From Nitrosopumilaceae archaeon (GTDB lineage Archaea > Thermoproteota > Nitrososphaeria > Nitrososphaerales > Nitrosopumilaceae), in assembly GCA_965208905.1 (NCBI GenBank), contig OZ242365.1, positions 928,001 through 992,000 of the forward strand: 64,000 nt of DNA, given 5' to 3'. The notes below the pieces were generated by a model. It did no database searches. It was not told the origin of the DNA and saw nothing but the letters and a program-made list of their open reading frames with translations. A program made the position numbers and the translations under genes. Shown in pieces: positions 1 to 64,000 of this stretch. The number at the start of each line of letters is the position of its first letter. Position 1 is the first letter of the stretch.

Positions 1-316
1 AAAGCACGCTATACCCGGAGGATTTCTTGTCGTCCCAATGATAAAATTTAATCTGTTTGATGCAGACCTAAGTATAGATGTACATACGCTGAAATCCAGA
101 CTTGAGGAGGTCAACAGATCATTTGCGCGATGGCATAACTACATTCTATCTAAAAACCCACCATTTCATGTAATCCGAATTTCACATACTGATCAGGATA
201 TGCTCACCATGACACTCCCCATACGATTTCGTAAACCTATACGTTTGGACAAGAAAGACTTGGCCGCTGAACTATCCTTTACGATGGATACCTTTCAGCG
301 TCTGGGGTTTTTGTAA
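1..316 (+). CDS. hypothetical protein, 5'-partial (frame is open back to window start)
   Basis: ORF track 38..316; no stop upstream in this frame; overlaps the 3' end of the convergent gene. Confidence 0.55.
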   Translation, partial: KHAIPGGFLVVPMIKFNLFDADLSIDVHTLKSRLEEVNRSFARWHNYILSKNPPFHVIRISHTDQDMLTMTLPIRFRKPIRLDKKDLAAELSFTMDTFQRLGFL

Positions 317-1058
317 TAATCGACATGGATGGATGTCTATTTAGCATAATGTATGCTATCAGTGATATCACTAGTATTAGCGATGTACTTAGGGGAAACT
401 CGGGCACTGCTGCATATTCTTCTGACTCTGCTACTAATGTATAGTGCGCTATCTCTAATGTTTGGTCTTTCTCTGGTACTGATACTACAAAGACTCCTTG
501 ATGTTCTGCTCGTAAATGGTCTAGTTCTGATGGTGCGCGGGCAACTGTTGCTACATTACCATCTCTGTCATATATTGTGGCAACCACGGATATCATATTT
601 GCGGTAATATCGCCTCTATTGACTATGGTACCAGTTATGAAGAGATCTCCCTGACTACTTCTCTTTAACTCTGCTGATGTAACATCAATAACTTGACTCT
701 TTGGAGCATGTATGGAGTACTTTGCAGATAGGGAATAATCGACCATGTCGCTCATGCCCGGCTTATACACCACAATATCAAAAGGTCCTTTCATACCTGG
801 CATTATTGTGTTTATTAGCGACCACCCTTCAGTAGTCAATAACTCTTTACCGTCCATGTCGTATATGGTGGCTTCCACACTGACACGGCCTAGTGGGACC
901 TCAAGATCATTAAACACCTCGCCTACTATGTGCAGAGAACCATCATGACCAACATAGGCACGATCGTTCTGTATGGTAACATCTGCCCATGCTTGGGGCA
1001 CCATTAATGTTATGGCGGCGAATACTGCAAATATTCCAAGAACGATATACACCTTCAC
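279..1058 (-). CDS. secreted surface protein with two FxLYD-like beta domains and PEF-CTERM sorting signal
   Basis: N-terminal signal peptide; repeated G(E/T)xxN...ATIYD.DG unit; C-terminal VPEFP + hydrophobic stretch + basic residues. Confidence 0.75.
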   Translation of the reverse strand: MKVYIVLGIFAVFAAITLMVPQAWADVTIQNDRAYVGHDGSLHIVGEVFNDLEVPLGRVSVEATIYDMDGKELLTTEGWSLINTIMPGMKGPFDIVVYKPGMSDMVDYSLSAKYSIHAPKSQVIDVTSAELKRSSQGDLFITGTIVNRGDITANMISVVATIYDRDGNVATVARAPSELDHLRAEHQGVFVVSVPEKDQTLEIAHYTLVAESEEYAAVPEFPLSTSLILVISLIAYIMLNRHPSMSIITKTPDAERYPS

Positions 1059-1261
1059 ATAGTAATGATGTTCACAACCTTAAAGGATGTTGCTATATAC
1101 CTAGAGTAAACCATAAACATCTATCAATCAACAAAATTTGAACAAAAACACGCGATACTACACACAGCTAGTAATATGAATAACTCAGTTTGATAAGATG
1201 TCTTTGGTCTGTCTGTACGGTTGAGAGTAGAGAACGCCACTATGATTTGGAATGTAAATGA

Positions 1262-3046
1262 TTACGGGTAAAACCCAGCTACAAAGACGTAGCCGGAACT
1301 GGACTTGGCCCAACTGATCTTTCTTTCCGCCTCATCTGTCTCAGTAGCTGGATTGGGCCACCAGTACTCCAGCCATTGACCGTATGGTGATGGACGTTCC
1401 AATAAGAGATCTCCCATGTTAGTACCTTGTACATCAACAAGATCATAGTTACTCACACCCACCAGATCTGGTGCGACGCCATGAGCAACCATGGTTCCAT
1501 TTGTGTGAACTACAACGACATATAATTCTCCATCGTGATACAGTGGGTTTGTCGTATCTGCTATGGCCTTGCTGGCAGAAACAGGATCCTTGGAGTACGC
1601 GGCAATGGCCTTCTCTACCATGGCCTTTGCAATCCGCCGCTTCTCAGACTCATCTGTATCAATCATACACGTTCCTTCCATCTTTGGGTACGTGCCCACC
1701 GTGAAGGTATATCCACCACGATCCACAATGATGGCCGTCTTTAACTCTCCCTCGTCTGTTATAGTAGTCGGATTGGGCCACCAGTACTCCGCCCACTTGT
1801 CATACGGTGAACGGTTATCAATTAACAGATCGCCAAGATTAGTGCCACGGGTATCGATGAGCGCAAAGGAATCTGCACCCACCAAATCTGGTCTGATACC
1901 ATGCGCAACTATAACTGCGTCACTGTCCAACACAGTTACGTATAGTTCTTCATCATGATACAAGTTGTTATCAGGGTCTTGTATGGCGCTTGTGGCTGAG
2001 GTTGGATCTGCCTCAAATGCCTCGGCAGCGTTGGTAGCCATCTGCCAAGCTACCTCTTGACGCTCCTTATCTTCCATAGACAGCGCTACTCTCTGAACAA
2101 GACCAGCATCTGGATGTGTGCCCACACCAAAGATGTGGCCTGCATGGCTCTTTACCCAGGCAACCTTTCTTTCCTCCTCATCGGTCTCAGTGGCCGGATT
2201 GAGAAACCAATATTCATACCACTTTCCATATGATGATCTATTATCCAATATGAGTTCGCCAAGATTGGTACCCTGCGTATCTGTCAAGGAGTAACTATCT
2301 ACACCCACAAGTTCGGGCGTGACTCCATGCGCCACTATCTTTCCAGCATGACTATTTACAAAGACGTACAGTTCCCCATCATGATATAGCGAGTTTGTGG
2401 GATCTTGAATGGCCGCTATGGCCGAGTCCTTGTCGGCGACAAATGCATCTATGGCATTATCCACCATCTGATAGATTATCCTCTTGGTCTGTCCATCTAC
2501 ATCATCTAGTTTGACCATACTGGTAGTACCCGGATACATGCCAACCGCAAATTGATAGTTCCCATATGTCTTTGTCCATGTTATCTTTATCTCTGGATCA
2601 TTGGTCTCAGTAGCCGGATTGGGCCACCAATACTCCGCCCACTTGCCATATGGTGAACGGCTCTCATTCAAGATATCGCCAATATTGGTGCCCCGAATGT
2701 CAATGAGTGAATAGGTGCTAACCCCCACAAGATCCGGAGTGATGCCGTGCGCCACTATGGTGCCGTTTATATCCAACATAAAGACATACAATTCACCATC
2801 ATGGTATAGGGGATTTGCCGTATCCTGTATCTGTGCCATGGCAGTTGTCGGGTCGAGTGCAAACGCCTCTATGGCCCTGTCTAGCATCTGCTGTGCTAAG
2901 ATTTGGCGCGTTTGATCATAATCGCTAAGTCCAGAATCATTAGTCATAGAGTCACTCTGACATATGGGGTAGTCATCTATCTGCGCCTCTGCCAAGGTGA
3001 TGGCCAGTGTTATGGATACTGCCGCCACCAAAAATACACTCTTCAT
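1262..3046 (-). CDS. secreted protein made of four tandem single-Cache (sCache_2-like) domains
   Basis: Signal peptide, then 4 repeats of LYHDGELYV..IVAHG..P.LVG....L.D..GTN.G...W.EYW..NP.T....K. Confidence 0.85.
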   Translation of the reverse strand: MKSVFLVAAVSITLAITLAEAQIDDYPICQSDSMTNDSGLSDYDQTRQILAQQMLDRAIEAFALDPTTAMAQIQDTANPLYHDGELYVFMLDINGTIVAHGITPDLVGVSTYSLIDIRGTNIGDILNESRSPYGKWAEYWWPNPATETNDPEIKITWTKTYGNYQFAVGMYPGTTSMVKLDDVDGQTKRIIYQMVDNAIDAFVADKDSAIAAIQDPTNSLYHDGELYVFVNSHAGKIVAHGVTPELVGVDSYSLTDTQGTNLGELILDNRSSYGKWYEYWFLNPATETDEEERKVAWVKSHAGHIFGVGTHPDAGLVQRVALSMEDKERQEVAWQMATNAAEAFEADPTSATSAIQDPDNNLYHDEELYVTVLDSDAVIVAHGIRPDLVGADSFALIDTRGTNLGDLLIDNRSPYDKWAEYWWPNPTTITDEGELKTAIIVDRGGYTFTVGTYPKMEGTCMIDTDESEKRRIAKAMVEKAIAAYSKDPVSASKAIADTTNPLYHDGELYVVVVHTNGTMVAHGVAPDLVGVSNYDLVDVQGTNMGDLLLERPSPYGQWLEYWWPNPATETDEAERKISWAKSSSGYVFVAGFYP

Positions 3047-3491
3047 AATATCTAATGAGAGTCCACTAATATATGATTTTTTAGCGGTTTTGGTGTGGGA
3101 TTGTATGCATCACGACGTGCTTACTTATCAATATAGTCTCCTATTAATTGAAGAAGAGTCCCAAAAGATACTGGCATTCTAGGCGATGTTGGCCAGACTC
3201 CAAAATGAATCTCTAGAACGATTGAGTATGTCACAGGAAGCTGGAACTATATAGATTAAATCCGTGCTGAATCGTGATATGACTCAGCTCAGAGGAAAAC
3301 TAGGAATAAAAGTCGAGTCGTACGGCATTACATGTAACAATATGCACCAAAAAAGTACCTGTCCGAATCCTTGTGTGTTGATGAATATGACTCGCTTGAG
3401 CTCCTTGCATACGTGGGAAGGTAGTGTATACAAACACATTTTTTTAAAAACTGCCAAAACATTATTTATGCCTGCAATACTAATTCTGTAA

Positions 3492-4106
3492 ATGTCAAGT
3501 GTAGATAAAGCTGCGATTGGATGGTCGATTGGAATTGCTGCAGTTGCAGTGGCAATTGCATTTGCAGGGACGTCAAACCAACTTCCATCAATTGATGCGC
3601 CTATTGCTATGCCAACCACCTCCTCAGCACCCAGCACAAGTACTGCTACCAATGATCCCTTTGCGGATGATGCAGCACAGGTAAGAGAACAGTCTGATAC
3701 CATGCCTGAAGAGGCAGCCGATGCTGCTGTACCTGAAGAGGCAGCCGATGATACCATGCCTGAAGAGATAGAATCTGAAATCATTGAAGAGGTCCCTGTA
3801 GGCCCTCTCGCATGGGATGTAATAACTCCTGAAGGAACATCTGTTCCGGGCTGCGAACTAGATGATACATGCTTTCAACCCTCATACCTTACTATTCTGG
3901 TGGGTGATACAGTAAACTGGGTGAATAATGATGTTGCTGCCCACACTGTAACTTCTGGGTCTCCTCAAGATGGGCCTAGTGGCGTCTTTGATAGTAGTCT
4001 TGTTATGGGAGGTACAGTCTTTTCACATACATTTGAAGAGCCTGGCACATATCCATACTTCTGTCTCGTACATCCTTGGATGATTGGCAGTGTAATAGTC
4101 GAGTAA
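3492..4106 (+). CDS. membrane-anchored blue (type 1) copper protein, plastocyanin/azurin family
   Basis: N-terminal TM helix, acidic PEEAAD repeat linker, AHTVTSG and YFCLVHPWM copper ligands. Confidence 0.92.
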   Translation: MSSVDKAAIGWSIGIAAVAVAIAFAGTSNQLPSIDAPIAMPTTSSAPSTSTATNDPFADDAAQVREQSDTMPEEAADAAVPEEAADDTMPEEIESEIIEEVPVGPLAWDVITPEGTSVPGCELDDTCFQPSYLTILVGDTVNWVNNDVAAHTVTSGSPQDGPSGVFDSSLVMGGTVFSHTFEEPGTYPYFCLVHPWMIGSVIVE

Positions 4107-4137
4107 AAACTCTTTTTCTTATTTTTACATGTATATT

Positions 4138-5712
4138 CTATAGTTTAGAGCGTCGTATTGCATTATTATACGCAACACCAAACCTGTGAGCCTCATCTCT
4201 GGCATATTGCAGTATGTGTAGAGAGACGCTGTTTGATGGCATAATGATGGGCTCTGATGTACCTGGTACGTATACCTCCTCATTCTCTTTGGCCAATGAT
4301 GCACAAGGCAGTCTCACTTCTGCCTTCTGTAAGGCTGCAACTGCACTACTCAGTTGACCCTTGCCACCATCTATCAGTACCAAGTCTGGCATTATGCCGC
4401 CCTCCTTCTTTAACCGTTTATACCGTCGGAGTACCACCTCATGTATCATTGAGTAGTCGTCTTGGCCCAAGACGGTCTTTATGCGAAATCGTCTATACCT
4501 GGATTTTTCAGGTTTACCGTCCACCAAACATGACATGGCGCCCACAGCAAACTCGGTACCATGATTCGATATGTCAAAACACTCTATAATATTAGGCGAA
4601 CTTGTAAGTTTGAGGGCTTGTTGCAGCTCTGCATGTAGGTTCGTAGAAAGGCCAGAATCTATATTCTTCAAGAGCAGTTTTATCATGCTGTGCCGCATGG
4701 GAGTATCCGGAGTTATAATGTCTATGGAGTGGCCTGCCTGCTGAGATAACAACTGGACTAGTACGTCACGCTCTGGAGGCATCTCACTCAATATTATAAA
4801 ATCTGGAATGGGATGAGTGCTATAATATTGAAAGATAAAGTTTCCCAGATTGTTATCTCCTATGGTCTCAAAGGTGAACTTGTCACTGTCCCTAATTACG
4901 CCCGCCACGAGTTTAAAATTCATTATTGTGGCGGTCATGTCGTGTATGCGAACTCCAAAGAACTCTTCATCGTCTTTGGATATGGTGGACATCTTTTGTT
5001 CGTACTGCAGACTCCCCAACCGCTGTAACGTGTCCCGAATCTCCCGAGCCCGCTCAAACTGCCGCATATCTGCGGCTTCTGTCATCTCGACCCGTAATTT
5101 GTCTGTAAATGCTTCAGACTGGTTCGGATGTTTTAGCACACCCTTCAAATCTTCAACATGCGTTTTGTATCTCTCTTGCGCATCAACAAACTCACAGGGC
5201 CCCTCACAATTTCCCAGATGATACTCTAGACATACCTTCTTTGGCAGCTTCTTGCAGGTGCGTATCTTGAAGGATTTTCGCAAGGTTCCTATGGTGAGCA
5301 GTTTTGAGCTTCCATATACAAATGGCCCATACACATCTCCTCTTCCTAAAAAATGACCTGTGCGACTTCGCCGCGCCACCACCAGACGTGGATACTGCTC
5401 ATCGGTCACCTTCAGATAGGTATATCTCTCCTGATCCTTCAACTCAATGTTAAATTTTGGCCGGTGTCGCTTTATCATACCTGACTCTAACAGATAAGCC
5501 TCACTCTCCGTATCTGTCAGTATGTACTCTATTGCATGTATGCTCTCCACTAGTCTGGCAGTCTTGTAGTCTTGTGTGCGATTAAAGTATGAGCGAACCC
5601 GTCGTTTTAGATCTTTTGCTTTTCCGATGTAGATTATCGTATCGTCCTCATCCTTCATTATGTATATGCCAGGATGCTGGGGTATGTTTTTAGTGTCTAT
5701 AACTTCATACAA
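4138..5712 (-). CDS. uvrC: excinuclease ABC subunit C
   Basis: GIY-YIG (PGIY..YIGKA), ECFDISN, LIDGGKGQ, RDEAHRF motifs; operon with uvrA/uvrB. Confidence 0.96.
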   Translation of the reverse strand: MYEVIDTKNIPQHPGIYIMKDEDDTIIYIGKAKDLKRRVRSYFNRTQDYKTARLVESIHAIEYILTDTESEAYLLESGMIKRHRPKFNIELKDQERYTYLKVTDEQYPRLVVARRSRTGHFLGRGDVYGPFVYGSSKLLTIGTLRKSFKIRTCKKLPKKVCLEYHLGNCEGPCEFVDAQERYKTHVEDLKGVLKHPNQSEAFTDKLRVEMTEAADMRQFERAREIRDTLQRLGSLQYEQKMSTISKDDEEFFGVRIHDMTATIMNFKLVAGVIRDSDKFTFETIGDNNLGNFIFQYYSTHPIPDFIILSEMPPERDVLVQLLSQQAGHSIDIITPDTPMRHSMIKLLLKNIDSGLSTNLHAELQQALKLTSSPNIIECFDISNHGTEFAVGAMSCLVDGKPEKSRYRRFRIKTVLGQDDYSMIHEVVLRRYKRLKKEGGIMPDLVLIDGGKGQLSSAVAALQKAEVRLPCASLAKENEEVYVPGTSEPIIMPSNSVSLHILQYARDEAHRFGVAYNNAIRRSKL

Positions 5713-8500
5713 CTTTTAACATCTTTTTAAGATATTTGCCTGTATGTGTGGATGTTTGGGATACGTGCTGAGGGGTGCCTTGAGCAACTATTGTGCCGCC
5801 CTCATCTCCACCCTCGGGGCCCATGTCTATGATCCAATCTGCATTTGCAATGACATCCATGTTGTGCTCTATTATGATGACACTATTTCCTCTGTTTACT
5901 AACTCGTTGAGTACATCTAATAGTTTATCGACATCTGCAAAATGTAGACCTGTTGTGGGCTCATCTAACAGGTATATTGTTTTACCCGTCTCCCTCTTGG
6001 ATAACTCACTGGCCAACTTTACGCGCTGCGCCTCACCTCCAGAGAGCGTCTTTGAGGACTGGCCCAGCTTTAGGTATCCCAAGCCTACCTGCTGCAAGGT
6101 ATGAAGCTTGGTGTACACTGCCCTATGATTCTTGAAGAAGTCTACTGCTTCATCTACAGTCATGTCCAGTATGTCGTATATGTTCTTGCCCCGGTATCGT
6201 ACTTGCAGTATCTGTGAGTCAAAGCGTTTGCCACGACACTTATCACACCTGACATATACATCTGCTAGAAACTGCATCTGTATGTGACGCAGACCACTTC
6301 CCTCACATTCGGCACATCTTCCTTTCTGTACGTTGAACGAAAAGTGTCCTGGTGTATAGCCCCGACTTCTGGCTAACTGCGTCTTTACAAATATGTCCCG
6401 AATGGGCTTGAAGGCATCTATATATGTGGCTGGGTTGGAACGTGGCGTTCTGCCTATGGGTGATTGGTCTATTGATATGACACTGTCTATGTCTTCAGTA
6501 CCCTGGATCTTGCCATGCAAGCCAGATTTATTACTCCCTCCAACCAGTTGACGCTTTAACTCATTGTATAGTATTGTATTAACCAAAGTAGATTTGCCCG
6601 AACCTGATACGCCAGTTACACACACCAACATGCCCAAGGGAAACTTGACATCTATATTCTTGAGGTTGTTCTGGCAGGCGCCCTGTACGACCAATTCGCT
6701 GTGACGTTTACGCACCTTTTTGTCTATTTTTATGCGCGTATCTCCGCGTATATATCTGCCTGTGATGGAGTTTGCATCATTTAGCATATCTTTTACGGTC
6801 CCCTCAAAGATGACCTCGCCGCCATGCACTCCTGCTTTGGGACCCAAATCTACCAACCAGTCTGAACTACGTATGACCTCCTCGTCATGCTCGACAACGA
6901 TTACTGTATTTCCCAGATCGCGTAACTTTTTGAGTGTCTCTATCAGTCTACTGTTGTCTCGTTGATGCAGTCCTATTGTGGGTTCATCTAATATGTATAG
7001 GACTCCTGTCAGTCTGGATCCTATCTGAGTTGCCAGCCGTATGCGTTGTGACTCTCCTCCAGATAATGTGGTACTGCGGCGACTCAGTGTCAGATATGAT
7101 AAACCTACAGTATCTAAAAATTCCAGCCGACTCTTTATCTCTTTTAGTATGTCTTTTGCTATGTATGCCTGAGTGGGGTTCAGTGTAATACTATCAAAGA
7201 ACCTTTGGCATTCCTGTATAGACATATCGCAGACATCAACTATATTCTTTCCAGATATGTGCACGGATAGTGGCTCTGGACGTAGTCTTGCCCCATTGCA
7301 TGCAGGACATGCCGCTTCACGAATGTAGTTGCTCTTAAAACTTGTTTTGATATGACTGTTACTGTACATTATTATGTGACGCATGATCCCGATGACCCCT
7401 TCTGTGGCATAATCTCTCCTGAATACATCAAATGTCGACCGTGTCTGATCTTTTTTACCGTATAGCAGATGCTTCAATTGAGTCTTGGTCAAGTCCTTCA
7501 GTGGCGTGTCCACATCAAGCCCATGTCTATGACACAGCAGGTTAAGCTGGTCCCATATGGGGGGAGGTGTCTCCTCAGTAAACGGATGCAGTCCGCCCTC
7601 TCGAATACTCTTTGTTTTGTCTGGGATTATCAGGTCAGGATCAAAGTCGGTTACAAGACCGGATCCGGTACAGTTGTTGCACATACCCATGGGCGAGTTG
7701 AACGAGAATACCCGCGGTTCCAGCTCACCCATGGTTATGCCACAGTATGGGCAGGAATTATGCTGTGAATATAGTCCGGTCTTCTTATCTGACTGTACCA
7801 TTATGTTGCCATCTGATGCATCCACTGTGGTCTGCACACTCTCAAACAGTCTGGAACGCTCTGCCTTTACAGCTGCAAGTCTGTCTACAACTATCTGTAT
7901 GTCATGCCACTGCTGCCGGTTTAGGGGCGGTATATCATCATCCAAATTATATATTGTACCGTCTATGCGAATTCTAGAGTATCCATCTGATATGGCACTT
8001 GCTATGATGTTGGTGTGAGTGCCTTTTTTGTGTTGTACACGGGGGGCTAAAACAAGTATGTCCGAACCTGCAAACTCCTTTAGTATGGAGTCGCAGATGG
8101 TCTCCACTGACTGACTGGATATCTCGCGTTTGCATCTGTGACATAGCGGTGTGCCTACCCTTGAGTATAGCAGTCTAAGATAGTCGTATATCTCGGTTAC
8201 GGTCCCCACAGTGGAGCGCTTGTTGCTGCTGGTCGTCTTTTGTTGTATGGCTATAGCCGGCGCCAATCCCTCCATGGTATCAACATCTGGCTTGTCCATT
8301 ATGTCTAAAAACTGTCTTGCATATGCGGTGAGCGAGTTGACGTATCGGCGTTGACCTTCGGCATATATTATATCAAAGGCTAGTGTTGACTTGCCAGAAC
8401 CTGACATACCGCTTATCACCAAAAGACGGTTCTTTGGGAGCTCGACATTTATATTTTTGAGGTTGTGATGCCTAGCGCCCCGCACTATAAGTTTAGCCAC
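5705..8500 (-). CDS. uvrA: excinuclease ABC subunit A
   Basis: Two ABC ATPase domains (GMSGSGKS, GVSGSGKS, LSGGE, LDEPT), zinc fingers. Confidence 0.98.
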   Translation of the reverse strand: MAKLIVRGARHHNLKNINVELPKNRLLVISGMSGSGKSTLAFDIIYAEGQRRYVNSLTAYARQFLDIMDKPDVDTMEGLAPAIAIQQKTTSSNKRSTVGTVTEIYDYLRLLYSRVGTPLCHRCKREISSQSVETICDSILKEFAGSDILVLAPRVQHKKGTHTNIIASAISDGYSRIRIDGTIYNLDDDIPPLNRQQWHDIQIVVDRLAAVKAERSRLFESVQTTVDASDGNIMVQSDKKTGLYSQHNSCPYCGITMGELEPRVFSFNSPMGMCNNCTGSGLVTDFDPDLIIPDKTKSIREGGLHPFTEETPPPIWDQLNLLCHRHGLDVDTPLKDLTKTQLKHLLYGKKDQTRSTFDVFRRDYATEGVIGIMRHIIMYSNSHIKTSFKSNYIREAACPACNGARLRPEPLSVHISGKNIVDVCDMSIQECQRFFDSITLNPTQAYIAKDILKEIKSRLEFLDTVGLSYLTLSRRSTTLSGGESQRIRLATQIGSRLTGVLYILDEPTIGLHQRDNSRLIETLKKLRDLGNTVIVVEHDEEVIRSSDWLVDLGPKAGVHGGEVIFEGTVKDMLNDANSITGRYIRGDTRIKIDKKVRKRHSELVVQGACQNNLKNIDVKFPLGMLVCVTGVSGSGKSTLVNTILYNELKRQLVGGSNKSGLHGKIQGTEDIDSVISIDQSPIGRTPRSNPATYIDAFKPIRDIFVKTQLARSRGYTPGHFSFNVQKGRCAECEGSGLRHIQMQFLADVYVRCDKCRGKRFDSQILQVRYRGKNIYDILDMTVDEAVDFFKNHRAVYTKLHTLQQVGLGYLKLGQSSKTLSGGEAQRVKLASELSKRETGKTIYLLDEPTTGLHFADVDKLLDVLNELVNRGNSVIIIEHNMDVIANADWIIDMGPEGGDEGGTIVAQGTPQHVSQTSTHTGKYLKKMLKVV

Positions 8501-10430
8501 GCCTCTTTAACTCCTGCTCCAACTCTGCTATGTGGTCTCTACACTCTGCTGCTCTCTCAAAGTTCAGACTGTCTGCACATATCTTCATTTCAGTCTCCAG
8601 CTCAATTATTCTCTTGCGTATGTCAGAGTTGGACTTTGATACGTCCACCTCTTCATGCTTGGTGGTCGCTTCCGGAATTGGCTTTGATATTGTGCGGGGT
8701 GTTATGTTGTGTTTCTTGTTGTACTGTAGTTGGCGTTCCCTCCGTCTCTGAGTCTCTTCCATGGCTTGGCGCATTGAATCGGTAACTGTATCCGCATACA
8801 TTATTACGGCACCATTGGAATTTCGGGATGCCCTTCCAAATGTCTGTATCAGACTGGTGTAGTTGCGCAGAAAACCTTCCTTGTCCGCATCTAGTATGGC
8901 AACTAAAGACACTTCGGGTATGTCTAACCCTTCCCGTAACAGGTTTATCCCCACTAGAACATCAAATTCACCAAGTCGCAACTGGCGTATTATCTCGGTT
9001 CTCTGCAGTCCTTCTATCTCAGAGTGCATGTATCGCACTTGCACACCCTTCTTTGATAGGTACTCTGCCAAGTCTTCGGCCATGCGCTTTGTAAGCGTGG
9101 TTATGAGCGTGCGCTCGGAGCGACTTACACGTACATTTATCTCCTGTATTATATCATCCATCTGGCCTTCTGTTGGTCTGACCTCTACGGGAGGATCGAC
9201 TAAACCAGTGGGTCTTACAAGTTGCTCCACCACACAGCTGGATACGTTGCGGGCGTACGAGCCTGGAGTTGCCGACACCAGCAATGTATTCTTCATGTAT
9301 GACTCAAACTCTTCAAACTTTAGTGGCCTATTGTCATAAGCACTGGGCAGTCTGAAACCATAATCTATCAACTGTTGTTTACGAGAGCGATCTCCTTTAT
9401 ACATGGCGTGCAATTGTGGTAGTGTTACGTGGCACTCGTCTATGACCAGTAGAAAGTCATCACCAAAAAAATCCAGTAGACAGAATGCTTTCTCTCCTGG
9501 TATTCGTCCATCAAAGTGTCTAGAGTAGTTCTCTATACCAGAGCAGTATCCTATCTCCTCTATCATCTCCATGTCGTACTGTGTCCGGTTCTTTAATCGC
9601 TGCCTCTCTAATTCTGGGAGTTGTTCCAACCTGTCTTCCAGCTCTTCTCTTATGGTCTTTAGGGCCTCTTCGCGCCTATCCTTGGCAGTTAGGTAGTGTT
9701 TGGCCGGATATATTGTAATCTGAGGCAACTGTGACACTTCTTTTATGGTGATGGGATTTCGTACAGATATCTTCTCTACTACATCACCAAATAATGATAT
9801 TCTTATCATGTCACTGGTGTATGCTGGACTGATATCAATCGTGTCTCCCTTTACGCGAAAGTTACCTGGCGCCACTTCAGTATCGTTCCTCTCGTAACGT
9901 GCATCCATGAGTTTGCGCACAAGCGCATCTCTTGATAGTTTCATGTTGACGTTTATGGTTATGGCCAGATCCTTCCAGTCTTGTGGATTCCCCAGTGAGT
10001 ATATGCAGGACACTGTCGCCACTATGACCGTGGGAAGTCCCGAGAGTAGCATGGCGGTGGCTTCCAGGCGCATCTTCTCTATCACATCGTTTCTCCGAGT
10101 GTCTTTTTCAATGTACGTATCTGTTTGGGCTATGTAACTCTCAGGCTGGTAGTAGTCATAGAATGATACAAAGTATCCCACATTATTATTTGGGAAAAAA
10201 TGTTTCAGCTCCGAGTATAGCTGCGCCGCCAATGTCTTGTTGTGCGATATGACAAGTGCATTTTTACCACTTCTCTCTATTACATTGGCCACGGTGAATG
10301 TTTTACCACTTCCTGTTACGCCAAGCAGTGTCTGCGTGTCGCCTTTTTTGGCACCCTGTACAAGTTTTGTAATTGCCTGTGGCTGGTCACCTGTGGGCTC
10401 AAACTCTGACTTTAGCTTGAAGCATTCCAT
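8493..10430 (-). CDS. uvrB: excinuclease ABC subunit B
   Basis: GVTGSGKT, YYQPESY, GINLLREGLD, C-terminal UVR motif. Confidence 0.98.
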   Translation of the reverse strand: MECFKLKSEFEPTGDQPQAITKLVQGAKKGDTQTLLGVTGSGKTFTVANVIERSGKNALVISHNKTLAAQLYSELKHFFPNNNVGYFVSFYDYYQPESYIAQTDTYIEKDTRRNDVIEKMRLEATAMLLSGLPTVIVATVSCIYSLGNPQDWKDLAITINVNMKLSRDALVRKLMDARYERNDTEVAPGNFRVKGDTIDISPAYTSDMIRISLFGDVVEKISVRNPITIKEVSQLPQITIYPAKHYLTAKDRREEALKTIREELEDRLEQLPELERQRLKNRTQYDMEMIEEIGYCSGIENYSRHFDGRIPGEKAFCLLDFFGDDFLLVIDECHVTLPQLHAMYKGDRSRKQQLIDYGFRLPSAYDNRPLKFEEFESYMKNTLLVSATPGSYARNVSSCVVEQLVRPTGLVDPPVEVRPTEGQMDDIIQEINVRVSRSERTLITTLTKRMAEDLAEYLSKKGVQVRYMHSEIEGLQRTEIIRQLRLGEFDVLVGINLLREGLDIPEVSLVAILDADKEGFLRNYTSLIQTFGRASRNSNGAVIMYADTVTDSMRQAMEETQRRRERQLQYNKKHNITPRTISKPIPEATTKHEEVDVSKSNSDIRKRIIELETEMKICADSLNFERAAECRDHIAELEQELKRRG

Positions 10431-10586
10431 ATCTCTTGGCGCATTTTTTCCAAAATATATCTATAGTTCTGTGTGGTTAGTGAGAAATACATTGGTGTGA
10501 CTATACAACTGTATGACTACTGTAAGATTATACTGGCGATGTGAATGATGTTTTATTTGTGGTTTTTGGAGCGACATGACCATATA

Positions 10587-13244
10587 TTATTGGTTTAATG
10601 CCTCTAGAGGTTTTTTGGCATAATTGTGTATGGTGGGCTCTTGGCAAAACTGTAGACGTATATCTTTAATTGTATCATTAGATACTTTTAGCATCTCAGA
10701 GATGGCATCATCTATCATGTGTCTGGTCTTATCTATATGCGCGTAGCAGGCAGGCAACATCGCTGATGATGATACTTGATCAAAGAATTTGGCCACCATG
10801 CACAATGTAGAGTCATCTAGTGTATCAAATCTTGGACATGGTATGTTTTTTATGGCCTTTACTTGAGCGGTAGCCCGTCCCGGTTCGCTCCGGGATGCTT
10901 GCGACCAATGTGTCATTAAACCTAATGTAGAGTTAAACCACAAGGCTGCAGCCTTTAGTATTCGTACATCGGAATGTCCTAGACCCAGCCATCCATTACC
11001 GCCCATGATTTTGTCGTTAGTGGTGGCACCCAATAGTGCGTTCACACTCCAACTCAATCTGCGGTTGTAAAATAGGGTTGTGTTGTGTTGTGTGATATTA
11101 TCTACTCTACCCATGGGAATGCCGTAGTGTGTCGGCGATATGATTAATCTATCCTGACTCTTACTAACGTTCCACAGTGAATAATGTGCATCATCCTTTG
11201 GCGTATGCCCATCATCAATTTTGCGCAGCTCAAAGGCACCCATTGGCGAGCTGCCCTTGGTGTGTCCTATTATGTGGTGCGTTGGCCCTATACAGAATAT
11301 GTCCTGTATGCGAGCCATCTGTATGTTGATGGGCATTATTGTACCATCTATCTTGCGGAACCTACCTTGTATGAGCAAGTCCGTAAATAATGCCACACCT
11401 GAATCTTTCACACCTAGAGGACTCCATGGTTGGCCGGGCTTTGCATCATATTTGTACATACTTCCTATAGTGTCACCTAGTTGTATCTGCCATGATAAGT
11501 TTGATGTGCTATTGCACGAATCTTGTATTGCTCTTGCCATCTCACCTGCTTCTGGTGGGGTGGCGGGTGCCTTGTTTAGTGTAACACAGTAGATGCTTGA
11601 TGGTCTCTCTTTTGGTTGCGGCGTCTTGGTGGCTATAAGCAGCATCTCTGTAAGGTGGGTACCATGCGAGAGTGACTTACCAGAACTGATGGTTATAGCA
11701 ATTATCTCTGTGTAGTTGTACTGTATGAACCTTCGAGTCTCTGCCCATGCCTCGGCAAATGCCGCCGTTATTGGGAGTACAAAACCAATTCGTCCATAAT
11801 CTTTTATTTTTTTGGATGCAATTATGATGAAGGTAGGTGCCATGCCTGCCACCTTCTTTGCTGGATATGTGCGTATGAGGCCTTCCCAGCGGGCCTGACA
11901 GGCACTTCGTTCGGCCTCTGTGAGATTTGCCACATCAAAGGATGCCTGCCCGTTTCGTGATCTTGAATATGGCGGATTCATCAATATGTAGTCGATGGAT
12001 TTGTCTGGTATACGGGGGATGTCTGTCTGTTCATCACCTGTATTGGGATGTTCTTGTCCTGTGATGTATTCGATTGCACCTGTCATGCCGGCGGGTCCGC
12101 CAACCCCTACATGCGTTATACCAGATGGGTTGTACCATTCATCATCTGTAAGAAGCAGTGATACGCTTGCCAAATATGTCGCCACAGGGGATATGTCTAT
12201 ACCCACCAGTCCTCCGTTTAAGGCGCCATGACGCAGCTCTGCCATGCCGCTCAAACCATAATATCTTTGATGCAGTGACCGCATGCGGCGATATCCGGCC
12301 CTCAACAGGGCTCCGGTCCCACACGTCAAATCAGCTATTTTATGTTCTCTGAAATAGTCCATATCGTGTATGGCCTCTTTTATTGTGAGACGTGTCAGCA
12401 TCTCGGCTATGGCATCCCTTGTATAGTACTCTGCAGCAGTACTTCTATCATCAGAGATGTACGGAAGCAGTGTCATACCTGCATTGATGGTGGATTTTGG
12501 AGTATCTTTTGTATTTATTATTGCATCAATTAACGGTTGTAGTGTATTATTGGTAGATGTGATGGATTCGGCGACCAACAGGTCTAGAATATCTGTAGGC
12601 GGCTTGAATATGTCAAACTGTTTTAAATTAATTATATGCTTCCAAGTTTTTAATACTGATGTAGCATCTGCAACACTGTTTAGTGGCGGTATGTCGTCTC
12701 TATATTTTGATAAGTGTTGCTGCATGAGAATTCCACTGAATAATATCAAAGATGCAGACTGTGAGGCACCTAACCATGATTTTTGTACTGTTTTTTTAAT
12801 TATATTTTTTTGGTGCTCAGTCTGCAATTTATCTGCAGAGGCACGAACGGCCCTAATTGAACTCTGAACTATCTTGTTGGTATCCCCTTCTAGTGTTGAT
12901 ATACTAGCCACCAAATTATGTATGTCTCCAGATATGAAATGTTTATCCGAGTGGGGGAGTCGGTATACGTCTTTGCCAACCTTTTGGTATATGGCGTATT
13001 GTATTATCTGGTTTGATTCTAGTCTCTCTACTATGGCATCATATGTGTTATTTTGCATATTCTGCGGAATTATAACTGATATGACCGTCTTGGTGTTGTC
13101 ATTTATGAGACTTTTGGATATGTAATTTATTTTATTATAGTCTGATGCTGTTACAATACTGCCCTTATACTCTTGAAGATCTAAATACCTCTGTAATGTA
13201 TCTGTTAGTGCCGAGTCAAATATACTCATTATATAATTATACAT
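10587..13244 (-). CDS. large N6-adenine DNA methyltransferase (type IIG-like RM protein)
   Basis: SAM motif ADLTCGTG, catalytic NPPY, YYT motif, long C-terminal putative target-recognition region. Confidence 0.8.
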   Translation of the reverse strand: MYNYIMSIFDSALTDTLQRYLDLQEYKGSIVTASDYNKINYISKSLINDNTKTVISVIIPQNMQNNTYDAIVERLESNQIIQYAIYQKVGKDVYRLPHSDKHFISGDIHNLVASISTLEGDTNKIVQSSIRAVRASADKLQTEHQKNIIKKTVQKSWLGASQSASLILFSGILMQQHLSKYRDDIPPLNSVADATSVLKTWKHIINLKQFDIFKPPTDILDLLVAESITSTNNTLQPLIDAIINTKDTPKSTINAGMTLLPYISDDRSTAAEYYTRDAIAEMLTRLTIKEAIHDMDYFREHKIADLTCGTGALLRAGYRRMRSLHQRYYGLSGMAELRHGALNGGLVGIDISPVATYLASVSLLLTDDEWYNPSGITHVGVGGPAGMTGAIEYITGQEHPNTGDEQTDIPRIPDKSIDYILMNPPYSRSRNGQASFDVANLTEAERSACQARWEGLIRTYPAKKVAGMAPTFIIIASKKIKDYGRIGFVLPITAAFAEAWAETRRFIQYNYTEIIAITISSGKSLSHGTHLTEMLLIATKTPQPKERPSSIYCVTLNKAPATPPEAGEMARAIQDSCNSTSNLSWQIQLGDTIGSMYKYDAKPGQPWSPLGVKDSGVALFTDLLIQGRFRKIDGTIMPINIQMARIQDIFCIGPTHHIIGHTKGSSPMGAFELRKIDDGHTPKDDAHYSLWNVSKSQDRLIISPTHYGIPMGRVDNITQHNTTLFYNRRLSWSVNALLGATTNDKIMGGNGWLGLGHSDVRILKAAALWFNSTLGLMTHWSQASRSEPGRATAQVKAIKNIPCPRFDTLDDSTLCMVAKFFDQVSSSAMLPACYAHIDKTRHMIDDAISEMLKVSNDTIKDIRLQFCQEPTIHNYAKKPLEALNQ

Positions 13245-13261
13245 GTATTACCGGATTATAA

Positions 13262-13645
13262 TTATACATCTGTATTTTGTAATAAAGCAATATTTTGTGT
13301 AGGCTCTATACTGCTTATGTTGGCGGTCAGCTCTTTCTGCTCTATCAATAAATTTACAAACCGTATACGGTGCCCTATGAACTTGTCATTGGTGCCATCT
13401 ACAAGATACGGAACCATGTCTTTGCTGTCTATCATCATGTTTACATGATCACCTTTCTTAATGGCAAAGACACCAATTCCCCAAAATAATCCTACATGAA
13501 GCGCCATAAATTTGGCTTGAATCTCTGATACTATTCCACGATATATGCTTGCTTGGTTACGACGTTGCATGATGTTTTTTTGGTCAGTACGTATGGCCCA
13601 TGATATGTGGTATGCATCACCATCAATGTATAACTCATGTATCAT
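13262..13645 (-). CDS. conserved hypothetical protein, weak RNase H-like pattern
   Basis: YIDG...IDS pattern but Lys where the catalytic Glu is expected; directly downstream of citrate synthase. Confidence 0.55.
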   Translation of the reverse strand: MIHELYIDGDAYHISWAIRTDQKNIMQRRNQASIYRGIVSEIQAKFMALHVGLFWGIGVFAIKKGDHVNMMIDSKDMVPYLVDGTNDKFIGHRIRFVNLLIEQKELTANISSIEPTQNIALLQNTDV

Positions 13646-13648
13646 CTT

Positions 13649-14830
13649 TTATGCACGAAGATTGATTGGCTTGTACTCGCATCCGTCAGGACCACAGTCC
13701 TTGCCCACATATACTGCCTTTGGTCTGTACAGTGCGGGCTTTGGAGCTGCCTCGGCAAACTTCTCTTCTATGACGTGTGCGGCCCACCCCGCCACGCGCG
13801 ATATGGCGAATATGGGCGTGTTCAAATCCATGGGTATGTCCAGCATGTAGTATATGGAGGCGCTGTATAAGTCCACATTGGGATATATATCCATGTTCTT
13901 TTTTCTCTTTATCTCGGCTATTGTGGCCTCTTCGACCTTCTCTGTTATGGCAAACCATGGTTGTTTAGTCTTTGCGGCCAACTGTCTTGACATGTCTTTT
14001 AGTACTTGGGCGCGCGGGTCAAATGTCTTGTATACGGCATGGCCCATTCCCATGACCCTTTGATTCGTGTCTACCCTCTCTTTAATCCATGATTCGGCTT
14101 TGTCTATGTGGTTTATCTCTAGTAGCATCTTCATCACCTCGTAGTTGGCCCCCCCATGTAACTCGCCACTGAGCGCGCCGATGGCGGCACTGGCCGCCGA
14201 GTACATGTGGGCACGTGTGGATGCAACCTGTCTTGCCGTAAAGGTGGATGCGTTAAAGGTATGCTCGGCGTGCAGTATGAGACATACATCAAATATCCTT
14301 TCAACCTCCTTGTCGGGTTTTTCACCCGACATCATGTATAGAAAGTTGGCCGCATGACTTAGTGTGGGATCCGGATCAATAATACTCATACCGTTTCGTA
14401 TGCGTTGCCAGCTGGCTATTATGGTGGGTACTTTGGCTATGAGGTTTATGGCCCTCTCGTAACTGGACTCCTTACTGGAGAACTCTTCATCGTAGTATCC
14501 GGCCAAAGCAGCCACAAAGGCCTGCAACATATCCATGGGATCTGCATCCTTACGCCAGTTTCCCATATTCTTTTGCATCTGTTTTGGTATGAATCTAGCG
14601 TTCGAGATCATGGATTTAAACTGCCTCATCTCTTTCATGGATGGTAGTCTGTCATGCAGTAAGAGATATGCTGTCTCCTCATAGTTGGAGTTCTCTGTTA
14701 AGTCTAGTATGTTATATCCGCGGTATATCAGCTTGCCTTCCATGCCATTAATGTCTGATATGCGGGTATCTGCTACCTTGATTCCCCGCAGGCCAATATT
14801 CTTAGTCTCCATCTCATTTGAATCTCCCAT
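13649..14830 (-). CDS. gltA: citrate synthase
   Basis: GLRG, HAEHTFNAST, LHGGAN, MGMGHAVYK..DPR, PNVDLY motifs. Confidence 0.96.
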   Translation of the reverse strand: MGDSNEMETKNIGLRGIKVADTRISDINGMEGKLIYRGYNILDLTENSNYEETAYLLLHDRLPSMKEMRQFKSMISNARFIPKQMQKNMGNWRKDADPMDMLQAFVAALAGYYDEEFSSKESSYERAINLIAKVPTIIASWQRIRNGMSIIDPDPTLSHAANFLYMMSGEKPDKEVERIFDVCLILHAEHTFNASTFTARQVASTRAHMYSAASAAIGALSGELHGGANYEVMKMLLEINHIDKAESWIKERVDTNQRVMGMGHAVYKTFDPRAQVLKDMSRQLAAKTKQPWFAITEKVEEATIAEIKRKKNMDIYPNVDLYSASIYYMLDIPMDLNTPIFAISRVAGWAAHVIEEKFAEAAPKPALYRPKAVYVGKDCGPDGCEYKPINLRA

Positions 14831-15165
14831 GAATAACCATCTGTATTGGATTATATAATATTTCAGAGAATTTTTTAGGGAGGTATCAAGGTACCTAAAA
14901 TTCTACAACTTTTAGGATATGACACATGATACGCAGATGAAGCGCCTACTTGATGCTGTTTGATCTTTTTTGAGTGAATATTAGAGCGCACGCCAGTATG
15001 GCGATATGGCAAACATGGTGCATAACCGGAGATACTGACTATGAAACCAGCGAACACCCTCTGCTAAGAGTCTGGTGGGCTCTTGTATCAACCTTCTATG
15101 AAGCGTCCGATGCTACTCTCTATTTGATATTTTGTGGCATATATTTGTGGAACACAGCCGTTTAA

Positions 15166-16188
15166 ATGGGAGATTGTAAAAGGTGCTTTATGGGATCGGT
15201 GAAAAAAACCCGCTTGGTCTGTATATCACACAAAGAAGACCTGGATGGTCTTGGATCTGCTGCCTTAGTACGGCAAGCTACAGGCGCCGAGCCCATTTTG
15301 GTAGATTATGTGGGCCAAATGTCAAAACTTAAAGAGATATCTGAGGATCTTTCACTCAAAGTTTTACACATATGTGATCTGGGTTTGAGTAAGAAGAATG
15401 AGGCTGAGTTTGTAGATGTGATGGCAACACTGCGTCGTCGCCATGTGCGAGTTACATATGTGGACCATCATGATATACGGCCTGACATAGTGACCAAGCT
15501 AGCTGATATGGGTGTTAACGTGATACATAGTACTGACGAGTGCACAGCAGTGCAGGTATACCACAAATACGAGAAGAGACTACCTGAGGGTGCATCATTT
15601 ATTGCCGCATGCGCAGCCATCACTGACTATATGGACAGTAAGCCTCTGGCAGCAAAATTGCTTCAGAAGTATGATCGACAGTTCGCCCTGATAAGTGCCA
15701 CCGTCTTGACGTATAATATAGTGGGTCATCAGAAGGATACTGAATATCTACTATATCTGGTGGATCAACTAACTGAACTTAAGTTTCCACATGAAATTCC
15801 GAATGCCTATGAGAATGCCCAGCTTCAAGTGGGATATTTGGCTGATACAATGAGTCGTGTACGTCAAGGCTACAAAAAGATGCGTAATTTGGCTCACATG
15901 GAGATGACTGATACTGGTGCCAGTGGTGCAGTTAACTTTGTACTGGGATTCTCGGGCAAACCTGTGGGTGTGGCCTATAAGGAGCGTATTGAGCAGGGTG
16001 CCTACGCTATATCTATTCGAGGTGCACCTGACTTGAATGTACATTTGGGTCGTATTGTAAGCTCACTGGCCGCTGACTTTGATGGTACCGGTGGAGGTCA
16101 TGCTGTGGCGTGTGGTGCTTTAATACCAAAAAAGCAGATGAAGGTGTTTCTTCGAACCCTCAACGAAAGATTGGGCGAGTCACTCTAA
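15166..16188 (+). CDS. DHH/DHHA1 family phosphoesterase (start may be 15190)
   Basis: HKEDLDG, DLG, DHH and GGGHAVACG motifs. Confidence 0.9.
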   Translation: MGDCKRCFMGSVKKTRLVCISHKEDLDGLGSAALVRQATGAEPILVDYVGQMSKLKEISEDLSLKVLHICDLGLSKKNEAEFVDVMATLRRRHVRVTYVDHHDIRPDIVTKLADMGVNVIHSTDECTAVQVYHKYEKRLPEGASFIAACAAITDYMDSKPLAAKLLQKYDRQFALISATVLTYNIVGHQKDTEYLLYLVDQLTELKFPHEIPNAYENAQLQVGYLADTMSRVRQGYKKMRNLAHMEMTDTGASGAVNFVLGFSGKPVGVAYKERIEQGAYAISIRGAPDLNVHLGRIVSSLAADFDGTGGGHAVACGALIPKKQMKVFLRTLNERLGESL

Positions 16189-16304
16189 CTTGTATGGCTG
16201 GCAATTACTTCTGAACAATACTGGGGATGACCTAAATACACACACTTGGCAGAGATGTTACGCACGATCAACTTCAAAAAGTGAAACAGTTACACAAAAT
16301 TCTG

Positions 16305-16757
16305 TTAAATTTGAACTATTGCATCTATCTCAGTCATTGAGCCCAACGGCAAACTAATTGTTCCCACCGCTACTCTGGTATGTCTGCCCCTCTCGCCAAA
16401 CACACTAAATATGAGATTGGATGCTGCATCAATGACCTGTGGATGTGCTGTAAAGTCAGGGTCTGACCTTACAAATCCACTTAAGCGAATAAATTTCTGT
16501 ACCCTGTCTAGACCTACCTTCTTTTGCAACTGAGCCAGTATGTTGATGGCACACAACTTGGCGGACTCTTTTGCCATATCGATGTTGGCATCATTTACAA
16601 CCCCCTTGTATATGACGGCACCATCCTGCATGGGAACTTGACCTGAGACAAACGCTAGATTCTTTGATATTGTAACTGGTGTGTAAGCGCCGGCCGGCTG
16701 AGGAGGGTTTGGCAATGTAATGTTTAACTCCTTTAATCTCTCATCAATCATGCTCAT
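16305..16757 (-). CDS. RidA/YjgF family protein
   Basis: FVSGQVP, GRHTRVAVG..SLP motifs. Confidence 0.9.
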   Translation of the reverse strand: MSMIDERLKELNITLPNPPQPAGAYTPVTISKNLAFVSGQVPMQDGAVIYKGVVNDANIDMAKESAKLCAINILAQLQKKVGLDRVQKFIRLSGFVRSDPDFTAHPQVIDAASNLIFSVFGERGRHTRVAVGTISLPLGSMTEIDAIVQI

Positions 16758-17180
16758 ACGTTATACACTGCATTAATTAGAGCTTATGTATGGTTAGCGA
16801 CTTTTCAAACAATCTACTATATTTTTACAGTTGACTAAATCTTCTAATTTTGATCCAAAATACAATTTTAACAGTACATTATGTCGTCCCAAGAAGAACT
16901 GAAACTAGTAATCAGAGATGTCCATCAGACAATGACAACAACACACATCCAAACCAATTAGACGCGTCGTACTGTATTCTGTTATGGCTGGTATTTGTCA
17001 AAAATATGTCCAAAAATACCATGTAGTTCTTTTCTCACCATCTATATTATACAATTTAGTTCAATACCAACTTTGGGCGAGGAGTCATCATATGTAACAG
17101 TGATTTATCTGACATATGGATATCTTCACATGCGACCAAAAAACTAAAGATTCAATATTATATTATATTCTACATAATAC

Positions 17181-17570
17181 GTGACCATTGCATTAGAGTC
17201 CATATTACGTGACCTGAAGAGTGATGCCACCAGATATACATTAACTCTAAATGATGTACAATATACCTTGGAGAATGTTGATGTGATACAGATTGATACT
17301 CCAGCTCGCAGACCCACTGCCCGCGGAAATGTATACTTGGAGGATAGTCGTTCGTACCGAATAAAAGCCAATATACAAAATGATGTTGTACCATGCCTAT
17401 CAGTGATGATGCTGGGACCTAGCAAAGAGTTTGGCGGTCTACATATTGTGGCCCAGACCGCATCATCTGACTCCTTTAATATACTGGGCAGTCTGTTGAA
17501 CATCATATCCGTAAAGGGTCTTGTGACGCTGAGTATTTCAATTGTAAGTTTGGAGCGTATACAAAATTAA
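17181..17570 (+). CDS. hypothetical protein
   Basis: 129-aa ORF with AT-rich promoter-like upstream region; no recognised motif. Confidence 0.6.
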   Translation: MTIALESILRDLKSDATRYTLTLNDVQYTLENVDVIQIDTPARRPTARGNVYLEDSRSYRIKANIQNDVVPCLSVMMLGPSKEFGGLHIVAQTASSDSFNILGSLLNIISVKGLVTLSISIVSLERIQN

Positions 17571-17643
17571 TAAAATTTCTGTATATTCAAAATAATTCGA
17601 TATAATAAACACTGAGAATTCTGGCCTACATATTACAGATGCT

Positions 17644-19257
17644 GGTTCCTCCCGCAAAGTCGGGTGTTGGTTGATGTGTGTTAGATGATGTTAAATACAC
17701 CATTGAACCGTACTGTATAGTGTCATCAGTAAAAAATAGCAGGGCAGTAACACGTCCATACGCAAAAAATTTGGATATGTGGCATGTGTTTGGGCATGTC
17801 AGGAAGGTGGCAGAAGTGGCGTACATTATAGCAAATAACACGGGGAAGGATACCTATGGTGTTAATGCATTGATGTATAGTACAATGCGCGATCCTGACC
17901 CCAAAGTACGTTCATCCATAACGCAGACCGCCATACGGGACGGGGTTGCCGCCCATAAAACGTACAATACGAAGACTGCGCAGGGCATGAAGGTGTCTGA
18001 GCCCGTCTTTCGTAATCCGGTTGTAAAGTTGAAAAACCAAGATTGGAGGCTGAATCCGATAGCGGGTGGATATATGGCTGTTGCAAATGTTGGCTCATCA
18101 AAATATCCACATATGATAGCAATTCCCGTCTCTTCAGATGTGGTACGCAGAATAGGACAAAATGAACTAGGTGAGTTGTGGATCACGCCAACCATATATA
18201 CGATAACATATTACAACAAAGTGCCCAAGGTTGAAAAACCCCACCCATACGGCAAGTCGGAGATTATTGAACTACTTACGGATGTGGGGTATGTGGGCGG
18301 CACACCAAAAGATGTGATTGGCGTTGATATTAATGAAAAGAACATCACCGTAGGTGATAAAAACACGATGGTACGGTTTGATCTATCTAATACCATACAG
18401 GCCATTGAGGAGGCAAAGACTGAGGATGCAAACAATACGTATACACGTATACATGATAATATCACATATGCGGCACGTACCGGAAGGCGCGTTGTACACA
18501 AGAAAGAGGAGGAGCGCAGAGAAAGGCAACAAGTCACACATGGCGGTCCCAAACTATATGGCAAACTCAAACGCAGATACAAGAAACTCAAGAGGGAGGG
18601 CAAACACAAGAAGGCCGCCGAGATAAAGTGGCAGATGAATAAATGCATATTAAACATACAGCATAACCACACAAAGTCAAAAAAGAATGATAAAAAACAC
18701 AGGGTGACTAAAGCCATGCGCCGCCACGAACACGTGCTGAACGTAATAGCATTATGTATAGCACAGTGGGCCGCACAATCCGGGTGTTTGGTTATGTTGG
18801 AGGATTTAACCCATATATCGTATAATTGGCAGAAGGGGGGAAAGTTTGGACGCAGCTTGCGTCGCAGATTATATTCTGCCATGATGCGAAAGGCATCGAA
18901 TTTAATTTATGAAAAGTCCCAATTTTTGGGAGTGGAGGCACTACATATGCGTCCACACAACACATCCAAGTTGTGTGCTGGATGTAGAACCCTACTAACT
19001 GGAACTTATCATAAAAAAGACTGCACCCACTGCCGTATGGTTGGCGTAGACCGAGACGTCAACGCAGTGGAGAACATACGGCGAACAAGCGCCGTATCCC
19101 GGTATGGTCGTAAGGTTTCGACCAGTCTGGGCGAAGTCCGTCGTGGTGTGGATGTAATACTCGATCCCACCCCACTCATACAGGGTTGCTGGAGCAACTG
19201 GGCCGACAGACTATCCCGCGTGGTGATGTGACATCACCCGACTTTGCGGGAGGAACC
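17644..19257 (+). mobile_element. TIR-bounded non-autonomous element 1 carrying a tnpB-like gene (1614 bp)
   Basis: Perfect 23-bp inverted repeats GGTTCCTCCCGCAAAGTCGGGTG at 17644-17666 and 19235-19257 tightly enclosing one ORF; no convincing target duplication. Confidence 0.75.
17678..19231 (+). CDS. tnpB: TnpB/Cas12f-like RNA-guided nuclease (likely start GTG 17720)
   Basis: RuvC-I GVDIN, RuvC-II MLEDL, TSKLCxxC..CxxC zinc finger, RuvC-III DRDVNA. Confidence 0.85.
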   Translation: MLDDVKYTIEPYCIVSSVKNSRAVTRPYAKNLDMWHVFGHVRKVAEVAYIIANNTGKDTYGVNALMYSTMRDPDPKVRSSITQTAIRDGVAAHKTYNTKTAQGMKVSEPVFRNPVVKLKNQDWRLNPIAGGYMAVANVGSSKYPHMIAIPVSSDVVRRIGQNELGELWITPTIYTITYYNKVPKVEKPHPYGKSEIIELLTDVGYVGGTPKDVIGVDINEKNITVGDKNTMVRFDLSNTIQAIEEAKTEDANNTYTRIHDNITYAARTGRRVVHKKEEERRERQQVTHGGPKLYGKLKRRYKKLKREGKHKKAAEIKWQMNKCILNIQHNHTKSKKNDKKHRVTKAMRRHEHVLNVIALCIAQWAAQSGCLVMLEDLTHISYNWQKGGKFGRSLRRRLYSAMMRKASNLIYEKSQFLGVEALHMRPHNTSKLCAGCRTLLTGTYHKKDCTHCRMVGVDRDVNAVENIRRTSAVSRYGRKVSTSLGEVRRGVDVILDPTPLIQGCWSNWADRLSRVVM

Positions 19258-19310
19258 CGTCCGCTCTGAATAAACAAGAGCGTTCACACCGCCTGACCTT
19301 GTGCTGCCCA

Positions 19311-19387
19311 ACACACCCGCAACCAGTATGCGCTTGTAATCCGATGATTCTTCAGACTCAATTACAGGCATACCGCTCACAGCGTGC
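19311..19387 (-). ncRNA. candidate structured small RNA (long G-U-rich hairpin)
   Basis: About 27-bp imperfect stem that pairs well only on the minus strand; TTTATTAA at 19410-19403 upstream. Confidence 0.4.
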
Positions 19388-19464
19388 TTTAATTATGGAT
19401 GCTTAATAAAGTCACCGTATATGGAATATCTGGTAGTTTTAGTCAAGATAGTGTGCCGTATAAT

Positions 19465-20604
19465 TTAGACCGCCTTCTCTAGACGAATGTGTATTTTCTT
19501 TGACTTTCCGTGTTGTATAATTCGTGTACCATACCCATGCTTCTGTAGGTATGCCTCTAGTATTAGTGCCCAAGATAGGGCATGACCGTTGTTATCTTTG
19601 GACTTTAAGTGTATGGTGCCATTACTTGGGTCTAATTTTGCTATACCATAACCCATTATCTTTAAAGTTGTTGAAGCTAACTCGACTAGATCATTGAGCG
19701 TTCGTGAATATATGGGAACACCACCAAACTCTAAGAGATCTGCCAATGCAGGGATCTTAGCTGCCATTGCAGCCTGCAATGAAACAGATAAGCTGGACTC
19801 TTTTAGTATGGATATGGCTGTATAGGCATCTTTGGACTCGGTACTGTTTAAATCTAATAGTTCATCTGCCTGTATGCTATTATCCCAGAGGTATTTGAAG
19901 AGCGCAGATAAATTATGCATTATACCATCTGCCATAGTTAACACCTCTCCGCCCCCAAATTGGTTCAGTATCAGTATGTTGCCACCATCGGCTACAACAT
20001 AGTTGTAATCATGTGTGATTGTACGAATCTGAGCACCACCCGGGAGTATGCCGTCCCCCTCGGCATTCGCCTCTATTAATGGAAGTATTATACGCACCAA
20101 AACCCCGCGACGATTTGCAGCAACTATCTGTTTACGACTCTCAGTTATATAGCTACGTTGACTTACTATCAGGTCGATACTATGACTTGCACCATCGATT
20201 ATTCTGTGCAACTCTGAGATTATGTTTCCTGTAGACAACTGTTGATATCTCCTCTCTTCAACTCCGCGGCTCTTCCGACATTCATCATTGACAGTCTTTA
20301 AACTGGACACCAGCGAGTTCATGGCATTGACACGGTTTATCTGATCTTGTATTGTAGAGTCAAAGGCTTCCTCCGGAGCCACTGCAGCACACATTATCGG
20401 CTTTGTATCTGATGTGGTGGCAAGATTCTTCTTGCGAAGTTTCTCTAATGTAGAGTACACCTTTGTGCGCGGAATCTCTGAATAATATGATAGCTCTGCT
20501 GCTGATACGGGCCCCTTTGATATCATTGTAAAATATGCCCGGGCCTCATACTGACTAAGGCCGAACTCTTCTAGACTAACCGTCAATGATTTATCCATAC
20601 TCAT
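19465..20604 (-). CDS. TrmB family transcriptional regulator
   Basis: FGLSQYEARAY...IPRTKVY wHTH signature. Confidence 0.9.
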   Translation of the reverse strand: MSMDKSLTVSLEEFGLSQYEARAYFTMISKGPVSAAELSYYSEIPRTKVYSTLEKLRKKNLATTSDTKPIMCAAVAPEEAFDSTIQDQINRVNAMNSLVSSLKTVNDECRKSRGVEERRYQQLSTGNIISELHRIIDGASHSIDLIVSQRSYITESRKQIVAANRRGVLVRIILPLIEANAEGDGILPGGAQIRTITHDYNYVVADGGNILILNQFGGGEVLTMADGIMHNLSALFKYLWDNSIQADELLDLNSTESKDAYTAISILKESSLSVSLQAAMAAKIPALADLLEFGGVPIYSRTLNDLVELASTTLKIMGYGIAKLDPSNGTIHLKSKDNNGHALSWALILEAYLQKHGYGTRIIQHGKSKKIHIRLEKAV

Positions 20605-20759
20605 TATTCACTTCACCACAAAGATAACTGTTAAACCACAACAGCTAAATTTCTTAACATATAGCTCAAATTGCTTGTACCAAACCACACTGTCACCATG
20701 GTTAATGATTGCGCAGTTACTCTGTTTTGATATATGTTGTATTGTACAATTATGTATAA

Positions 20760-21239
20760 TTGAGCGTTATACAACAAGTTGCACTAGCACCACGACTGAA
20801 CTACTCTAAGCAACTATTACGTGATGTCATGGATACACTACAGAGGTGTGGTATTGATGCAGAGAAGGATGATGATACAAAATACTCTCTGATAAAGCGC
20901 CAGTACACCATAATGTTTTGTATGGAGGCCCTCGCCAAGGTTAGACAAGCTTTAGAGAGCATTCGTGGCATGGACCAAATACCAAACAATGTGCCACCAA
21001 CCATTGGTGTATTACGGGCAGTGGGAGTCCAGCTCTCCTCTGAGTTTCCCCATTGTAATAATACGCTGTGTGAGCTGGCAGTGCACTTGGGAAGTGTATC
21101 TATGGATTCTGCACTATTGAGACGTATTGACATAAAGTATTCGGGAACTAGATCTGAAGATATGATAAAGAAGTCTCGTATGATGGCAGAGAAGAAGATT
21201 AGAAAGTTATATCCTAACTTTACCACAATACCACAATGA
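20760..21239 (+). CDS. cdvB: divergent CdvB/ESCRT-III (Snf7-like) paralog
   Basis: Helical AL.KV...LE.I....Q....V.P.IGVL pattern; in operon with Vps4-type ATPase. Confidence 0.65.
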   Translation: MSVIQQVALAPRLNYSKQLLRDVMDTLQRCGIDAEKDDDTKYSLIKRQYTIMFCMEALAKVRQALESIRGMDQIPNNVPPTIGVLRAVGVQLSSEFPHCNNTLCELAVHLGSVSMDSALLRRIDIKYSGTRSEDMIKKSRMMAEKKIRKLYPNFTTIPQ

Positions 21240-21673
21240 CACAATTTACAGACTTACGTACTGATGCTGAGCGGATACGCCAACTTCGATTGACAATAAA
21301 CTCGTTGAACATAAACCCTTCTGTCATAAGAAAGATGTCTCACACTGAACTAGACGACGTATCTGATGTACTGCTTCATTTAGAATCACTACTGCTAAAG
21401 TATCAGAGTCAAAGAGAGATGCTGCACCTTCTAGAGAGTTTAGGTGATATAATGCATGAGGCTGCTGACGGTATAGTATCTGTCAATACTGAATTAAATG
21501 ATATAATGGTGAACAATGAGATATCATGCAAGCGCATACAAGAAGTACAGCTCTCCATATGCGGCGAATCAATAAAAAACATTCTTGATGAGAAAAGTTC
21601 AAAAAACTTTACCAAAAGTGAAAAGAAAGTTGACAATGTAAATTATAACCTACAAGATATAACAGAATGGTAA
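21236..21673 (+). CDS. hypothetical coiled-coil protein in cdv operon
   Basis: ATGA overlap with upstream gene and overlap with cdvC. Confidence 0.7.
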   Translation: MTQFTDLRTDAERIRQLRLTINSLNINPSVIRKMSHTELDDVSDVLLHLESLLLKYQSQREMLHLLESLGDIMHEAADGIVSVNTELNDIMVNNEISCKRIQEVQLSICGESIKNILDEKSSKNFTKSEKKVDNVNYNLQDITEW

Positions 21674-22866
21674 TGAGCACTGTTCCTCAAGAATTAGAGA
21701 ATAATGCTAGTAGATATGCCTCTGATGCTATACGATTTGACTCTCAGGGTGCTAGAGGAATGGCAGTCGCCAACTACCAAAAAGCCATAGCATCACTGGC
21801 AAAATTGATAGAGTTGTATCCTGGCAGTAAGCTGAATCCAATATACAAAGATAGGTGCCAGTCATACTACAATAGAATCACACTACTCCAAAACAACAGA
21901 AAACTCGAACCGGCTGTGGACCCCGGCTCTAGTGCGCAGGATCAAAGAACATCTATACAGCGGCAAGAAGAAGCGAATAACTTTGAAGAGCTGATAATGC
22001 ACGAAAAGCCCAACATTACTTGGGCCGAGGTGATTGGACTTGAAGATGCCAAGAGTGCCCTACGTGAATCTATAATATATCCGACCAAAAGACCGGATCT
22101 ATTTCCACTAGGTTGGCCGAAAGGAATGTTGTTGTATGGCCCACCTGGAACTGGCAAGACCATGCTAGCTGCCGCCACCGCCAGTGAGATGGATGGATAC
22201 TTCATAAACGTAGATGCCTCGGCTATGATGAGTAAGTGGCTTGGTGAGGCTGAGAAGAATGTCTCAAAGATATTCAGAATAGCTCGTAAACACGCTGAAC
22301 AGGAGAATAAACCTGTGATATTGTTTGTCGATGAGGTGGACTCTCTTTTGGGTTCTCGAAGCAGTGAAGTGGGCGGTGAGGTGCGCACAAAGAACCAGTT
22401 TCTAACTGAGATGGATGGTGTAAATGGTAAAGGCCACGACCTAATGCTGTACGTTATAGGCGCCACCAACAAGCCTTGGACATTGGATTGGCCATTCTTG
22501 CGACGATTCCAAAAGAGAATATACGTGGCTCTACCAGACTTGCAAGCACGAGTATCTCTGTTTAGGCAATATACAGAAGACTTGCATACGGACTCTTCCA
22601 TTCGCCCTGAGGAACTATCTCGTCTCTTTGATGGGTATAGCGCTAGTGATATACGTGATGTATGTCAGGGCGCCCAGCTAAAGACTGTGCATGAACTATT
22701 CGAGTCACCTGATTATAGGGATCCTGTGGAGGGTGAAGATCTACAGAAGCCCCGGAATTTGACTCTTGATGACTTTCATCAAATAGCATCCCGCCGCAAA
22801 CCTAGTGTCTCTCAAGAGATGGTCATGGCGCATCATCGATGGAGCGAGGAGTTCCGCGCCCTGTAG
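21667..22866 (+). CDS. cdvC: Vps4-like AAA ATPase CdvC
   Basis: N-terminal MIT domain, GPPGTGKT, SKWLGE, DEVD, GATNKPW..D, RRFQKRIY. Confidence 0.92.
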   Translation: MVMSTVPQELENNASRYASDAIRFDSQGARGMAVANYQKAIASLAKLIELYPGSKLNPIYKDRCQSYYNRITLLQNNRKLEPAVDPGSSAQDQRTSIQRQEEANNFEELIMHEKPNITWAEVIGLEDAKSALRESIIYPTKRPDLFPLGWPKGMLLYGPPGTGKTMLAAATASEMDGYFINVDASAMMSKWLGEAEKNVSKIFRIARKHAEQENKPVILFVDEVDSLLGSRSSEVGGEVRTKNQFLTEMDGVNGKGHDLMLYVIGATNKPWTLDWPFLRRFQKRIYVALPDLQARVSLFRQYTEDLHTDSSIRPEELSRLFDGYSASDIRDVCQGAQLKTVHELFESPDYRDPVEGEDLQKPRNLTLDDFHQIASRRKPSVSQEMVMAHHRWSEEFRAL

Positions 22867-22883
22867 CTGCAAAAAGATTCTTC

Positions 22884-23937
22884 TGTTGTACAAAAATTAG
22901 GTTCGACTAAGTTCTGGTTGCAAGCAAAGGAATACTTCACGCTTTATCGATCACGAAAAAAGATGAAAATGACAAAGTTGACGGATAAACAGATACGATA
23001 CGCCATAAGGGAACGTGGTAAGGGTAAGACGCTTGTTGACATAGCAGACGATATAGGTGTAACACCACAACATGTAGGACGACTATGTGCAGAGTTTACA
23101 AGAACAGGACAGATACACGTGCAACAAAAGCCAGGCCGGCCAGTCCACCCACCACCGTCGGCAGAGGAGGTCCGAACCGTGTTGAACAAACATGCAGAGG
23201 AAGATGTAGGCATCATACGAACAGCAAGGAGGGTCAGAAAAGACAATCCGAATATAAGCTATGCCACCATATATCGCATAATGAAAGAACATGGACTAGT
23301 CACATCATCTGTAGCAAAATCCAAAAAAAGAAAATACGTTAGGTATGAGCGCAAATATTCCAATGCCATGTGGCATGTTGACTGGCATATAATGAAGGAT
23401 CAACGCTTTGCAGGGCTCAACCTAGTCACATTTCTAGATGATTCATCAAGGTGTATAACGGGTGCTGCCCTATTCAAGGAAGCCACCTCAGAAAACGTAG
23501 TAGATGTGCTGCGACAAGCAATAGCGAGATTTGGTACACCGGCCACTATCCTCTCAGATAATGGTAGGTGTTTTAACGGGGGAAGAAGGCATGACGATTC
23601 ACCTAAGGGCAAATGGAAGCCTACTGCGTTTGAGGCCGAGTTGTTAGACCGTGGAATCGAGATGATAAACTCACGACCGTATCATCCGCAGACAAACGGC
23701 AAACTGGAACGCTTTCACGGTAGTATAGAGACAGAGATACATCATTATGATAGTCTATCTTCCTATATAGAGTACTATAATGAGCGCAGACTTCACTTTT
23801 CGTTGGATATTGACAACTACGAGACACCACTACAGGCATTTTCTGTCAGAAAGGCCACAAAAGCGATCAGAGAAAAGGACCCAAAATGGATGGAGAGAGA
23901 TACCGATGATTAACGAACATAATTTTCATATAAAACA
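22884..23937 (+). mobile_element. IS481-family insertion sequence
   Basis: TGT...ACA imperfect terminal inverted repeats; 17-bp flanking direct repeats (22867-22883, 23938-23954). Confidence 0.85.
22963..23913 (+). CDS. IS481-family DDE transposase (integrase core)
   Basis: N-terminal HTH, WHVD, LDDSSR, ILSDNG, PYHPQTNGKLERF motifs. Confidence 0.92.
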   Translation: MKMTKLTDKQIRYAIRERGKGKTLVDIADDIGVTPQHVGRLCAEFTRTGQIHVQQKPGRPVHPPPSAEEVRTVLNKHAEEDVGIIRTARRVRKDNPNISYATIYRIMKEHGLVTSSVAKSKKRKYVRYERKYSNAMWHVDWHIMKDQRFAGLNLVTFLDDSSRCITGAALFKEATSENVVDVLRQAIARFGTPATILSDNGRCFNGGRRHDDSPKGKWKPTAFEAELLDRGIEMINSRPYHPQTNGKLERFHGSIETEIHHYDSLSSYIEYYNERRLHFSLDIDNYETPLQAFSVRKATKAIREKDPKWMERDTDD

Positions 23938-23989
23938 CTGCAAAAAGATTCTGCAAAGACTTTTAAATATACATTGCATTGATTTCCTA

Positions 23990-25294
23990 ATGAATAAATT
24001 TACTTTACCAGTAATTGTAGCTGGACTGGCAATTATGTTCGTATCGACTCCTACTGTTCTAGCACAGGAGATGATGAGCAATGAGATGCCAAGCTTTATT
24101 CTTACAATTGCATGTACTGTATATGGTGACACCACAGATGATATTATATCGTTGGTCTTTGGCCTTGATGGCTCAGACTGTACTATATCGACTGAGCATG
24201 TGGAGGTTTTGGAACATGATCCGCCAACAATAGTAACTATGGTTGAGGGGTCACTACTCCCTGACTGTCAAGTTACTGATGACTGCTTTGACCCCAATAC
24301 TGTCACAATAAGTCCGGGCGATACAGTTGCGTGGGTTAATGAAGACTCTCTAATTCACACAGTCACCGCTCTTAATCCACATCCTGATGGTGTACTGGAC
24401 AGCTTTGTCAATCCAGGAGATCAGTTTGAGTTTACATTTGATACTCCCGGAGAGTATCCCTACCACTGTGTTCTTCACCCATGGGCTGTTGGAAAAGTAA
24501 TTGTGGAATCTTCTGAATCAATTGATGGTGAAAACCGTCATGCAGAGGTAATGGATGAAATAATTGCGCAGTATGATGTCCGCGGCGATGCCATACTCAA
24601 GTATATCAATGAGTCTGTAGGCTCATTATACACAGATGTTTCGGTATTTGTTGTAGACAAAGAGAGTCTGACTCTTGTGGCTCATAGTACTGCTCCTCAA
24701 TATATCGGCATAGATGCAAATGCGGTGCTTAATCAAGCTGCAATTCCTGCAGAATATTTAATTGAACTATTACAGACACAAACTGATGGTGTCTGGATTA
24801 GCTATCCGGTACCGGATCCAACCGACCCAACCAATGTACTGTTCTATGATCGTGGCTGGTTCAAATCCTCTGGCGACTACTACTTTGCCGTAAGAACCTC
24901 ATTAACTAATGAATCCACTGTTCAAAATGTAGTTAATGAACTTGTTCGAGTGCATGCACTGTATCCAGCTGATACAATAAACAATATCAACACGCGTACG
25001 ACAGGGGATCCTAATTACCCGTTCATTCTGAGCCCTGCAGATTATACAGTTCTGGCACATGGTGCAAACCCTGATAGAGTGGGCGCAACTTCCATTGCCC
25101 TAACTGATGCCGACCGACCTGTTGACGAGATTATCGCTGATCTGCAAAACAATGATGGTACGTGGGTAGAATACACATTTGCACATCCCACTACTGGTAT
25201 GGATCAGAGTAAGCGCACATGGCTTGTATTGTATGACGACCTCATATTCGGTGCAGGCTATTACATAGATGATAACTCTATGACATCTCCATAG
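23990..25294 (+). CDS. secreted cupredoxin fused to two Cache domains
   Basis: Signal peptide from MNKFTL (23990); HTVT and YHCVLHPW copper site; then VAH/LAHGANP..VG and W..Y...P.T....K Cache repeats. Confidence 0.85.
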   Translation: MNKFTLPVIVAGLAIMFVSTPTVLAQEMMSNEMPSFILTIACTVYGDTTDDIISLVFGLDGSDCTISTEHVEVLEHDPPTIVTMVEGSLLPDCQVTDDCFDPNTVTISPGDTVAWVNEDSLIHTVTALNPHPDGVLDSFVNPGDQFEFTFDTPGEYPYHCVLHPWAVGKVIVESSESIDGENRHAEVMDEIIAQYDVRGDAILKYINESVGSLYTDVSVFVVDKESLTLVAHSTAPQYIGIDANAVLNQAAIPAEYLIELLQTQTDGVWISYPVPDPTDPTNVLFYDRGWFKSSGDYYFAVRTSLTNESTVQNVVNELVRVHALYPADTINNINTRTTGDPNYPFILSPADYTVLAHGANPDRVGATSIALTDADRPVDEIIADLQNNDGTWVEYTFAHPTTGMDQSKRTWLVLYDDLIFGAGYYIDDNSMTSP

Positions 25295-25340
25295 TGCATA
25301 AAAATATAGATTTTTATTAATTTTAACCGGTATTCCAGAT

Positions 25341-27008
25341 ATGGATTCTAGATATAGTATCATTCGACGCAACACACTAAAGGCTCGAGCATTAGTCATC
25401 AGGGCTACTGCCGCGGCCGGCTCTGGACATCCGGGTGGCTCGTTCTCCATGGCTGAGATACTAGGTTGCCTATTCTACAAACATATGACATATGATACTA
25501 ACAATCCACTCTGGAAAGATAGGGACAGACTGGTATTATCCAAGGGTCATGCAGCACCTGGACTCTTCTCCCATTTGGCCATATCTGGATTTATACAGGA
25601 GTCTGAAGTAGAGACGCTCCGCTCCTTGGGTAGCAGACTACAAGGACACCCTGATATGAAATGTCCTGGTGTGGAATTTTGTGGGGGTTCATTAGGTACT
25701 GGCCTGTCATATTCAGTAGGTATGGCACTTGCTGCGCGCCTAGATGGATTGAGCAGTCGCATATATACTGTGGTTGGCGATGGAGAGTCCAACGAGGGGC
25801 AGATATGGGAGGCGACCATGACCGCAGCAAAGTTCAAACTGGATAACCTAACGGTAATCTTAGATAGAAACTACGTCCAGCAAGACTCGTATACGGAAGG
25901 AGTTATGCCACTTGATGCCGCGACTAAAAGTTCTGACCCTGTTGCGGCCAGAGGAGATCCCACTGCGTGGCGAACCTCTGATAAATGGCGCGCCTTTGGC
26001 TGGCATGTGATAGAGGTTGATGGCCACCGTATAGAGCAGATAGACTCTGCCATCACTGAATCCAAAAGGATATCTGGGAAGCCCACCATAATAATATCTA
26101 GAACCGTAAAAGGCAAGGGCGTGCAACACATGGAGGATAACCCCAAATGGCATGGCAAAGCGCCCTCCAAATCAATGGTTCCAATAATACTTGATGAATT
26201 AAAGTCCCAGAGTTTGGTGGCACCATCAATTATTGCTGGTGATATGACTCGCCTGGACTTGGAGGTAAAACGTTGTGATGAGGCTGGTTCTGATTACATA
26301 CATATGGATGTGATGGATGGTGCCTTTGTTCCTGTCGTTACCTTTGATCATGAAAAACTAAAAGAACTCCGTCCTTTAACTGATATACCCTTTGACTCAC
26401 ATCTAATGATATCTGAACCTGTAAAACATGTAAAGAGGTACGCTGAAGCCGGCAGTGACATAATAACTGTCCATGCTGAAGCATGTAATGTATCGGAGTT
26501 TGGTGAGATACACGACTATCTGAGGAGTGTTGGTGTTGGTGTGGGCATAGCAATAAACCCCAAAACGTCTCTGCCTGTATGGCTAAAAGAGTTTGTACCC
26601 ACACTAGACCAAGTTATAGTGATGTCTGTGGTTCCCGGATATTCGGGTCAGAGTTACATACCTGAATCACACAAAAAGACCCGAGACGTAATTCAATCAC
26701 TAAATAAGATGGGCTTTAATGGTGTAGTGGAGGCTGATGGTGGCGTAAATGTATCAAATGTCGCAGACTGCTTTGATGATGGCGCCCGCGTCTTTGTGGG
26801 TGGCAGCTCCATGGTGGGGCAACCTGATATGAGACGAGCAATTGATGATATCAAAAATAGTATATCATACGCTCGCCGTAGAATGTTGTTACACAGGGCG
26901 CACATACTGGGAGGTTCTGATATGGTAAATAATTGGATTGCACTACATGAAGTTGGAGAGCAGCATAATGTATTGCATCAGATTGCGCAGGAGTGTGGTG
27001 TATTGTGA
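25341..27008 (+). CDS. transketolase N-terminal subunit fused to ribulose-phosphate 3-epimerase
   Basis: SGHPGGS, LSKGHAAP, LQGHP, GDGESNEG followed by APSI, HMDVMDG.FVP, HLM, MSVVPG, DGGVN. Confidence 0.93.
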   Translation: MDSRYSIIRRNTLKARALVIRATAAAGSGHPGGSFSMAEILGCLFYKHMTYDTNNPLWKDRDRLVLSKGHAAPGLFSHLAISGFIQESEVETLRSLGSRLQGHPDMKCPGVEFCGGSLGTGLSYSVGMALAARLDGLSSRIYTVVGDGESNEGQIWEATMTAAKFKLDNLTVILDRNYVQQDSYTEGVMPLDAATKSSDPVAARGDPTAWRTSDKWRAFGWHVIEVDGHRIEQIDSAITESKRISGKPTIIISRTVKGKGVQHMEDNPKWHGKAPSKSMVPIILDELKSQSLVAPSIIAGDMTRLDLEVKRCDEAGSDYIHMDVMDGAFVPVVTFDHEKLKELRPLTDIPFDSHLMISEPVKHVKRYAEAGSDIITVHAEACNVSEFGEIHDYLRSVGVGVGIAINPKTSLPVWLKEFVPTLDQVIVMSVVPGYSGQSYIPESHKKTRDVIQSLNKMGFNGVVEADGGVNVSNVADCFDDGARVFVGGSSMVGQPDMRRAIDDIKNSISYARRRMLLHRAHILGGSDMVNNWIALHEVGEQHNVLHQIAQECGVL

Positions 27009-27958
27009 CGCCAGATATGCGCACCGAGTATGGCCGGGCATTACTTGAGATAGGGCGGGACAATGATGATGTGGTCGTACTAGGTGCGGATACCACCGAC
27101 TCTTTAAAGACTGCCGGCTTTGGCCGCGAATTTCCTGATAGATTGTTCAACGTGGGAATTGCCGAAGGAAATATGGTGTCCATGGCTGCCGGATTGGCAT
27201 ACTCGGGCAAGATACCGTTTGCCAGCACATATGCGATATTTCTTCCTGGTCGCGCAGTTGATCAAATTCGCAATAATGTGGCATATCCCACAAGAGATGA
27301 CAGACGAGGTCTCAATGTGAAACTTGTAGCATCCCATGGTGGCCTCTCGGTTGGAGCCGATGGTGGCTCACACCAACAACTTGAGGATATTGCCATAATG
27401 CGCGCCATCCCCAACTTTACAGTACTAGTCCCGGCCGACTCTGCATCGGTATACTCCCTAACACATACCATGGCCAAAGTATATGGTCCATTTTACATGC
27501 GAATGGCCCGCTCAAAGACCACCATGGTATATGATGACAACTGTGATATACTTCCCGGAAAGGCTACAATTCTGCGAGATGGCTCAGACTGTACCATTGC
27601 TGCATGTGGCATCACAGTTGCTATGGCTCTAGAGGCTGCATCCACACTACATAAAGAAGGCATAAGCTGTCAGGTCTTGGATGTATTCTCGATAAAACCC
27701 ATTGATGATATCACACTTGAGAAGGCCGCACGTCATACCGGACGTATACTGACATGTGAAGAACACAATATAATTGGCGGCATGGGCTCTGCAGTGGCAG
27801 AGTCGGTCTCATCATCGTATCCTGTTATAGTGAGGCGAGTGGGAGTGAACGATACATTTGGTGAGTCTGCGCGTGATGCGCAGGTACCTGAGTTGTTGGC
27901 GCAGCATGGTCTGTCATCCATTAATATTACCAAGCAAGTCAGAGAACTTGTAAGATGA
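27005..27958 (+). CDS. transketolase C-terminal subunit
   Basis: NVGIAE, DGGSHQ, EEHNIIGGMGS; GTG start overlapping upstream stop. Confidence 0.93.
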   Translation: MTPDMRTEYGRALLEIGRDNDDVVVLGADTTDSLKTAGFGREFPDRLFNVGIAEGNMVSMAAGLAYSGKIPFASTYAIFLPGRAVDQIRNNVAYPTRDDRRGLNVKLVASHGGLSVGADGGSHQQLEDIAIMRAIPNFTVLVPADSASVYSLTHTMAKVYGPFYMRMARSKTTMVYDDNCDILPGKATILRDGSDCTIAACGITVAMALEAASTLHKEGISCQVLDVFSIKPIDDITLEKAARHTGRILTCEEHNIIGGMGSAVAESVSSSYPVIVRRVGVNDTFGESARDAQVPELLAQHGLSSINITKQVRELVR

Positions 27959-28608
27959 AGATCTTTCTAGACACCGCAAATATAGATGAGATTCGTCGCT
28001 TCAATGACATGGGTCTGCTTGATGGTATAACCACCAATCCCTCACTGCTGTTTCGTGAGGGGCAAGACCCAGACAGTGTTATGAGGCAGATAACATCCAT
28101 GATAGATGGTGATGTTAGTCTAGAGGTTGTATCCACCAAGTATGAAGAGATGGTTCAGGAAGGCCTGAATCTATACAGGACAGGTGATAATGTGGTGGTA
28201 AAGGTTCCCATGACTCCTGATGGCCTTCATGCATGTCAAACACTCTCATCTAGAAATATACCTGTTAATGTTACACTGATATTCTCTGCCAATCAGGCAG
28301 TGTTGGCTGCCAAATCTGGAGCCAAGTATGTCTCTCCCTTTATAGGCAGGCTAGATGATATAGGTCATGACGGTATGGATTTAATTCGTACAATACTGGA
28401 GATATTCCGACATTACGACTTTGACACACAGGTGCTAGTTGCCAGTGTCCGGCACCCATTACATGTAGTTGAGGCAGCTCGCTTGGGGGCTCATGTAGTT
28501 ACACTGCCACCAAACGTGCTAGACAAGATGATCAAGCACCCATTAACTGATATTGGTTTGGACAGCTTTTTGTCTGATTGGAGACTCTTACAAGAGTCAC
28601 AAAAGTGA
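27955..28608 (+). CDS. tal: transaldolase / fructose-6-phosphate aldolase family
   Basis: FLDTAN, GITTNPSL, VVKVP, YVSPFIGR, ASVR. Confidence 0.93.
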   Translation: MKIFLDTANIDEIRRFNDMGLLDGITTNPSLLFREGQDPDSVMRQITSMIDGDVSLEVVSTKYEEMVQEGLNLYRTGDNVVVKVPMTPDGLHACQTLSSRNIPVNVTLIFSANQAVLAAKSGAKYVSPFIGRLDDIGHDGMDLIRTILEIFRHYDFDTQVLVASVRHPLHVVEAARLGAHVVTLPPNVLDKMIKHPLTDIGLDSFLSDWRLLQESQK

Positions 28609-29211
28609 TTATCGATAACTTGTGTAATTGTACATGTCGTGTATGGCGGCATTGTTGCAAATCCGACTGATACAGCAAAGTAGGTATATCTCAGACTAAA
28701 TTTTATCTAAACCATGATATTTTGTTAAAGTCATCGATTCCATATGCCATGATAGTCTGCAAATTAAAGTCTCCACTTGTACATATACATAGTTGACACA
28801 TTTGCTCTAAACCACATGAGTCATTATTTCCTTTCACGCAGCTGTAGCTTCAATAACGTCAAAATTTTGTCGTTGCCCTCTATGAATATTCCTGACATTT
28901 CAGTTGGGGTCTTGCCGTTAAGTCTTATATATGATCTGAAAAAGTTATGAGCAAGTATACCCATCTGTATAATTGCCGGATTATTTGTCTTCAAGCTGCC
29001 CTGCTTGCAAATCAGGGGCTTTATGGTCCTGATGATGCTTTCCTGAATATTGTTATGATTAAATTCATTTCGGATATGTATCTCGTATAGTACACTAGAC
29101 GGCGCCCTGCTCTACACTTGAACGTCTTTTTGACGGGCTTGCAAAAGTCATGCAGACCGTCCGTGATAAAGACCCTGAGAACTACCTCCGCTTACTACCT
29201 CCTGGAACATA

Positions 29212-30325
29212 TATAGTTGGGAGCATAAATAATCCTACATTCTGTTAGAAAGGCATAAATGATCAAAATCACTAACTAATTATATGAGTAACCAAACTGA
29301 TGCCCAAAAAATAAAGGCTGCACTAAAACAGACTAAGAGTACAACGCAATACGCCCGTATCGTAGCCGTAAATATGGTGCGCATTAAAGGATATACCATC
29401 TCTGCGGCAGCGGATGTGCTTGGTGTCGATCGTAGCACCATATATGATTGGCTTAATGTCTACGACCATAAAGGCCTGGATGGCCTCGCCGATGGTGCGA
29501 GGCCTGGCCGTCCATCTTTTGTACCGCGCCACACATTAGAGAATATAATTAACAATACCAAGCAATTCACCGCCTACGGATTTGTTAAACTGGCTGAGAA
29601 AAAGACCGGCATAAAATACAGCGAATCGCAAGCGCGCCGTATCCTTAGGTCTCTTGGCTTCACTATACGGAAGACTCCCCGGATATCCGACCGAATTCCA
29701 CCAAGGAAAGATCTCGAAATCTGGCAGAAAGATACTACAAATGAGATAAAAATACTGAAAAAAGATGGATTCACGCCTATAATGTCGGACGAAAGTCACC
29801 AAAATTTGAGCATGTTTGGCAGCGGCGCAGTCTATACACGCGGTGATGCCATACCGGTACAAACGCCACTCGGCAACCAGCGCCAGACCATATACGGCGG
29901 CATCACGCTGGACGGGCAGACATGCTATATGGCCGCTAGCAAGGCCAACGACAGGTCCTTTATCCGGTATTTGAACAAGACGAAAAAACGGTTCGGCAAG
30001 GTTGCCGTAATATTGGATAATGCCGCATATCACAACTCTAACCGCGTAAAGCGATACTTGAAAAAGAATAATAATTTCGTCAAACTGATATTCTTGCCTC
30101 CGTACTCGCCGTTTTTAAATCCGGCCGAATGGTTATGGCTCAACGGCAAGGCAAGGATACGGCGAACTTTCAGGCGGCCGGCCAAAAGATATTTCCGAAG
30201 AAAAATCATGCTGATATACGAGTCACTGGAAATAAAGTTTGATCCGCGCAATATTCTATTCAGAAATTTAGACAAAATCCTACCGGTGTAAAACTGGTGT
30301 CGGGTTATTTATGCACCTAACTATA
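29212..30325 (+). mobile_element. IS630-family insertion sequence
   Basis: About 28-bp imperfect TIRs (TATAGTTGGGAGCATAAATAATCCTACA / TGTCGGGTTATTTATGCACCTAACTATA) with terminal TA. Confidence 0.9.
29284..30291 (+). CDS. IS630-family transposase
   Basis: HTH + GRP, MSDES, LDNAAYH, FLPPYSPFLNPAE. Confidence 0.94.
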   Translation: MSNQTDAQKIKAALKQTKSTTQYARIVAVNMVRIKGYTISAAADVLGVDRSTIYDWLNVYDHKGLDGLADGARPGRPSFVPRHTLENIINNTKQFTAYGFVKLAEKKTGIKYSESQARRILRSLGFTIRKTPRISDRIPPRKDLEIWQKDTTNEIKILKKDGFTPIMSDESHQNLSMFGSGAVYTRGDAIPVQTPLGNQRQTIYGGITLDGQTCYMAASKANDRSFIRYLNKTKKRFGKVAVILDNAAYHNSNRVKRYLKKNNNFVKLIFLPPYSPFLNPAEWLWLNGKARIRRTFRRPAKRYFRRKIMLIYESLEIKFDPRNILFRNLDKILPV

Positions 30326-30533
30326 CCGTAGCTTTACGTCAAATTTTACGGGGAAGGCCATATGAGACAGTATAAACCGTGAGGAGTTATCCATAACTGC
30401 AAACAGATACGGGTTGCCCCTTAACATTCGAAAACATATCTCATCACAATTCCATTGGTGTCCCGTATTTGGTCGAAATTTTGTTAACTGGTGTATAAAA
30501 AAACTTTATAGGAAAATAATACATGATTATTTC

Positions 30534-30878
30534 ATGTCCAAAACTGAAACGATAGATTACAATGAGGTCGCGAAACCGGTACTGAAAATGATGGTAGATC
30601 GCATCGTCAGGAATTTTAATCCGGAGCGAATAATACTGTTCGGCTCTTACGCGCGCGGCACACCGAATTTTCACAGCGACATTGATCTGTTGGTTATAAT
30701 GGAGAACGGCGCTAAAAGACGGGAAACTGCAGTAAAAATACGCAAACTACTGAGAAATTCACCTATAGCGAAAGATGTGGTTGTGACCACCACCGGAAAT
30801 ATTGAAAAGTACGGTAACGTTCCGGGTTATGTAATCTACAACGCTCTCCGGGAGGGAGTAATGCTTTATGAACGATGA
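30534..30878 (+). CDS. minimal nucleotidyltransferase (MNT antitoxin)
   Basis: ILFGSYARG....SDIDLLV motif; start taken at MSKT. Confidence 0.9.
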   Translation: MSKTETIDYNEVAKPVLKMMVDRIVRNFNPERIILFGSYARGTPNFHSDIDLLVIMENGAKRRETAVKIRKLLRNSPIAKDVVVTTTGNIEKYGNVPGYVIYNALREGVMLYER

Positions 30879-31263
30879 TGCTGTAAACGGGTGGCTAAAA
30901 AAGGCCGATAATGAACTCAATAGGGCCCAAAACTGCGCCAGCGGCTTGGATGTGGACGGCGCGTGTTACAATTCACAACAATCGATTGAAAAAGCACTGA
31001 AAGCGGCATTGGTCTTTGAGAACATAAACCCCCCGTATGTGCACGATTTGGAAAACCTGTGCGACTTACTGCCGGACGGATGGTCTGTAAAAAGTACGCC
31101 GTACAATCTGGAACGAATTTCAGTATGGAATGTAACGACGCGCTACCCGATAGAAGACGACGGTGAAGCGCTGGATGGAGACGACGCATCGTATGGTCTA
31201 TCTGCAGCACAAAACATTTGCAATTCGATAAAGAATGAAATAAATCGGCGCAGACATGGTTAG
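30868..31263 (+). CDS. HEPN domain protein (partner of MNT)
   Basis: ACYNSQQSIEKALKA, HDL, RYP motifs; overlaps MNT gene. Confidence 0.9.
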   Translation: MNDDAVNGWLKKADNELNRAQNCASGLDVDGACYNSQQSIEKALKAALVFENINPPYVHDLENLCDLLPDGWSVKSTPYNLERISVWNVTTRYPIEDDGEALDGDDASYGLSAAQNICNSIKNEINRRRHG

Positions 31264-31516
31264 TATCACCTACGTAAACCGGTACCGCGTGTGTGATGAC
31301 TGGGATCATAATTAACCATCCATTACTTTACGTCAAAAATATTTTATCCAGGCTTCTGGGCAGGATGTTGCGCATGGTTCCGACGGCGGTTATACGCCCA
31401 TTCGCTTCAGACTCATTACATTTAGTCTGTGAGGAAGACAATCCACGTAATTGCAAATTATTAAAAATATTATATTCAAACCTCATATTCCTGATTTTGG
31501 TATATGGGCGATTTTT

Positions 31517-31880
31517 TTAACAGAATTTTGTGGTGCCAATGGGGCTTGTGGCAATGTCGATATCTTTTGCCTGTGTTCGACATCCTCTGCTAATAGTCTC
31601 TGGTTCTATACCCTCAAGATCACAATTATTACAACGACAAGCGTATATACGGTGTAATTTGGTCAACACCTCTATTATTAGTGGAATGTCAGTAAGAACA
31701 TTGTTTTCACATTTTTTCACCACTAGGCCATTCATACCGCCGTTTGGACATTTTTCTGGCACATGTGCTACGATTTCGTCTGGAACCAACATTTATCTCG
31801 TTTTTTATGCCCGCGGCGTGCTCTGCAATTTTGGGAAAGTTATAGCATCTGGTTTTTTCTTTCGATTTTTTTTGAACGCA
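31517..31880 (-). pseudogene. IS66-like transposase fragment (zinc-finger region)
   Basis: PDEIVAHVPEKCP..., DIP, H...CRCNNC pattern; short and broken. Confidence 0.45.
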
Positions 31881-31930
31881 TTTTGTGATTACGGGCCAAG
31901 ATCCAGCACATTTAATGTTATATTAACAAG

Positions 31931-32140
31931 GGAACTGGTAAGAAATGCTGACCTAGACAAGAGTGGTAAAAAACTGATCCAAAGCGGTAAGACATACTGA
32001 CCTGATCACAACTTCCATTCCAGACTCATCTTCCCAGTCTGCTGTTTTGACCTATGTTTCCATTCCATTATATGGGCCCATTTCCAGTTTGGATCAGTTT
32101 TTTACTACCCTTGTCCAGATCAGCATTTCTTACCAGTTCC
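31931..32140. mobile_element. MITE-like element, 210 bp
   Basis: 53-bp inverted repeats (49/53) at 31931-31983 and 32088-32140 beginning GGAACTGGTAAGAAATGCTG. Confidence 0.7.
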
Positions 32141-32148
32141 GATAAATA

Positions 32149-33027
32149 TCAGACTTTATTGGTATGTTTGAGATTTGCAATGAATTCTGGACAGCATTCA
32201 ACATACGAACACTCTCTTTTATTATTTACAGATTCAAGAGCACACTTGATTATGGCCGGTACTCTGGAGAGTGACAAATCCATATAATCTGAGAACGCAT
32301 AGCCTCCTACTATCACGGGTACGTCGAACTGCTCAACGATCTTTCTAAAGAGACTTTTGGTTGGGTTTATACTGTCCCGTAGACTTGCAGTAATAAATAT
32401 AATATCTGGTCTATTTCTATAGATATATCCCAATAGGTCTGTTGCAGGCAATGATCCTAGATTATACACCTTGTACCCCTTACTTACCAAAAAAGTCTCT
32501 AATATGTCAGAGGGAATTTTATGTTCCTCGCCAGCCGGCATGCACAATATTACACTAATATTATTTGGTTTACGATTTGCCCTACTCTGTATTACTCTTA
32601 TCATACTCTGTACTGTGTTGCTGGCTATATGCTCAGTAGCCACATCTAGTATGCCATCTGCCCATCTCTGCCCTATATTGTATAATACGGGCCGTAATAC
32701 TCTTTCAAAGAATACATCAAATCTTCGCCATTGGACTATGGTCTTATTATATATGGCCATACTGCCATCCAAATCCCCTTTGGTTAACGTATTGTATAAC
32801 TTTTCTACATAATCTTCATGTGTATTATTATTTTTAGCAGACAGTATCTTTGAGATATCTATTTTATCCTTATATTCGGGCGGTATGTCATTTTTAGTTA
32901 TTAAATCTAATTTTCCCAAATATTTTATAATTATCTGTTTGGATGTTCTTTTGTTACTGTCCCAGACGCTCTTTACTAGATATGCATATTCGACACCCTT
33001 TGCCTTTTTAACACGAAGATATGCCAT
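32149..33027 (-). CDS. cobalamin (B12)-binding domain protein
   Basis: IGQRW..G..DVATEHIAS cap, GEEH, YNLG, IVGG motifs. Confidence 0.85.
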   Translation of the reverse strand: MAYLRVKKAKGVEYAYLVKSVWDSNKRTSKQIIIKYLGKLDLITKNDIPPEYKDKIDISKILSAKNNNTHEDYVEKLYNTLTKGDLDGSMAIYNKTIVQWRRFDVFFERVLRPVLYNIGQRWADGILDVATEHIASNTVQSMIRVIQSRANRKPNNISVILCMPAGEEHKIPSDILETFLVSKGYKVYNLGSLPATDLLGYIYRNRPDIIFITASLRDSINPTKSLFRKIVEQFDVPVIVGGYAFSDYMDLSLSRVPAIIKCALESVNNKRECSYVECCPEFIANLKHTNKV

Positions 33028-33111
33028 AATACATTATATGCCAATTTATTATTTAAATAATGCCTAAGTCGACAACTAGTGCCAAGAACCCCTAATGTAT
33101 GCTGTGCGGTA

Positions 33112-34476
33112 CTATCTTTTTTGTATATGCTCGTGGCATACCCAGACGGTGCCATTTTTGTAATCCAACAACTCTATATTTTTTGCATTTAATTCATCAC
33201 GAATAATGTCTGCCTGCTTATACTCTCCATTCTGGCGCAGGCTATCTCTCTGTACTGTATAATTTTGTATCTGTCTTGCATCTAAAGGCCTGCTTATCTT
33301 TAACCCAAATATCTCTATTATTCGTGCAAGTCTACCATACAGCACACTTGCAGTATCGGGATTTAATCTTCCCTTAGATGCCATCTCGCCCACCTCTTTG
33401 GTTATGTTGCCAAGTACTATGATGGCTTCATGCGTGTTAAGGTTAGACGATAGTGCCTGATCAAACTCATCACACACTACTTTATCATGCCTACTAGCAG
33501 TCTGCTCTAAAGTATAATAACATGACTCTGTCCGACGCCACAAATCTAATGATTCGACCAACAACTCTTCTGTATAATCTATGGGTTTTTGGTAGTGCCC
33601 AGACAGACAAAACAGGCGAAGAGTGTTGGGCCCCCACTCATCAAGTATGTTTCTTGTGGTTTTTATATTTCCCAATGATTTTGACATCTTTTGACCAGAT
33701 ATGGTAACCATGCCAACATGCATCCATACTCGGGCTAATGGGAGTTTGGTACATGCCTCGGTCTGGGCAATCTCGTTTTCATGGTGTGGAAATATTAGAT
33801 CCCGACCGCCACCATGTATGTCGAATGTCTCACCTAAATGTTTCAGACTCATGGCCGAGCACTCTATGTGCCAGCCTGGTCTTCCAGCACCCCATGGACT
33901 CTCCCAGTGTGGCTTTGAGTCTGTCCTCTTCCATAAAGCAAAGTCCACCGTATCGTGTTTATCCTCTTTTGGGTCTATTCGTGTACCAGAGCGCAACTCT
34001 TTGATGTTCTTCTTTGAGAGTATCCCATACTCACTAAAAGACTCCACCATATAGTATACGCCAGACTTGGCTACATACGCATGCTTTAACTCTATTAACT
34101 TTGATATTATGTCGATTATATCTTGTATATGCGTGGTGGCCTGAGGATACATGTCTGCGCGTTTAACGTTTAATCTATCAAAGTCTTGATGATACCTCTC
34201 TATATATGAAAAACTCAGCTCTAATGCATCTACACCCTCTGCCGCTGCCCTCTGAATTATTTTATCATCTATGTCGGTAAAATTTTGTACCATTGTTGTA
34301 TGCCTACCCATGTCCTCTAGATATCTGCGCAACACATCAAAGACGATTATGGTTCGAGCATGTCCTATGTGGGTGTCATCATATGTGGTGACACCACACA
34401 AGTATATTTTGATATTTTTATTATGTAGCTTTATAGGCGTACCGCTCATCGTATCATGTATCTCTATCGAGTCCAC
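33112..34476 (-). CDS. cysS: cysteine--tRNA ligase
   Basis: YLCG.T.YD..HIGH, GRPGWHIECS, KMSKS. Confidence 0.97.
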   Translation of the reverse strand: MDSIEIHDTMSGTPIKLHNKNIKIYLCGVTTYDDTHIGHARTIIVFDVLRRYLEDMGRHTTMVQNFTDIDDKIIQRAAAEGVDALELSFSYIERYHQDFDRLNVKRADMYPQATTHIQDIIDIISKLIELKHAYVAKSGVYYMVESFSEYGILSKKNIKELRSGTRIDPKEDKHDTVDFALWKRTDSKPHWESPWGAGRPGWHIECSAMSLKHLGETFDIHGGGRDLIFPHHENEIAQTEACTKLPLARVWMHVGMVTISGQKMSKSLGNIKTTRNILDEWGPNTLRLFCLSGHYQKPIDYTEELLVESLDLWRRTESCYYTLEQTASRHDKVVCDEFDQALSSNLNTHEAIIVLGNITKEVGEMASKGRLNPDTASVLYGRLARIIEIFGLKISRPLDARQIQNYTVQRDSLRQNGEYKQADIIRDELNAKNIELLDYKNGTVWVCHEHIQKR

Positions 34477-34519
34477 TGTCGTATTGTAAATTCTCGTATA
34501 TAAAAAATTAAAAAAAGTA

Positions 34520-35341
34520 TCACTCTAGATTCAACGGTATTGATGCAGAACCAAATGATTCACTGATTCTAAAGTGGTACTCTTTGGTATCATCATATAC
34601 AAACGTTGTACCACCATACCCTATATTTGGTCCAAAAATTATCTCGAACTCTCGGCCCTGATCTGGTTTTAGAGTGATACTTCCACTAGTAAAGTCTGTT
34701 GACGCATACTTGTATGCGTTGGTACCATCCGTCACATCATAGTTGCATATTGCAGGGCCTGAACATGATAGTGTAACGTTGTCATCTCCATGGTTTATTA
34801 CATACATACGAATGGTGAGTAGCGGCTGGCCACCTGCGGTATTCTCAAGATGCGCACCAGGGTAGTAATATGTGATGGGGCCCACCACATAAGAAGTAGC
34901 AGTATCGGTGTACTCTTCACGTAGCATCTCCTCTCTGATGGCATTCTCACAGTCCCGTATCTCGTATGCCCTTGTAAACTCAGCGCATACTGCTAGTCTG
35001 TCATCTGATTGTATGGATATTACTCCAATCTGTATCAGATGAGTTATGGCTGCAACAAACTCAGCATCCGATGTTATATCATCTGCCCACCATTTTACAC
35101 TGGTCTTTACCCATTCGGGTATAGTCTCGCTTGTATTCTCACTCTGTATGTCGCCTACGACTATTACATCAATTTCAATCAGATGAGTTATGGCCCCCAC
35201 AAACTCAGCATCCGATGTTATGCCATCTGCCCACCAACCTGCAGTGGCCTTTATCCACTCTGGGATTACATCATCTGATGCTTGTGCTGTGGCAACCCCC
35301 ACTGATATTACTAGTAGTGCTATGTATGGTATTATATTCAT
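34520..35341 (-). CDS. secreted protein with two thaumarchaeal IPxWIK..WW repeats
   Basis: Signal peptide; duplicated IPEW(I/V)K....WWAD.ITSDAEFV.AITHLI. Confidence 0.8.
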   Translation of the reverse strand: MNIIPYIALLVISVGVATAQASDDVIPEWIKATAGWWADGITSDAEFVGAITHLIEIDVIVVGDIQSENTSETIPEWVKTSVKWWADDITSDAEFVAAITHLIQIGVISIQSDDRLAVCAEFTRAYEIRDCENAIREEMLREEYTDTATSYVVGPITYYYPGAHLENTAGGQPLLTIRMYVINHGDDNVTLSCSGPAICNYDVTDGTNAYKYASTDFTSGSITLKPDQGREFEIIFGPNIGYGGTTFVYDDTKEYHFRISESFGSASIPLNLE

Positions 35342-35405
35342 TAAATAATTTATGGCCTTTATAGTATATAACTAGTGGTAAAATGTTAACCTAGTGCTAA
35401 AATCA

Positions 35406-35708
35406 TCACACATCAACGTATATGCTGCTGTCTTGTACTTTTACCGGATATGTGCGTAATTTTATGTCTTTTAGATAGTCTATCAGCTCGCCGGTTCGTA
35501 TGTTGTAGTGCCAAAAGTGCAGAGGACATTCTACTATGTCGCCATCCAAATTGCCCGGGGCCAGCGAGCCGTCTTGGTGTACACATATGTCATCAATTGC
35601 ATGGTATCCATCTTGATTGAATACAGCTATCTTGTTGCCATCTATATCAAAGGCCTTGCCCTTGCCAGGTGCTATATCTCCTTGTGTGGCTACCTTCTTC
35701 CAGACCAT
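35406..35708 (-). CDS. Rieske-type [2Fe-2S] ferredoxin
   Basis: CVH...CPLH ligands. Confidence 0.92.
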   Translation of the reverse strand: MVWKKVATQGDIAPGKGKAFDIDGNKIAVFNQDGYHAIDDICVHQDGSLAPGNLDGDIVECPLHFWHYNIRTGELIDYLKDIKLRTYPVKVQDSSIYVDV

Positions 35709-35740
35709 TACAATGTCATCTATGGCGAGGTATAAAATTT

Positions 35741-36352
35741 TTAGTCATCGTATAGGTGCTTTGTCTCAAAGTCATCTATCTCCTGTGTCATGTGGCCATC
35801 TTCAGTAAGTTTCTCCTGTTCGATTAGTATACGCCTTACCAGTAGCCAGTATATTGTGGCTAAGGAGCGGCGACCCTTGTTGTTTGCTGGTATTACAAGG
35901 TCTACATTTGCTGTTATGTTGTCTGTATTGGCAATGCCTATTACAGGAATACCAGCGTTTGTAGCCTCTATGATGGCCTGCTCGTCTACTTGGGGATCGG
36001 ATACCAGTATGAGCTTGGGCTCTATGTAGTACTTTAAGGATGGGTTTGTCAATGTGCCAGGCATAAATCTGTTGAGTTTCATCTGCGCACCTGTGATCTC
36101 GCAGAACTTTTCAATAGGAGAGTAGGCAAACTCTCGACCACTACATACTAGTACATTTTCAGGACCCACCTTGTTTATGAACCGACCTGCAGCGTCTATG
36201 CGTTGTAGCGTGGTATCCATATCAAACTGGTACATACCGTCCGGATTGGCCATGGTTATGAACGGTGCCATGAACTTTGTCTTGACGTGTGTGCCAACAC
36301 GAATTCCTGTACTTAGTATCTTGCTTTTGACATCTAGCGGTTCCTGCATCAT
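35741..36352 (-). CDS. rps2: 30S ribosomal protein S2
   Basis: RFMPGTLTN, IPANNKG motifs. Confidence 0.96.
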   Translation of the reverse strand: MMQEPLDVKSKILSTGIRVGTHVKTKFMAPFITMANPDGMYQFDMDTTLQRIDAAGRFINKVGPENVLVCSGREFAYSPIEKFCEITGAQMKLNRFMPGTLTNPSLKYYIEPKLILVSDPQVDEQAIIEATNAGIPVIGIANTDNITANVDLVIPANNKGRRSLATIYWLLVRRILIEQEKLTEDGHMTQEIDDFETKHLYDD

Positions 36353-36356
36353 GTGT

Positions 36357-37592
36357 TTATAACTCTCCTAACCCACGTATTAAATCGTTTCCAGATATTC
36401 GTAGTAATTCGTTCAGTTTGGCGACGCGCTCACCACCTAGTATGCCTGTCTTTAATAGTGTCGAATCAGTAGATATTCCCACATGTGCTATCTGAGAGTC
36501 GTTGGACTCACCAGAGCGGTGTGATGTTATCAGTTTGATGTTGTTCTGTGTGGCCATATCGGCGAACTGCATGGCTTCGTATAGAGAGCCGGCCTGATTT
36601 ACCTTTAGTATGGCAGCATTGCAGGATTTGTCAGATATGGCCTTTTGCAGTATTGTATAATTGGTGACTGTGAGATCATCACCAACTATTAGGACATCTG
36701 GAAACCTTGATGTTAATATGGACATATCTTTGAAGGCCTCTTCATGTACTGCATCTTCGACGTACTTTATTTTGTAACGCTTTATGATATCTGAGACAAA
36801 CTCTATCTGCTCACCTGTACTGTTCTCAAAACCTGCCCTGTCGTAGATGTACCTGTCTTGTTCTTGGTTGTACTGTGTGGATGATGCAAAATCGACACCA
36901 AGTGCGACCTCCTTGCCGAGTGTGTATCCCAATGATTCACAGGCGCGCGCCGATATCTCTAGTGCCTGTTCATTGTTCATGTTGGGCGCCCAACCTCCCT
37001 CATCACTTCGACCTCGTGTAAATGTAATGTCGCGCTCTGCGAGTAACACACCAAGTTGTTTGTGCACATCAATGTTTGTCTGTATGGCATCTCGTATGGA
37101 GCGACTTGCCAGAGTGAATACCAGTATCTCTTGTATGTCTGGCGCTCCATGGCCAGCGTGGGCACCACCACCTAGTATGTTGCCCAGTGGTATGGGGAGT
37201 TTGTAGTGTTCTTTGGAGTGTATGGACTTGTATAGTGGTATGTCTTGTGTGAGGGCGGCCACCTGTGCTGACGCCATAGATACAGCATAGGCAGTAGAGC
37301 CACCAATTACAGAGTAGTTGTCTGTACTATCTATGGTCTTTAGAGCTTCGTATATGGCCTTTTGATCTGTAGACTCTATACCTATGAACTTTGAGGCATT
37401 ATCCTCTAGTATGTCTAGGGACTTTCGCGCACCGCCCTTTGGAAATGCAGCCGCCTCGTATCGGCCCACACTAGCACCAGATGGGGCTGCTGCACGACCA
37501 GTATGAGTCTTTGTGGATATATCTACTTCTATAGTCGATTGGCCTCGACTGTTGTATATTATACGGCCTCGTACAGATGTTATGAGTGTCAA
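36357..37592 (-). CDS. eno: enolase
   Basis: NSRG, PSGAS, VGDDL, KVNQ, SHRSGE, ERVAKLN. Confidence 0.96.
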   Translation of the reverse strand: MTLITSVRGRIIYNSRGQSTIEVDISTKTHTGRAAAPSGASVGRYEAAAFPKGGARKSLDILEDNASKFIGIESTDQKAIYEALKTIDSTDNYSVIGGSTAYAVSMASAQVAALTQDIPLYKSIHSKEHYKLPIPLGNILGGGAHAGHGAPDIQEILVFTLASRSIRDAIQTNIDVHKQLGVLLAERDITFTRGRSDEGGWAPNMNNEQALEISARACESLGYTLGKEVALGVDFASSTQYNQEQDRYIYDRAGFENSTGEQIEFVSDIIKRYKIKYVEDAVHEEAFKDMSILTSRFPDVLIVGDDLTVTNYTILQKAISDKSCNAAILKVNQAGSLYEAMQFADMATQNNIKLITSHRSGESNDSQIAHVGISTDSTLLKTGILGGERVAKLNELLRISGNDLIRGLGEL

Positions 37593-37825
37593 ATAATTTC
37601 CCGACGTGTCTCTTCGTTTCTTTTGTGCATGGCCTCATAGAATGGTATTACCTGATGTATGGTCTCTACAGTAGTGAGTAGCATTCGGCGGCAACAGTAT
37701 CTGTGTAAACCTAGACTATCTAGTATCTCTCTGGACTCTCTTCCAGCCTTTAACTCCCTTTTGTATGCACTCATCTTATCGGCGATTAAATTTCCACATG
37801 TAAAACATCTAACCGGTACCAGCAT
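37589..37825 (-). CDS. rpoN: RNA polymerase subunit Rpo10 (N)
   Basis: PVRCFTCG and RYCCRRM. Confidence 0.97.
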   Translation of the reverse strand: MLVPVRCFTCGNLIADKMSAYKRELKAGRESREILDSLGLHRYCCRRMLLTTVETIHQVIPFYEAMHKRNEETRREII

Positions 37826-37876
37826 ATGGTACAGCTCCCCTCAAGGAATATAAAAACCATACATCATATTTGCCAT

Positions 37877-37961
37877 GCGGGCGTCGCCCAGCCTGGCCAA
37901 AGGCGCTAGCTTGAGGGGCTAGTCTCTTAGGAGTTCGTGGGTTCAAATCCCATCGCCCGCA
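37877..37961 (+). tRNA. tRNA-Leu (GAG)
   Basis: Acceptor GCGGGCG/CGCCCGC, anticodon arm CTAGC-TTGAGGG-GCTAG, long variable arm, GGTTCAAATCC T-arm. Confidence 0.96.
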
Positions 37962-38529
37962 TCTCTGATATTAGATATTGTCGTCGCCTCTCCTCAGTGA
38001 TTATTGCCCTAGAGTTCTCTAGTGTTATGCGGCATACATCCAGCTTACGCTTTGACTCTTTTAGTATGGTGTTGTATGCGGCAAACGGATACAGGTCTTC
38101 GTATAGTGACTCCATTGTATCAAATGTATTGTAGGCGGTATCTAGGTTGCCATTGCGGATGCAGTTCAGCATGAAGCGTTTCAACTCTCCAATGGTATCT
38201 AGCATGCCTAGTATGTAGGATTCGGGACTAACACCTATCTGGTCTGATGTGGGGATTGTGTTGTGATTTACTATATTGTATAATGTGTAGGCTTCTGTGT
38301 ACTCTTGCTCAACGGTGACTATGTCGCGGGGTATGGCTATGCGTTGTAGTTTGGTCAAGCTGGACTTTATGTTATGTAGCATCTCTTGAGCTTCCTTGCC
38401 ATCTCCTTGGTGTATCTGTATTATGGTCCTGCTACAGTCAGCTATTATACGCCGGGACTCGGAGTGTATCTGCTCTCGAAATCTCTGCGCCTTCTCCATG
38501 TGCTGTATTATATCATCAAAGTGTTCCAT
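37927..38529 (-). CDS. translin/TRAX family protein
   Basis: QEYTEA, YILGMLDTIGELKR, RKLD motifs. Confidence 0.85.
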   Translation of the reverse strand: MEHFDDIIQHMEKAQRFREQIHSESRRIIADCSRTIIQIHQGDGKEAQEMLHNIKSSLTKLQRIAIPRDIVTVEQEYTEAYTLYNIVNHNTIPTSDQIGVSPESYILGMLDTIGELKRFMLNCIRNGNLDTAYNTFDTMESLYEDLYPFAAYNTILKESKRKLDVCRITLENSRAIITEERRRQYLISEMRAMGFEPTNS

Positions 38530-38590
38530 TATGCTACATTACTTGTGACGATTAAAATTGTTGCTGATATGTATATTGTTTTGCTAATAG

Positions 38591-39151
38591 TCAAACTCTT
38601 GCGTACTGTCGTATGGATGAGGCCAAAATCCTTGCTAATCGTATGGATTCAGGTATGCGACCCTGTATGGTTATGCGGTTCAGGAGGCGTCTTGTCTCAT
38701 GTATGGTGCATCCAGATACATGCACATCTAGTGTATGGCCTGTATGCAGATGTACTGTATGTCTATCTGGTAGTGCGTTGTAGATATGGAGCTTTTCAGG
38801 CGGTAATGTATTCGATATGTCTTTGTGGTGCGTATCTGATATTGCCAGTACGGGTATGTTTAATGACTCTGATATGCTGCATACATCCACAATATTGTAT
38901 CTAGATAGTATGCTCCCCCATGTTATGACATATGACACATCGCATCTTGAACGGCACATCTTTAGTATCGTGTCAGTAGAGTCATCACCTGTAACTTTGA
39001 TGGCATCAAAGACAAAACCATCTAGTAGAAGGTCATTTCTCATTATTATGCCCGCAAGGGTAGATGTTGCAGCCGATGCAGAATAGCTCTCGGCAATGGA
39101 TATACCTCGAATTCCATGCTTGTCTAGGTGTAAGTGTCGCATTGTTATCAT
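38591..39151 (-). CDS. DUF99 family (endonuclease V-like) protein
   Basis: GDDST, YNIVD, GRIPESIRLA motifs. Confidence 0.8.
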   Translation of the reverse strand: MITMRHLHLDKHGIRGISIAESYSASAATSTLAGIIMRNDLLLDGFVFDAIKVTGDDSTDTILKMCRSRCDVSYVITWGSILSRYNIVDVCSISESLNIPVLAISDTHHKDISNTLPPEKLHIYNALPDRHTVHLHTGHTLDVHVSGCTIHETRRLLNRITIQGRIPESIRLARILASSIRQYARV

Positions 39152-39197
39152 ACCTGGATGTAATGGTTTTTAAACGGGCTATAGAATAAATCGGTAC

Positions 39198-39662
39198 TTG
39201 AGTGAATACCGCCATATAGTGAGGATACTGGGAAACGACATACCAGGTGATAAAAAGTCCATAGTGGGACTGACACAGATTCGAGGAGTGGGGTATAACT
39301 TTGCCAATGCCATCCTGTTGAAACTAGATATAGACAAGAACTCTAGCATGGGGTATATGAGTGAGGATAATGCCGCACGCATAGAGGAGTTGATACAGAA
39401 CCCACAATCTGCGGGATTTCCGATTTGGTTTTTAAACCGCCGCAAGGATATAGAGACTGGTCAAGATGTGCATCTGTTGACATCAGATATTCAGTTTACA
39501 ATTCGCAAAGATATAGAGAGAGAACGCCAGGTGAACAGCTGGCGTGGATATAGACATCTATACGGTTTGAAGGTACGTGGACAGCGCACCCGCACCACAG
39601 GACGTGGAGGCGGTACGGTGGGAGTGGCAAAAGGAGGAAAGGCCCAGCCAGGCAAGAAGTGA
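39198..39662 (+). CDS. rps13: 30S ribosomal protein S13
   Basis: [24 protein letters not shown]. Confidence 0.97.
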
Positions 39663-39665
39663 TGA

Positions 39666-40175
39666 ATGATGGGTGACCCAAAGTTTCCACGTAAGGTGTG
39701 GCGTAAACCAGAGCGTCCACTAAATTATGATCTTAAGATGGAGGAGCTACGTACTCTGGGTTCGTTTGGCTTGCGCACAAAGAGAGAACTGTGGAAGGCG
39801 CACACCGAACTGTCTAGAGTGCGACATCAGGCCCGCTCTCTTTTAGCTCTACGACAAGAGGTCCGTGCAGAGCGCGAGCCCATACTTATGAGATCCCTTA
39901 CACGTATAGGTCTGGTAAATGAGGATGCCACACTTGATGATGTATTGAATCTGCAGGTGACTGACCTACTATCTAGAAGACTACAGACTGTGGTGTGGAA
40001 GAATCTAGGATTCAAGTCTCCGTACCAGGCACGTCAGGCAGTGGTACATGGCCATATACTGATAGGTGATCGTATAGTGAACATCCCTTCATATGTGGTG
40101 CGACCCGATGAGGAATCCACAATACGGATAAATCCATCATCAACATTAAAAGTAGAACAAAAGACCAAACAATAA
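39666..40175 (+). CDS. rps4: 30S ribosomal protein S4
   Basis: MGDPK, RRLQT, QARQ.VVHGHI, PSYVV. Confidence 0.97.
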   Translation: MMGDPKFPRKVWRKPERPLNYDLKMEELRTLGSFGLRTKRELWKAHTELSRVRHQARSLLALRQEVRAEREPILMRSLTRIGLVNEDATLDDVLNLQVTDLLSRRLQTVVWKNLGFKSPYQARQAVVHGHILIGDRIVNIPSYVVRPDEESTIRINPSSTLKVEQKTKQ

Positions 40176-41932
40176 TGTGCTCTATAATTGGATATGTGGG
40201 TAAATCTAATGCTGCACCCATTTTGGTCAAGTCACTACACAGGATGGAGTACAGGGGATATGACAGCGTGGGTGTCGCCACACATGATAATGACTCAATA
40301 TGTATGCGCAAGGGAACTGGCCGCGTACAAGAGGTAAACGACCAAAAGGGTTTGGATGCGCTCTCTGGTGTTACTGGACTGGGACATACCCGTTGGGCTA
40401 CCCATGGTGCCGTAACTGATATCAATGCTCATCCTCACATGAGTAGCTCTGGAGATGTGGCCATCGTACATAATGGCGTTGTAGAGAATCATGAGACATT
40501 ACGTGACAGATTAAAAGAAGATGGCTATACATTTGCAAGCGAAACAGATAGCGAGGTTATAGCCAATCTATTACAGTATCACAAGGATAGAACCGGAGAT
40601 ATCAAAGAGTCACTAATCAATACCATACAGGATATACAAGGCCATTATGCGTTTATAGCGATGTTTGATGATGGCGCTATGGTATCTGCACGATACGGCG
40701 AGCCACTGATAGTGGGCATGGCAGAGAATGGTATCTTTCTGTCTAGTGATGTACTAGGATTCATAGAGCATACCGACGAGGCCATATATCTGGAGAGTGG
40801 CATGTGCTGTATAATACAGAATAACGATGTGCAGATTATGGACTATGCGGGGAATGTTATAAAGCATCGTACCACTACAGTATCAAAGGAGTTTGGCGAT
40901 ACACGCATGGGCGAATACGCCAATTACACACTAAAAGAGATACACGAGCAGCCAAATGCCATACTACGCGCCGGCATGAATTCCCACAAACAGATGGAGC
41001 AAGTATCTGATATGATACGGTCTGCAGGTTTTGCATATGCTACAGGTAGCGGTACTAGTTATAATGCCGCCTTGATAGGCCAAAAGATACTAAGACGGTC
41101 TGCCGGCATACGACTTGAGGTTATACTGTCCAGTGAAATGTCTGCAGAGTCTGATATGCTGCGGTCCGGCGATGTCCTCCTTGCAATATCCCAGAGTGGT
41201 GAGAGCGCCGATGTCTTGGATGCGGTACGCATAGCCAAAAAGGCAGGCTGTGTAATTGTATGTATGGTGAACTCTGTAAACTCATCACTGGCAAAAATAT
41301 CTGATGTGATACTCTTGATGGACTGTGGTCAGGAGATTGGGGTGGCCGCCACAAAGAGTTTCATGGCACAGTGTGGCTTGTTGTTACGTCTAGTCGATAC
41401 ACTGACTGATGGTGCGGGAATTGATCATAATAAAATATCCAATGCAATATCTGATGTAATATCTAACTCTGATATGATCCGTGATGTGGCGTATACACTT
41501 GGTGATACCAAGGATGTCTATGTTTTAGGGCGGGGCATACACCATTCGGTGGCACTTGAGGCCGCCCTGAAGATAAAAGAGTTGACGTATATTCATGCTG
41601 AGGGACTGAACGGTGGCGAGATGAAGCATGGCCCCCTAGCATTGATAGACAAAAGCAGTGTTGTAATCGTAATGAACCCACATGATGATACCTACAATGA
41701 TATGCTGCTTGGCGCCCGTGAGGTGCAGGCTAGAGGCGGTACCATAATAGGAGTATCTGATAAGAGTAGTGATGTATATGACCACTGGATTGGCATACCA
41801 TCTGGTGATGGTGTTACATATTCACTTACAGAGGTTGTGGTCTCCCAACTACTTGCGTATTATGCCGCCCTGGCCCGGGATATCAACCCGGACTATCCTA
41901 GAAACCTGGCAAAGTCAGTCACGGTCAAGTAG
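40175..41932 (+). CDS. glmS: glutamine--fructose-6-phosphate aminotransferase
   Basis: N-terminal Cys, EYRGYDS, GHTRWATHG, SQSGE, KHGP, PRNLAKSVT. Confidence 0.97.
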   Translation: MCSIIGYVGKSNAAPILVKSLHRMEYRGYDSVGVATHDNDSICMRKGTGRVQEVNDQKGLDALSGVTGLGHTRWATHGAVTDINAHPHMSSSGDVAIVHNGVVENHETLRDRLKEDGYTFASETDSEVIANLLQYHKDRTGDIKESLINTIQDIQGHYAFIAMFDDGAMVSARYGEPLIVGMAENGIFLSSDVLGFIEHTDEAIYLESGMCCIIQNNDVQIMDYAGNVIKHRTTTVSKEFGDTRMGEYANYTLKEIHEQPNAILRAGMNSHKQMEQVSDMIRSAGFAYATGSGTSYNAALIGQKILRRSAGIRLEVILSSEMSAESDMLRSGDVLLAISQSGESADVLDAVRIAKKAGCVIVCMVNSVNSSLAKISDVILLMDCGQEIGVAATKSFMAQCGLLLRLVDTLTDGAGIDHNKISNAISDVISNSDMIRDVAYTLGDTKDVYVLGRGIHHSVALEAALKIKELTYIHAEGLNGGEMKHGPLALIDKSSVVIVMNPHDDTYNDMLLGAREVQARGGTIIGVSDKSSDVYDHWIGIPSGDGVTYSLTEVVVSQLLAYYAALARDINPDYPRNLAKSVTVK

Positions 41933-42919
41933 TATGGTATCGTACTCCTCATCTATACGTGGCAGTATGTCTGTATTAGTTATGGTCTGAGCCGCATATA
42001 TGGCGCCCCCCGCGCCGGCCCCCTCTTTGGCAAAGCCCTCTGCATACGCCCGGATTCCTGCATGTCTTGAGTCTTCTAGATGTGGATTCACTGATATTAC
42101 ATTAACGCCAAATAGCTCAGCCTGCTTATGGAATGATACTTTTGGGTCATCGGCCACATATGTGGTCGTCGCCAATGTTGTGTCTTGTATGTTATGTTTC
42201 ATCTTGATAGATAAAGCTAATACGGCTAGCATCTGTGTGCCACCTGCTAATATGACATTTGATGATGATCCATTTAGCATGCCGGCCACAAACAGTATCA
42301 TGGGGTCGGCGGTCTGCGCCGCTACATTCAGATATGTGTCCATGTTTAAGCGTGACAGGGCAGCAGATACTACCCGCTCTTTTATATCTGTAGGATTGTC
42401 TGGCATTGATGAGCTCACTTTATACGGCAAGTTTAGTCCCCGTAGGAGCGCCAATGCCGTAGTGGTACCCGCAGGTATGGACTCTCCTATGATTAGATTG
42501 TCACAGAGTGATGATAATGTATGACCCACATACTCGCCTACCTGCATCGTGTATACGGCGTCCTTATACGACATGGCAGGTTTCACCTCTATGTTGTTTC
42601 CAGGTTTTATGCCTGTGTGTATGTGTGGCATCTGGGGTGACACGGCACAGCCGGCATCTATTACGATATGTGGTATATCTGCGTATGTTAGGGCTGCTCT
42701 TGTTAGTAGAGCGGGTGTGGGCTTGCCGTCGGGAGTTACCGGCAGACCTGGTATGGATATGCAGTGACCATGGTGTATCAACTCGGCATCGGCAGGTGGC
42801 GTATATATTGTATCTTGAGGGCTGGCCCCAGCAATTGTGATTCCAGGTATCTTTGCTGTATCGGTATATGATAGTACAAGTGAGAATAGGGTGCGGCCCG
42901 GCTTTAGAGTCAAGATCAT
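41915..42919 (-). CDS. cobT: archaeal nicotinate-nucleotide--dimethylbenzimidazole phosphoribosyltransferase
   Basis: IPGITIAG, TPPADAE, GESIPAGTTTA, AGGTQM, KEGAGAGG; start set at MILT (ATGA overlap). Confidence 0.88.
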   Translation of the reverse strand: MILTLKPGRTLFSLVLSYTDTAKIPGITIAGASPQDTIYTPPADAELIHHGHCISIPGLPVTPDGKPTPALLTRAALTYADIPHIVIDAGCAVSPQMPHIHTGIKPGNNIEVKPAMSYKDAVYTMQVGEYVGHTLSSLCDNLIIGESIPAGTTTALALLRGLNLPYKVSSSMPDNPTDIKERVVSAALSRLNMDTYLNVAAQTADPMILFVAGMLNGSSSNVILAGGTQMLAVLALSIKMKHNIQDTTLATTTYVADDPKVSFHKQAELFGVNVISVNPHLEDSRHAGIRAYAEGFAKEGAGAGGAIYAAQTITNTDILPRIDEEYDTILLDRD

Positions 42920-43530
42920 CCCAACAATGCAACAAACTCTTCTTCTGTGCGGGGCTGTAGTGCTAGATTGGTTGCTCTCTGTTCTTGTATGGTGCTTTTG
43001 GTGGTTCTGCCATAGTTGTGTCCTGGGTATATGGTATATGTGCCGTCTAGTTTTGATAGTCGTTGTAGTGAGTGATATAACTGCGATGCATCGCCTCCCG
43101 GCAGGTCTGTTCGCCCACAACTACCCACAAAGAGCGTGTCTCCGGTGAGAATTATCTTTTGTGTATCGTTTAGTAGAGATATACTGTCTTGTGAGTGGCC
43201 TGGCGTATGTAACACTTGTAGTTTACTGTCTCCAAAGTTTACCGTATCACCTTCGTTTATGTCTATATTGTGAGGCATACCTGAGCTGGCATGCTGTATA
43301 ATTGATATGCGTAATCGTTGGGATAATACCTGATTGCCCAGTGTATGATCAAAGTGACTATGTGTGTTGACTATATTGATTGGTTGAAGATCTTTGGCTG
43401 ATATGTAGTCTGTAATCTTGTCTAAATCCCATGACGGGTCCACTATGATGGCCTTGCTGGTGTGGCTATCATGTATCACATAAGTAAAATTTTGCATCGA
43501 ACCTACTGATATCTGCTTTATCAGTATCAT
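42916..43530 (-). CDS. MBL-fold metallo-hydrolase (glyoxalase II-like)
   Basis: THSHFDH, HTPGHS, GDTLF, YPGH; start set at MILIK. Confidence 0.9.
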   Translation of the reverse strand: MILIKQISVGSMQNFTYVIHDSHTSKAIIVDPSWDLDKITDYISAKDLQPINIVNTHSHFDHTLGNQVLSQRLRISIIQHASSGMPHNIDINEGDTVNFGDSKLQVLHTPGHSQDSISLLNDTQKIILTGDTLFVGSCGRTDLPGGDASQLYHSLQRLSKLDGTYTIYPGHNYGRTTKSTIQEQRATNLALQPRTEEEFVALLG

Positions 43531-44171
43531 TATATGATGCCCTCCTCGGCTTCGGGAGGGATTCCTATACGTTCTGTGTATAATATACCGGTTATATCTG
43601 GCCGTTTGGGAATGCCCCGTTTCATCTTGTGGAACGTCACAGTTACATCCGCATGTATGCATGCGTCGGCATGTAGACCTGTATCTGGATTCAGACCAGA
43701 TGGCACATCTACGGCCAATACAAATGCCTCTGAATTATTTACGTACTGTATGGCTGTACTGTATGGCTCTCTTATCTCTCCTGTTATACCCGTACCTAGC
43801 ATGGCATCTACTATTATGTCGTACTGTATTGTAGTATCTATACTGCCTGATATTGTTATGGATGGCATCTTTGTTAGTATGTTGTAGTTTTGTTGACACT
43901 CCGTAGTCTTTATCTTTGATGGCTCTCCCATCAGACATATGGTGACATCGGCTCCATAACCGGCCAGATGTCTTGCCATGACTAGGCCATCGCCACCGTT
44001 GTTGCCCATACCTGCTATGACAAGTATGGTTTTGGATGATATGTCATCTGTATGGCTTAGCAGTCTTTGTACGGCGGCCGCCCCGGCATTCTCCATCATC
44101 AATATTTTATGGAATCCCATTTTGTGGCCAGCATTTTCAATGTCGTACATCTGCTTTACCGATATCTCCAT
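43530..44171 (-). CDS. nnrE: NAD(P)H-hydrate epimerase (YjeF N-terminal)
   Basis: MENAG, GNNGGDG, DAMLGTG, DVPSG. Confidence 0.93.
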   Translation of the reverse strand: MEISVKQMYDIENAGHKMGFHKILMMENAGAAAVQRLLSHTDDISSKTILVIAGMGNNGGDGLVMARHLAGYGADVTICLMGEPSKIKTTECQQNYNILTKMPSITISGSIDTTIQYDIIVDAMLGTGITGEIREPYSTAIQYVNNSEAFVLAVDVPSGLNPDTGLHADACIHADVTVTFHKMKRGIPKRPDITGILYTERIGIPPEAEEGII

Positions 44172-44547
44172 GAATGTGTAGTATAATCATCCTGATAATA
44201 TCTTTTGCAAAATCGACAGCGGTTCATAATTTGTGACCTGGCACAACCCGGATAGTCCGGCCGCCATGCGAAACCCGGACCGCGCGGCACGTATTGGCCA
44301 ATCATTGATGCTTTTCCTCTTTCAATAGAATTACTTGAGACCTAAATTCCGCATTCTCTTTTTCTAAAAGATCGATTTTGCAGTATATCTTTCTTAATTA
44401 CTTTCTGAGTAATGCAGAATCTCCCATTAAATTATCTAAATTTGATACCAGCTTAACCTTTCTATCCAAATCTGTCCTTTATGTAGGCCTGAGCATATAC
44501 GAATTGGGGGCTTTAACATTAAATAATAATATCATCTACTAATATTA

Positions 44548-44667
44548 ATGCCAGATATAGATATGACCGAGTATAGGCAGATACGAGCCGAATTGGATGA
44601 GCTAAACACCAGAGTTGACGCAATCCATTCAGAAATTGATAAGATAGAACAAAAATTAGGAAGATAA
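44548..44667 (+). CDS. 39-aa coiled-coil micro-ORF (below ORF-track cutoff)
   Basis: MPDIDMTEYRQIRAELDELNTRVDAIHSEIDKIEQKLGR, clear heptad pattern, AT-rich upstream. Confidence 0.4.
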   Translation: MPDIDMTEYRQIRAELDELNTRVDAIHSEIDKIEQKLGR

Positions 44668-44847
44668 CCGATAAATTTTGTCTTCTAGTTGACCGACCAT
44701 CTCGTATAACTCTTTGATTTCATTTTTCTGCGTCTCAACCCTTCCAACAATATCACGTGCTTCTTCACTCAGCATGACCAATCTATCTTCCCCCGCACGA
44801 ATACGACGATATATGTTGGCAAGTTCTTCTCGCAGTTCTTCAAACAA
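44656..44847 (-). CDS. 63-aa coiled-coil hypothetical protein
   Basis: Heptad pattern; convergent with the micro-ORF. Confidence 0.5.
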   Translation of the reverse strand: MFEELREELANIYRRIRAGEDRLVMLSEEARDIVGRVETQKNEIKELYEMVGQLEDKIYRLSS

Positions 44848-45755
44848 TTAATCCATACTATCAAATTATTCTAGGGTGGTTAAAGGGTTGGCGTGAAGTG
44901 GCTGCGCACACCATTACAAAATCAAAGATATCAACGAGATATCAGCAGAAATTGAATTCGTTTCATCTTTGGTACCACACATCTACACTTACCACATATG
45001 TAATCACCATCTTCCAGTATAGGTTCGCCCATGGTCGATAACGCGTAGTTACATGTCGGTTCTGTAGGTGTCACATGATTGTTGGTAGATGCTTTATGGC
45101 CTGCTGGCTTTTGGTTGCCAGTTGTGGATACCGTCTCTGTCGGCCCAATATCTGACTGGCATCTTTGCCGATACACGTATGCCTCTCTGCCAGGCTCGGG
45201 CCTTTGCCAGATTGCGTATGTTATTTAAAGTCCATACTGGCCAAGATGAGTAGTTTCAAAAGAATCAGGTACACCATACAAAATGACCAGATTCTGGTCA
45301 GCAACACCAATTCGCAAGAGTACATCACGCAAGACAAATGAAGTACGTAATTTATCTGATCCTCCGCGTTTGTCCGAGAACCGGTGTCTTGCCAGTGGTG
45401 GTTATACCAGTCGAGCCGGCCACTATGATGTGTACCTTGTCACCTGTCATCTTAATTGTGATGCAGTTGCCCTTTATAGAGACGGTCTGGGCGCAGGCCA
45501 GCCTCCATAGGGTTATTGTGGTCGGAGCCTTTTCCACCTTGCCCAGCATCTCATCTGCCATTCTTTTGTTATGCGCATACCCTTACCGATCATCCACCGT
45601 GTGTATGCAATGCTGCCCATCAGCAGGTCTGAGTATGCGTATGGTCAACCCCTCTTGGAGCAGTCCATCTCATCCATCTGACTGCCCGTAGGGATCTATG
45701 ATGCCGACCCGTAGTCGGGAGGCATGCAAATTATGAAACGCTATCATGAAATCTA

Positions 45756-45960
45756 GGTTCCTACTGCAAGCACGGGGGCTCCCGCACCTACAATACATTA
45801 CACGTCACACCAGAGGACGACGGTGTATAGAGCATCTCGTTCCCCGGTCTGTGCTTGACGTTTCTCAGGGGAGCTGATGCAAGAACCCTCCACGTCCAGA
45901 CGCCCCTTAACATGGGTGCTGCCGGTATTGTCCGGCAAGTTTCGTAAGTTTAGTTGGCCA
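45756..45960 (-). ncRNA. putative omega-RNA scaffold of tnpB element 2 (5' boundary approximate)
   Basis: GACGTGGAGGG...CCCCTGAGAAACGTC stem (45896-45857) overlapping the ORF 3' end, as expected for TnpB right ends. Confidence 0.5.
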
Positions 45961-47192
45961 TGCCTAGCCCCCGGGCCAAGTTTCTTCAGCCCCACATCCT
46001 CTATGTTTGAGCCCGCATTACAGTCGGCATGATACGTGTAGCCACACTTCTTACACAAGAACCGTCTACCATCCCGGTTGTCCTTATGTGTATAACCGCA
46101 CGAGTAGCACCGTTGGCTTGTATACGCTGCAGCAACCCAAATTATTTCGCCAGTCAACTTGTACGCCAACAGTAATGCCAACAGCCCCCAGCACTGCTCC
46201 AGAATGGCCTTATTGAGACCAGATTTCTGCGCAACGTTTTTGCCGGGTTTTTCTTCCGTACCCTTGGCGGACTTTGCCATGTTTTGTATAGGAAGTTTCT
46301 CAAAGGCGGCATGTGTGGTGCTGTCCGATATAACGCGTGATATTTTATGCGCGGTGGTCTTTCGAATATTTGCAGCTTTGCGTTTGTTCTTGGCAGCCCT
46401 CTTGGCAGCTTTGGCCCACCGTCGGGAGCCGGGCTTACGATTTACACAGTCGGGTTTCTGCCTGCGTGATGCTATCTTTTGTGCCTTAGAGGCTGTTTTT
46501 TCGGCGTTGTTCATGCGGCGTGTCATCTTTTCGGGTACCATTATTACACAGTCAGGTGTGGCCACATTACCAACATTCCGGTCTATACCAATAACAGTCT
46601 GTTCGGTCACGGTTGGCTTCTCATCGGGTATATCACAGGATATGGTAATCCTCCACCCGCCATCCGGTAGTTGAAATAGTTGTGCCGTCTTGTATCGGTA
46701 ATTCAAGACGGGAAACTCCCGCGACAGTTTAACCTCGCCCATCTTGGCTATCTTGATTGTACGTGTATCAGTGAAGCGCGCTTGACCAGTAGTGCCATCA
46801 TGCGTTATCGTCAACGGGATGGAGATGTGACCTCCATATTTCTTAAAGTGCGGTTCACCAAATTCCGCCTTAGGTTTGATGTTGACAGCCTTCAGCCTCT
46901 CTGTTTTCACATATTGGTCATAATGCCTGCCCAAGTCATGTAATATTTGGCGCGTCACCCCGGATATGGACTGACGCATCCAACGCGGACCCGAATGGCT
47001 GCGCAAGTCCGTATACCACGCGCTTATCCTACCACGCGTAGTGTTGACCCTCCCGGTTCGACGGTACTCTTCCTTGAAGGTTTCTAACAGTTTGTTATAC
47101 ACGTACCTGTCCATGCCGGCCTGTCTGGCTAACATCTCCTTCTTGAACCCTTTACGAAATCTAACGCCGAATGTGTATGTGCGTAGTACCAT
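45798..47192 (-). CDS. tnpB: TnpB RNA-guided nuclease (IS200/605 OrfB-like)
   Basis: RYVYN HTH, PHFKK, RuvC-I GIDRN, RuvC-II FEKL, KSGLNKAIL...W, YTSQRCxxC..CxxC, RuvC-III HADCNA. Confidence 0.93.
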   Translation of the reverse strand: MVLRTYTFGVRFRKGFKKEMLARQAGMDRYVYNKLLETFKEEYRRTGRVNTTRGRISAWYTDLRSHSGPRWMRQSISGVTRQILHDLGRHYDQYVKTERLKAVNIKPKAEFGEPHFKKYGGHISIPLTITHDGTTGQARFTDTRTIKIAKMGEVKLSREFPVLNYRYKTAQLFQLPDGGWRITISCDIPDEKPTVTEQTVIGIDRNVGNVATPDCVIMVPEKMTRRMNNAEKTASKAQKIASRRQKPDCVNRKPGSRRWAKAAKRAAKNKRKAANIRKTTAHKISRVISDSTTHAAFEKLPIQNMAKSAKGTEEKPGKNVAQKSGLNKAILEQCWGLLALLLAYKLTGEIIWVAAAYTSQRCYSCGYTHKDNRDGRRFLCKKCGYTYHADCNAGSNIEDVGLKKLGPGARHGQLNLRNLPDNTGSTHVKGRLDVEGSCISSPEKRQAQTGERDALYTVVLWCDV

Positions 47193-47302
47193 TAGCGTAC
47201 AGTACGGTCTACATGTTTAAAAAGATAGTTGAGATGTGATATATGGCACCCATCCTTGCGGGAGGAACCGAAATCTGAAACATTAAAAATTAGGCGTTAT
47301 AC

Positions 47303-48811
47303 ATGGGGAGTATGTACTATGGCGTACCTGATGACTATGAGAGCATTCGTACCATAGGCGACCTATTGGATTCGGAGTATGAGTTTGCAGATGCTCCAAG
47401 ACAGTTGCGGGAGAATCTGATGATGAGGCTAAGTGACGATGACAGATATCCGGGTATTATAGGCCTGGACTCTGATGTGATACCCGCCTTGGATAGGGCC
47501 ATATTGGCTGGTCATGATGTCTTGCTGGTGGGACAAATCGGCCAAGCAAAGACTCGCTTGGCGCAGGTGATATCCTCCACACTACTATCTCCCATGCCTG
47601 TAATACATGGCAGTATTACCAATGATACCCCATATGATTTGCCATCTGCGCAACTTGCCGCACTATTACAGAGTGATGATATTGCTTCTGCATCATCAGA
47701 GTTCTATATCAGTCCTGAGAGTTCTGAGTATATACGGGATAATGGTTATGATGCTAAAATTAGATGGGTATCAGGTTTGGATAGATCAAAGTTTGTAGTG
47801 GCCACTCCCGACATTACTGTAAAGGATATGGTGGGGTATATCGATGTGGCCAAGGTGGCAAAGAAGTGTGTCGAGATGTATGATGTGTCAACATACTCAC
47901 CAGGTTATCTAATGCAGGCCAAACATGGCATACTCTGTATTGATGAGCTACCCGTCCTAGATACGCGCAAGCAGGTTGCTCTGCTGTCTGTACTACAAGA
48001 TGGACTCTTCACTGCAGGTTCGTATCCTGTAGTGTTTAGGCCTCGTACTGTATTATTCGCAACGGCAAATCCTGTGGATTACACGCACTCGGGGCGTATC
48101 ATAGAGCCATTGTATGATAGATTAAAGAGTCACATACGCACCAGATATCCCAATACAATACAAGATGAGATGCGTATAATACTACAGGAGGCCAACACAC
48201 CAAAGAGTGCGATAATATCTGATACCGTATTACATGTATTGGCTGGGATAATACGTAATGTGCGCGCCAGCCCACTGGTAAATCAGGAGAAGGGTGTGAG
48301 TGTCCGTATGGGTATACATGGCTTGGAGTTGTTAGTTGCTGAGGCGTATAGGGCAAGACCTGATGCGATACCTTCCCCTAGAATTTCTGATATGCATTGT
48401 CTGTATCAGGTGGCCCGCTTTGAGTTATCTGAGATTGATGATACATCTCAGAACCGACACGATACACTACATGATGTAATTAATCAAACAATACAAAATT
48501 ATGATGATAATATCAATAATGTTACAATGGAGCCGTCTGATGTGGACAAAATAAAATCAGAGTTTGAGGGAGCTGAATTTCATACATCAAATACAATGTC
48601 GTATATAGAGCAGTTGCAGACTTTTCCTACTTTATGTAATATTGTGAAGCAATTTACCAGTAATGGGAATTTTCACACCTTTAATACAAAAAATAATAGC
48701 GAAATAAAAGAGGCAGTCATGCCAGTAATGGTAGAGATTGTACTAGAGTGGTTGTGTAGACAGACGCCTAAAATATTGGAACGTCGTGACTCTAAATATG
48801 TCCTCGCATAA
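47303..48811 (+). CDS. AAA+ ATPase, magnesium-chelatase/MoxR-like
   Basis: GQIGQAKT, IDELP, ATANP, DRL motifs; paired with VWA gene. Confidence 0.85.
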   Translation: MGSMYYGVPDDYESIRTIGDLLDSEYEFADAPRQLRENLMMRLSDDDRYPGIIGLDSDVIPALDRAILAGHDVLLVGQIGQAKTRLAQVISSTLLSPMPVIHGSITNDTPYDLPSAQLAALLQSDDIASASSEFYISPESSEYIRDNGYDAKIRWVSGLDRSKFVVATPDITVKDMVGYIDVAKVAKKCVEMYDVSTYSPGYLMQAKHGILCIDELPVLDTRKQVALLSVLQDGLFTAGSYPVVFRPRTVLFATANPVDYTHSGRIIEPLYDRLKSHIRTRYPNTIQDEMRIILQEANTPKSAIISDTVLHVLAGIIRNVRASPLVNQEKGVSVRMGIHGLELLVAEAYRARPDAIPSPRISDMHCLYQVARFELSEIDDTSQNRHDTLHDVINQTIQNYDDNINNVTMEPSDVDKIKSEFEGAEFHTSNTMSYIEQLQTFPTLCNIVKQFTSNGNFHTFNTKNNSEIKEAVMPVMVEIVLEWLCRQTPKILERRDSKYVLA

Positions 48812-50087
48812 TGTGTATACGTCTGCCGGTCCACAGGTAACTGCGCAACAAAATGAGGATGAAATAAATCAAGATAATGGTGAAAAGCTACTAGAAAGAT
48901 TATGCCAGCAAGCACTAAAGGGAAAGAGCACACTAAATGATGTCAATAAGGCATTTGTTTTGATGGAGGGTGATAATAATACTGAGACTGGCGAGACGAT
49001 TGGCGATGGAAAGTCGGCCATAAAGAGACTACAAAACATGGGGTATGTTAAAGATGAAAAAAAGTGGCTTACAAAGAAGGGATTTGATGCCATTAGCCGA
49101 ATGATACTGCGAAATATTATGCAGAATGCAAAATCCTCTGGTGTCGGGGAACATATGACCAATCTGAGGGGAAGTGGTGAGATTACCATGGATATGACCC
49201 GTAAATATGAGTTTGGCGACGACCCAAAGAATTTGAGCGTACATGATACGTTATTTAATGCAATATTGTATAATGGAAATAATAAATTCCCACTAAATGT
49301 AACAACACAGGATATGGCCGTACATGAGACATACTCGGATACTCGGGCTGCCATAGTATACTGTATTGATTTGAGCTCTACAATGAAGACAAAGATGAAG
49401 GATGGTACCAGTCGTATGGAGTCGGCCAAACGGGCGCTCTGGGGCTTGTATGGTGCTAACACAAAATTATTTCCTGACGACTCGGTGTATATTGTGGGAT
49501 TTGCGTCCATGGCGGCGCGTATAACCCCATATGATATACCATACTTGCGCGCCTTTGATGCAGATGAGTTTCTTCATTATACAAATTATCAGGCAGCATT
49601 GCAGTTATCCCGTAGTATTTTACGTAATATGACATCTGAGAATAAAAAAATAATTTTAATTACCGATGGCCAGCCTAGCGCGTGTTATGTTGAAAATACA
49701 TATCAAAAAGATGTAATATTATCCGAGAAACCCTACTCTAACTTTTATGCGCCAGAACAAGATATCTTAAATCGCATATATGCAGAGAAGAGCATGCGAC
49801 TGGATGCCAATAAAGATAGGCAGGTATACCTATGTTATAGATACAAAAAGGTAGATGCGCGCATACATGCGCAGACCATACGTGAGGCGCGTAGGTGCCA
49901 AAGTGATGGCATATCCATAGATACGGTGGTAATCACTGATGAGCCAGAGCTTGTTGAATATGGACAGACATTTGCAAAAGAGACTCACGGTATGATGTTT
50001 CATACATCTGATGGCAGCATGGCCGATATTCTTGTAAGAGACTATATTGGGCGTTCACACATTTGGACTCAATGGAACATGATGTAG
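48798..50087 (+). CDS. VWA domain protein
   Basis: MIDAS DLSSTM, YTN, LITDGQP. Confidence 0.88.
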   Translation: MSSHNVYTSAGPQVTAQQNEDEINQDNGEKLLERLCQQALKGKSTLNDVNKAFVLMEGDNNTETGETIGDGKSAIKRLQNMGYVKDEKKWLTKKGFDAISRMILRNIMQNAKSSGVGEHMTNLRGSGEITMDMTRKYEFGDDPKNLSVHDTLFNAILYNGNNKFPLNVTTQDMAVHETYSDTRAAIVYCIDLSSTMKTKMKDGTSRMESAKRALWGLYGANTKLFPDDSVYIVGFASMAARITPYDIPYLRAFDADEFLHYTNYQAALQLSRSILRNMTSENKKIILITDGQPSACYVENTYQKDVILSEKPYSNFYAPEQDILNRIYAEKSMRLDANKDRQVYLCYRYKKVDARIHAQTIREARRCQSDGISIDTVVITDEPELVEYGQTFAKETHGMMFHTSDGSMADILVRDYIGRSHIWTQWNMM

Positions 50088-50365
50088 ATAAAATACGTGA
50101 TGTACTGTTTGATGAGCGCATATCACTGGCTTTGGCTGAACTTGAGTCTGGGCCAAAAAATATTGATTATTTGGCGCGTGTAGCTGATATGGATGCTGAG
50201 GTTTTAGCCAAACGCCTTGAATATGCAGTACAAAGTGGATTTCTATACTGTACTAATAATATGTACTCGGCAAATACCAAGAAACTGGAAGAGTTCTTGT
50301 CTAATGATGGACAGTTCGACTCTGTTGTGGATAGTATTACAGAGATGGATAGTTACCTGAATTGA
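50072..50365 (+). CDS. small wHTH-like hypothetical protein
   Basis: Overlaps VWA gene end; helix-turn-helix-like pattern. Confidence 0.65.
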   Translation: MEHDVDKIRDVLFDERISLALAELESGPKNIDYLARVADMDAEVLAKRLEYAVQSGFLYCTNNMYSANTKKLEEFLSNDGQFDSVVDSITEMDSYLN

Positions 50366-50855
50366 TACGGCGTCTCTGTATTATGAGATATACTGCTGAT
50401 GCGATCATGCCCACTACTCCGACCAACAACATGTATGATGCAAACAATCCCAAGGATGTGGCCACTTCATCAGGTTCAGGCCCTATCACTGCTGTTACCG
50501 ATACTGGATTTAAGTCGGTCTCTATTACCAGTGTGTATTCATGCGTCTCATCCACTGGGAATCTCTCTTCGTATACGCTCTCATCTATTGTGGCAGATGT
50601 GGTTACTGCCCGCAGTGGTCCTAGGACGGTCGCCTTGACGCTCATCCCTTCGGTGTGATCCATAATCTCTACGGCGTATACGCCACCTGCCCCCCTTTCG
50701 ATTTCAGCAGTTATCTCTAGTGGCACGCCTACCTCTACCATGCCTGTACCTACACTGAGATCATCAAATATCATGCTACTTGAAAATGTGCCTATGCCCA
50801 GTCCAGCAGCCAGTAGTGCAGCCATACTTAGTAGTAGTATAGTGGGTTTTTGCAT
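50337..50855 (-). CDS. hypothetical membrane protein
   Basis: N- and C-terminal hydrophobic helices. Confidence 0.75.
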   Translation of the reverse strand: MQKPTILLLSMAALLAAGLGIGTFSSSMIFDDLSVGTGMVEVGVPLEITAEIERGAGGVYAVEIMDHTEGMSVKATVLGPLRAVTTSATIDESVYEERFPVDETHEYTLVIETDLNPVSVTAVIGPEPDEVATSLGLFASYMLLVGVVGMIASAVYLIIQRRRINSGNYPSL

Positions 50856-51091
50856 AATATCTGAATTTTATGCTGGCATGATTAAAACTTATGCTATTAC
50901 ATGTCATATCATTTCAAAAGTCATATATGTTGCAACAATTAGCAGTATACTAAAAACAACAATTATCACACGGCAGCAGTTCCAAATACGATTGTAATAA
51001 CGTTTACAGGCCGTGTGATTGTACATGTAAAGTAGATGATTGGACATAAATTATGCAAAACTTCCCCTAAAGGTCGTTATGGAATGTAATC

Positions 51092-52753
51092 ATGTCTATT
51101 GTAGACTCTAACTCGAATTTAATTCCGGTAAGGATGTTGACACAATTTGTATACTGCCCTCGCTTGGCTTACTTGGAATGGGTACAGGGCGAGTTTGCGT
51201 ATTCAGCCGATGTGGTTATGGGTACACAAAAACACAAGAATGTTGATACGCCGGCCAAAAAAAGCATGGATGAAAAGCAAGACACAATACATGCAAAGTC
51301 AATACTTGTTTCAGATGAAAAACTTGGTATTATAGCCAAAATAGATATCATGGATATACAGGGAAATGTGGCGATGCCAATAGAGTACAAACGTGGCAAA
51401 GTTCCAGAAAATTCTGCAAAGGCATGGGAAGATCATATGATACAGCTGTGCGCACAGGGGCTCTTGCTGCGTAAGCACAACTATATGTGTACAGAAGGTG
51501 TGATATATTATGTGGCATCTAAACAGCGCATTACAATAAAATTTGATGATATTCTTGTTGCCAAGACGCTGCAAGCAATACATGATATAAAAGAGATGAT
51601 ACAGCAACAAAAGATCCCCCCACCACTGGTGAATTCTCCTAAATGTCCACGATGTTCTCTGGTGGGTATATGCCTGCCGGATGAGACCAGTTTATTGATG
51701 CCGGGCGTACCGACTGTACGCAAAGACCAAGTACGTAGATTATATCCAATTCGAAATGATGCAGTTCCAGTATATGTTCAGGAGCAAGGAGCCTACGTGT
51801 CCCTATCTGGTGATAATATTGTAGTAAAAAGACAGAGTGGAGATAAACAAAAGATTCGATTAATTGACATATCTGCGCTAGTATTATTTGGAAATGTACA
51901 GGCAAGCACTCAGGCGATACGGACTTTATGTAATCGAGGTATACCAATATGCTACCTTAGTTATGGTGGATGGTTTTACGGACTAACTACTGGCTCTACA
52001 AGCCGAAATGTGGACTTGCGCATACACCAACATAACACCTACAAGAGCAAGTCACTTCTTTTGAATATTGCTCGTGAAATTGTGTCAGGCAAAATTAAAA
52101 ATTGCGCAACACTACTTAGACGTAATGGGAAGCCACAACCAAAATCAGTCTTAGATGAAATGTGTACACTTGCACAAAAATCAAAAACTGCTAAAAACTA
52201 CAATACGCTCTTGGGTTTGGAGGGGCTGGCGGCACGTCTGTACTTTGGAGCATTTCAGACAATGCTGCGAGGCGATATGAATACTTTTTACTTTCAGGAA
52301 CGAAATCGACGGCCGCCCAAGGATCCTGTAAATACAATATTGTCTTTTTTGTACGCTCTGCTGACACGTGAAATGACCACTACTGTATCTCTGGTGGGCT
52401 TTGATGTGTATTTGGGGTTTTTGCACACGCCCCACCATGGGCGGCCCTCACTTGCTCTGGACTTAATTGAAGAATTTCGACCCTTAATAGCAGATTCGGT
52501 ATGTATTTCAATAATAAATAATGGCGTGGTGTCAAAGTCAGATTTTATAATTACACCATTTGGTGTAAATTTGAACGCAGATGGGCGGCGCAAGGTAATT
52601 GAGGCATTTGAAAACAGGTTAAATTCAACAATTCATCATAAATTACTTGGATATTCTGCCAGTTATAGACGAATAATGGAGACGCAAGCCAGGCTTTTAG
52701 CGCGACACATATCTGGTGAAATCCCTGCATATCCGCCCTTCAGGACCCGCTAA
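51092..52753 (+). CDS. cas1: Cas4-Cas1 fusion (type I-G adaptation)
   Basis: Cas4: YCPR, KID, EYKRG, QLCAQ, CPRCSL..IC; Cas1: GLEG.AA..YF, RRPPKDPVN, GFLH, LALDLIEEFR. Confidence 0.96.
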   Translation: MSIVDSNSNLIPVRMLTQFVYCPRLAYLEWVQGEFAYSADVVMGTQKHKNVDTPAKKSMDEKQDTIHAKSILVSDEKLGIIAKIDIMDIQGNVAMPIEYKRGKVPENSAKAWEDHMIQLCAQGLLLRKHNYMCTEGVIYYVASKQRITIKFDDILVAKTLQAIHDIKEMIQQQKIPPPLVNSPKCPRCSLVGICLPDETSLLMPGVPTVRKDQVRRLYPIRNDAVPVYVQEQGAYVSLSGDNIVVKRQSGDKQKIRLIDISALVLFGNVQASTQAIRTLCNRGIPICYLSYGGWFYGLTTGSTSRNVDLRIHQHNTYKSKSLLLNIAREIVSGKIKNCATLLRRNGKPQPKSVLDEMCTLAQKSKTAKNYNTLLGLEGLAARLYFGAFQTMLRGDMNTFYFQERNRRPPKDPVNTILSFLYALLTREMTTTVSLVGFDVYLGFLHTPHHGRPSLALDLIEEFRPLIADSVCISIINNGVVSKSDFIITPFGVNLNADGRRKVIEAFENRLNSTIHHKLLGYSASYRRIMETQARLLARHISGEIPAYPPFRTR

Positions 52754-52754
52754 C

Positions 52755-53045
52755 ATGAGGAATAGATACATCGTCTGTTATGACGTGACAGATCCAAAAA
52801 GACTGAATAAAACATACAAAAAGATGAATGGGTATGGTGATCCAGTACAATATTCTGTGTTTCAGTGTGAATTAAGTGACATGGAATTACTGTACATGCA
52901 AGATGATTTAAGAGAAATTTTAAATTTACAGGAGGATCGCGTACTGATTGTGGATACGGGGCCTTCTGAGAATGACATTGACAAACATATATTGACCATG
53001 GGAGTGCCATTACAATCTAGAGGTGAATCTGCTATAATCATATGA
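52755..53045 (+). CDS. cas2: CRISPR-associated Cas2
   Basis: YIVCYDV, QYSVFQC; start set at MRNRY. Confidence 0.96.
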   Translation: MRNRYIVCYDVTDPKRLNKTYKKMNGYGDPVQYSVFQCELSDMELLYMQDDLREILNLQEDRVLIVDTGPSENDIDKHILTMGVPLQSRGESAIII

Positions 53046-53217
53046 TGTGGGCGAGTAACCATGTGGACAAACTGGTACGGCTTGCTACTCGCAATTCAAT
53101 TATATGGTATATCAGAATTGCGTTTGATTGTTTGGCATCACGATAAAAAATGTACCAAAATCGTGCAATATGCATAAAATTGTATTGTATGGCATGGTAT
53201 TATGAATTTGTGGTGCT
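53046..53217 (+). promoter_or_regulatory. CRISPR leader
   Basis: AT-rich non-coding region between cas2 and first repeat, with inverted repeat GCGAGTAAC/GCTACTCGC; degenerate repeat lies at the opposite array end. Confidence 0.8.
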
Positions 53218-56200
53218 ATTTCCGAGACATTTTTGTCTCGGCCCCATTGAAGCTTAAAAAAAAAGTTAGTTTGTTTGTGTGTGTGTATGATTTCCGAGAC
53301 ATTTTTGTCTCGGCCCCATTGAAGCATTCCGGAATCGACGGTAGTTCCGGTATCGGAGCGAATTTCCGAGACATTTTTGTCTCGGCCCCATTGAAGCTTT
53401 ACCGTTTAACGAAATAACGAAATAACGAAAAGTATTTCCGAGACATTTTTGTCTCGGCCCCATTGAAGCCAGATGGCCATAGACAAATACTATGCGGACA
53501 AGCACGATTTCCGAGACATTTTTGTCTCGGCCCCATTGAAGCCCGGCCAAGAACAGGAACGTTTTGGGATTACGCAGACATTTCCGAGACATTTTTGTCT
53601 CGGCCCCATTGAAGCGCCGCCGGGAGCAACGTACGGGAGGCGAGCGTCTAATGATTTCCGAGACATTTTTGTCTCGGCCCCATTGAAGCGTTTTAGCATG
53701 CCAACGAAAATACATACTGGTAGCGCCATTTCCGAGACATTTTTGTCTCGGCCCCATTGAAGCCGGGCCGCTATGGTCTCTATGGTGTACTTTTGCAAAG
53801 ATTTCCGAGACATTTTTGTCTCGGCCCCATTGAAGCCTGGAGGACTCGGAGCCGTACGCGCCGCTGCCGTAGCATTTCCGAGACATTTTTGTCTCGGCCC
53901 CATTGAAGCGCGGTGCGGTTTTATTATCGTCTGGCCCCGATACCAATTTCCGAGACATTTTTGTCTCGGCCCCATTGAAGCTAAAGTCGAGCCATACACG
54001 TAACATGTATGGTCAGAATTTCCGAGACATTTTTGTCTCGGCCCCATTGAAGCATATACCAAGGAATAAGGGTGTATATGGAAAAAACACAATTTCCGAG
54101 ACATTTTTGTCTCGGCCCCATTGAAGCGGTGCTGCAGACTATGTATGCTTATGGTCTGAAGTCCATTTCCGAGACATTTTTGTCTCGGCCCCATTGAAGC
54201 GCGGCGATGAATCGTTGCCCTTTGTGTTTTGGCAAATTTCCGAGACATTTTTGTCTCGGCCCCATTGAAGCAAGGGTCGGTTGGAAGATTACCGTTATGC
54301 TCCTGAATTTCCGAGACATTTTTGTCTCGGCCCCATTGAAGCAACAGGTAGGATTAAGATTATACGGTTTGATCGAAGATTTCCGAGACATTTTTGTCTC
54401 GGCCCCATTGAAGCCCTAGACCGGTTGACAACCCAAGCCCCTTTGATATATTTCCGAGACATTTTTGTCTCGGCCCCATTGAAGCGTGCCACCTTTATCG
54501 GGGAATATGACGCCCAGTAAATTTCCGAGACATTTTTGTCTCGGCCCCATTGAAGCTTACGTTGTCGCAAAAGGGATCGAGGCATTACACAAGATTTCCG
54601 AGACATTTTTGTCTCGGCCCCATTGAAGCCAGGCTTAACCGATTCCCAAATTGCGAAAGTCGTTGCAAATTTCCGAGACATTTTTGTCTCGGCCCCATTG
54701 AAGCGTGCCGATGAATCGTTGCCCTTTGTGTTTTGGAATCTGATTTCCGAGACATTTTTGTCTCGGCCCCATTGAAGCTCGCAAATGTCAAGATTGTTAG
54801 GCATCTAAGGACGCATTTCCGAGACATTTTTGTCTCGGCCCCATTGAAGCTCCCATCAGATATGATTTGACCACAAGTGGTAAAGCCGATTTCCGAGACA
54901 TTTTTGTCTCGGCCCCATTGAAGCACCCGTTGCACTTGTAAACATCTGTCTCTTAGCCGCATTTCCGAGACATTTTTGTCTCGGCCCCATTGAAGCATCG
55001 CCCATTAAACTATATCCCTCTGGTAGTGTGGGCATTTCCGAGACATTTTTGTCTCGGCCCCATTGAAGCAGGATTCATCAATCATATACAGGACGGTACT
55101 ATTGATATTTCCGAGACATTTTTGTCTCGGCCCCATTGAAGCATTCGCGACCTGGCTAACTTGTCCAACTGTGCGCGGTATTTCCGAGACATTTTTGTCT
55201 CGGCCCCATTGAAGCTTAGAATCGGGCAAAAAAGACAGTGTGTATGACAGAGATTTCCGAGACATTTTTGTCTCGGCCCCATTGAAGCGAAGGCCGTGGA
55301 CCTGGGCACCGCATGGGAGGACTACATTTCCGAGACATTTTTGTCTCGGCCCCATTGAAGCAACGAGGCGTCGGTGTCCATCACGGCCGGGACGAACGGA
55401 TTTCCGAGACATTTTTGTCTCGGCCCCATTGAAGCGAGCAGCGCCTTATGCGTCCACTGGGCCATACGGTTTATTTCCGAGACATTTTTGTCTCGGCCCC
55501 ATTGAAGCTGGACCATTTTATCACCTCATATTATGCCCGTATGGTATTTCCGAGACATTTTTGTCTCGGCCCCATTGAAGCAGAAAGTGAGTATTGTTAC
55601 ATCAAGCGATTAAAGCCATTTCCGAGACATTTTTGTCTCGGCCCCATTGAAGCCAAAGTGCCTTAGCCCCATAGTTTGCTGTGTGCGTATAGCATTTCCG
55701 AGACATTTTTGTCTCGGCCCCATTGAAGCATATCTGTGTATATGTGGGTTCAGATGCGGTCTTAATATTTCCGAGACATTTTTGTCTCGGCCCCATTGAA
55801 GCGTGTATGTTATGAGTACGGGCAAGAGTCGGGAGACATATTTCCGAGACATTTTTGTCTCGGCCCCATTGAAGCTATGAGTCCGGTGTTGGTCGGTATC
55901 TGCTTTACTACAATTTCCGAGACATTTTTGTCTCGGCCCCATTGAAGCCGGAGTTATGTCGCCAGCGAAATAAACCCCGACTATATTTCCGAGACATTTT
56001 TGTCTCGGCCCCATTGAAGCAATGTGGTTATGTCTGCGCCTGGTTGCAAGTCTTCAATTTCCGAGACATTTTTGTCTCGGCCCCATTGAAGCTGTGCTTT
56101 CTGATTGTGTTGGCTGTTGGCCCGGATAATTTCCGAGACATTTTTGTCTCGGCCCCATTGAAGCAGAGACTGTTATGAAAGGCAATAGTGAAGCAATGGA

Positions 56201-59200
56201 GATTTCCGAGACATTTTTGTCTCGGCCCCATTGAAGCTACACGGCATCATACATCAGTTCCACCTTGGACTTGATTTCCGAGACATTTTTGTCTCGGCCC
56301 CATTGAAGCCCAGGCCTAAACTTGTATCCGTGCCACCATCCAGTATTTCCGAGACATTTTTGTCTCGGCCCCATTGAAGCGAGAGTTTGAAGCAGATAGT
56401 AGACATGACATCGGCAATTTCCGAGACATTTTTGTCTCGGCCCCATTGAAGCTAGTAAAAGTACGGTCTAATCTTTATGCCGTTTCGTAATTTCCGAGAC
56501 ATTTTTGTCTCGGCCCCATTGAAGCCGAAAATACCATTTGCGAATGATCTACTTCATTCTTCCATTTCCGAGACATTTTTGTCTCGGCCCCATTGAAGCA
56601 CGCAAGTTATGTATACGTTTGCCGAAAAGGTACAAATTTCCGAGACATTTTTGTCTCGGCCCCATTGAAGCGGACCACAAGGGCCAAAAGGTGATCAAGG
56701 CGATGTTGATTTCCGAGACATTTTTGTCTCGGCCCCATTGAAGCTAACTGGTACCACCCCATACAATGGTGTGCAGAATGCATTTCCGAGACATTTTTGT
56801 CTCGGCCCCATTGAAGCGAGCAGTCGCCGAGTGAATCGTTGCCCAGCACCTGAGATTTCCGAGACATTTTTGTCTCGGCCCCATTGAAGCAATGCACGCT
56901 GGCAAGGGCCATCATACAAGGAAATGCATTTCCGAGACATTTTTGTCTCGGCCCCATTGAAGCAGGTACAATAATACGACCATCTATGATCGCGATGCTC
57001 ATTTCCGAGACATTTTTGTCTCGGCCCCATTGAAGCCGGTACAAAGCGGCATGTCGTCACAACCGACAGGAAATTTCCGAGACATTTTTGTCTCGGCCCC
57101 ATTGAAGCTCTAGGGGGACTAGTTTATCGTGAATCCACTTACCCTTATTTCCGAGACATTTTTGTCTCGGCCCCATTGAAGCAAAATTACTTTGCATGTC
57201 CTGCACCAATGCTTTTTGTGCATTTCCGAGACATTTTTGTCTCGGCCCCATTGAAGCAAAGAAGTACCTAGTCCCCTTAGGCCGGCATTCCCAGATTTCC
57301 GAGACATTTTTGTCTCGGCCCCATTGAAGCTCCGTTATGTATATGGTCGGCCAAGAGGTCCACTCATAATTTCCGAGACATTTTTGTCTCGGCCCCATTG
57401 AAGCTCTGGAGTACATGCAGTACAGTTTCGTTTTATTTTGATTTCCGAGACATTTTTGTCTCGGCCCCATTGAAGCGAAGCAAAGCGACGTCGAGGCCAC
57501 ATAATCGGTGTCATTTCCGAGACATTTTTGTCTCGGCCCCATTGAAGCAGGGCCGAAAAGGGGGGTTCTGGGGTGATATTTGGGGATTTCCGAGACATTT
57601 TTGTCTCGGCCCCATTGAAGCATACAGCGGCCTAACGCATAGACCGGGTGGTATGACGATTTCCGAGACATTTTTGTCTCGGCCCCATTGAAGCCTGTCC
57701 TCGCCAAACTCACCATTGCGCCATTTGCGCATTTCCGAGACATTTTTGTCTCGGCCCCATTGAAGCGAGTTGTTCGCCGGCCGTCTCGGCACACGCAACA
57801 CCATTTCCGAGACATTTTTGTCTCGGCCCCATTGAAGCTCGTTAACAGTTGTGCCTGCAGTATGCGCAGGATTTGCCATTTCCGAGACATTTTTGTCTCG
57901 GCCCCATTGAAGCAGCAATTCCGTACAGGCCACGCAAACGGTAATCAAAATTTCCGAGACATTTTTGTCTCGGCCCCATTGAAGCGACACACCCGAATAC
58001 GGCAAGACCAGCGTCGTATTACAATTTCCGAGACATTTTTGTCTCGGCCCCATTGAAGCACAAGGGAGGGATCTGCCCAGCACGGGGCACCCCCCATTTC
58101 CGAGACATTTTTGTCTCGGCCCCATTGAAGCTTCGCTGAGTTGGTTGGGACTGGGCAATGCTACACATTTCCGAGACATTTTTGTCTCGGCCCCATTGAA
58201 GCCAAACAAGAATCGTATGTCTTCATGGTCGTACTCGGATTTCCGAGACATTTTTGTCTCGGCCCCATTGAAGCCCCAATATGCCGCCCGCCTTTAGTGT
58301 GCGGGCCTCGAATTTCCGAGACATTTTTGTCTCGGCCCCATTGAAGCAATCGACTGCGTAATATGCGCCGAGTACAGTCTGAATTTCCGAGACATTTTTG
58401 TCTCGGCCCCATTGAAGCTAACTGCAATCGAAGCGACACCAAACAGGGACGAATGATTTCCGAGACATTTTTGTCTCGGCCCCATTGAAGCTATGGTCCC
58501 ACTCGGTTACATCCAGCCGCCTTGTATCATTTCCGAGACATTTTTGTCTCGGCCCCATTGAAGCAACAAGGAATGTACACTGGTGTTATCTAGTTCCACA
58601 TTTCCGAGACATTTTTGTCTCGGCCCCATTGAAGCTTGTAAACTCACTGTTGATAGCGAGAGAGTGAGACTCATTTCCGAGACATTTTTGTCTCGGCCCC
58701 ATTGAAGCTCCGTGATACATGATGAATAGCCGTACTGTTTCCACATTTCCGAGACATTTTTGTCTCGGCCCCATTGAAGCTGCTCAAAGACGTCTTGTAA
58801 TACATTCCGCTAGCGTAATTTCCGAGACATTTTTGTCTCGGCCCCATTGAAGCTTATCCCGATTTGCACCCTGAAATTCCAACGCTATTATTTCCGAGAC
58901 ATTTTTGTCTCGGCCCCATTGAAGCTGGGACGTGTCCGCTACTACCTCACCATTCGGGCCTAATTTCCGAGACATTTTTGTCTCGGCCCCATTGAAGCAC
59001 CGCAGCCACACGGAAATCATACTGTGAGCCATTAGATTTCCGAGACATTTTTGTCTCGGCCCCATTGAAGCAGAACCGTGTCTAGGTTGGTTTCACTTTG
59101 TTGCATGATTTCCGAGACATTTTTGTCTCGGCCCCATTGAAGCATCAACCAAGCCGGCTGTTGTTGCTACTGTTGTTGCGATTTCCGAGACATTTTTGTC

Positions 59201-62200
59201 TCGGCCCCATTGAAGCTATCCCAGTCCGTATATTGTATAACAAGGTCCATATTTCCGAGACATTTTTGTCTCGGCCCCATTGAAGCACTCCCGAAGTGGC
59301 AGGTCAAGCATACACAGAACGAACAATTTCCGAGACATTTTTGTCTCGGCCCCATTGAAGCGGTAATACAACCACAACCACTCAGGTTGTCGCCAAAAAT
59401 TTCCGAGACATTTTTGTCTCGGCCCCATTGAAGCTAATCATGCGGCCCTGTAGTTCGCCGGGGTATTCTATTTCCGAGACATTTTTGTCTCGGCCCCATT
59501 GAAGCTTCAAACTTCGGATGAACTCCGCCAAAGTCATAATATTTCCGAGACATTTTTGTCTCGGCCCCATTGAAGCTGAGAACTCTTAGAGATCTTTGTT
59601 TCTATTCCACATCATTTCCGAGACATTTTTGTCTCGGCCCCATTGAAGCTATAACTCTCTAGTCTCTGGCCATACTTTATCTATAATTTCCGAGACATTT
59701 TTGTCTCGGCCCCATTGAAGCCCAACCTACGTTGAGCAAAGTCTTTCAAGTTTGCAGGATTTCCGAGACATTTTTGTCTCGGCCCCATTGAAGCTAAACG
59801 TTTCACCGTATCCAATCGCGGGGTTGTGCGATTTCCGAGACATTTTTGTCTCGGCCCCATTGAAGCAAGCCGGCCCGCGAAATCATAGACAGTGTAATCC
59901 CATTTCCGAGACATTTTTGTCTCGGCCCCATTGAAGCATTTTGTACGTCTGTACAATCTACATAAGCGATCTCTATTTCCGAGACATTTTTGTCTCGGCC
60001 CCATTGAAGCGTATATTGCGGGGTTTGCCTAAAATGAGCATGGGTTATTTCCGAGACATTTTTGTCTCGGCCCCATTGAAGCAATCCGTAGGGGGGAAAA
60101 TACCTAAAAGCGGTCTGTTTATTTCCGAGACATTTTTGTCTCGGCCCCATTGAAGCATAGATCATTCTGGCACCCTCATAACAGGTAAAAAATTTCCGAG
60201 ACATTTTTGTCTCGGCCCCATTGAAGCCTCGCTGTTAAGAATTCTTCAAATTCCGTACTACTAATTTCCGAGACATTTTTGTCTCGGCCCCATTGAAGCT
60301 TTCAGATAGTGTCTCAAATGCACTTTCCATCGCAAATTTCCGAGACATTTTTGTCTCGGCCCCATTGAAGCACCGCTCTGAGAGTTCTGAGAACCCCAAT
60401 AGTATTTTATTTCCGAGACATTTTTGTCTCGGCCCCATTGAAGCATATGTCCGTGGGGCCGGTGGCGCGCCAGACGAATATATTTCCGAGACATTTTTGT
60501 CTCGGCCCCATTGAAGCACCCATTTTGTTAGATTGTTTACCTTCCGTTCTACGATTTCCGAGACATTTTTGTCTCGGCCCCATTGAAGCAGGGACATGGT
60601 GGCGATGGTTCGACATGCCGAGTCCGGATTTCCGAGACATTTTTGTCTCGGCCCCATTGAAGCCGCTAATCTTTTTTCCACGCAACATTTTTTAACAATA
60701 TTTCCGAGACATTTTTGTCTCGGCCCCATTGAAGCAAGTAACCATCATGGAGGACGTGCAATGAAGGACAAATTTCCGAGACATTTTTGTCTCGGCCCCA
60801 TTGAAGCGGCGATGATACAGACGATTGGGTAAAACGTCTTGTAATTTCCGAGACATTTTTGTCTCGGCCCCATTGAAGCGTTAGATGATTTTAGATTTTG
60901 GGTAGTGGTGATTGTATTTCCGAGACATTTTTGTCTCGGCCCCATTGAAGCAATTGCAAGTTTTATCAATGCGACACTTTGTGTAAATGATTTCCGAGAC
61001 ATTTTTGTCTCGGCCCCATTGAAGCGAACATTGCAGTGATAATGAACTTATGGCTTATTGCATAATTTCCGAGACATTTTTGTCTCGGCCCCATTGAAGC
61101 CCTTAATTCGGGAATTATATGCCAAATCAAACGTAAAATTTCCGAGACATTTTTGTCTCGGCCCCATTGAAGCTTAAGTCGCAGTTTGGAGTATGCCCTA
61201 TCCATTCGCATTTCCGAGACATTTTTGTCTCGGCCCCATTGAAGCAGAATGGTCAACGAACCGAGTCGTTGAGGAAGTAGCATTTCCGAGACATTTTTGT
61301 CTCGGCCCCATTGAAGCAGATATTGTACCATGTTCTTATCCGCCTGCTCACTGCATTTCCGAGACATTTTTGTCTCGGCCCCATTGAAGCTTACCAACAT
61401 ACATGGACTTTGGGCGCAACTTTACAATTTCCGAGACATTTTTGTCTCGGCCCCATTGAAGCCACCCGTAAGTTTAAAGATATTGTCTGCAAGTGCCTAT
61501 TTCCGAGACATTTTTGTCTCGGCCCCATTGAAGCCCTGCAGAGATTTGTTAGTTGCAGTGTGGCATCACCATTTCCGAGACATTTTTGTCTCGGCCCCAT
61601 TGAAGCAACGTTGCTAGATTAATCATCAGCCTGGTACGCAACATTTCCGAGACATTTTTGTCTCGGCCCCATTGAAGCTTATTATGACTCTTAAGCACAA
61701 ATGTACACACGAACATTTCCGAGACATTTTTGTCTCGGCCCCATTGAAGCTTTAGAGCCCATAGCCCGATGAACCCTGCGGAGGGATATTTCCGAGACAT
61801 TTTTGTCTCGGCCCCATTGAAGCGATGTGTCTTAAGCCGGCATCGCGCAGGTCCGTCTCGTTATTTCCGAGACATTTTTGTCTCGGCCCCATTGAAGCGT
61901 GGCAAGCTGGCCATTACGGCCGACATACCGCGGGACATTTCCGAGACATTTTTGTCTCGGCCCCATTGAAGCTTGCGGTTTACCCAGAACAGAACCTACG
62001 TATTCTTTATTTCCGAGACATTTTTGTCTCGGCCCCATTGAAGCGTTTGGTTATGTTGACGCCGGCCCGCTTTTTGACTTTATTTCCGAGACATTTTTGT
62101 CTCGGCCCCATTGAAGCGATGTGTCTTAAGCCGGCATCGCGCAGGTCCGTCTCGTTATTTCCGAGACATTTTTGTCTCGGCCCCATTGAAGCGTGGCAAG

Positions 62201-62483
62201 CTGGCCATTACGGCCGACATACCGCGGGACATTTCCGAGACATTTTTGTCTCGGCCCCATTGAAGCTTGCGGTTTACCCAGAACAGAACCTACGTATTCT
62301 TTATTTCCGAGACATTTTTGTCTCGGCCCCATTGAAGCGTTTGGTTATGTTGACGCCGGCCCGCTTTTTGACTTTATTTCCGAGACATTTTTGTCTCGGC
62401 CCCATTGAAGCACGCCTAGGGCTGGCATGTTAAAGTCTAGCCCCATGATTTCCGAGACATTTTTGTCTCGGTCCCATAGAAGC
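53218..62483 (+). CRISPR. CRISPR array, 36-bp repeat ATTTCCGAGACATTTTTGTCTCGGCCCCATTGAAGC, about 128 repeats / 127 spacers (hand count)
   Basis: Invariant repeat with 8-bp stem CCGAGACA/TGTCTCGG; spacers about 34-40 bp; last repeat (62448-62483) has two substitutions. Confidence 0.99.
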
Positions 62484-62729
62484 TTGAATGGGCGGTATTA
62501 TCCAGCCAAAATCCCCCGGATTCTACTGTACATTTAGAATATTTGCCAAATAACATTGCTAGATCATAACTATTTATACAATATGCATGCCAATCACACA
62601 TAAACTTTATTGTAGGTATAAAGAGATGCAGAATGGTGCCATAGACTTGCCCTGTCAAATGAATGAACAAGAACTGGGCAACAAGCTAAAGAGTTATATT
62701 TTTAAACACAATATGACAACATTGCGGGT

Positions 62730-64000
62730 ATGGAATTTTATGAGCTGTTTAAAAAAGTTAAAGGCTTTTCGCCGTACCCCTGGCAACACAGATTTTATCA
62801 ATCAATAATCGACGGGAAAATTCCGACGTATTTGGACATTCCAACCGGATTAGGCAAAACATCAATAATGCTCATATGGATTATAGCTAAAGCAAAATCG
62901 CTCCAAAACACAAAAATCAGAATTCCGACACGATTGGTGTACATGGTAGATAGACGCGTCATAGTTGATCAAGCTACAGAAGAGGTTAATGACATTATTG
63001 AAAAGACAAAAAATATCCCAGAATTAAAAGACGCGTTAAAAAATTTTAAAGTCAGTAAGATGCGTGGTGGGGGAGGCATGTCGGACAGCAGAGAATGGTT
63101 GTCGCAACCTGAAAATCCGGCAATAATTATAGGGACAATAGATATGATTGGGAGCAGGCTGTTTTTTTCAGGATATGGTGTTAATCACAAATCAAGATCA
63201 TTTCATGCCGGGTTATTGGGTCAGGATTCACTTATAGTGTTAGATGAATCTCACCTGTCACCAGCGATGGTTCGTGCGCTGAAAGATATACGCAACGTCC
63301 AAAGTAAAAAGCTTGAGTTTTTTCCACCAAAAATATTGTTTATGTCTGCAACACAGTCAAATATAGACAGTACTGATAAAATTTTAAAATTAAATGCCGA
63401 GGATTTAAAAGACGAAGAAATAGAAAAAAGATATAATTCAAAAAAAAACATTAGTATAATAAATGTAAAAGATAGAGTGGAGGCTACTATAGAATACTCT
63501 AAAAAAATTCAAGGTAGAATTTTAATTTATCAAAAAAAGCCTAGAGATGTCGAAAAAATCTTTAAAAAATTGGAAACAAATAAACAAAAAGCCATCATGC
63601 TCACTGGAACACTACGGGGATATGAACGAGATAGTTTGGTAGAAAATGAGGTATGGAAGGCGTTTGTATCAAAAGACCACAATAAAGATGAGTCCAAGTT
63701 TTTGGTGTCCACATCTGCAGGAGAGGTAGGAGTGGATTTAGATGCAGATCATATGATTTGTGATATTACTACATTTGATTCCTTTGTTCAAAGGTTAGGA
63801 AGAGTAAATCGGTCAGGGGGGAGGGATTCAAAAGTTTTTGTGCTGTATTCTGATGACGACTTCAAAAAATCAAAAATATTAGAGCAGTTGGAAAAGACGA
63901 GAGATATGTTAAAAAACCTAGCAGCAGACAAAGGATATAATGCAAGCCCTGCCAATCTTGCTAAAATAGATCCTAAAAAAATATACAAAGCATTCTCTCC
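62730..64000 (+). CDS. cas3: type I-G (I-U) Cas3 helicase, 3'-partial; absent from ORF track because no stop in window
   Basis: Hand translation: PYPWQ, DIPTGLGKT, RLVYMVDRRVIVDQ, GTIDMIGSRLFFSGYG, LDESHL, MSAT, TSAGEVGVDLD, QRLGRVNR; helicase-first layout typical of I-G. Confidence 0.93.
   Translation, partial: MEFYELFKKVKGFSPYPWQHRFYQSIIDGKIPTYLDIPTGLGKTSIMLIWIIAKAKSLQNTKIRIPTRLVYMVDRRVIVDQATEEVNDIIEKTKNIPELKDALKNFKVSKMRGGGGMSDSREWLSQPENPAIIIGTIDMIGSRLFFSGYGVNHKSRSFHAGLLGQDSLIVLDESHLSPAMVRALKDIRNVQSKKLEFFPPKILFMSATQSNIDSTDKILKLNAEDLKDEEIEKRYNSKKNISIINVKDRVEATIEYSKKIQGRILIYQKKPRDVEKIFKKLETNKQKAIMLTGTLRGYERDSLVENEVWKAFVSKDHNKDESKFLVSTSAGEVGVDLDADHMICDITTFDSFVQRLGRVNRSGGRDSKVFVLYSDDDFKKSKILEQLEKTRDMLKNLAADKGYNASPANLAKIDPKKIYKAFS

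What the first reader, a model, noticed from the sequence alone, without database searches (positions are those of the whole stretch)
17644..47277. Two different TnpB-like nucleases packaged in the same TIR-type element (17644-19257 and 45756-47269)
Seen: each gene is enclosed by 23-bp inverted repeats of one family. Element 1 is perfect (GGTTCCTCCCGCAAAGTCGGGTG); element 2 ends are GGTTCCTCCCGCAAGGATGGGTG and GGTTCCTACTGCAAGCACGGGGG. Element 2 has an 8-bp flanking duplication (7/8). Neither encodes a transposase, both retain the D-E-D RuvC motifs, and the two proteins look very different. Established: the canonical TnpB carriers IS200/605 (Y1) and IS607 (serine) lack TIRs and target duplications, whereas GG-terminated TIRs with 8-bp duplications typify DDE families such as IS6 (GGTTCTGTTGCAAA-like ends), IS1 and IS1595. 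Inference: a non-autonomous, DDE-mobilised cassette family that has captured TnpB at least twice, a prokaryotic parallel to Fanzors in TIR transposons. TnpB-DDE associations have been reported in broad surveys, so novelty must be checked.
Basis: partly seen in the sequence, partly recalled or inferred. Interest (0 to 1): 0.88.

Follow-up and report, generated by a model that had tools for sequence, protein, structure and literature searches.

The report
TnpB-only cassettes riding DDE transposon ends
Two unrelated RNA-guided-nuclease (TnpB) genes sit inside non-autonomous copies of one ordinary cut-or-copy insertion sequence whose own transposase survives only in sister genomes, and the DNA beside the insertions hints that the nucleases help the cassettes persist.

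Summary
Both window elements have the stated 23-bp inverted ends. Genome-wide, 12 full type A (about 1615 bp) and 8 full type B (about 1515 bp) copies plus miniature derivatives carry these ends. 15 end pairs have perfect 8-bp target duplications and 3 more match 7/8.

The missing transposase was found. Sister genomes G009 and G007 hold about 1.45-kb elements with the same ends, 8-bp duplications and one 387-aa IS6-like DDE transposase. This genome keeps only a decayed copy, 164 bp before the window.

No Y1 or serine TnpA is detectable in this complete genome, despite 77 TnpB-domain matches. A second end family (IS1595-type) and a third also package TnpB-only cassettes.

Both nucleases keep D-E-D and evolve under purifying selection (dN/dS about 0.2).

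New here: type A copies carry TTA or ATA immediately 5' of the left duplication copy in 14 of 16 left ends, against 3 of 39 ends of the autonomous element. This looks like a TAM.

Prior art (Altae-Tran 2023) already reports DDE-linked TnpBs with inverted ends and trans-mobilised solo TnpBs. This is therefore a new variant of a known kind.

The parts
17644..19257 (+). Element 1: a type A non-autonomous TnpB-only cassette, 1614 bp
   Evidence: Perfect 23-bp TIRs. It is 87.5-91.3% identical to 11 other full copies in the genome. A contig of a related strain joins 17643 to 19258, exactly at the TIR outer ends.
17644..17666 (+). Left-end TIR of element 1
17678..19231 (+). Type A tnpB-like gene, 517 aa
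   Evidence: Pfam TNB domain. D217, the E of LED, DRDVNA and CxxC..CxxC are seen in alignment A1. The A1 profile hits TnpB/Cas12f PDB chains at E about 1e-19. The AlphaFold model (pLDDT 77) matches Cas12f, TnpB and Fanzor2 over about 500 columns at E 1e-14.
19235..19257 (-). Right-end TIR of element 1, 3 nt after the stop codon. It is predicted to pair with upstream sequence in a 3'-terminal stem.
17633..17635 (+). TTA, 8 bp outside the left end: candidate TAM of type A
   Evidence: TTA or ATA stands at this position in 14 of 16 type A left ends. One more copy has it one base further out, beside a 9-bp duplication, and one has CTA.
45756..47269 (-). Element 2: a type B non-autonomous TnpB-only cassette, 1514 bp
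   Evidence: TIRs. It is 88.6-95.0% identical to 7 other full copies.
45756..45778 (+). Right-end (tnpB 3' side) TIR of element 2, the diverged variant
   Evidence: The same variant stands at the right end of the other type B copies.
45798..47192 (-). Type B tnpB gene, 464 aa
   Evidence: Pfam HTH_OrfB, OrfB_IS605 and TNB domains. NF040570 scores 161.5 bits. It aligns at residues 4-402 to ISDra2 TnpB 8bf8.
47247..47269 (-). Left-end TIR of element 2. It is identical, 23 of 23, to one TIR of the intact autonomous element in G009.
45748..45755 (+). Target-site duplication copy GAAATCTA
47270..47277 (+). Target-site duplication copy GAAATCTG (7 of 8)

Best explanation
Elements 1 and 2 are non-autonomous derivatives of one insertion sequence. 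That IS has 23-bp GG-terminated inverted ends, makes 8-bp target duplications, and encodes an IS6-like DDE transposase of 387 aa with an N-terminal zinc ribbon. In the derivatives the transposase gene has been replaced by a tnpB gene, from two unrelated TnpB lineages (A and B). The cassettes cannot move by themselves. They were moved in trans by the transposase of the autonomous element. That element is high-copy in sister genome G007, intact in G009, and decayed to a pseudogene in this genome. This part is shown.

The next part is inferred. Each TnpB makes a guide RNA that runs from the 3' end of its gene through the right-end TIR into the flanking DNA. The guide is therefore the 8-bp duplication plus the following flank. 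In an unoccupied allele that target lies directly after a short TAM: TTA or ATA for type A, perhaps TTG for type B. The nuclease would then cut empty or reverted alleles, and repair from an occupied copy would restore or spread the cassette. Only insertions that happened to land behind a TAM enjoy this. That would explain why the surviving copies carry the motif on the left side only.
For: Transposon anatomy. The genome has 75 end-motif hits at up to 2 mismatches. Of the pairs listed, 15 have perfect 8-bp duplications and 3 match 7 of 8. There are 12 full type A and 8 full type B copies, plus miniature derivatives of 355, 496 and 585 bp derived from A or B and one of 485 bp that keeps transposase fragments.

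Autonomous partner. G009 holds L013 5003-6452 (duplication AGAATCCA) and L014 1230-2671 (duplication CCAATTTG). Each has a single 387-388-aa ORF matching PF13610 and rve. Of G007's 41 exact end-motif hits, the 39 ends classified belong to this element, and most lie at contig breaks. This genome's copy, 926302-927837, carries 3 TGA and 2 TAG stops. Its two TIRs match the type B left end 23 of 23 and the type A TIR 22 of 23.

Boundary. In runs X5 and X6 one contig joins window 17643 to 19258, with other sequence between.

No alternative transposase. PF01797 and PF00239 each give 0 matches in a 99.6%-complete one-contig genome that has 77 TNB-domain matches.

Functional nuclease genes. D-E-D and the zinc finger are kept. 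The reading frame is open in 10 of 12 type A and 6 of 8 type B copies. dN/dS is 0.22 (45 pairs) for A and 0.20 (15 pairs) for B.

TAM-like signal. TTA or ATA stands at -11..-9 from the left end in 14 of 16 type A left ends. One further copy has it one base out, beside a 9-bp duplication. The random expectation is 0.040, and 3 of 39 ends of the autonomous element in G007 have it (Fisher 1.6e-8). No mirror motif stands on the right side (1 of 12), even though element 1's two TIRs are identical. Position -9 is A in 16 of 16 type A and in 1 of 9 type B left ends (p 8e-6).

Right end. The TIR core is predicted to pair with sequence just upstream of it.
Against: No RNA data exist, and no Rfam family matches either element. 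The guide RNA, its 3' extent and any cleavage are therefore unshown.

The type B motif (TTG in 6 of 9) is only weakly separated from the autonomous element's own flank bias. TTG stands at 3 of 17 of its transposase-start ends (p 0.03), where G at -9 is seen in 10 of 17.

The control flanks come from another, more GC-rich genome. TnpB family D in IS1595-type ends shows no flank motif. Conservation along the elements is flat, with no extra-conserved 3' block.

IS6-type elements are thought to move by replicative cointegrates without excision (recalled). That removes the classical restorative-homing rationale, so reversion by slippage, or homing between genome copies or cells, would be needed. 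Ploidy and gene exchange in this organism are unknown.

Three type A copies, element 1 among them, lack matching duplications.
Confidence: 0.72

Rival explanations
1. The cassettes are DDE-mobilised as above, but TnpB is a passive or host-serving passenger that plays no part in cassette retention. On this reading the flank motif reflects target preference of the transposase or local AT-rich composition.
For: The autonomous element's flanks show a weak bias: T at -10 in 12 of 22 and 7 of 17 ends, and G at -9 in 10 of 17. Type B's TTG resembles that bias. Family D shows no motif. There is no RNA evidence.
Against: The type A motif is one-sided although element 1's two TIRs are identical. It differs between cargoes that use the same ends (A at -9 in 16 of 16 type A against 1 of 9 type B). 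It is found at 3 of 39 ends of the autonomous element. dN/dS of about 0.2 and open frames in 16 of 20 copies show that the nuclease is maintained.
Confidence: 0.17
2. The cassettes are IS200/IS605- or IS607-type elements moved by a Y1 or serine TnpA, and the 'TIRs' are merely the subterminal hairpins of such elements.
For: tnpB-only (IS1341-type) elements are the commonest home of TnpB (PMC13565253, passages). The type A flank motif often reads TTAC, the IS608 target quoted in that review.
Against: 8-bp duplications of variable sequence flank the ends. The same ends bound a DDE transposase gene. There are 0 matches to PF01797 and PF00239 in the genome. The small hairpin inside the TIR is not kept in the type B right end.
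Confidence: 0.02
3. TnpB binds the TAM (with or without a guide) and steers the DDE transposase, so that insertion itself happens right behind TAM sites. This would be a minimal CAST-like targeting.
For: The one-sided, cargo-specific motif directly abuts the duplication.
Against: No guide could pre-exist for a new site. Known TnpB and Cas12k systems act at a distance from the TAM or PAM (recalled). There is no co-encoded adaptor, and transposase and TnpB are not even in the same element.
Confidence: 0.04
4. The cassettes are moved by a different resident transposase, not by the one found with these ends in G009 and G007. Candidates are the 13 diverged IS6-like paralogues or the IS1595 copies.
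For: This genome has intact IS6-like paralogues of 417-465 aa and IS1595 transposases, but no intact cognate gene.
Against: The paralogues are only 29-34% identical to the cognate transposase. No GGTTCC ends or other exact TIRs of 11 bp or more were found around 10 of the 13. IS1595 copies use a different end, GGGAATTATATAC. Cassette copies are 5-12% diverged with no near-identical pairs, which fits an extinct mobiliser.
Confidence: 0.05

Closest known systems
DDE-associated TnpB branches (DDE-1 to DDE-6) of Altae-Tran et al. 2023, PNAS (PMC10691335; passages read)
   Same: TnpB sits inside transposons with inverted terminal repeats. The TnpB 3' end lies close to a transposon end. Solo TnpBs are flanked by the same ends as transposase-bearing copies, which is read as mobilisation in trans.
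   Different: In the text I could read, the only DDE family named is IS630. A 2026 review (PMC13565253) adds ISL2 and IS1031. IS6 and IS1595 do not occur as words in the main text; supplements are closed. There the TnpB is co-encoded with the DDE, whereas here it replaces it. Here two unalignable TnpB lineages share one end family, a second and a third end family do the same in one genome, and a cargo-specific flank motif is seen.
Fanzor-only non-autonomous TIR transposons of eukaryotes and their viruses (PMC3627910 abstract; PMC10711439 passages)
   Same: Nuclease-only cassettes with TIRs and target duplications that depend on a DDE transposase elsewhere. [quoted passage not shown]
   Different: The host here is prokaryotic. 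The 8-bp duplication has no fixed sequence, so it cannot serve as the TAM. The candidate TAM lies just outside it, and the duplication would be the first 8 nt of the guide.
IS1341 group: tnpB-only members of IS200/IS605 (review PMC13565253)
   Same: Single tnpB gene, multicopy, no transposase of its own.
   Different: IS200/IS605 elements have no TIRs and make no duplications. These cassettes have both, and the genome has no detectable Y1 transposase.
IS6/IS26 family of insertion sequences
   Same: DDE_Tnp_IS240 catalytic domain above Pfam's cut-off, best NCBIfam match IS6, GG-terminated short TIRs and 8-bp duplications.
   Different: The score is below the NCBIfam IS6 cut-off (73.6-77.1 against 125). 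The transposase is 387 aa with an IS1/IS1595-like zinc ribbon, and the element is 1.45 kb, against roughly 0.8 kb and 230-250 aa for classical members (recalled). Cointegrate chemistry is untested.
IS1595-family elements with passenger genes (family features recalled; ISfinder not on hand)
   Same: The second end family in this genome, GGGAATTATATAC with 8-bp duplications, bounds IS1595-type transposases. One copy carries a methylase-HNH passenger.
   Different: The same ends also bound TnpB-only cassettes of families D, E and H. No paper listed by my search on IS1595 and TnpB has this association in its title or in the start of its abstract as shown.

Membership tests
TnpB / OMEGA RNA-guided nuclease | RuvC-like D-E-D catalytic triad | tested here: met
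   Type A: D217 (VDIN), the E of LED, and DRDVNA in alignment A1. Type B: IDRN, FEKL and ADCNA, aligned to solved TnpB-family chains.
TnpB / OMEGA RNA-guided nuclease | Zinc-finger (TNB) insert between RuvC-II and RuvC-III | tested here: met
   PF07282 scores 28.6 bits for A and 52.3 bits for B against a cut-off of 26.3. CxxC..CxxC is seen.
TnpB / OMEGA RNA-guided nuclease | Whole-protein similarity to TnpB/Cas12f (WED, REC and RuvC) | tested here: met
   B: NF040570 scores 161.5 bits against a cut-off of 100 and aligns full-length to 8bf8. A: sequence families match only the C-terminal half. The model (pLDDT 77.4) matches Cas12f, TnpB and Fanzor2 over about 500 columns at E 1e-14, with TM of only 0.38-0.48.
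TnpB / OMEGA RNA-guided nuclease | Guide (omega/reRNA) encoded at the 3' end of the gene and the transposon right end | tested here: inconclusive
   There is no Rfam match and no RNA run. Hairpins are predicted, including a stem between the TIR core and upstream sequence. Changes among copies keep the stem only through G-U pairs.
TnpB / OMEGA RNA-guided nuclease | TAM-dependent, RNA-guided DNA cleavage | not testable with these tools
   The only support is the indirect flank motif.
IS200/IS605 (as a transposon family) | Y1 (HUH) TnpA in the element or in the genome | tested here: not met
   PF01797 gives 0 matches in the genome, while the control rings in 6 of 14 named genomes.
IS200/IS605 (as a transposon family) | No TIRs, no target duplication, asymmetric subterminal hairpins | tested here: not met
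   The elements have 23-bp TIRs and 8-bp duplications.
IS607 | Serine recombinase TnpA | tested here: not met
   PF00239 gives 0 matches in the genome.
IS6 family | IS6-type DDE transposase | tested here: inconclusive
   PF13610 scores 34.1 bits against a cut-off of 27. NCBIfam IS6 scores 73.6-77.1 bits against a cut-off of 125, and IS1 is the next best. There is no PDB relative by sequence.
IS6 family | 8-bp target duplication and short GG-terminated TIRs | tested here: met
IS6 family | Replicative cointegrate transposition | not testable with these tools
   There are only hints. A type B copy abuts the decayed IS with 8 bp between, and the pair shares an outer duplication. Element 1 lacks a duplication, and a related strain has 377 other bases at its place.
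Non-autonomous (MITE-like) derivative of an autonomous IS | Same TIRs and the same duplication length as a transposase-bearing element, with no transposase gene | tested here: met
   Element 2's left TIR is 23 of 23 identical to a G009 autonomous TIR. Both make 8-bp duplications.
Non-autonomous (MITE-like) derivative of an autonomous IS | Intact autonomous partner in the same genome | tested here: not met
   Only a copy with 5 internal stops is present. Intact copies are in G009 and G007.

The most novel reading that the evidence does not exclude
In this archaeon TnpB is a portable 'retention and drive module' that has been swapped into at least three different DDE-type end families: IS6-like, IS1595-type and a third. 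It has completely replaced dependence on TnpA. The one-sided, cargo-specific 3-nt motif directly outside the 8-bp duplication would be the natural footprint of RNA-guided cutting of empty alleles. On that reading only insertions that land behind a TAM persist. This would be the first in-genome evidence that TnpB homing or anti-loss activity works for TIR/TSD transposons in prokaryotes. It would also give a simple rule (TAM, then duplication, then flank equals target) for reading TAMs straight from genomes.
Probability: 0.45. Interest if true: 0.8.

Novelty: new variant of a known kind. Interest (0 to 1): 0.62.

Why it matters
How the very many transposase-less tnpB genes move and persist is an open question, and the textbook answer (Y1 or serine TnpA in trans) cannot apply in a genome where neither is detectable. 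Here the mobiliser can be named. The ends, duplications, miniature derivatives and a decayed partner are all visible. Several TnpB lineages use the same ends, which gives a natural experiment: same transposase, different nuclease.

If the flank motif is a TAM, it shows that RNA-guided retention or homing also pays for DDE elements, which the 2026 review regards as a weak case (PMC13565253). It would also allow TAMs to be read from insertion sites without an assay. Type A is in addition a rare, long (517 aa) and highly diverged TnpB clade: 17 representatives at E below 1e-30 among 1.84 billion. It may interest enzyme hunters.

Tried and rejected
- RNA evidence: no RNA holder was listed for the element.
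- Rfam: no family matched either element. The one hit was a chance microRNA match at E 0.28.
- Two scans of metagenome contigs, with the type A left-end pattern and with the general TIR pattern, found nothing.
- G008, the only other genus member with type A DNA, gave no usable type A left-end flanks.
- Looking for an extra-conserved 3' block as a sign of a guide-RNA gene: conservation is flat along both families.
- TIRs around transposase homologues of other genera: none were found by local alignment in 9 of 9 loci. TIRs around the 13 diverged paralogues in this genome: no exact inverted repeat of 11 bp or more in 10 of 13, and only 12-15-bp matches in the other 3. This simple search could miss short or imperfect ends.
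- The rve (IS481-like) insertion sequences were considered as mobilisers and rejected. They have other ends and duplications of about 15 bp. The one beside a GGTTCC end (808440) is simply inserted into a type B copy.
- A 1253-bp repeat family was also considered and rejected, because it has other ends.
- TnpB family D (IS1595-type ends) shows no flank motif, and family F has too few copies to judge.
- Literature searches that listed no paper reporting an IS6-TnpB or IS1595-TnpB association, or one in Thaumarchaeota, judged from titles and the starts of abstracts. The supplements of PMC10691335 (Additional Files 10 and 11) could hold such cases and were not visible.

Full report
OBSERVATION. 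Both elements are as described. Element 1 (17644-19257) has a perfect 23-bp inverted repeat and one ORF of 517 aa. Element 2 (45756-47269) has the two stated, diverged ends, one ORF of 464 aa on the minus strand, and flanks GAAATCTA and GAAATCTG. Element 1 has no matching duplication (4 of 8). The window is G000:C1:928001-992000 of a one-contig, 2.21-Mb, 99.6%-complete genome. An archaeal-model SSU rRNA scores 1444 bits there.

THE ENDS ARE TRANSPOSON ENDS. The 14-mer occurs 33 times exactly in the genome, against 0 for its reversed control, and 75 times with up to 2 mismatches. Pairing plus- and minus-strand hits gives 15 pairs with a perfect 8-bp direct repeat immediately outside the ends and 3 more with 7 of 8.

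The copies fall into two DNA families:
- Type A: 12 full copies of about 1615 bp, 87.5-91.3% identical to element 1, plus one 5'-truncated copy.
- Type B: 8 full copies of about 1515 bp, 88.6-95.0% identical to element 2, plus one copy interrupted by another IS.

Among type A, 8 of 12 have perfect duplications, one has a 9-bp duplication with one mismatch, and 3 have none; element 1 is one of those 3. Among type B, 4 of 8 are perfect, 2 match 7 of 8, one has none, and one lies in a composite. Miniature derivatives of 355, 496 and 585 bp keep the ends and mostly the 3' part of A or B; one of 485 bp keeps transposase fragments.

In public runs X5 and X6 (a related strain, 28 differences in 1244 flank bases) one 27-kb contig joins window 17643 to 19258. 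That is exactly at the outer GG..CC of element 1. There are 377 other bases in between. The boundaries are therefore the TIR ends. Together with the missing duplication, this points to an element-associated deletion or recombination in this lineage.

THE MISSING TRANSPOSASE. The exact end motif is confined to the genus: 8 of 9 other genus members have it, against 1 of 51 genomes outside the genus, and that genome also has one reversed-control hit.

In G009, two elements of 1450 and 1442 bp carry the same ends, perfect 8-bp duplications (AGAATCCA and CCAATTTG) and a single 387-388-aa ORF. One of their TIRs is identical, 23 of 23, to element 2's left TIR. The protein matches Pfam DDE_Tnp_IS240 (34.1 bits, cut-off 27) and, below its cut-off, rve. 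Its best NCBIfam model is IS6 (73.6-77.1 bits, below the 125 cut-off), followed by IS1. It has an IS1/IS1595-like zinc ribbon. I call it IS6-like, not IS6.

Of G007's 41 exact hits, the 39 ends I could classify belong to this autonomous element (17 transposase-start ends and 22 transposase-stop ends). Most sit about 60-80 bp from contig ends, the signature of a high-copy, near-identical and recently active repeat.

In this genome the only close homologue, 926302-927837, is 47-69% identical in protein and is interrupted by 3 TGA and 2 TAG stops. Its TIRs equal the type B left TIR (23 of 23) and the type A TIR (22 of 23). It abuts a type B copy with 8 bp between, and the pair shares an outer duplication TTAAACTC. 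It ends 164 bp before the window starts. The cassettes here are thus orphans of an extinct mobiliser. That fits their 5-12% divergence and the absence of near-identical copies.

NO CANONICAL PARTNER. PF01797 (Y1) and PF00239 (serine recombinase) give no match in the genome, while PF07282 (the TnpB zinc-finger domain) gives 77.

THE NUCLEASES. Type B is a standard TnpB. Type A is a rare and very diverged relative. Only 17 representatives at E below 1e-30 were found among 1.84 billion. Sequence models catch only its C-terminal half. Alignment A1, built from type A, ten relatives of its own clade and four ordinary TnpBs that one search matched at E near 1e-8, shows D217, the E of LED, DRDVNA and the CxxC pairs. 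Its profile hits TnpB and Cas12f chains at E about 1e-19. The AlphaFold model (pLDDT 77.4, pTM 0.67) matches Cas12f, TnpB and Fanzor2 over about 500 columns (E 1e-14, TM 0.38-0.48).

A and B are not alignable to each other, nor is A alignable to any other TnpB family of this genome.

Reading frames are open in 10 of 12 type A and 6 of 8 type B copies. Among the intact copies dN/dS is 0.22 (A, 45 pairs, dS 0.25) and 0.20 (B, 15 pairs, dS 0.28). The duplications are nearly undamaged: four copies carry a single mismatch each. I therefore infer that most divergence arose in active lineages under selection for a working nuclease.

A GENOME-WIDE HABIT. A second end family, GGGAATTATATAC, also makes 8-bp duplications. 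It bounds IS1595-type transposases: 1043578-1046414, with a methylase-HNH passenger, and 1770047-1772736. It equally bounds TnpB-only cassettes of families D, D2, E, E2 and H. A third end family, GGnnCTGTCAAATCTTAG, bounds family F, where 2 of 3 copies have perfect 8-bp duplications. No transposase was found for it.

A TAM-LIKE FOOTPRINT (the new point, and inferential). I oriented each copy by tnpB. The three bases just 5' of the left copy of the duplication, positions -11..-9 from the left end, read as follows:
- Type A full copies: TTA or ATA in 11 of 12. The twelfth has TTA one base further out, beside its 9-bp duplication.
- Four further type A left ends (miniatures and fragments): ATA, ATA, TTA and CTA.
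- Total for type A: 14 of 16 strict.
- Random expectation: 0.040.
- Autonomous element in G007: 3 of 39 ends (Fisher 1.6e-8).
- Mirror position on the right side of type A: 1 of 12, although element 1's two TIRs are identical.

The next base, which is the first base of the duplication, is C or T in the 12 full copies.

Type B shows TTG in 6 of 9 left ends. This is significant against random expectation, but only p 0.03 against the autonomous element's transposase-start ends, which themselves lean towards T-T-G. Position -9 separates the cargoes: A in 16 of 16 type A against 1 of 9 type B (p 8e-6).

Family E in IS1595-type ends shows G at -9 in 10 of 11 left ends against 5 of 17 right ends (p 0.002). 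Family D shows nothing.

A one-sided motif that changes with the cargo, while the transposase ends stay the same, is what a TAM would leave. In the empty allele, TAM, duplication and right flank are contiguous. A guide transcribed through the right TIR would begin with the duplication.

The right TIR of type A lies 3 nt after the stop codon. It is predicted to pair through its GC core with sequence just upstream. The substitutions seen among copies are tolerated as G-U pairs. This is weak support, and it parallels what was proposed for Fanzor TIRs (PMC10711439).

COMPARISON WITH PRINT. IS200/IS605 and IS607 lack TIRs and duplications (PMC13565253, passages), so these cassettes are not members of those transposon families, although their cargo is. 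Altae-Tran et al. 2023 (PMC10691335, passages) report the following:
- six DDE-associated TnpB branches, all with inverted terminal repeats;
- the TnpB 3' end within 250 bp of a transposon end;
- solo TnpBs with the same ends, 'mobilized by transposases in trans'.

The families named in the text I saw are IS630, plus ISL2 and IS1031 in the review. 'IS6' and 'IS1595' do not occur as words in the PNAS main text, and its supplements were closed. My six literature searches listed no paper reporting an IS6-like or IS1595 carrier, or flank-motif evidence in prokaryotes, judged from titles and the starts of abstracts. The concept is therefore known. The carriers, the replacement architecture, the multi-lineage sharing of ends and the flank footprint appear new.

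VERDICT. This is a new variant of a known kind. The DDE-in-trans mobilisation is well supported. The guide/TAM retention mechanism is a testable inference.

Noticed in passing
window 22882-23937 (G000 950882-951937); other copies genome-wide: There are two IS481-like (rve) insertion-sequence families: 14 copies of 1044 bp at 99.7-100% identity, plus one at 94%, and 7 copies of about 1056 bp. Their duplications are about 15 bp, and the transposase ORF starts at the first base of the element. One copy lies in the window and one is inserted into a type B cassette at G000 807203-808246.
   Followed up: partly
G000 1043578-1046414 (L001 3578-6414) and 1770047-1772736: These are IS1595-type elements with GGGAATTATATAC ends and 8-bp duplications. 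The first carries a DNA-methylase-HNH fusion gene as a passenger. In one search the same ends occur 65 times in the genome and also bound TnpB-only cassettes (families D, E and H).
   Followed up: partly
G000 768095-769464, 1379633-1381002, 1405835-1407204: A third TIR family, GGnnCTGTCAAATCTTAG with 8-bp duplications, encloses TnpB family F. No matching transposase was found in this genome.
   Followed up: partly
G000 18782-19906, 158389-159477, 1337792-1338889, 2095865-2096977 and nine more: There are thirteen diverged (about 70-77% DNA identity) but intact IS6-like DDE genes of 417-465 aa, some with a SWIM-like zinc finger. I could detect no TIRs around them. Homologues occur in 16 of 27 genera of the family (G000's own genus counted), also without detectable TIRs. 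They may be domesticated, or they may have short ends that I missed.
   Followed up: partly
G000 924780-927837, ending 164 bp before the window: This is a composite of a type B cassette and the decayed autonomous IS, separated by 8 bp (AGCGTTGA) and sharing an outer 8-bp duplication (TTAAACTC). The pair appears to have moved as one unit.
   Followed up: partly
G000 1267297-1268551 and about 12 other places: A 1.25-kb repeat family, 99.7-100% identical, has TGGAGTGGACCCC...GGGGTCCCCACCA ends and a 373-aa open frame that matches DDE_Tnp_IS240 only faintly (17.7 bits).
   Followed up: no
G000 872512 and 1043090: Two GGTTCC-like ends share an identical outer flank (ccccacaaatg) and a further inner sequence. 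One lies next to a Toprim-domain gene and the other next to the methylase-HNH gene. They may be the ends of a larger integrated element.
   Followed up: no
G000 1052986-1054400 (L001 12986-14400): A GGTTCC-type end is followed by a 389-aa ORF with no family match except a faint TNB-domain hit (17.7 bits). It could be a further, even more diverged cargo.
   Followed up: no
G000 1337692-1340819 and 1851328-1854455: A 3128-bp stretch is duplicated at 100% identity and includes one of the IS6-like paralogues.
   Followed up: no
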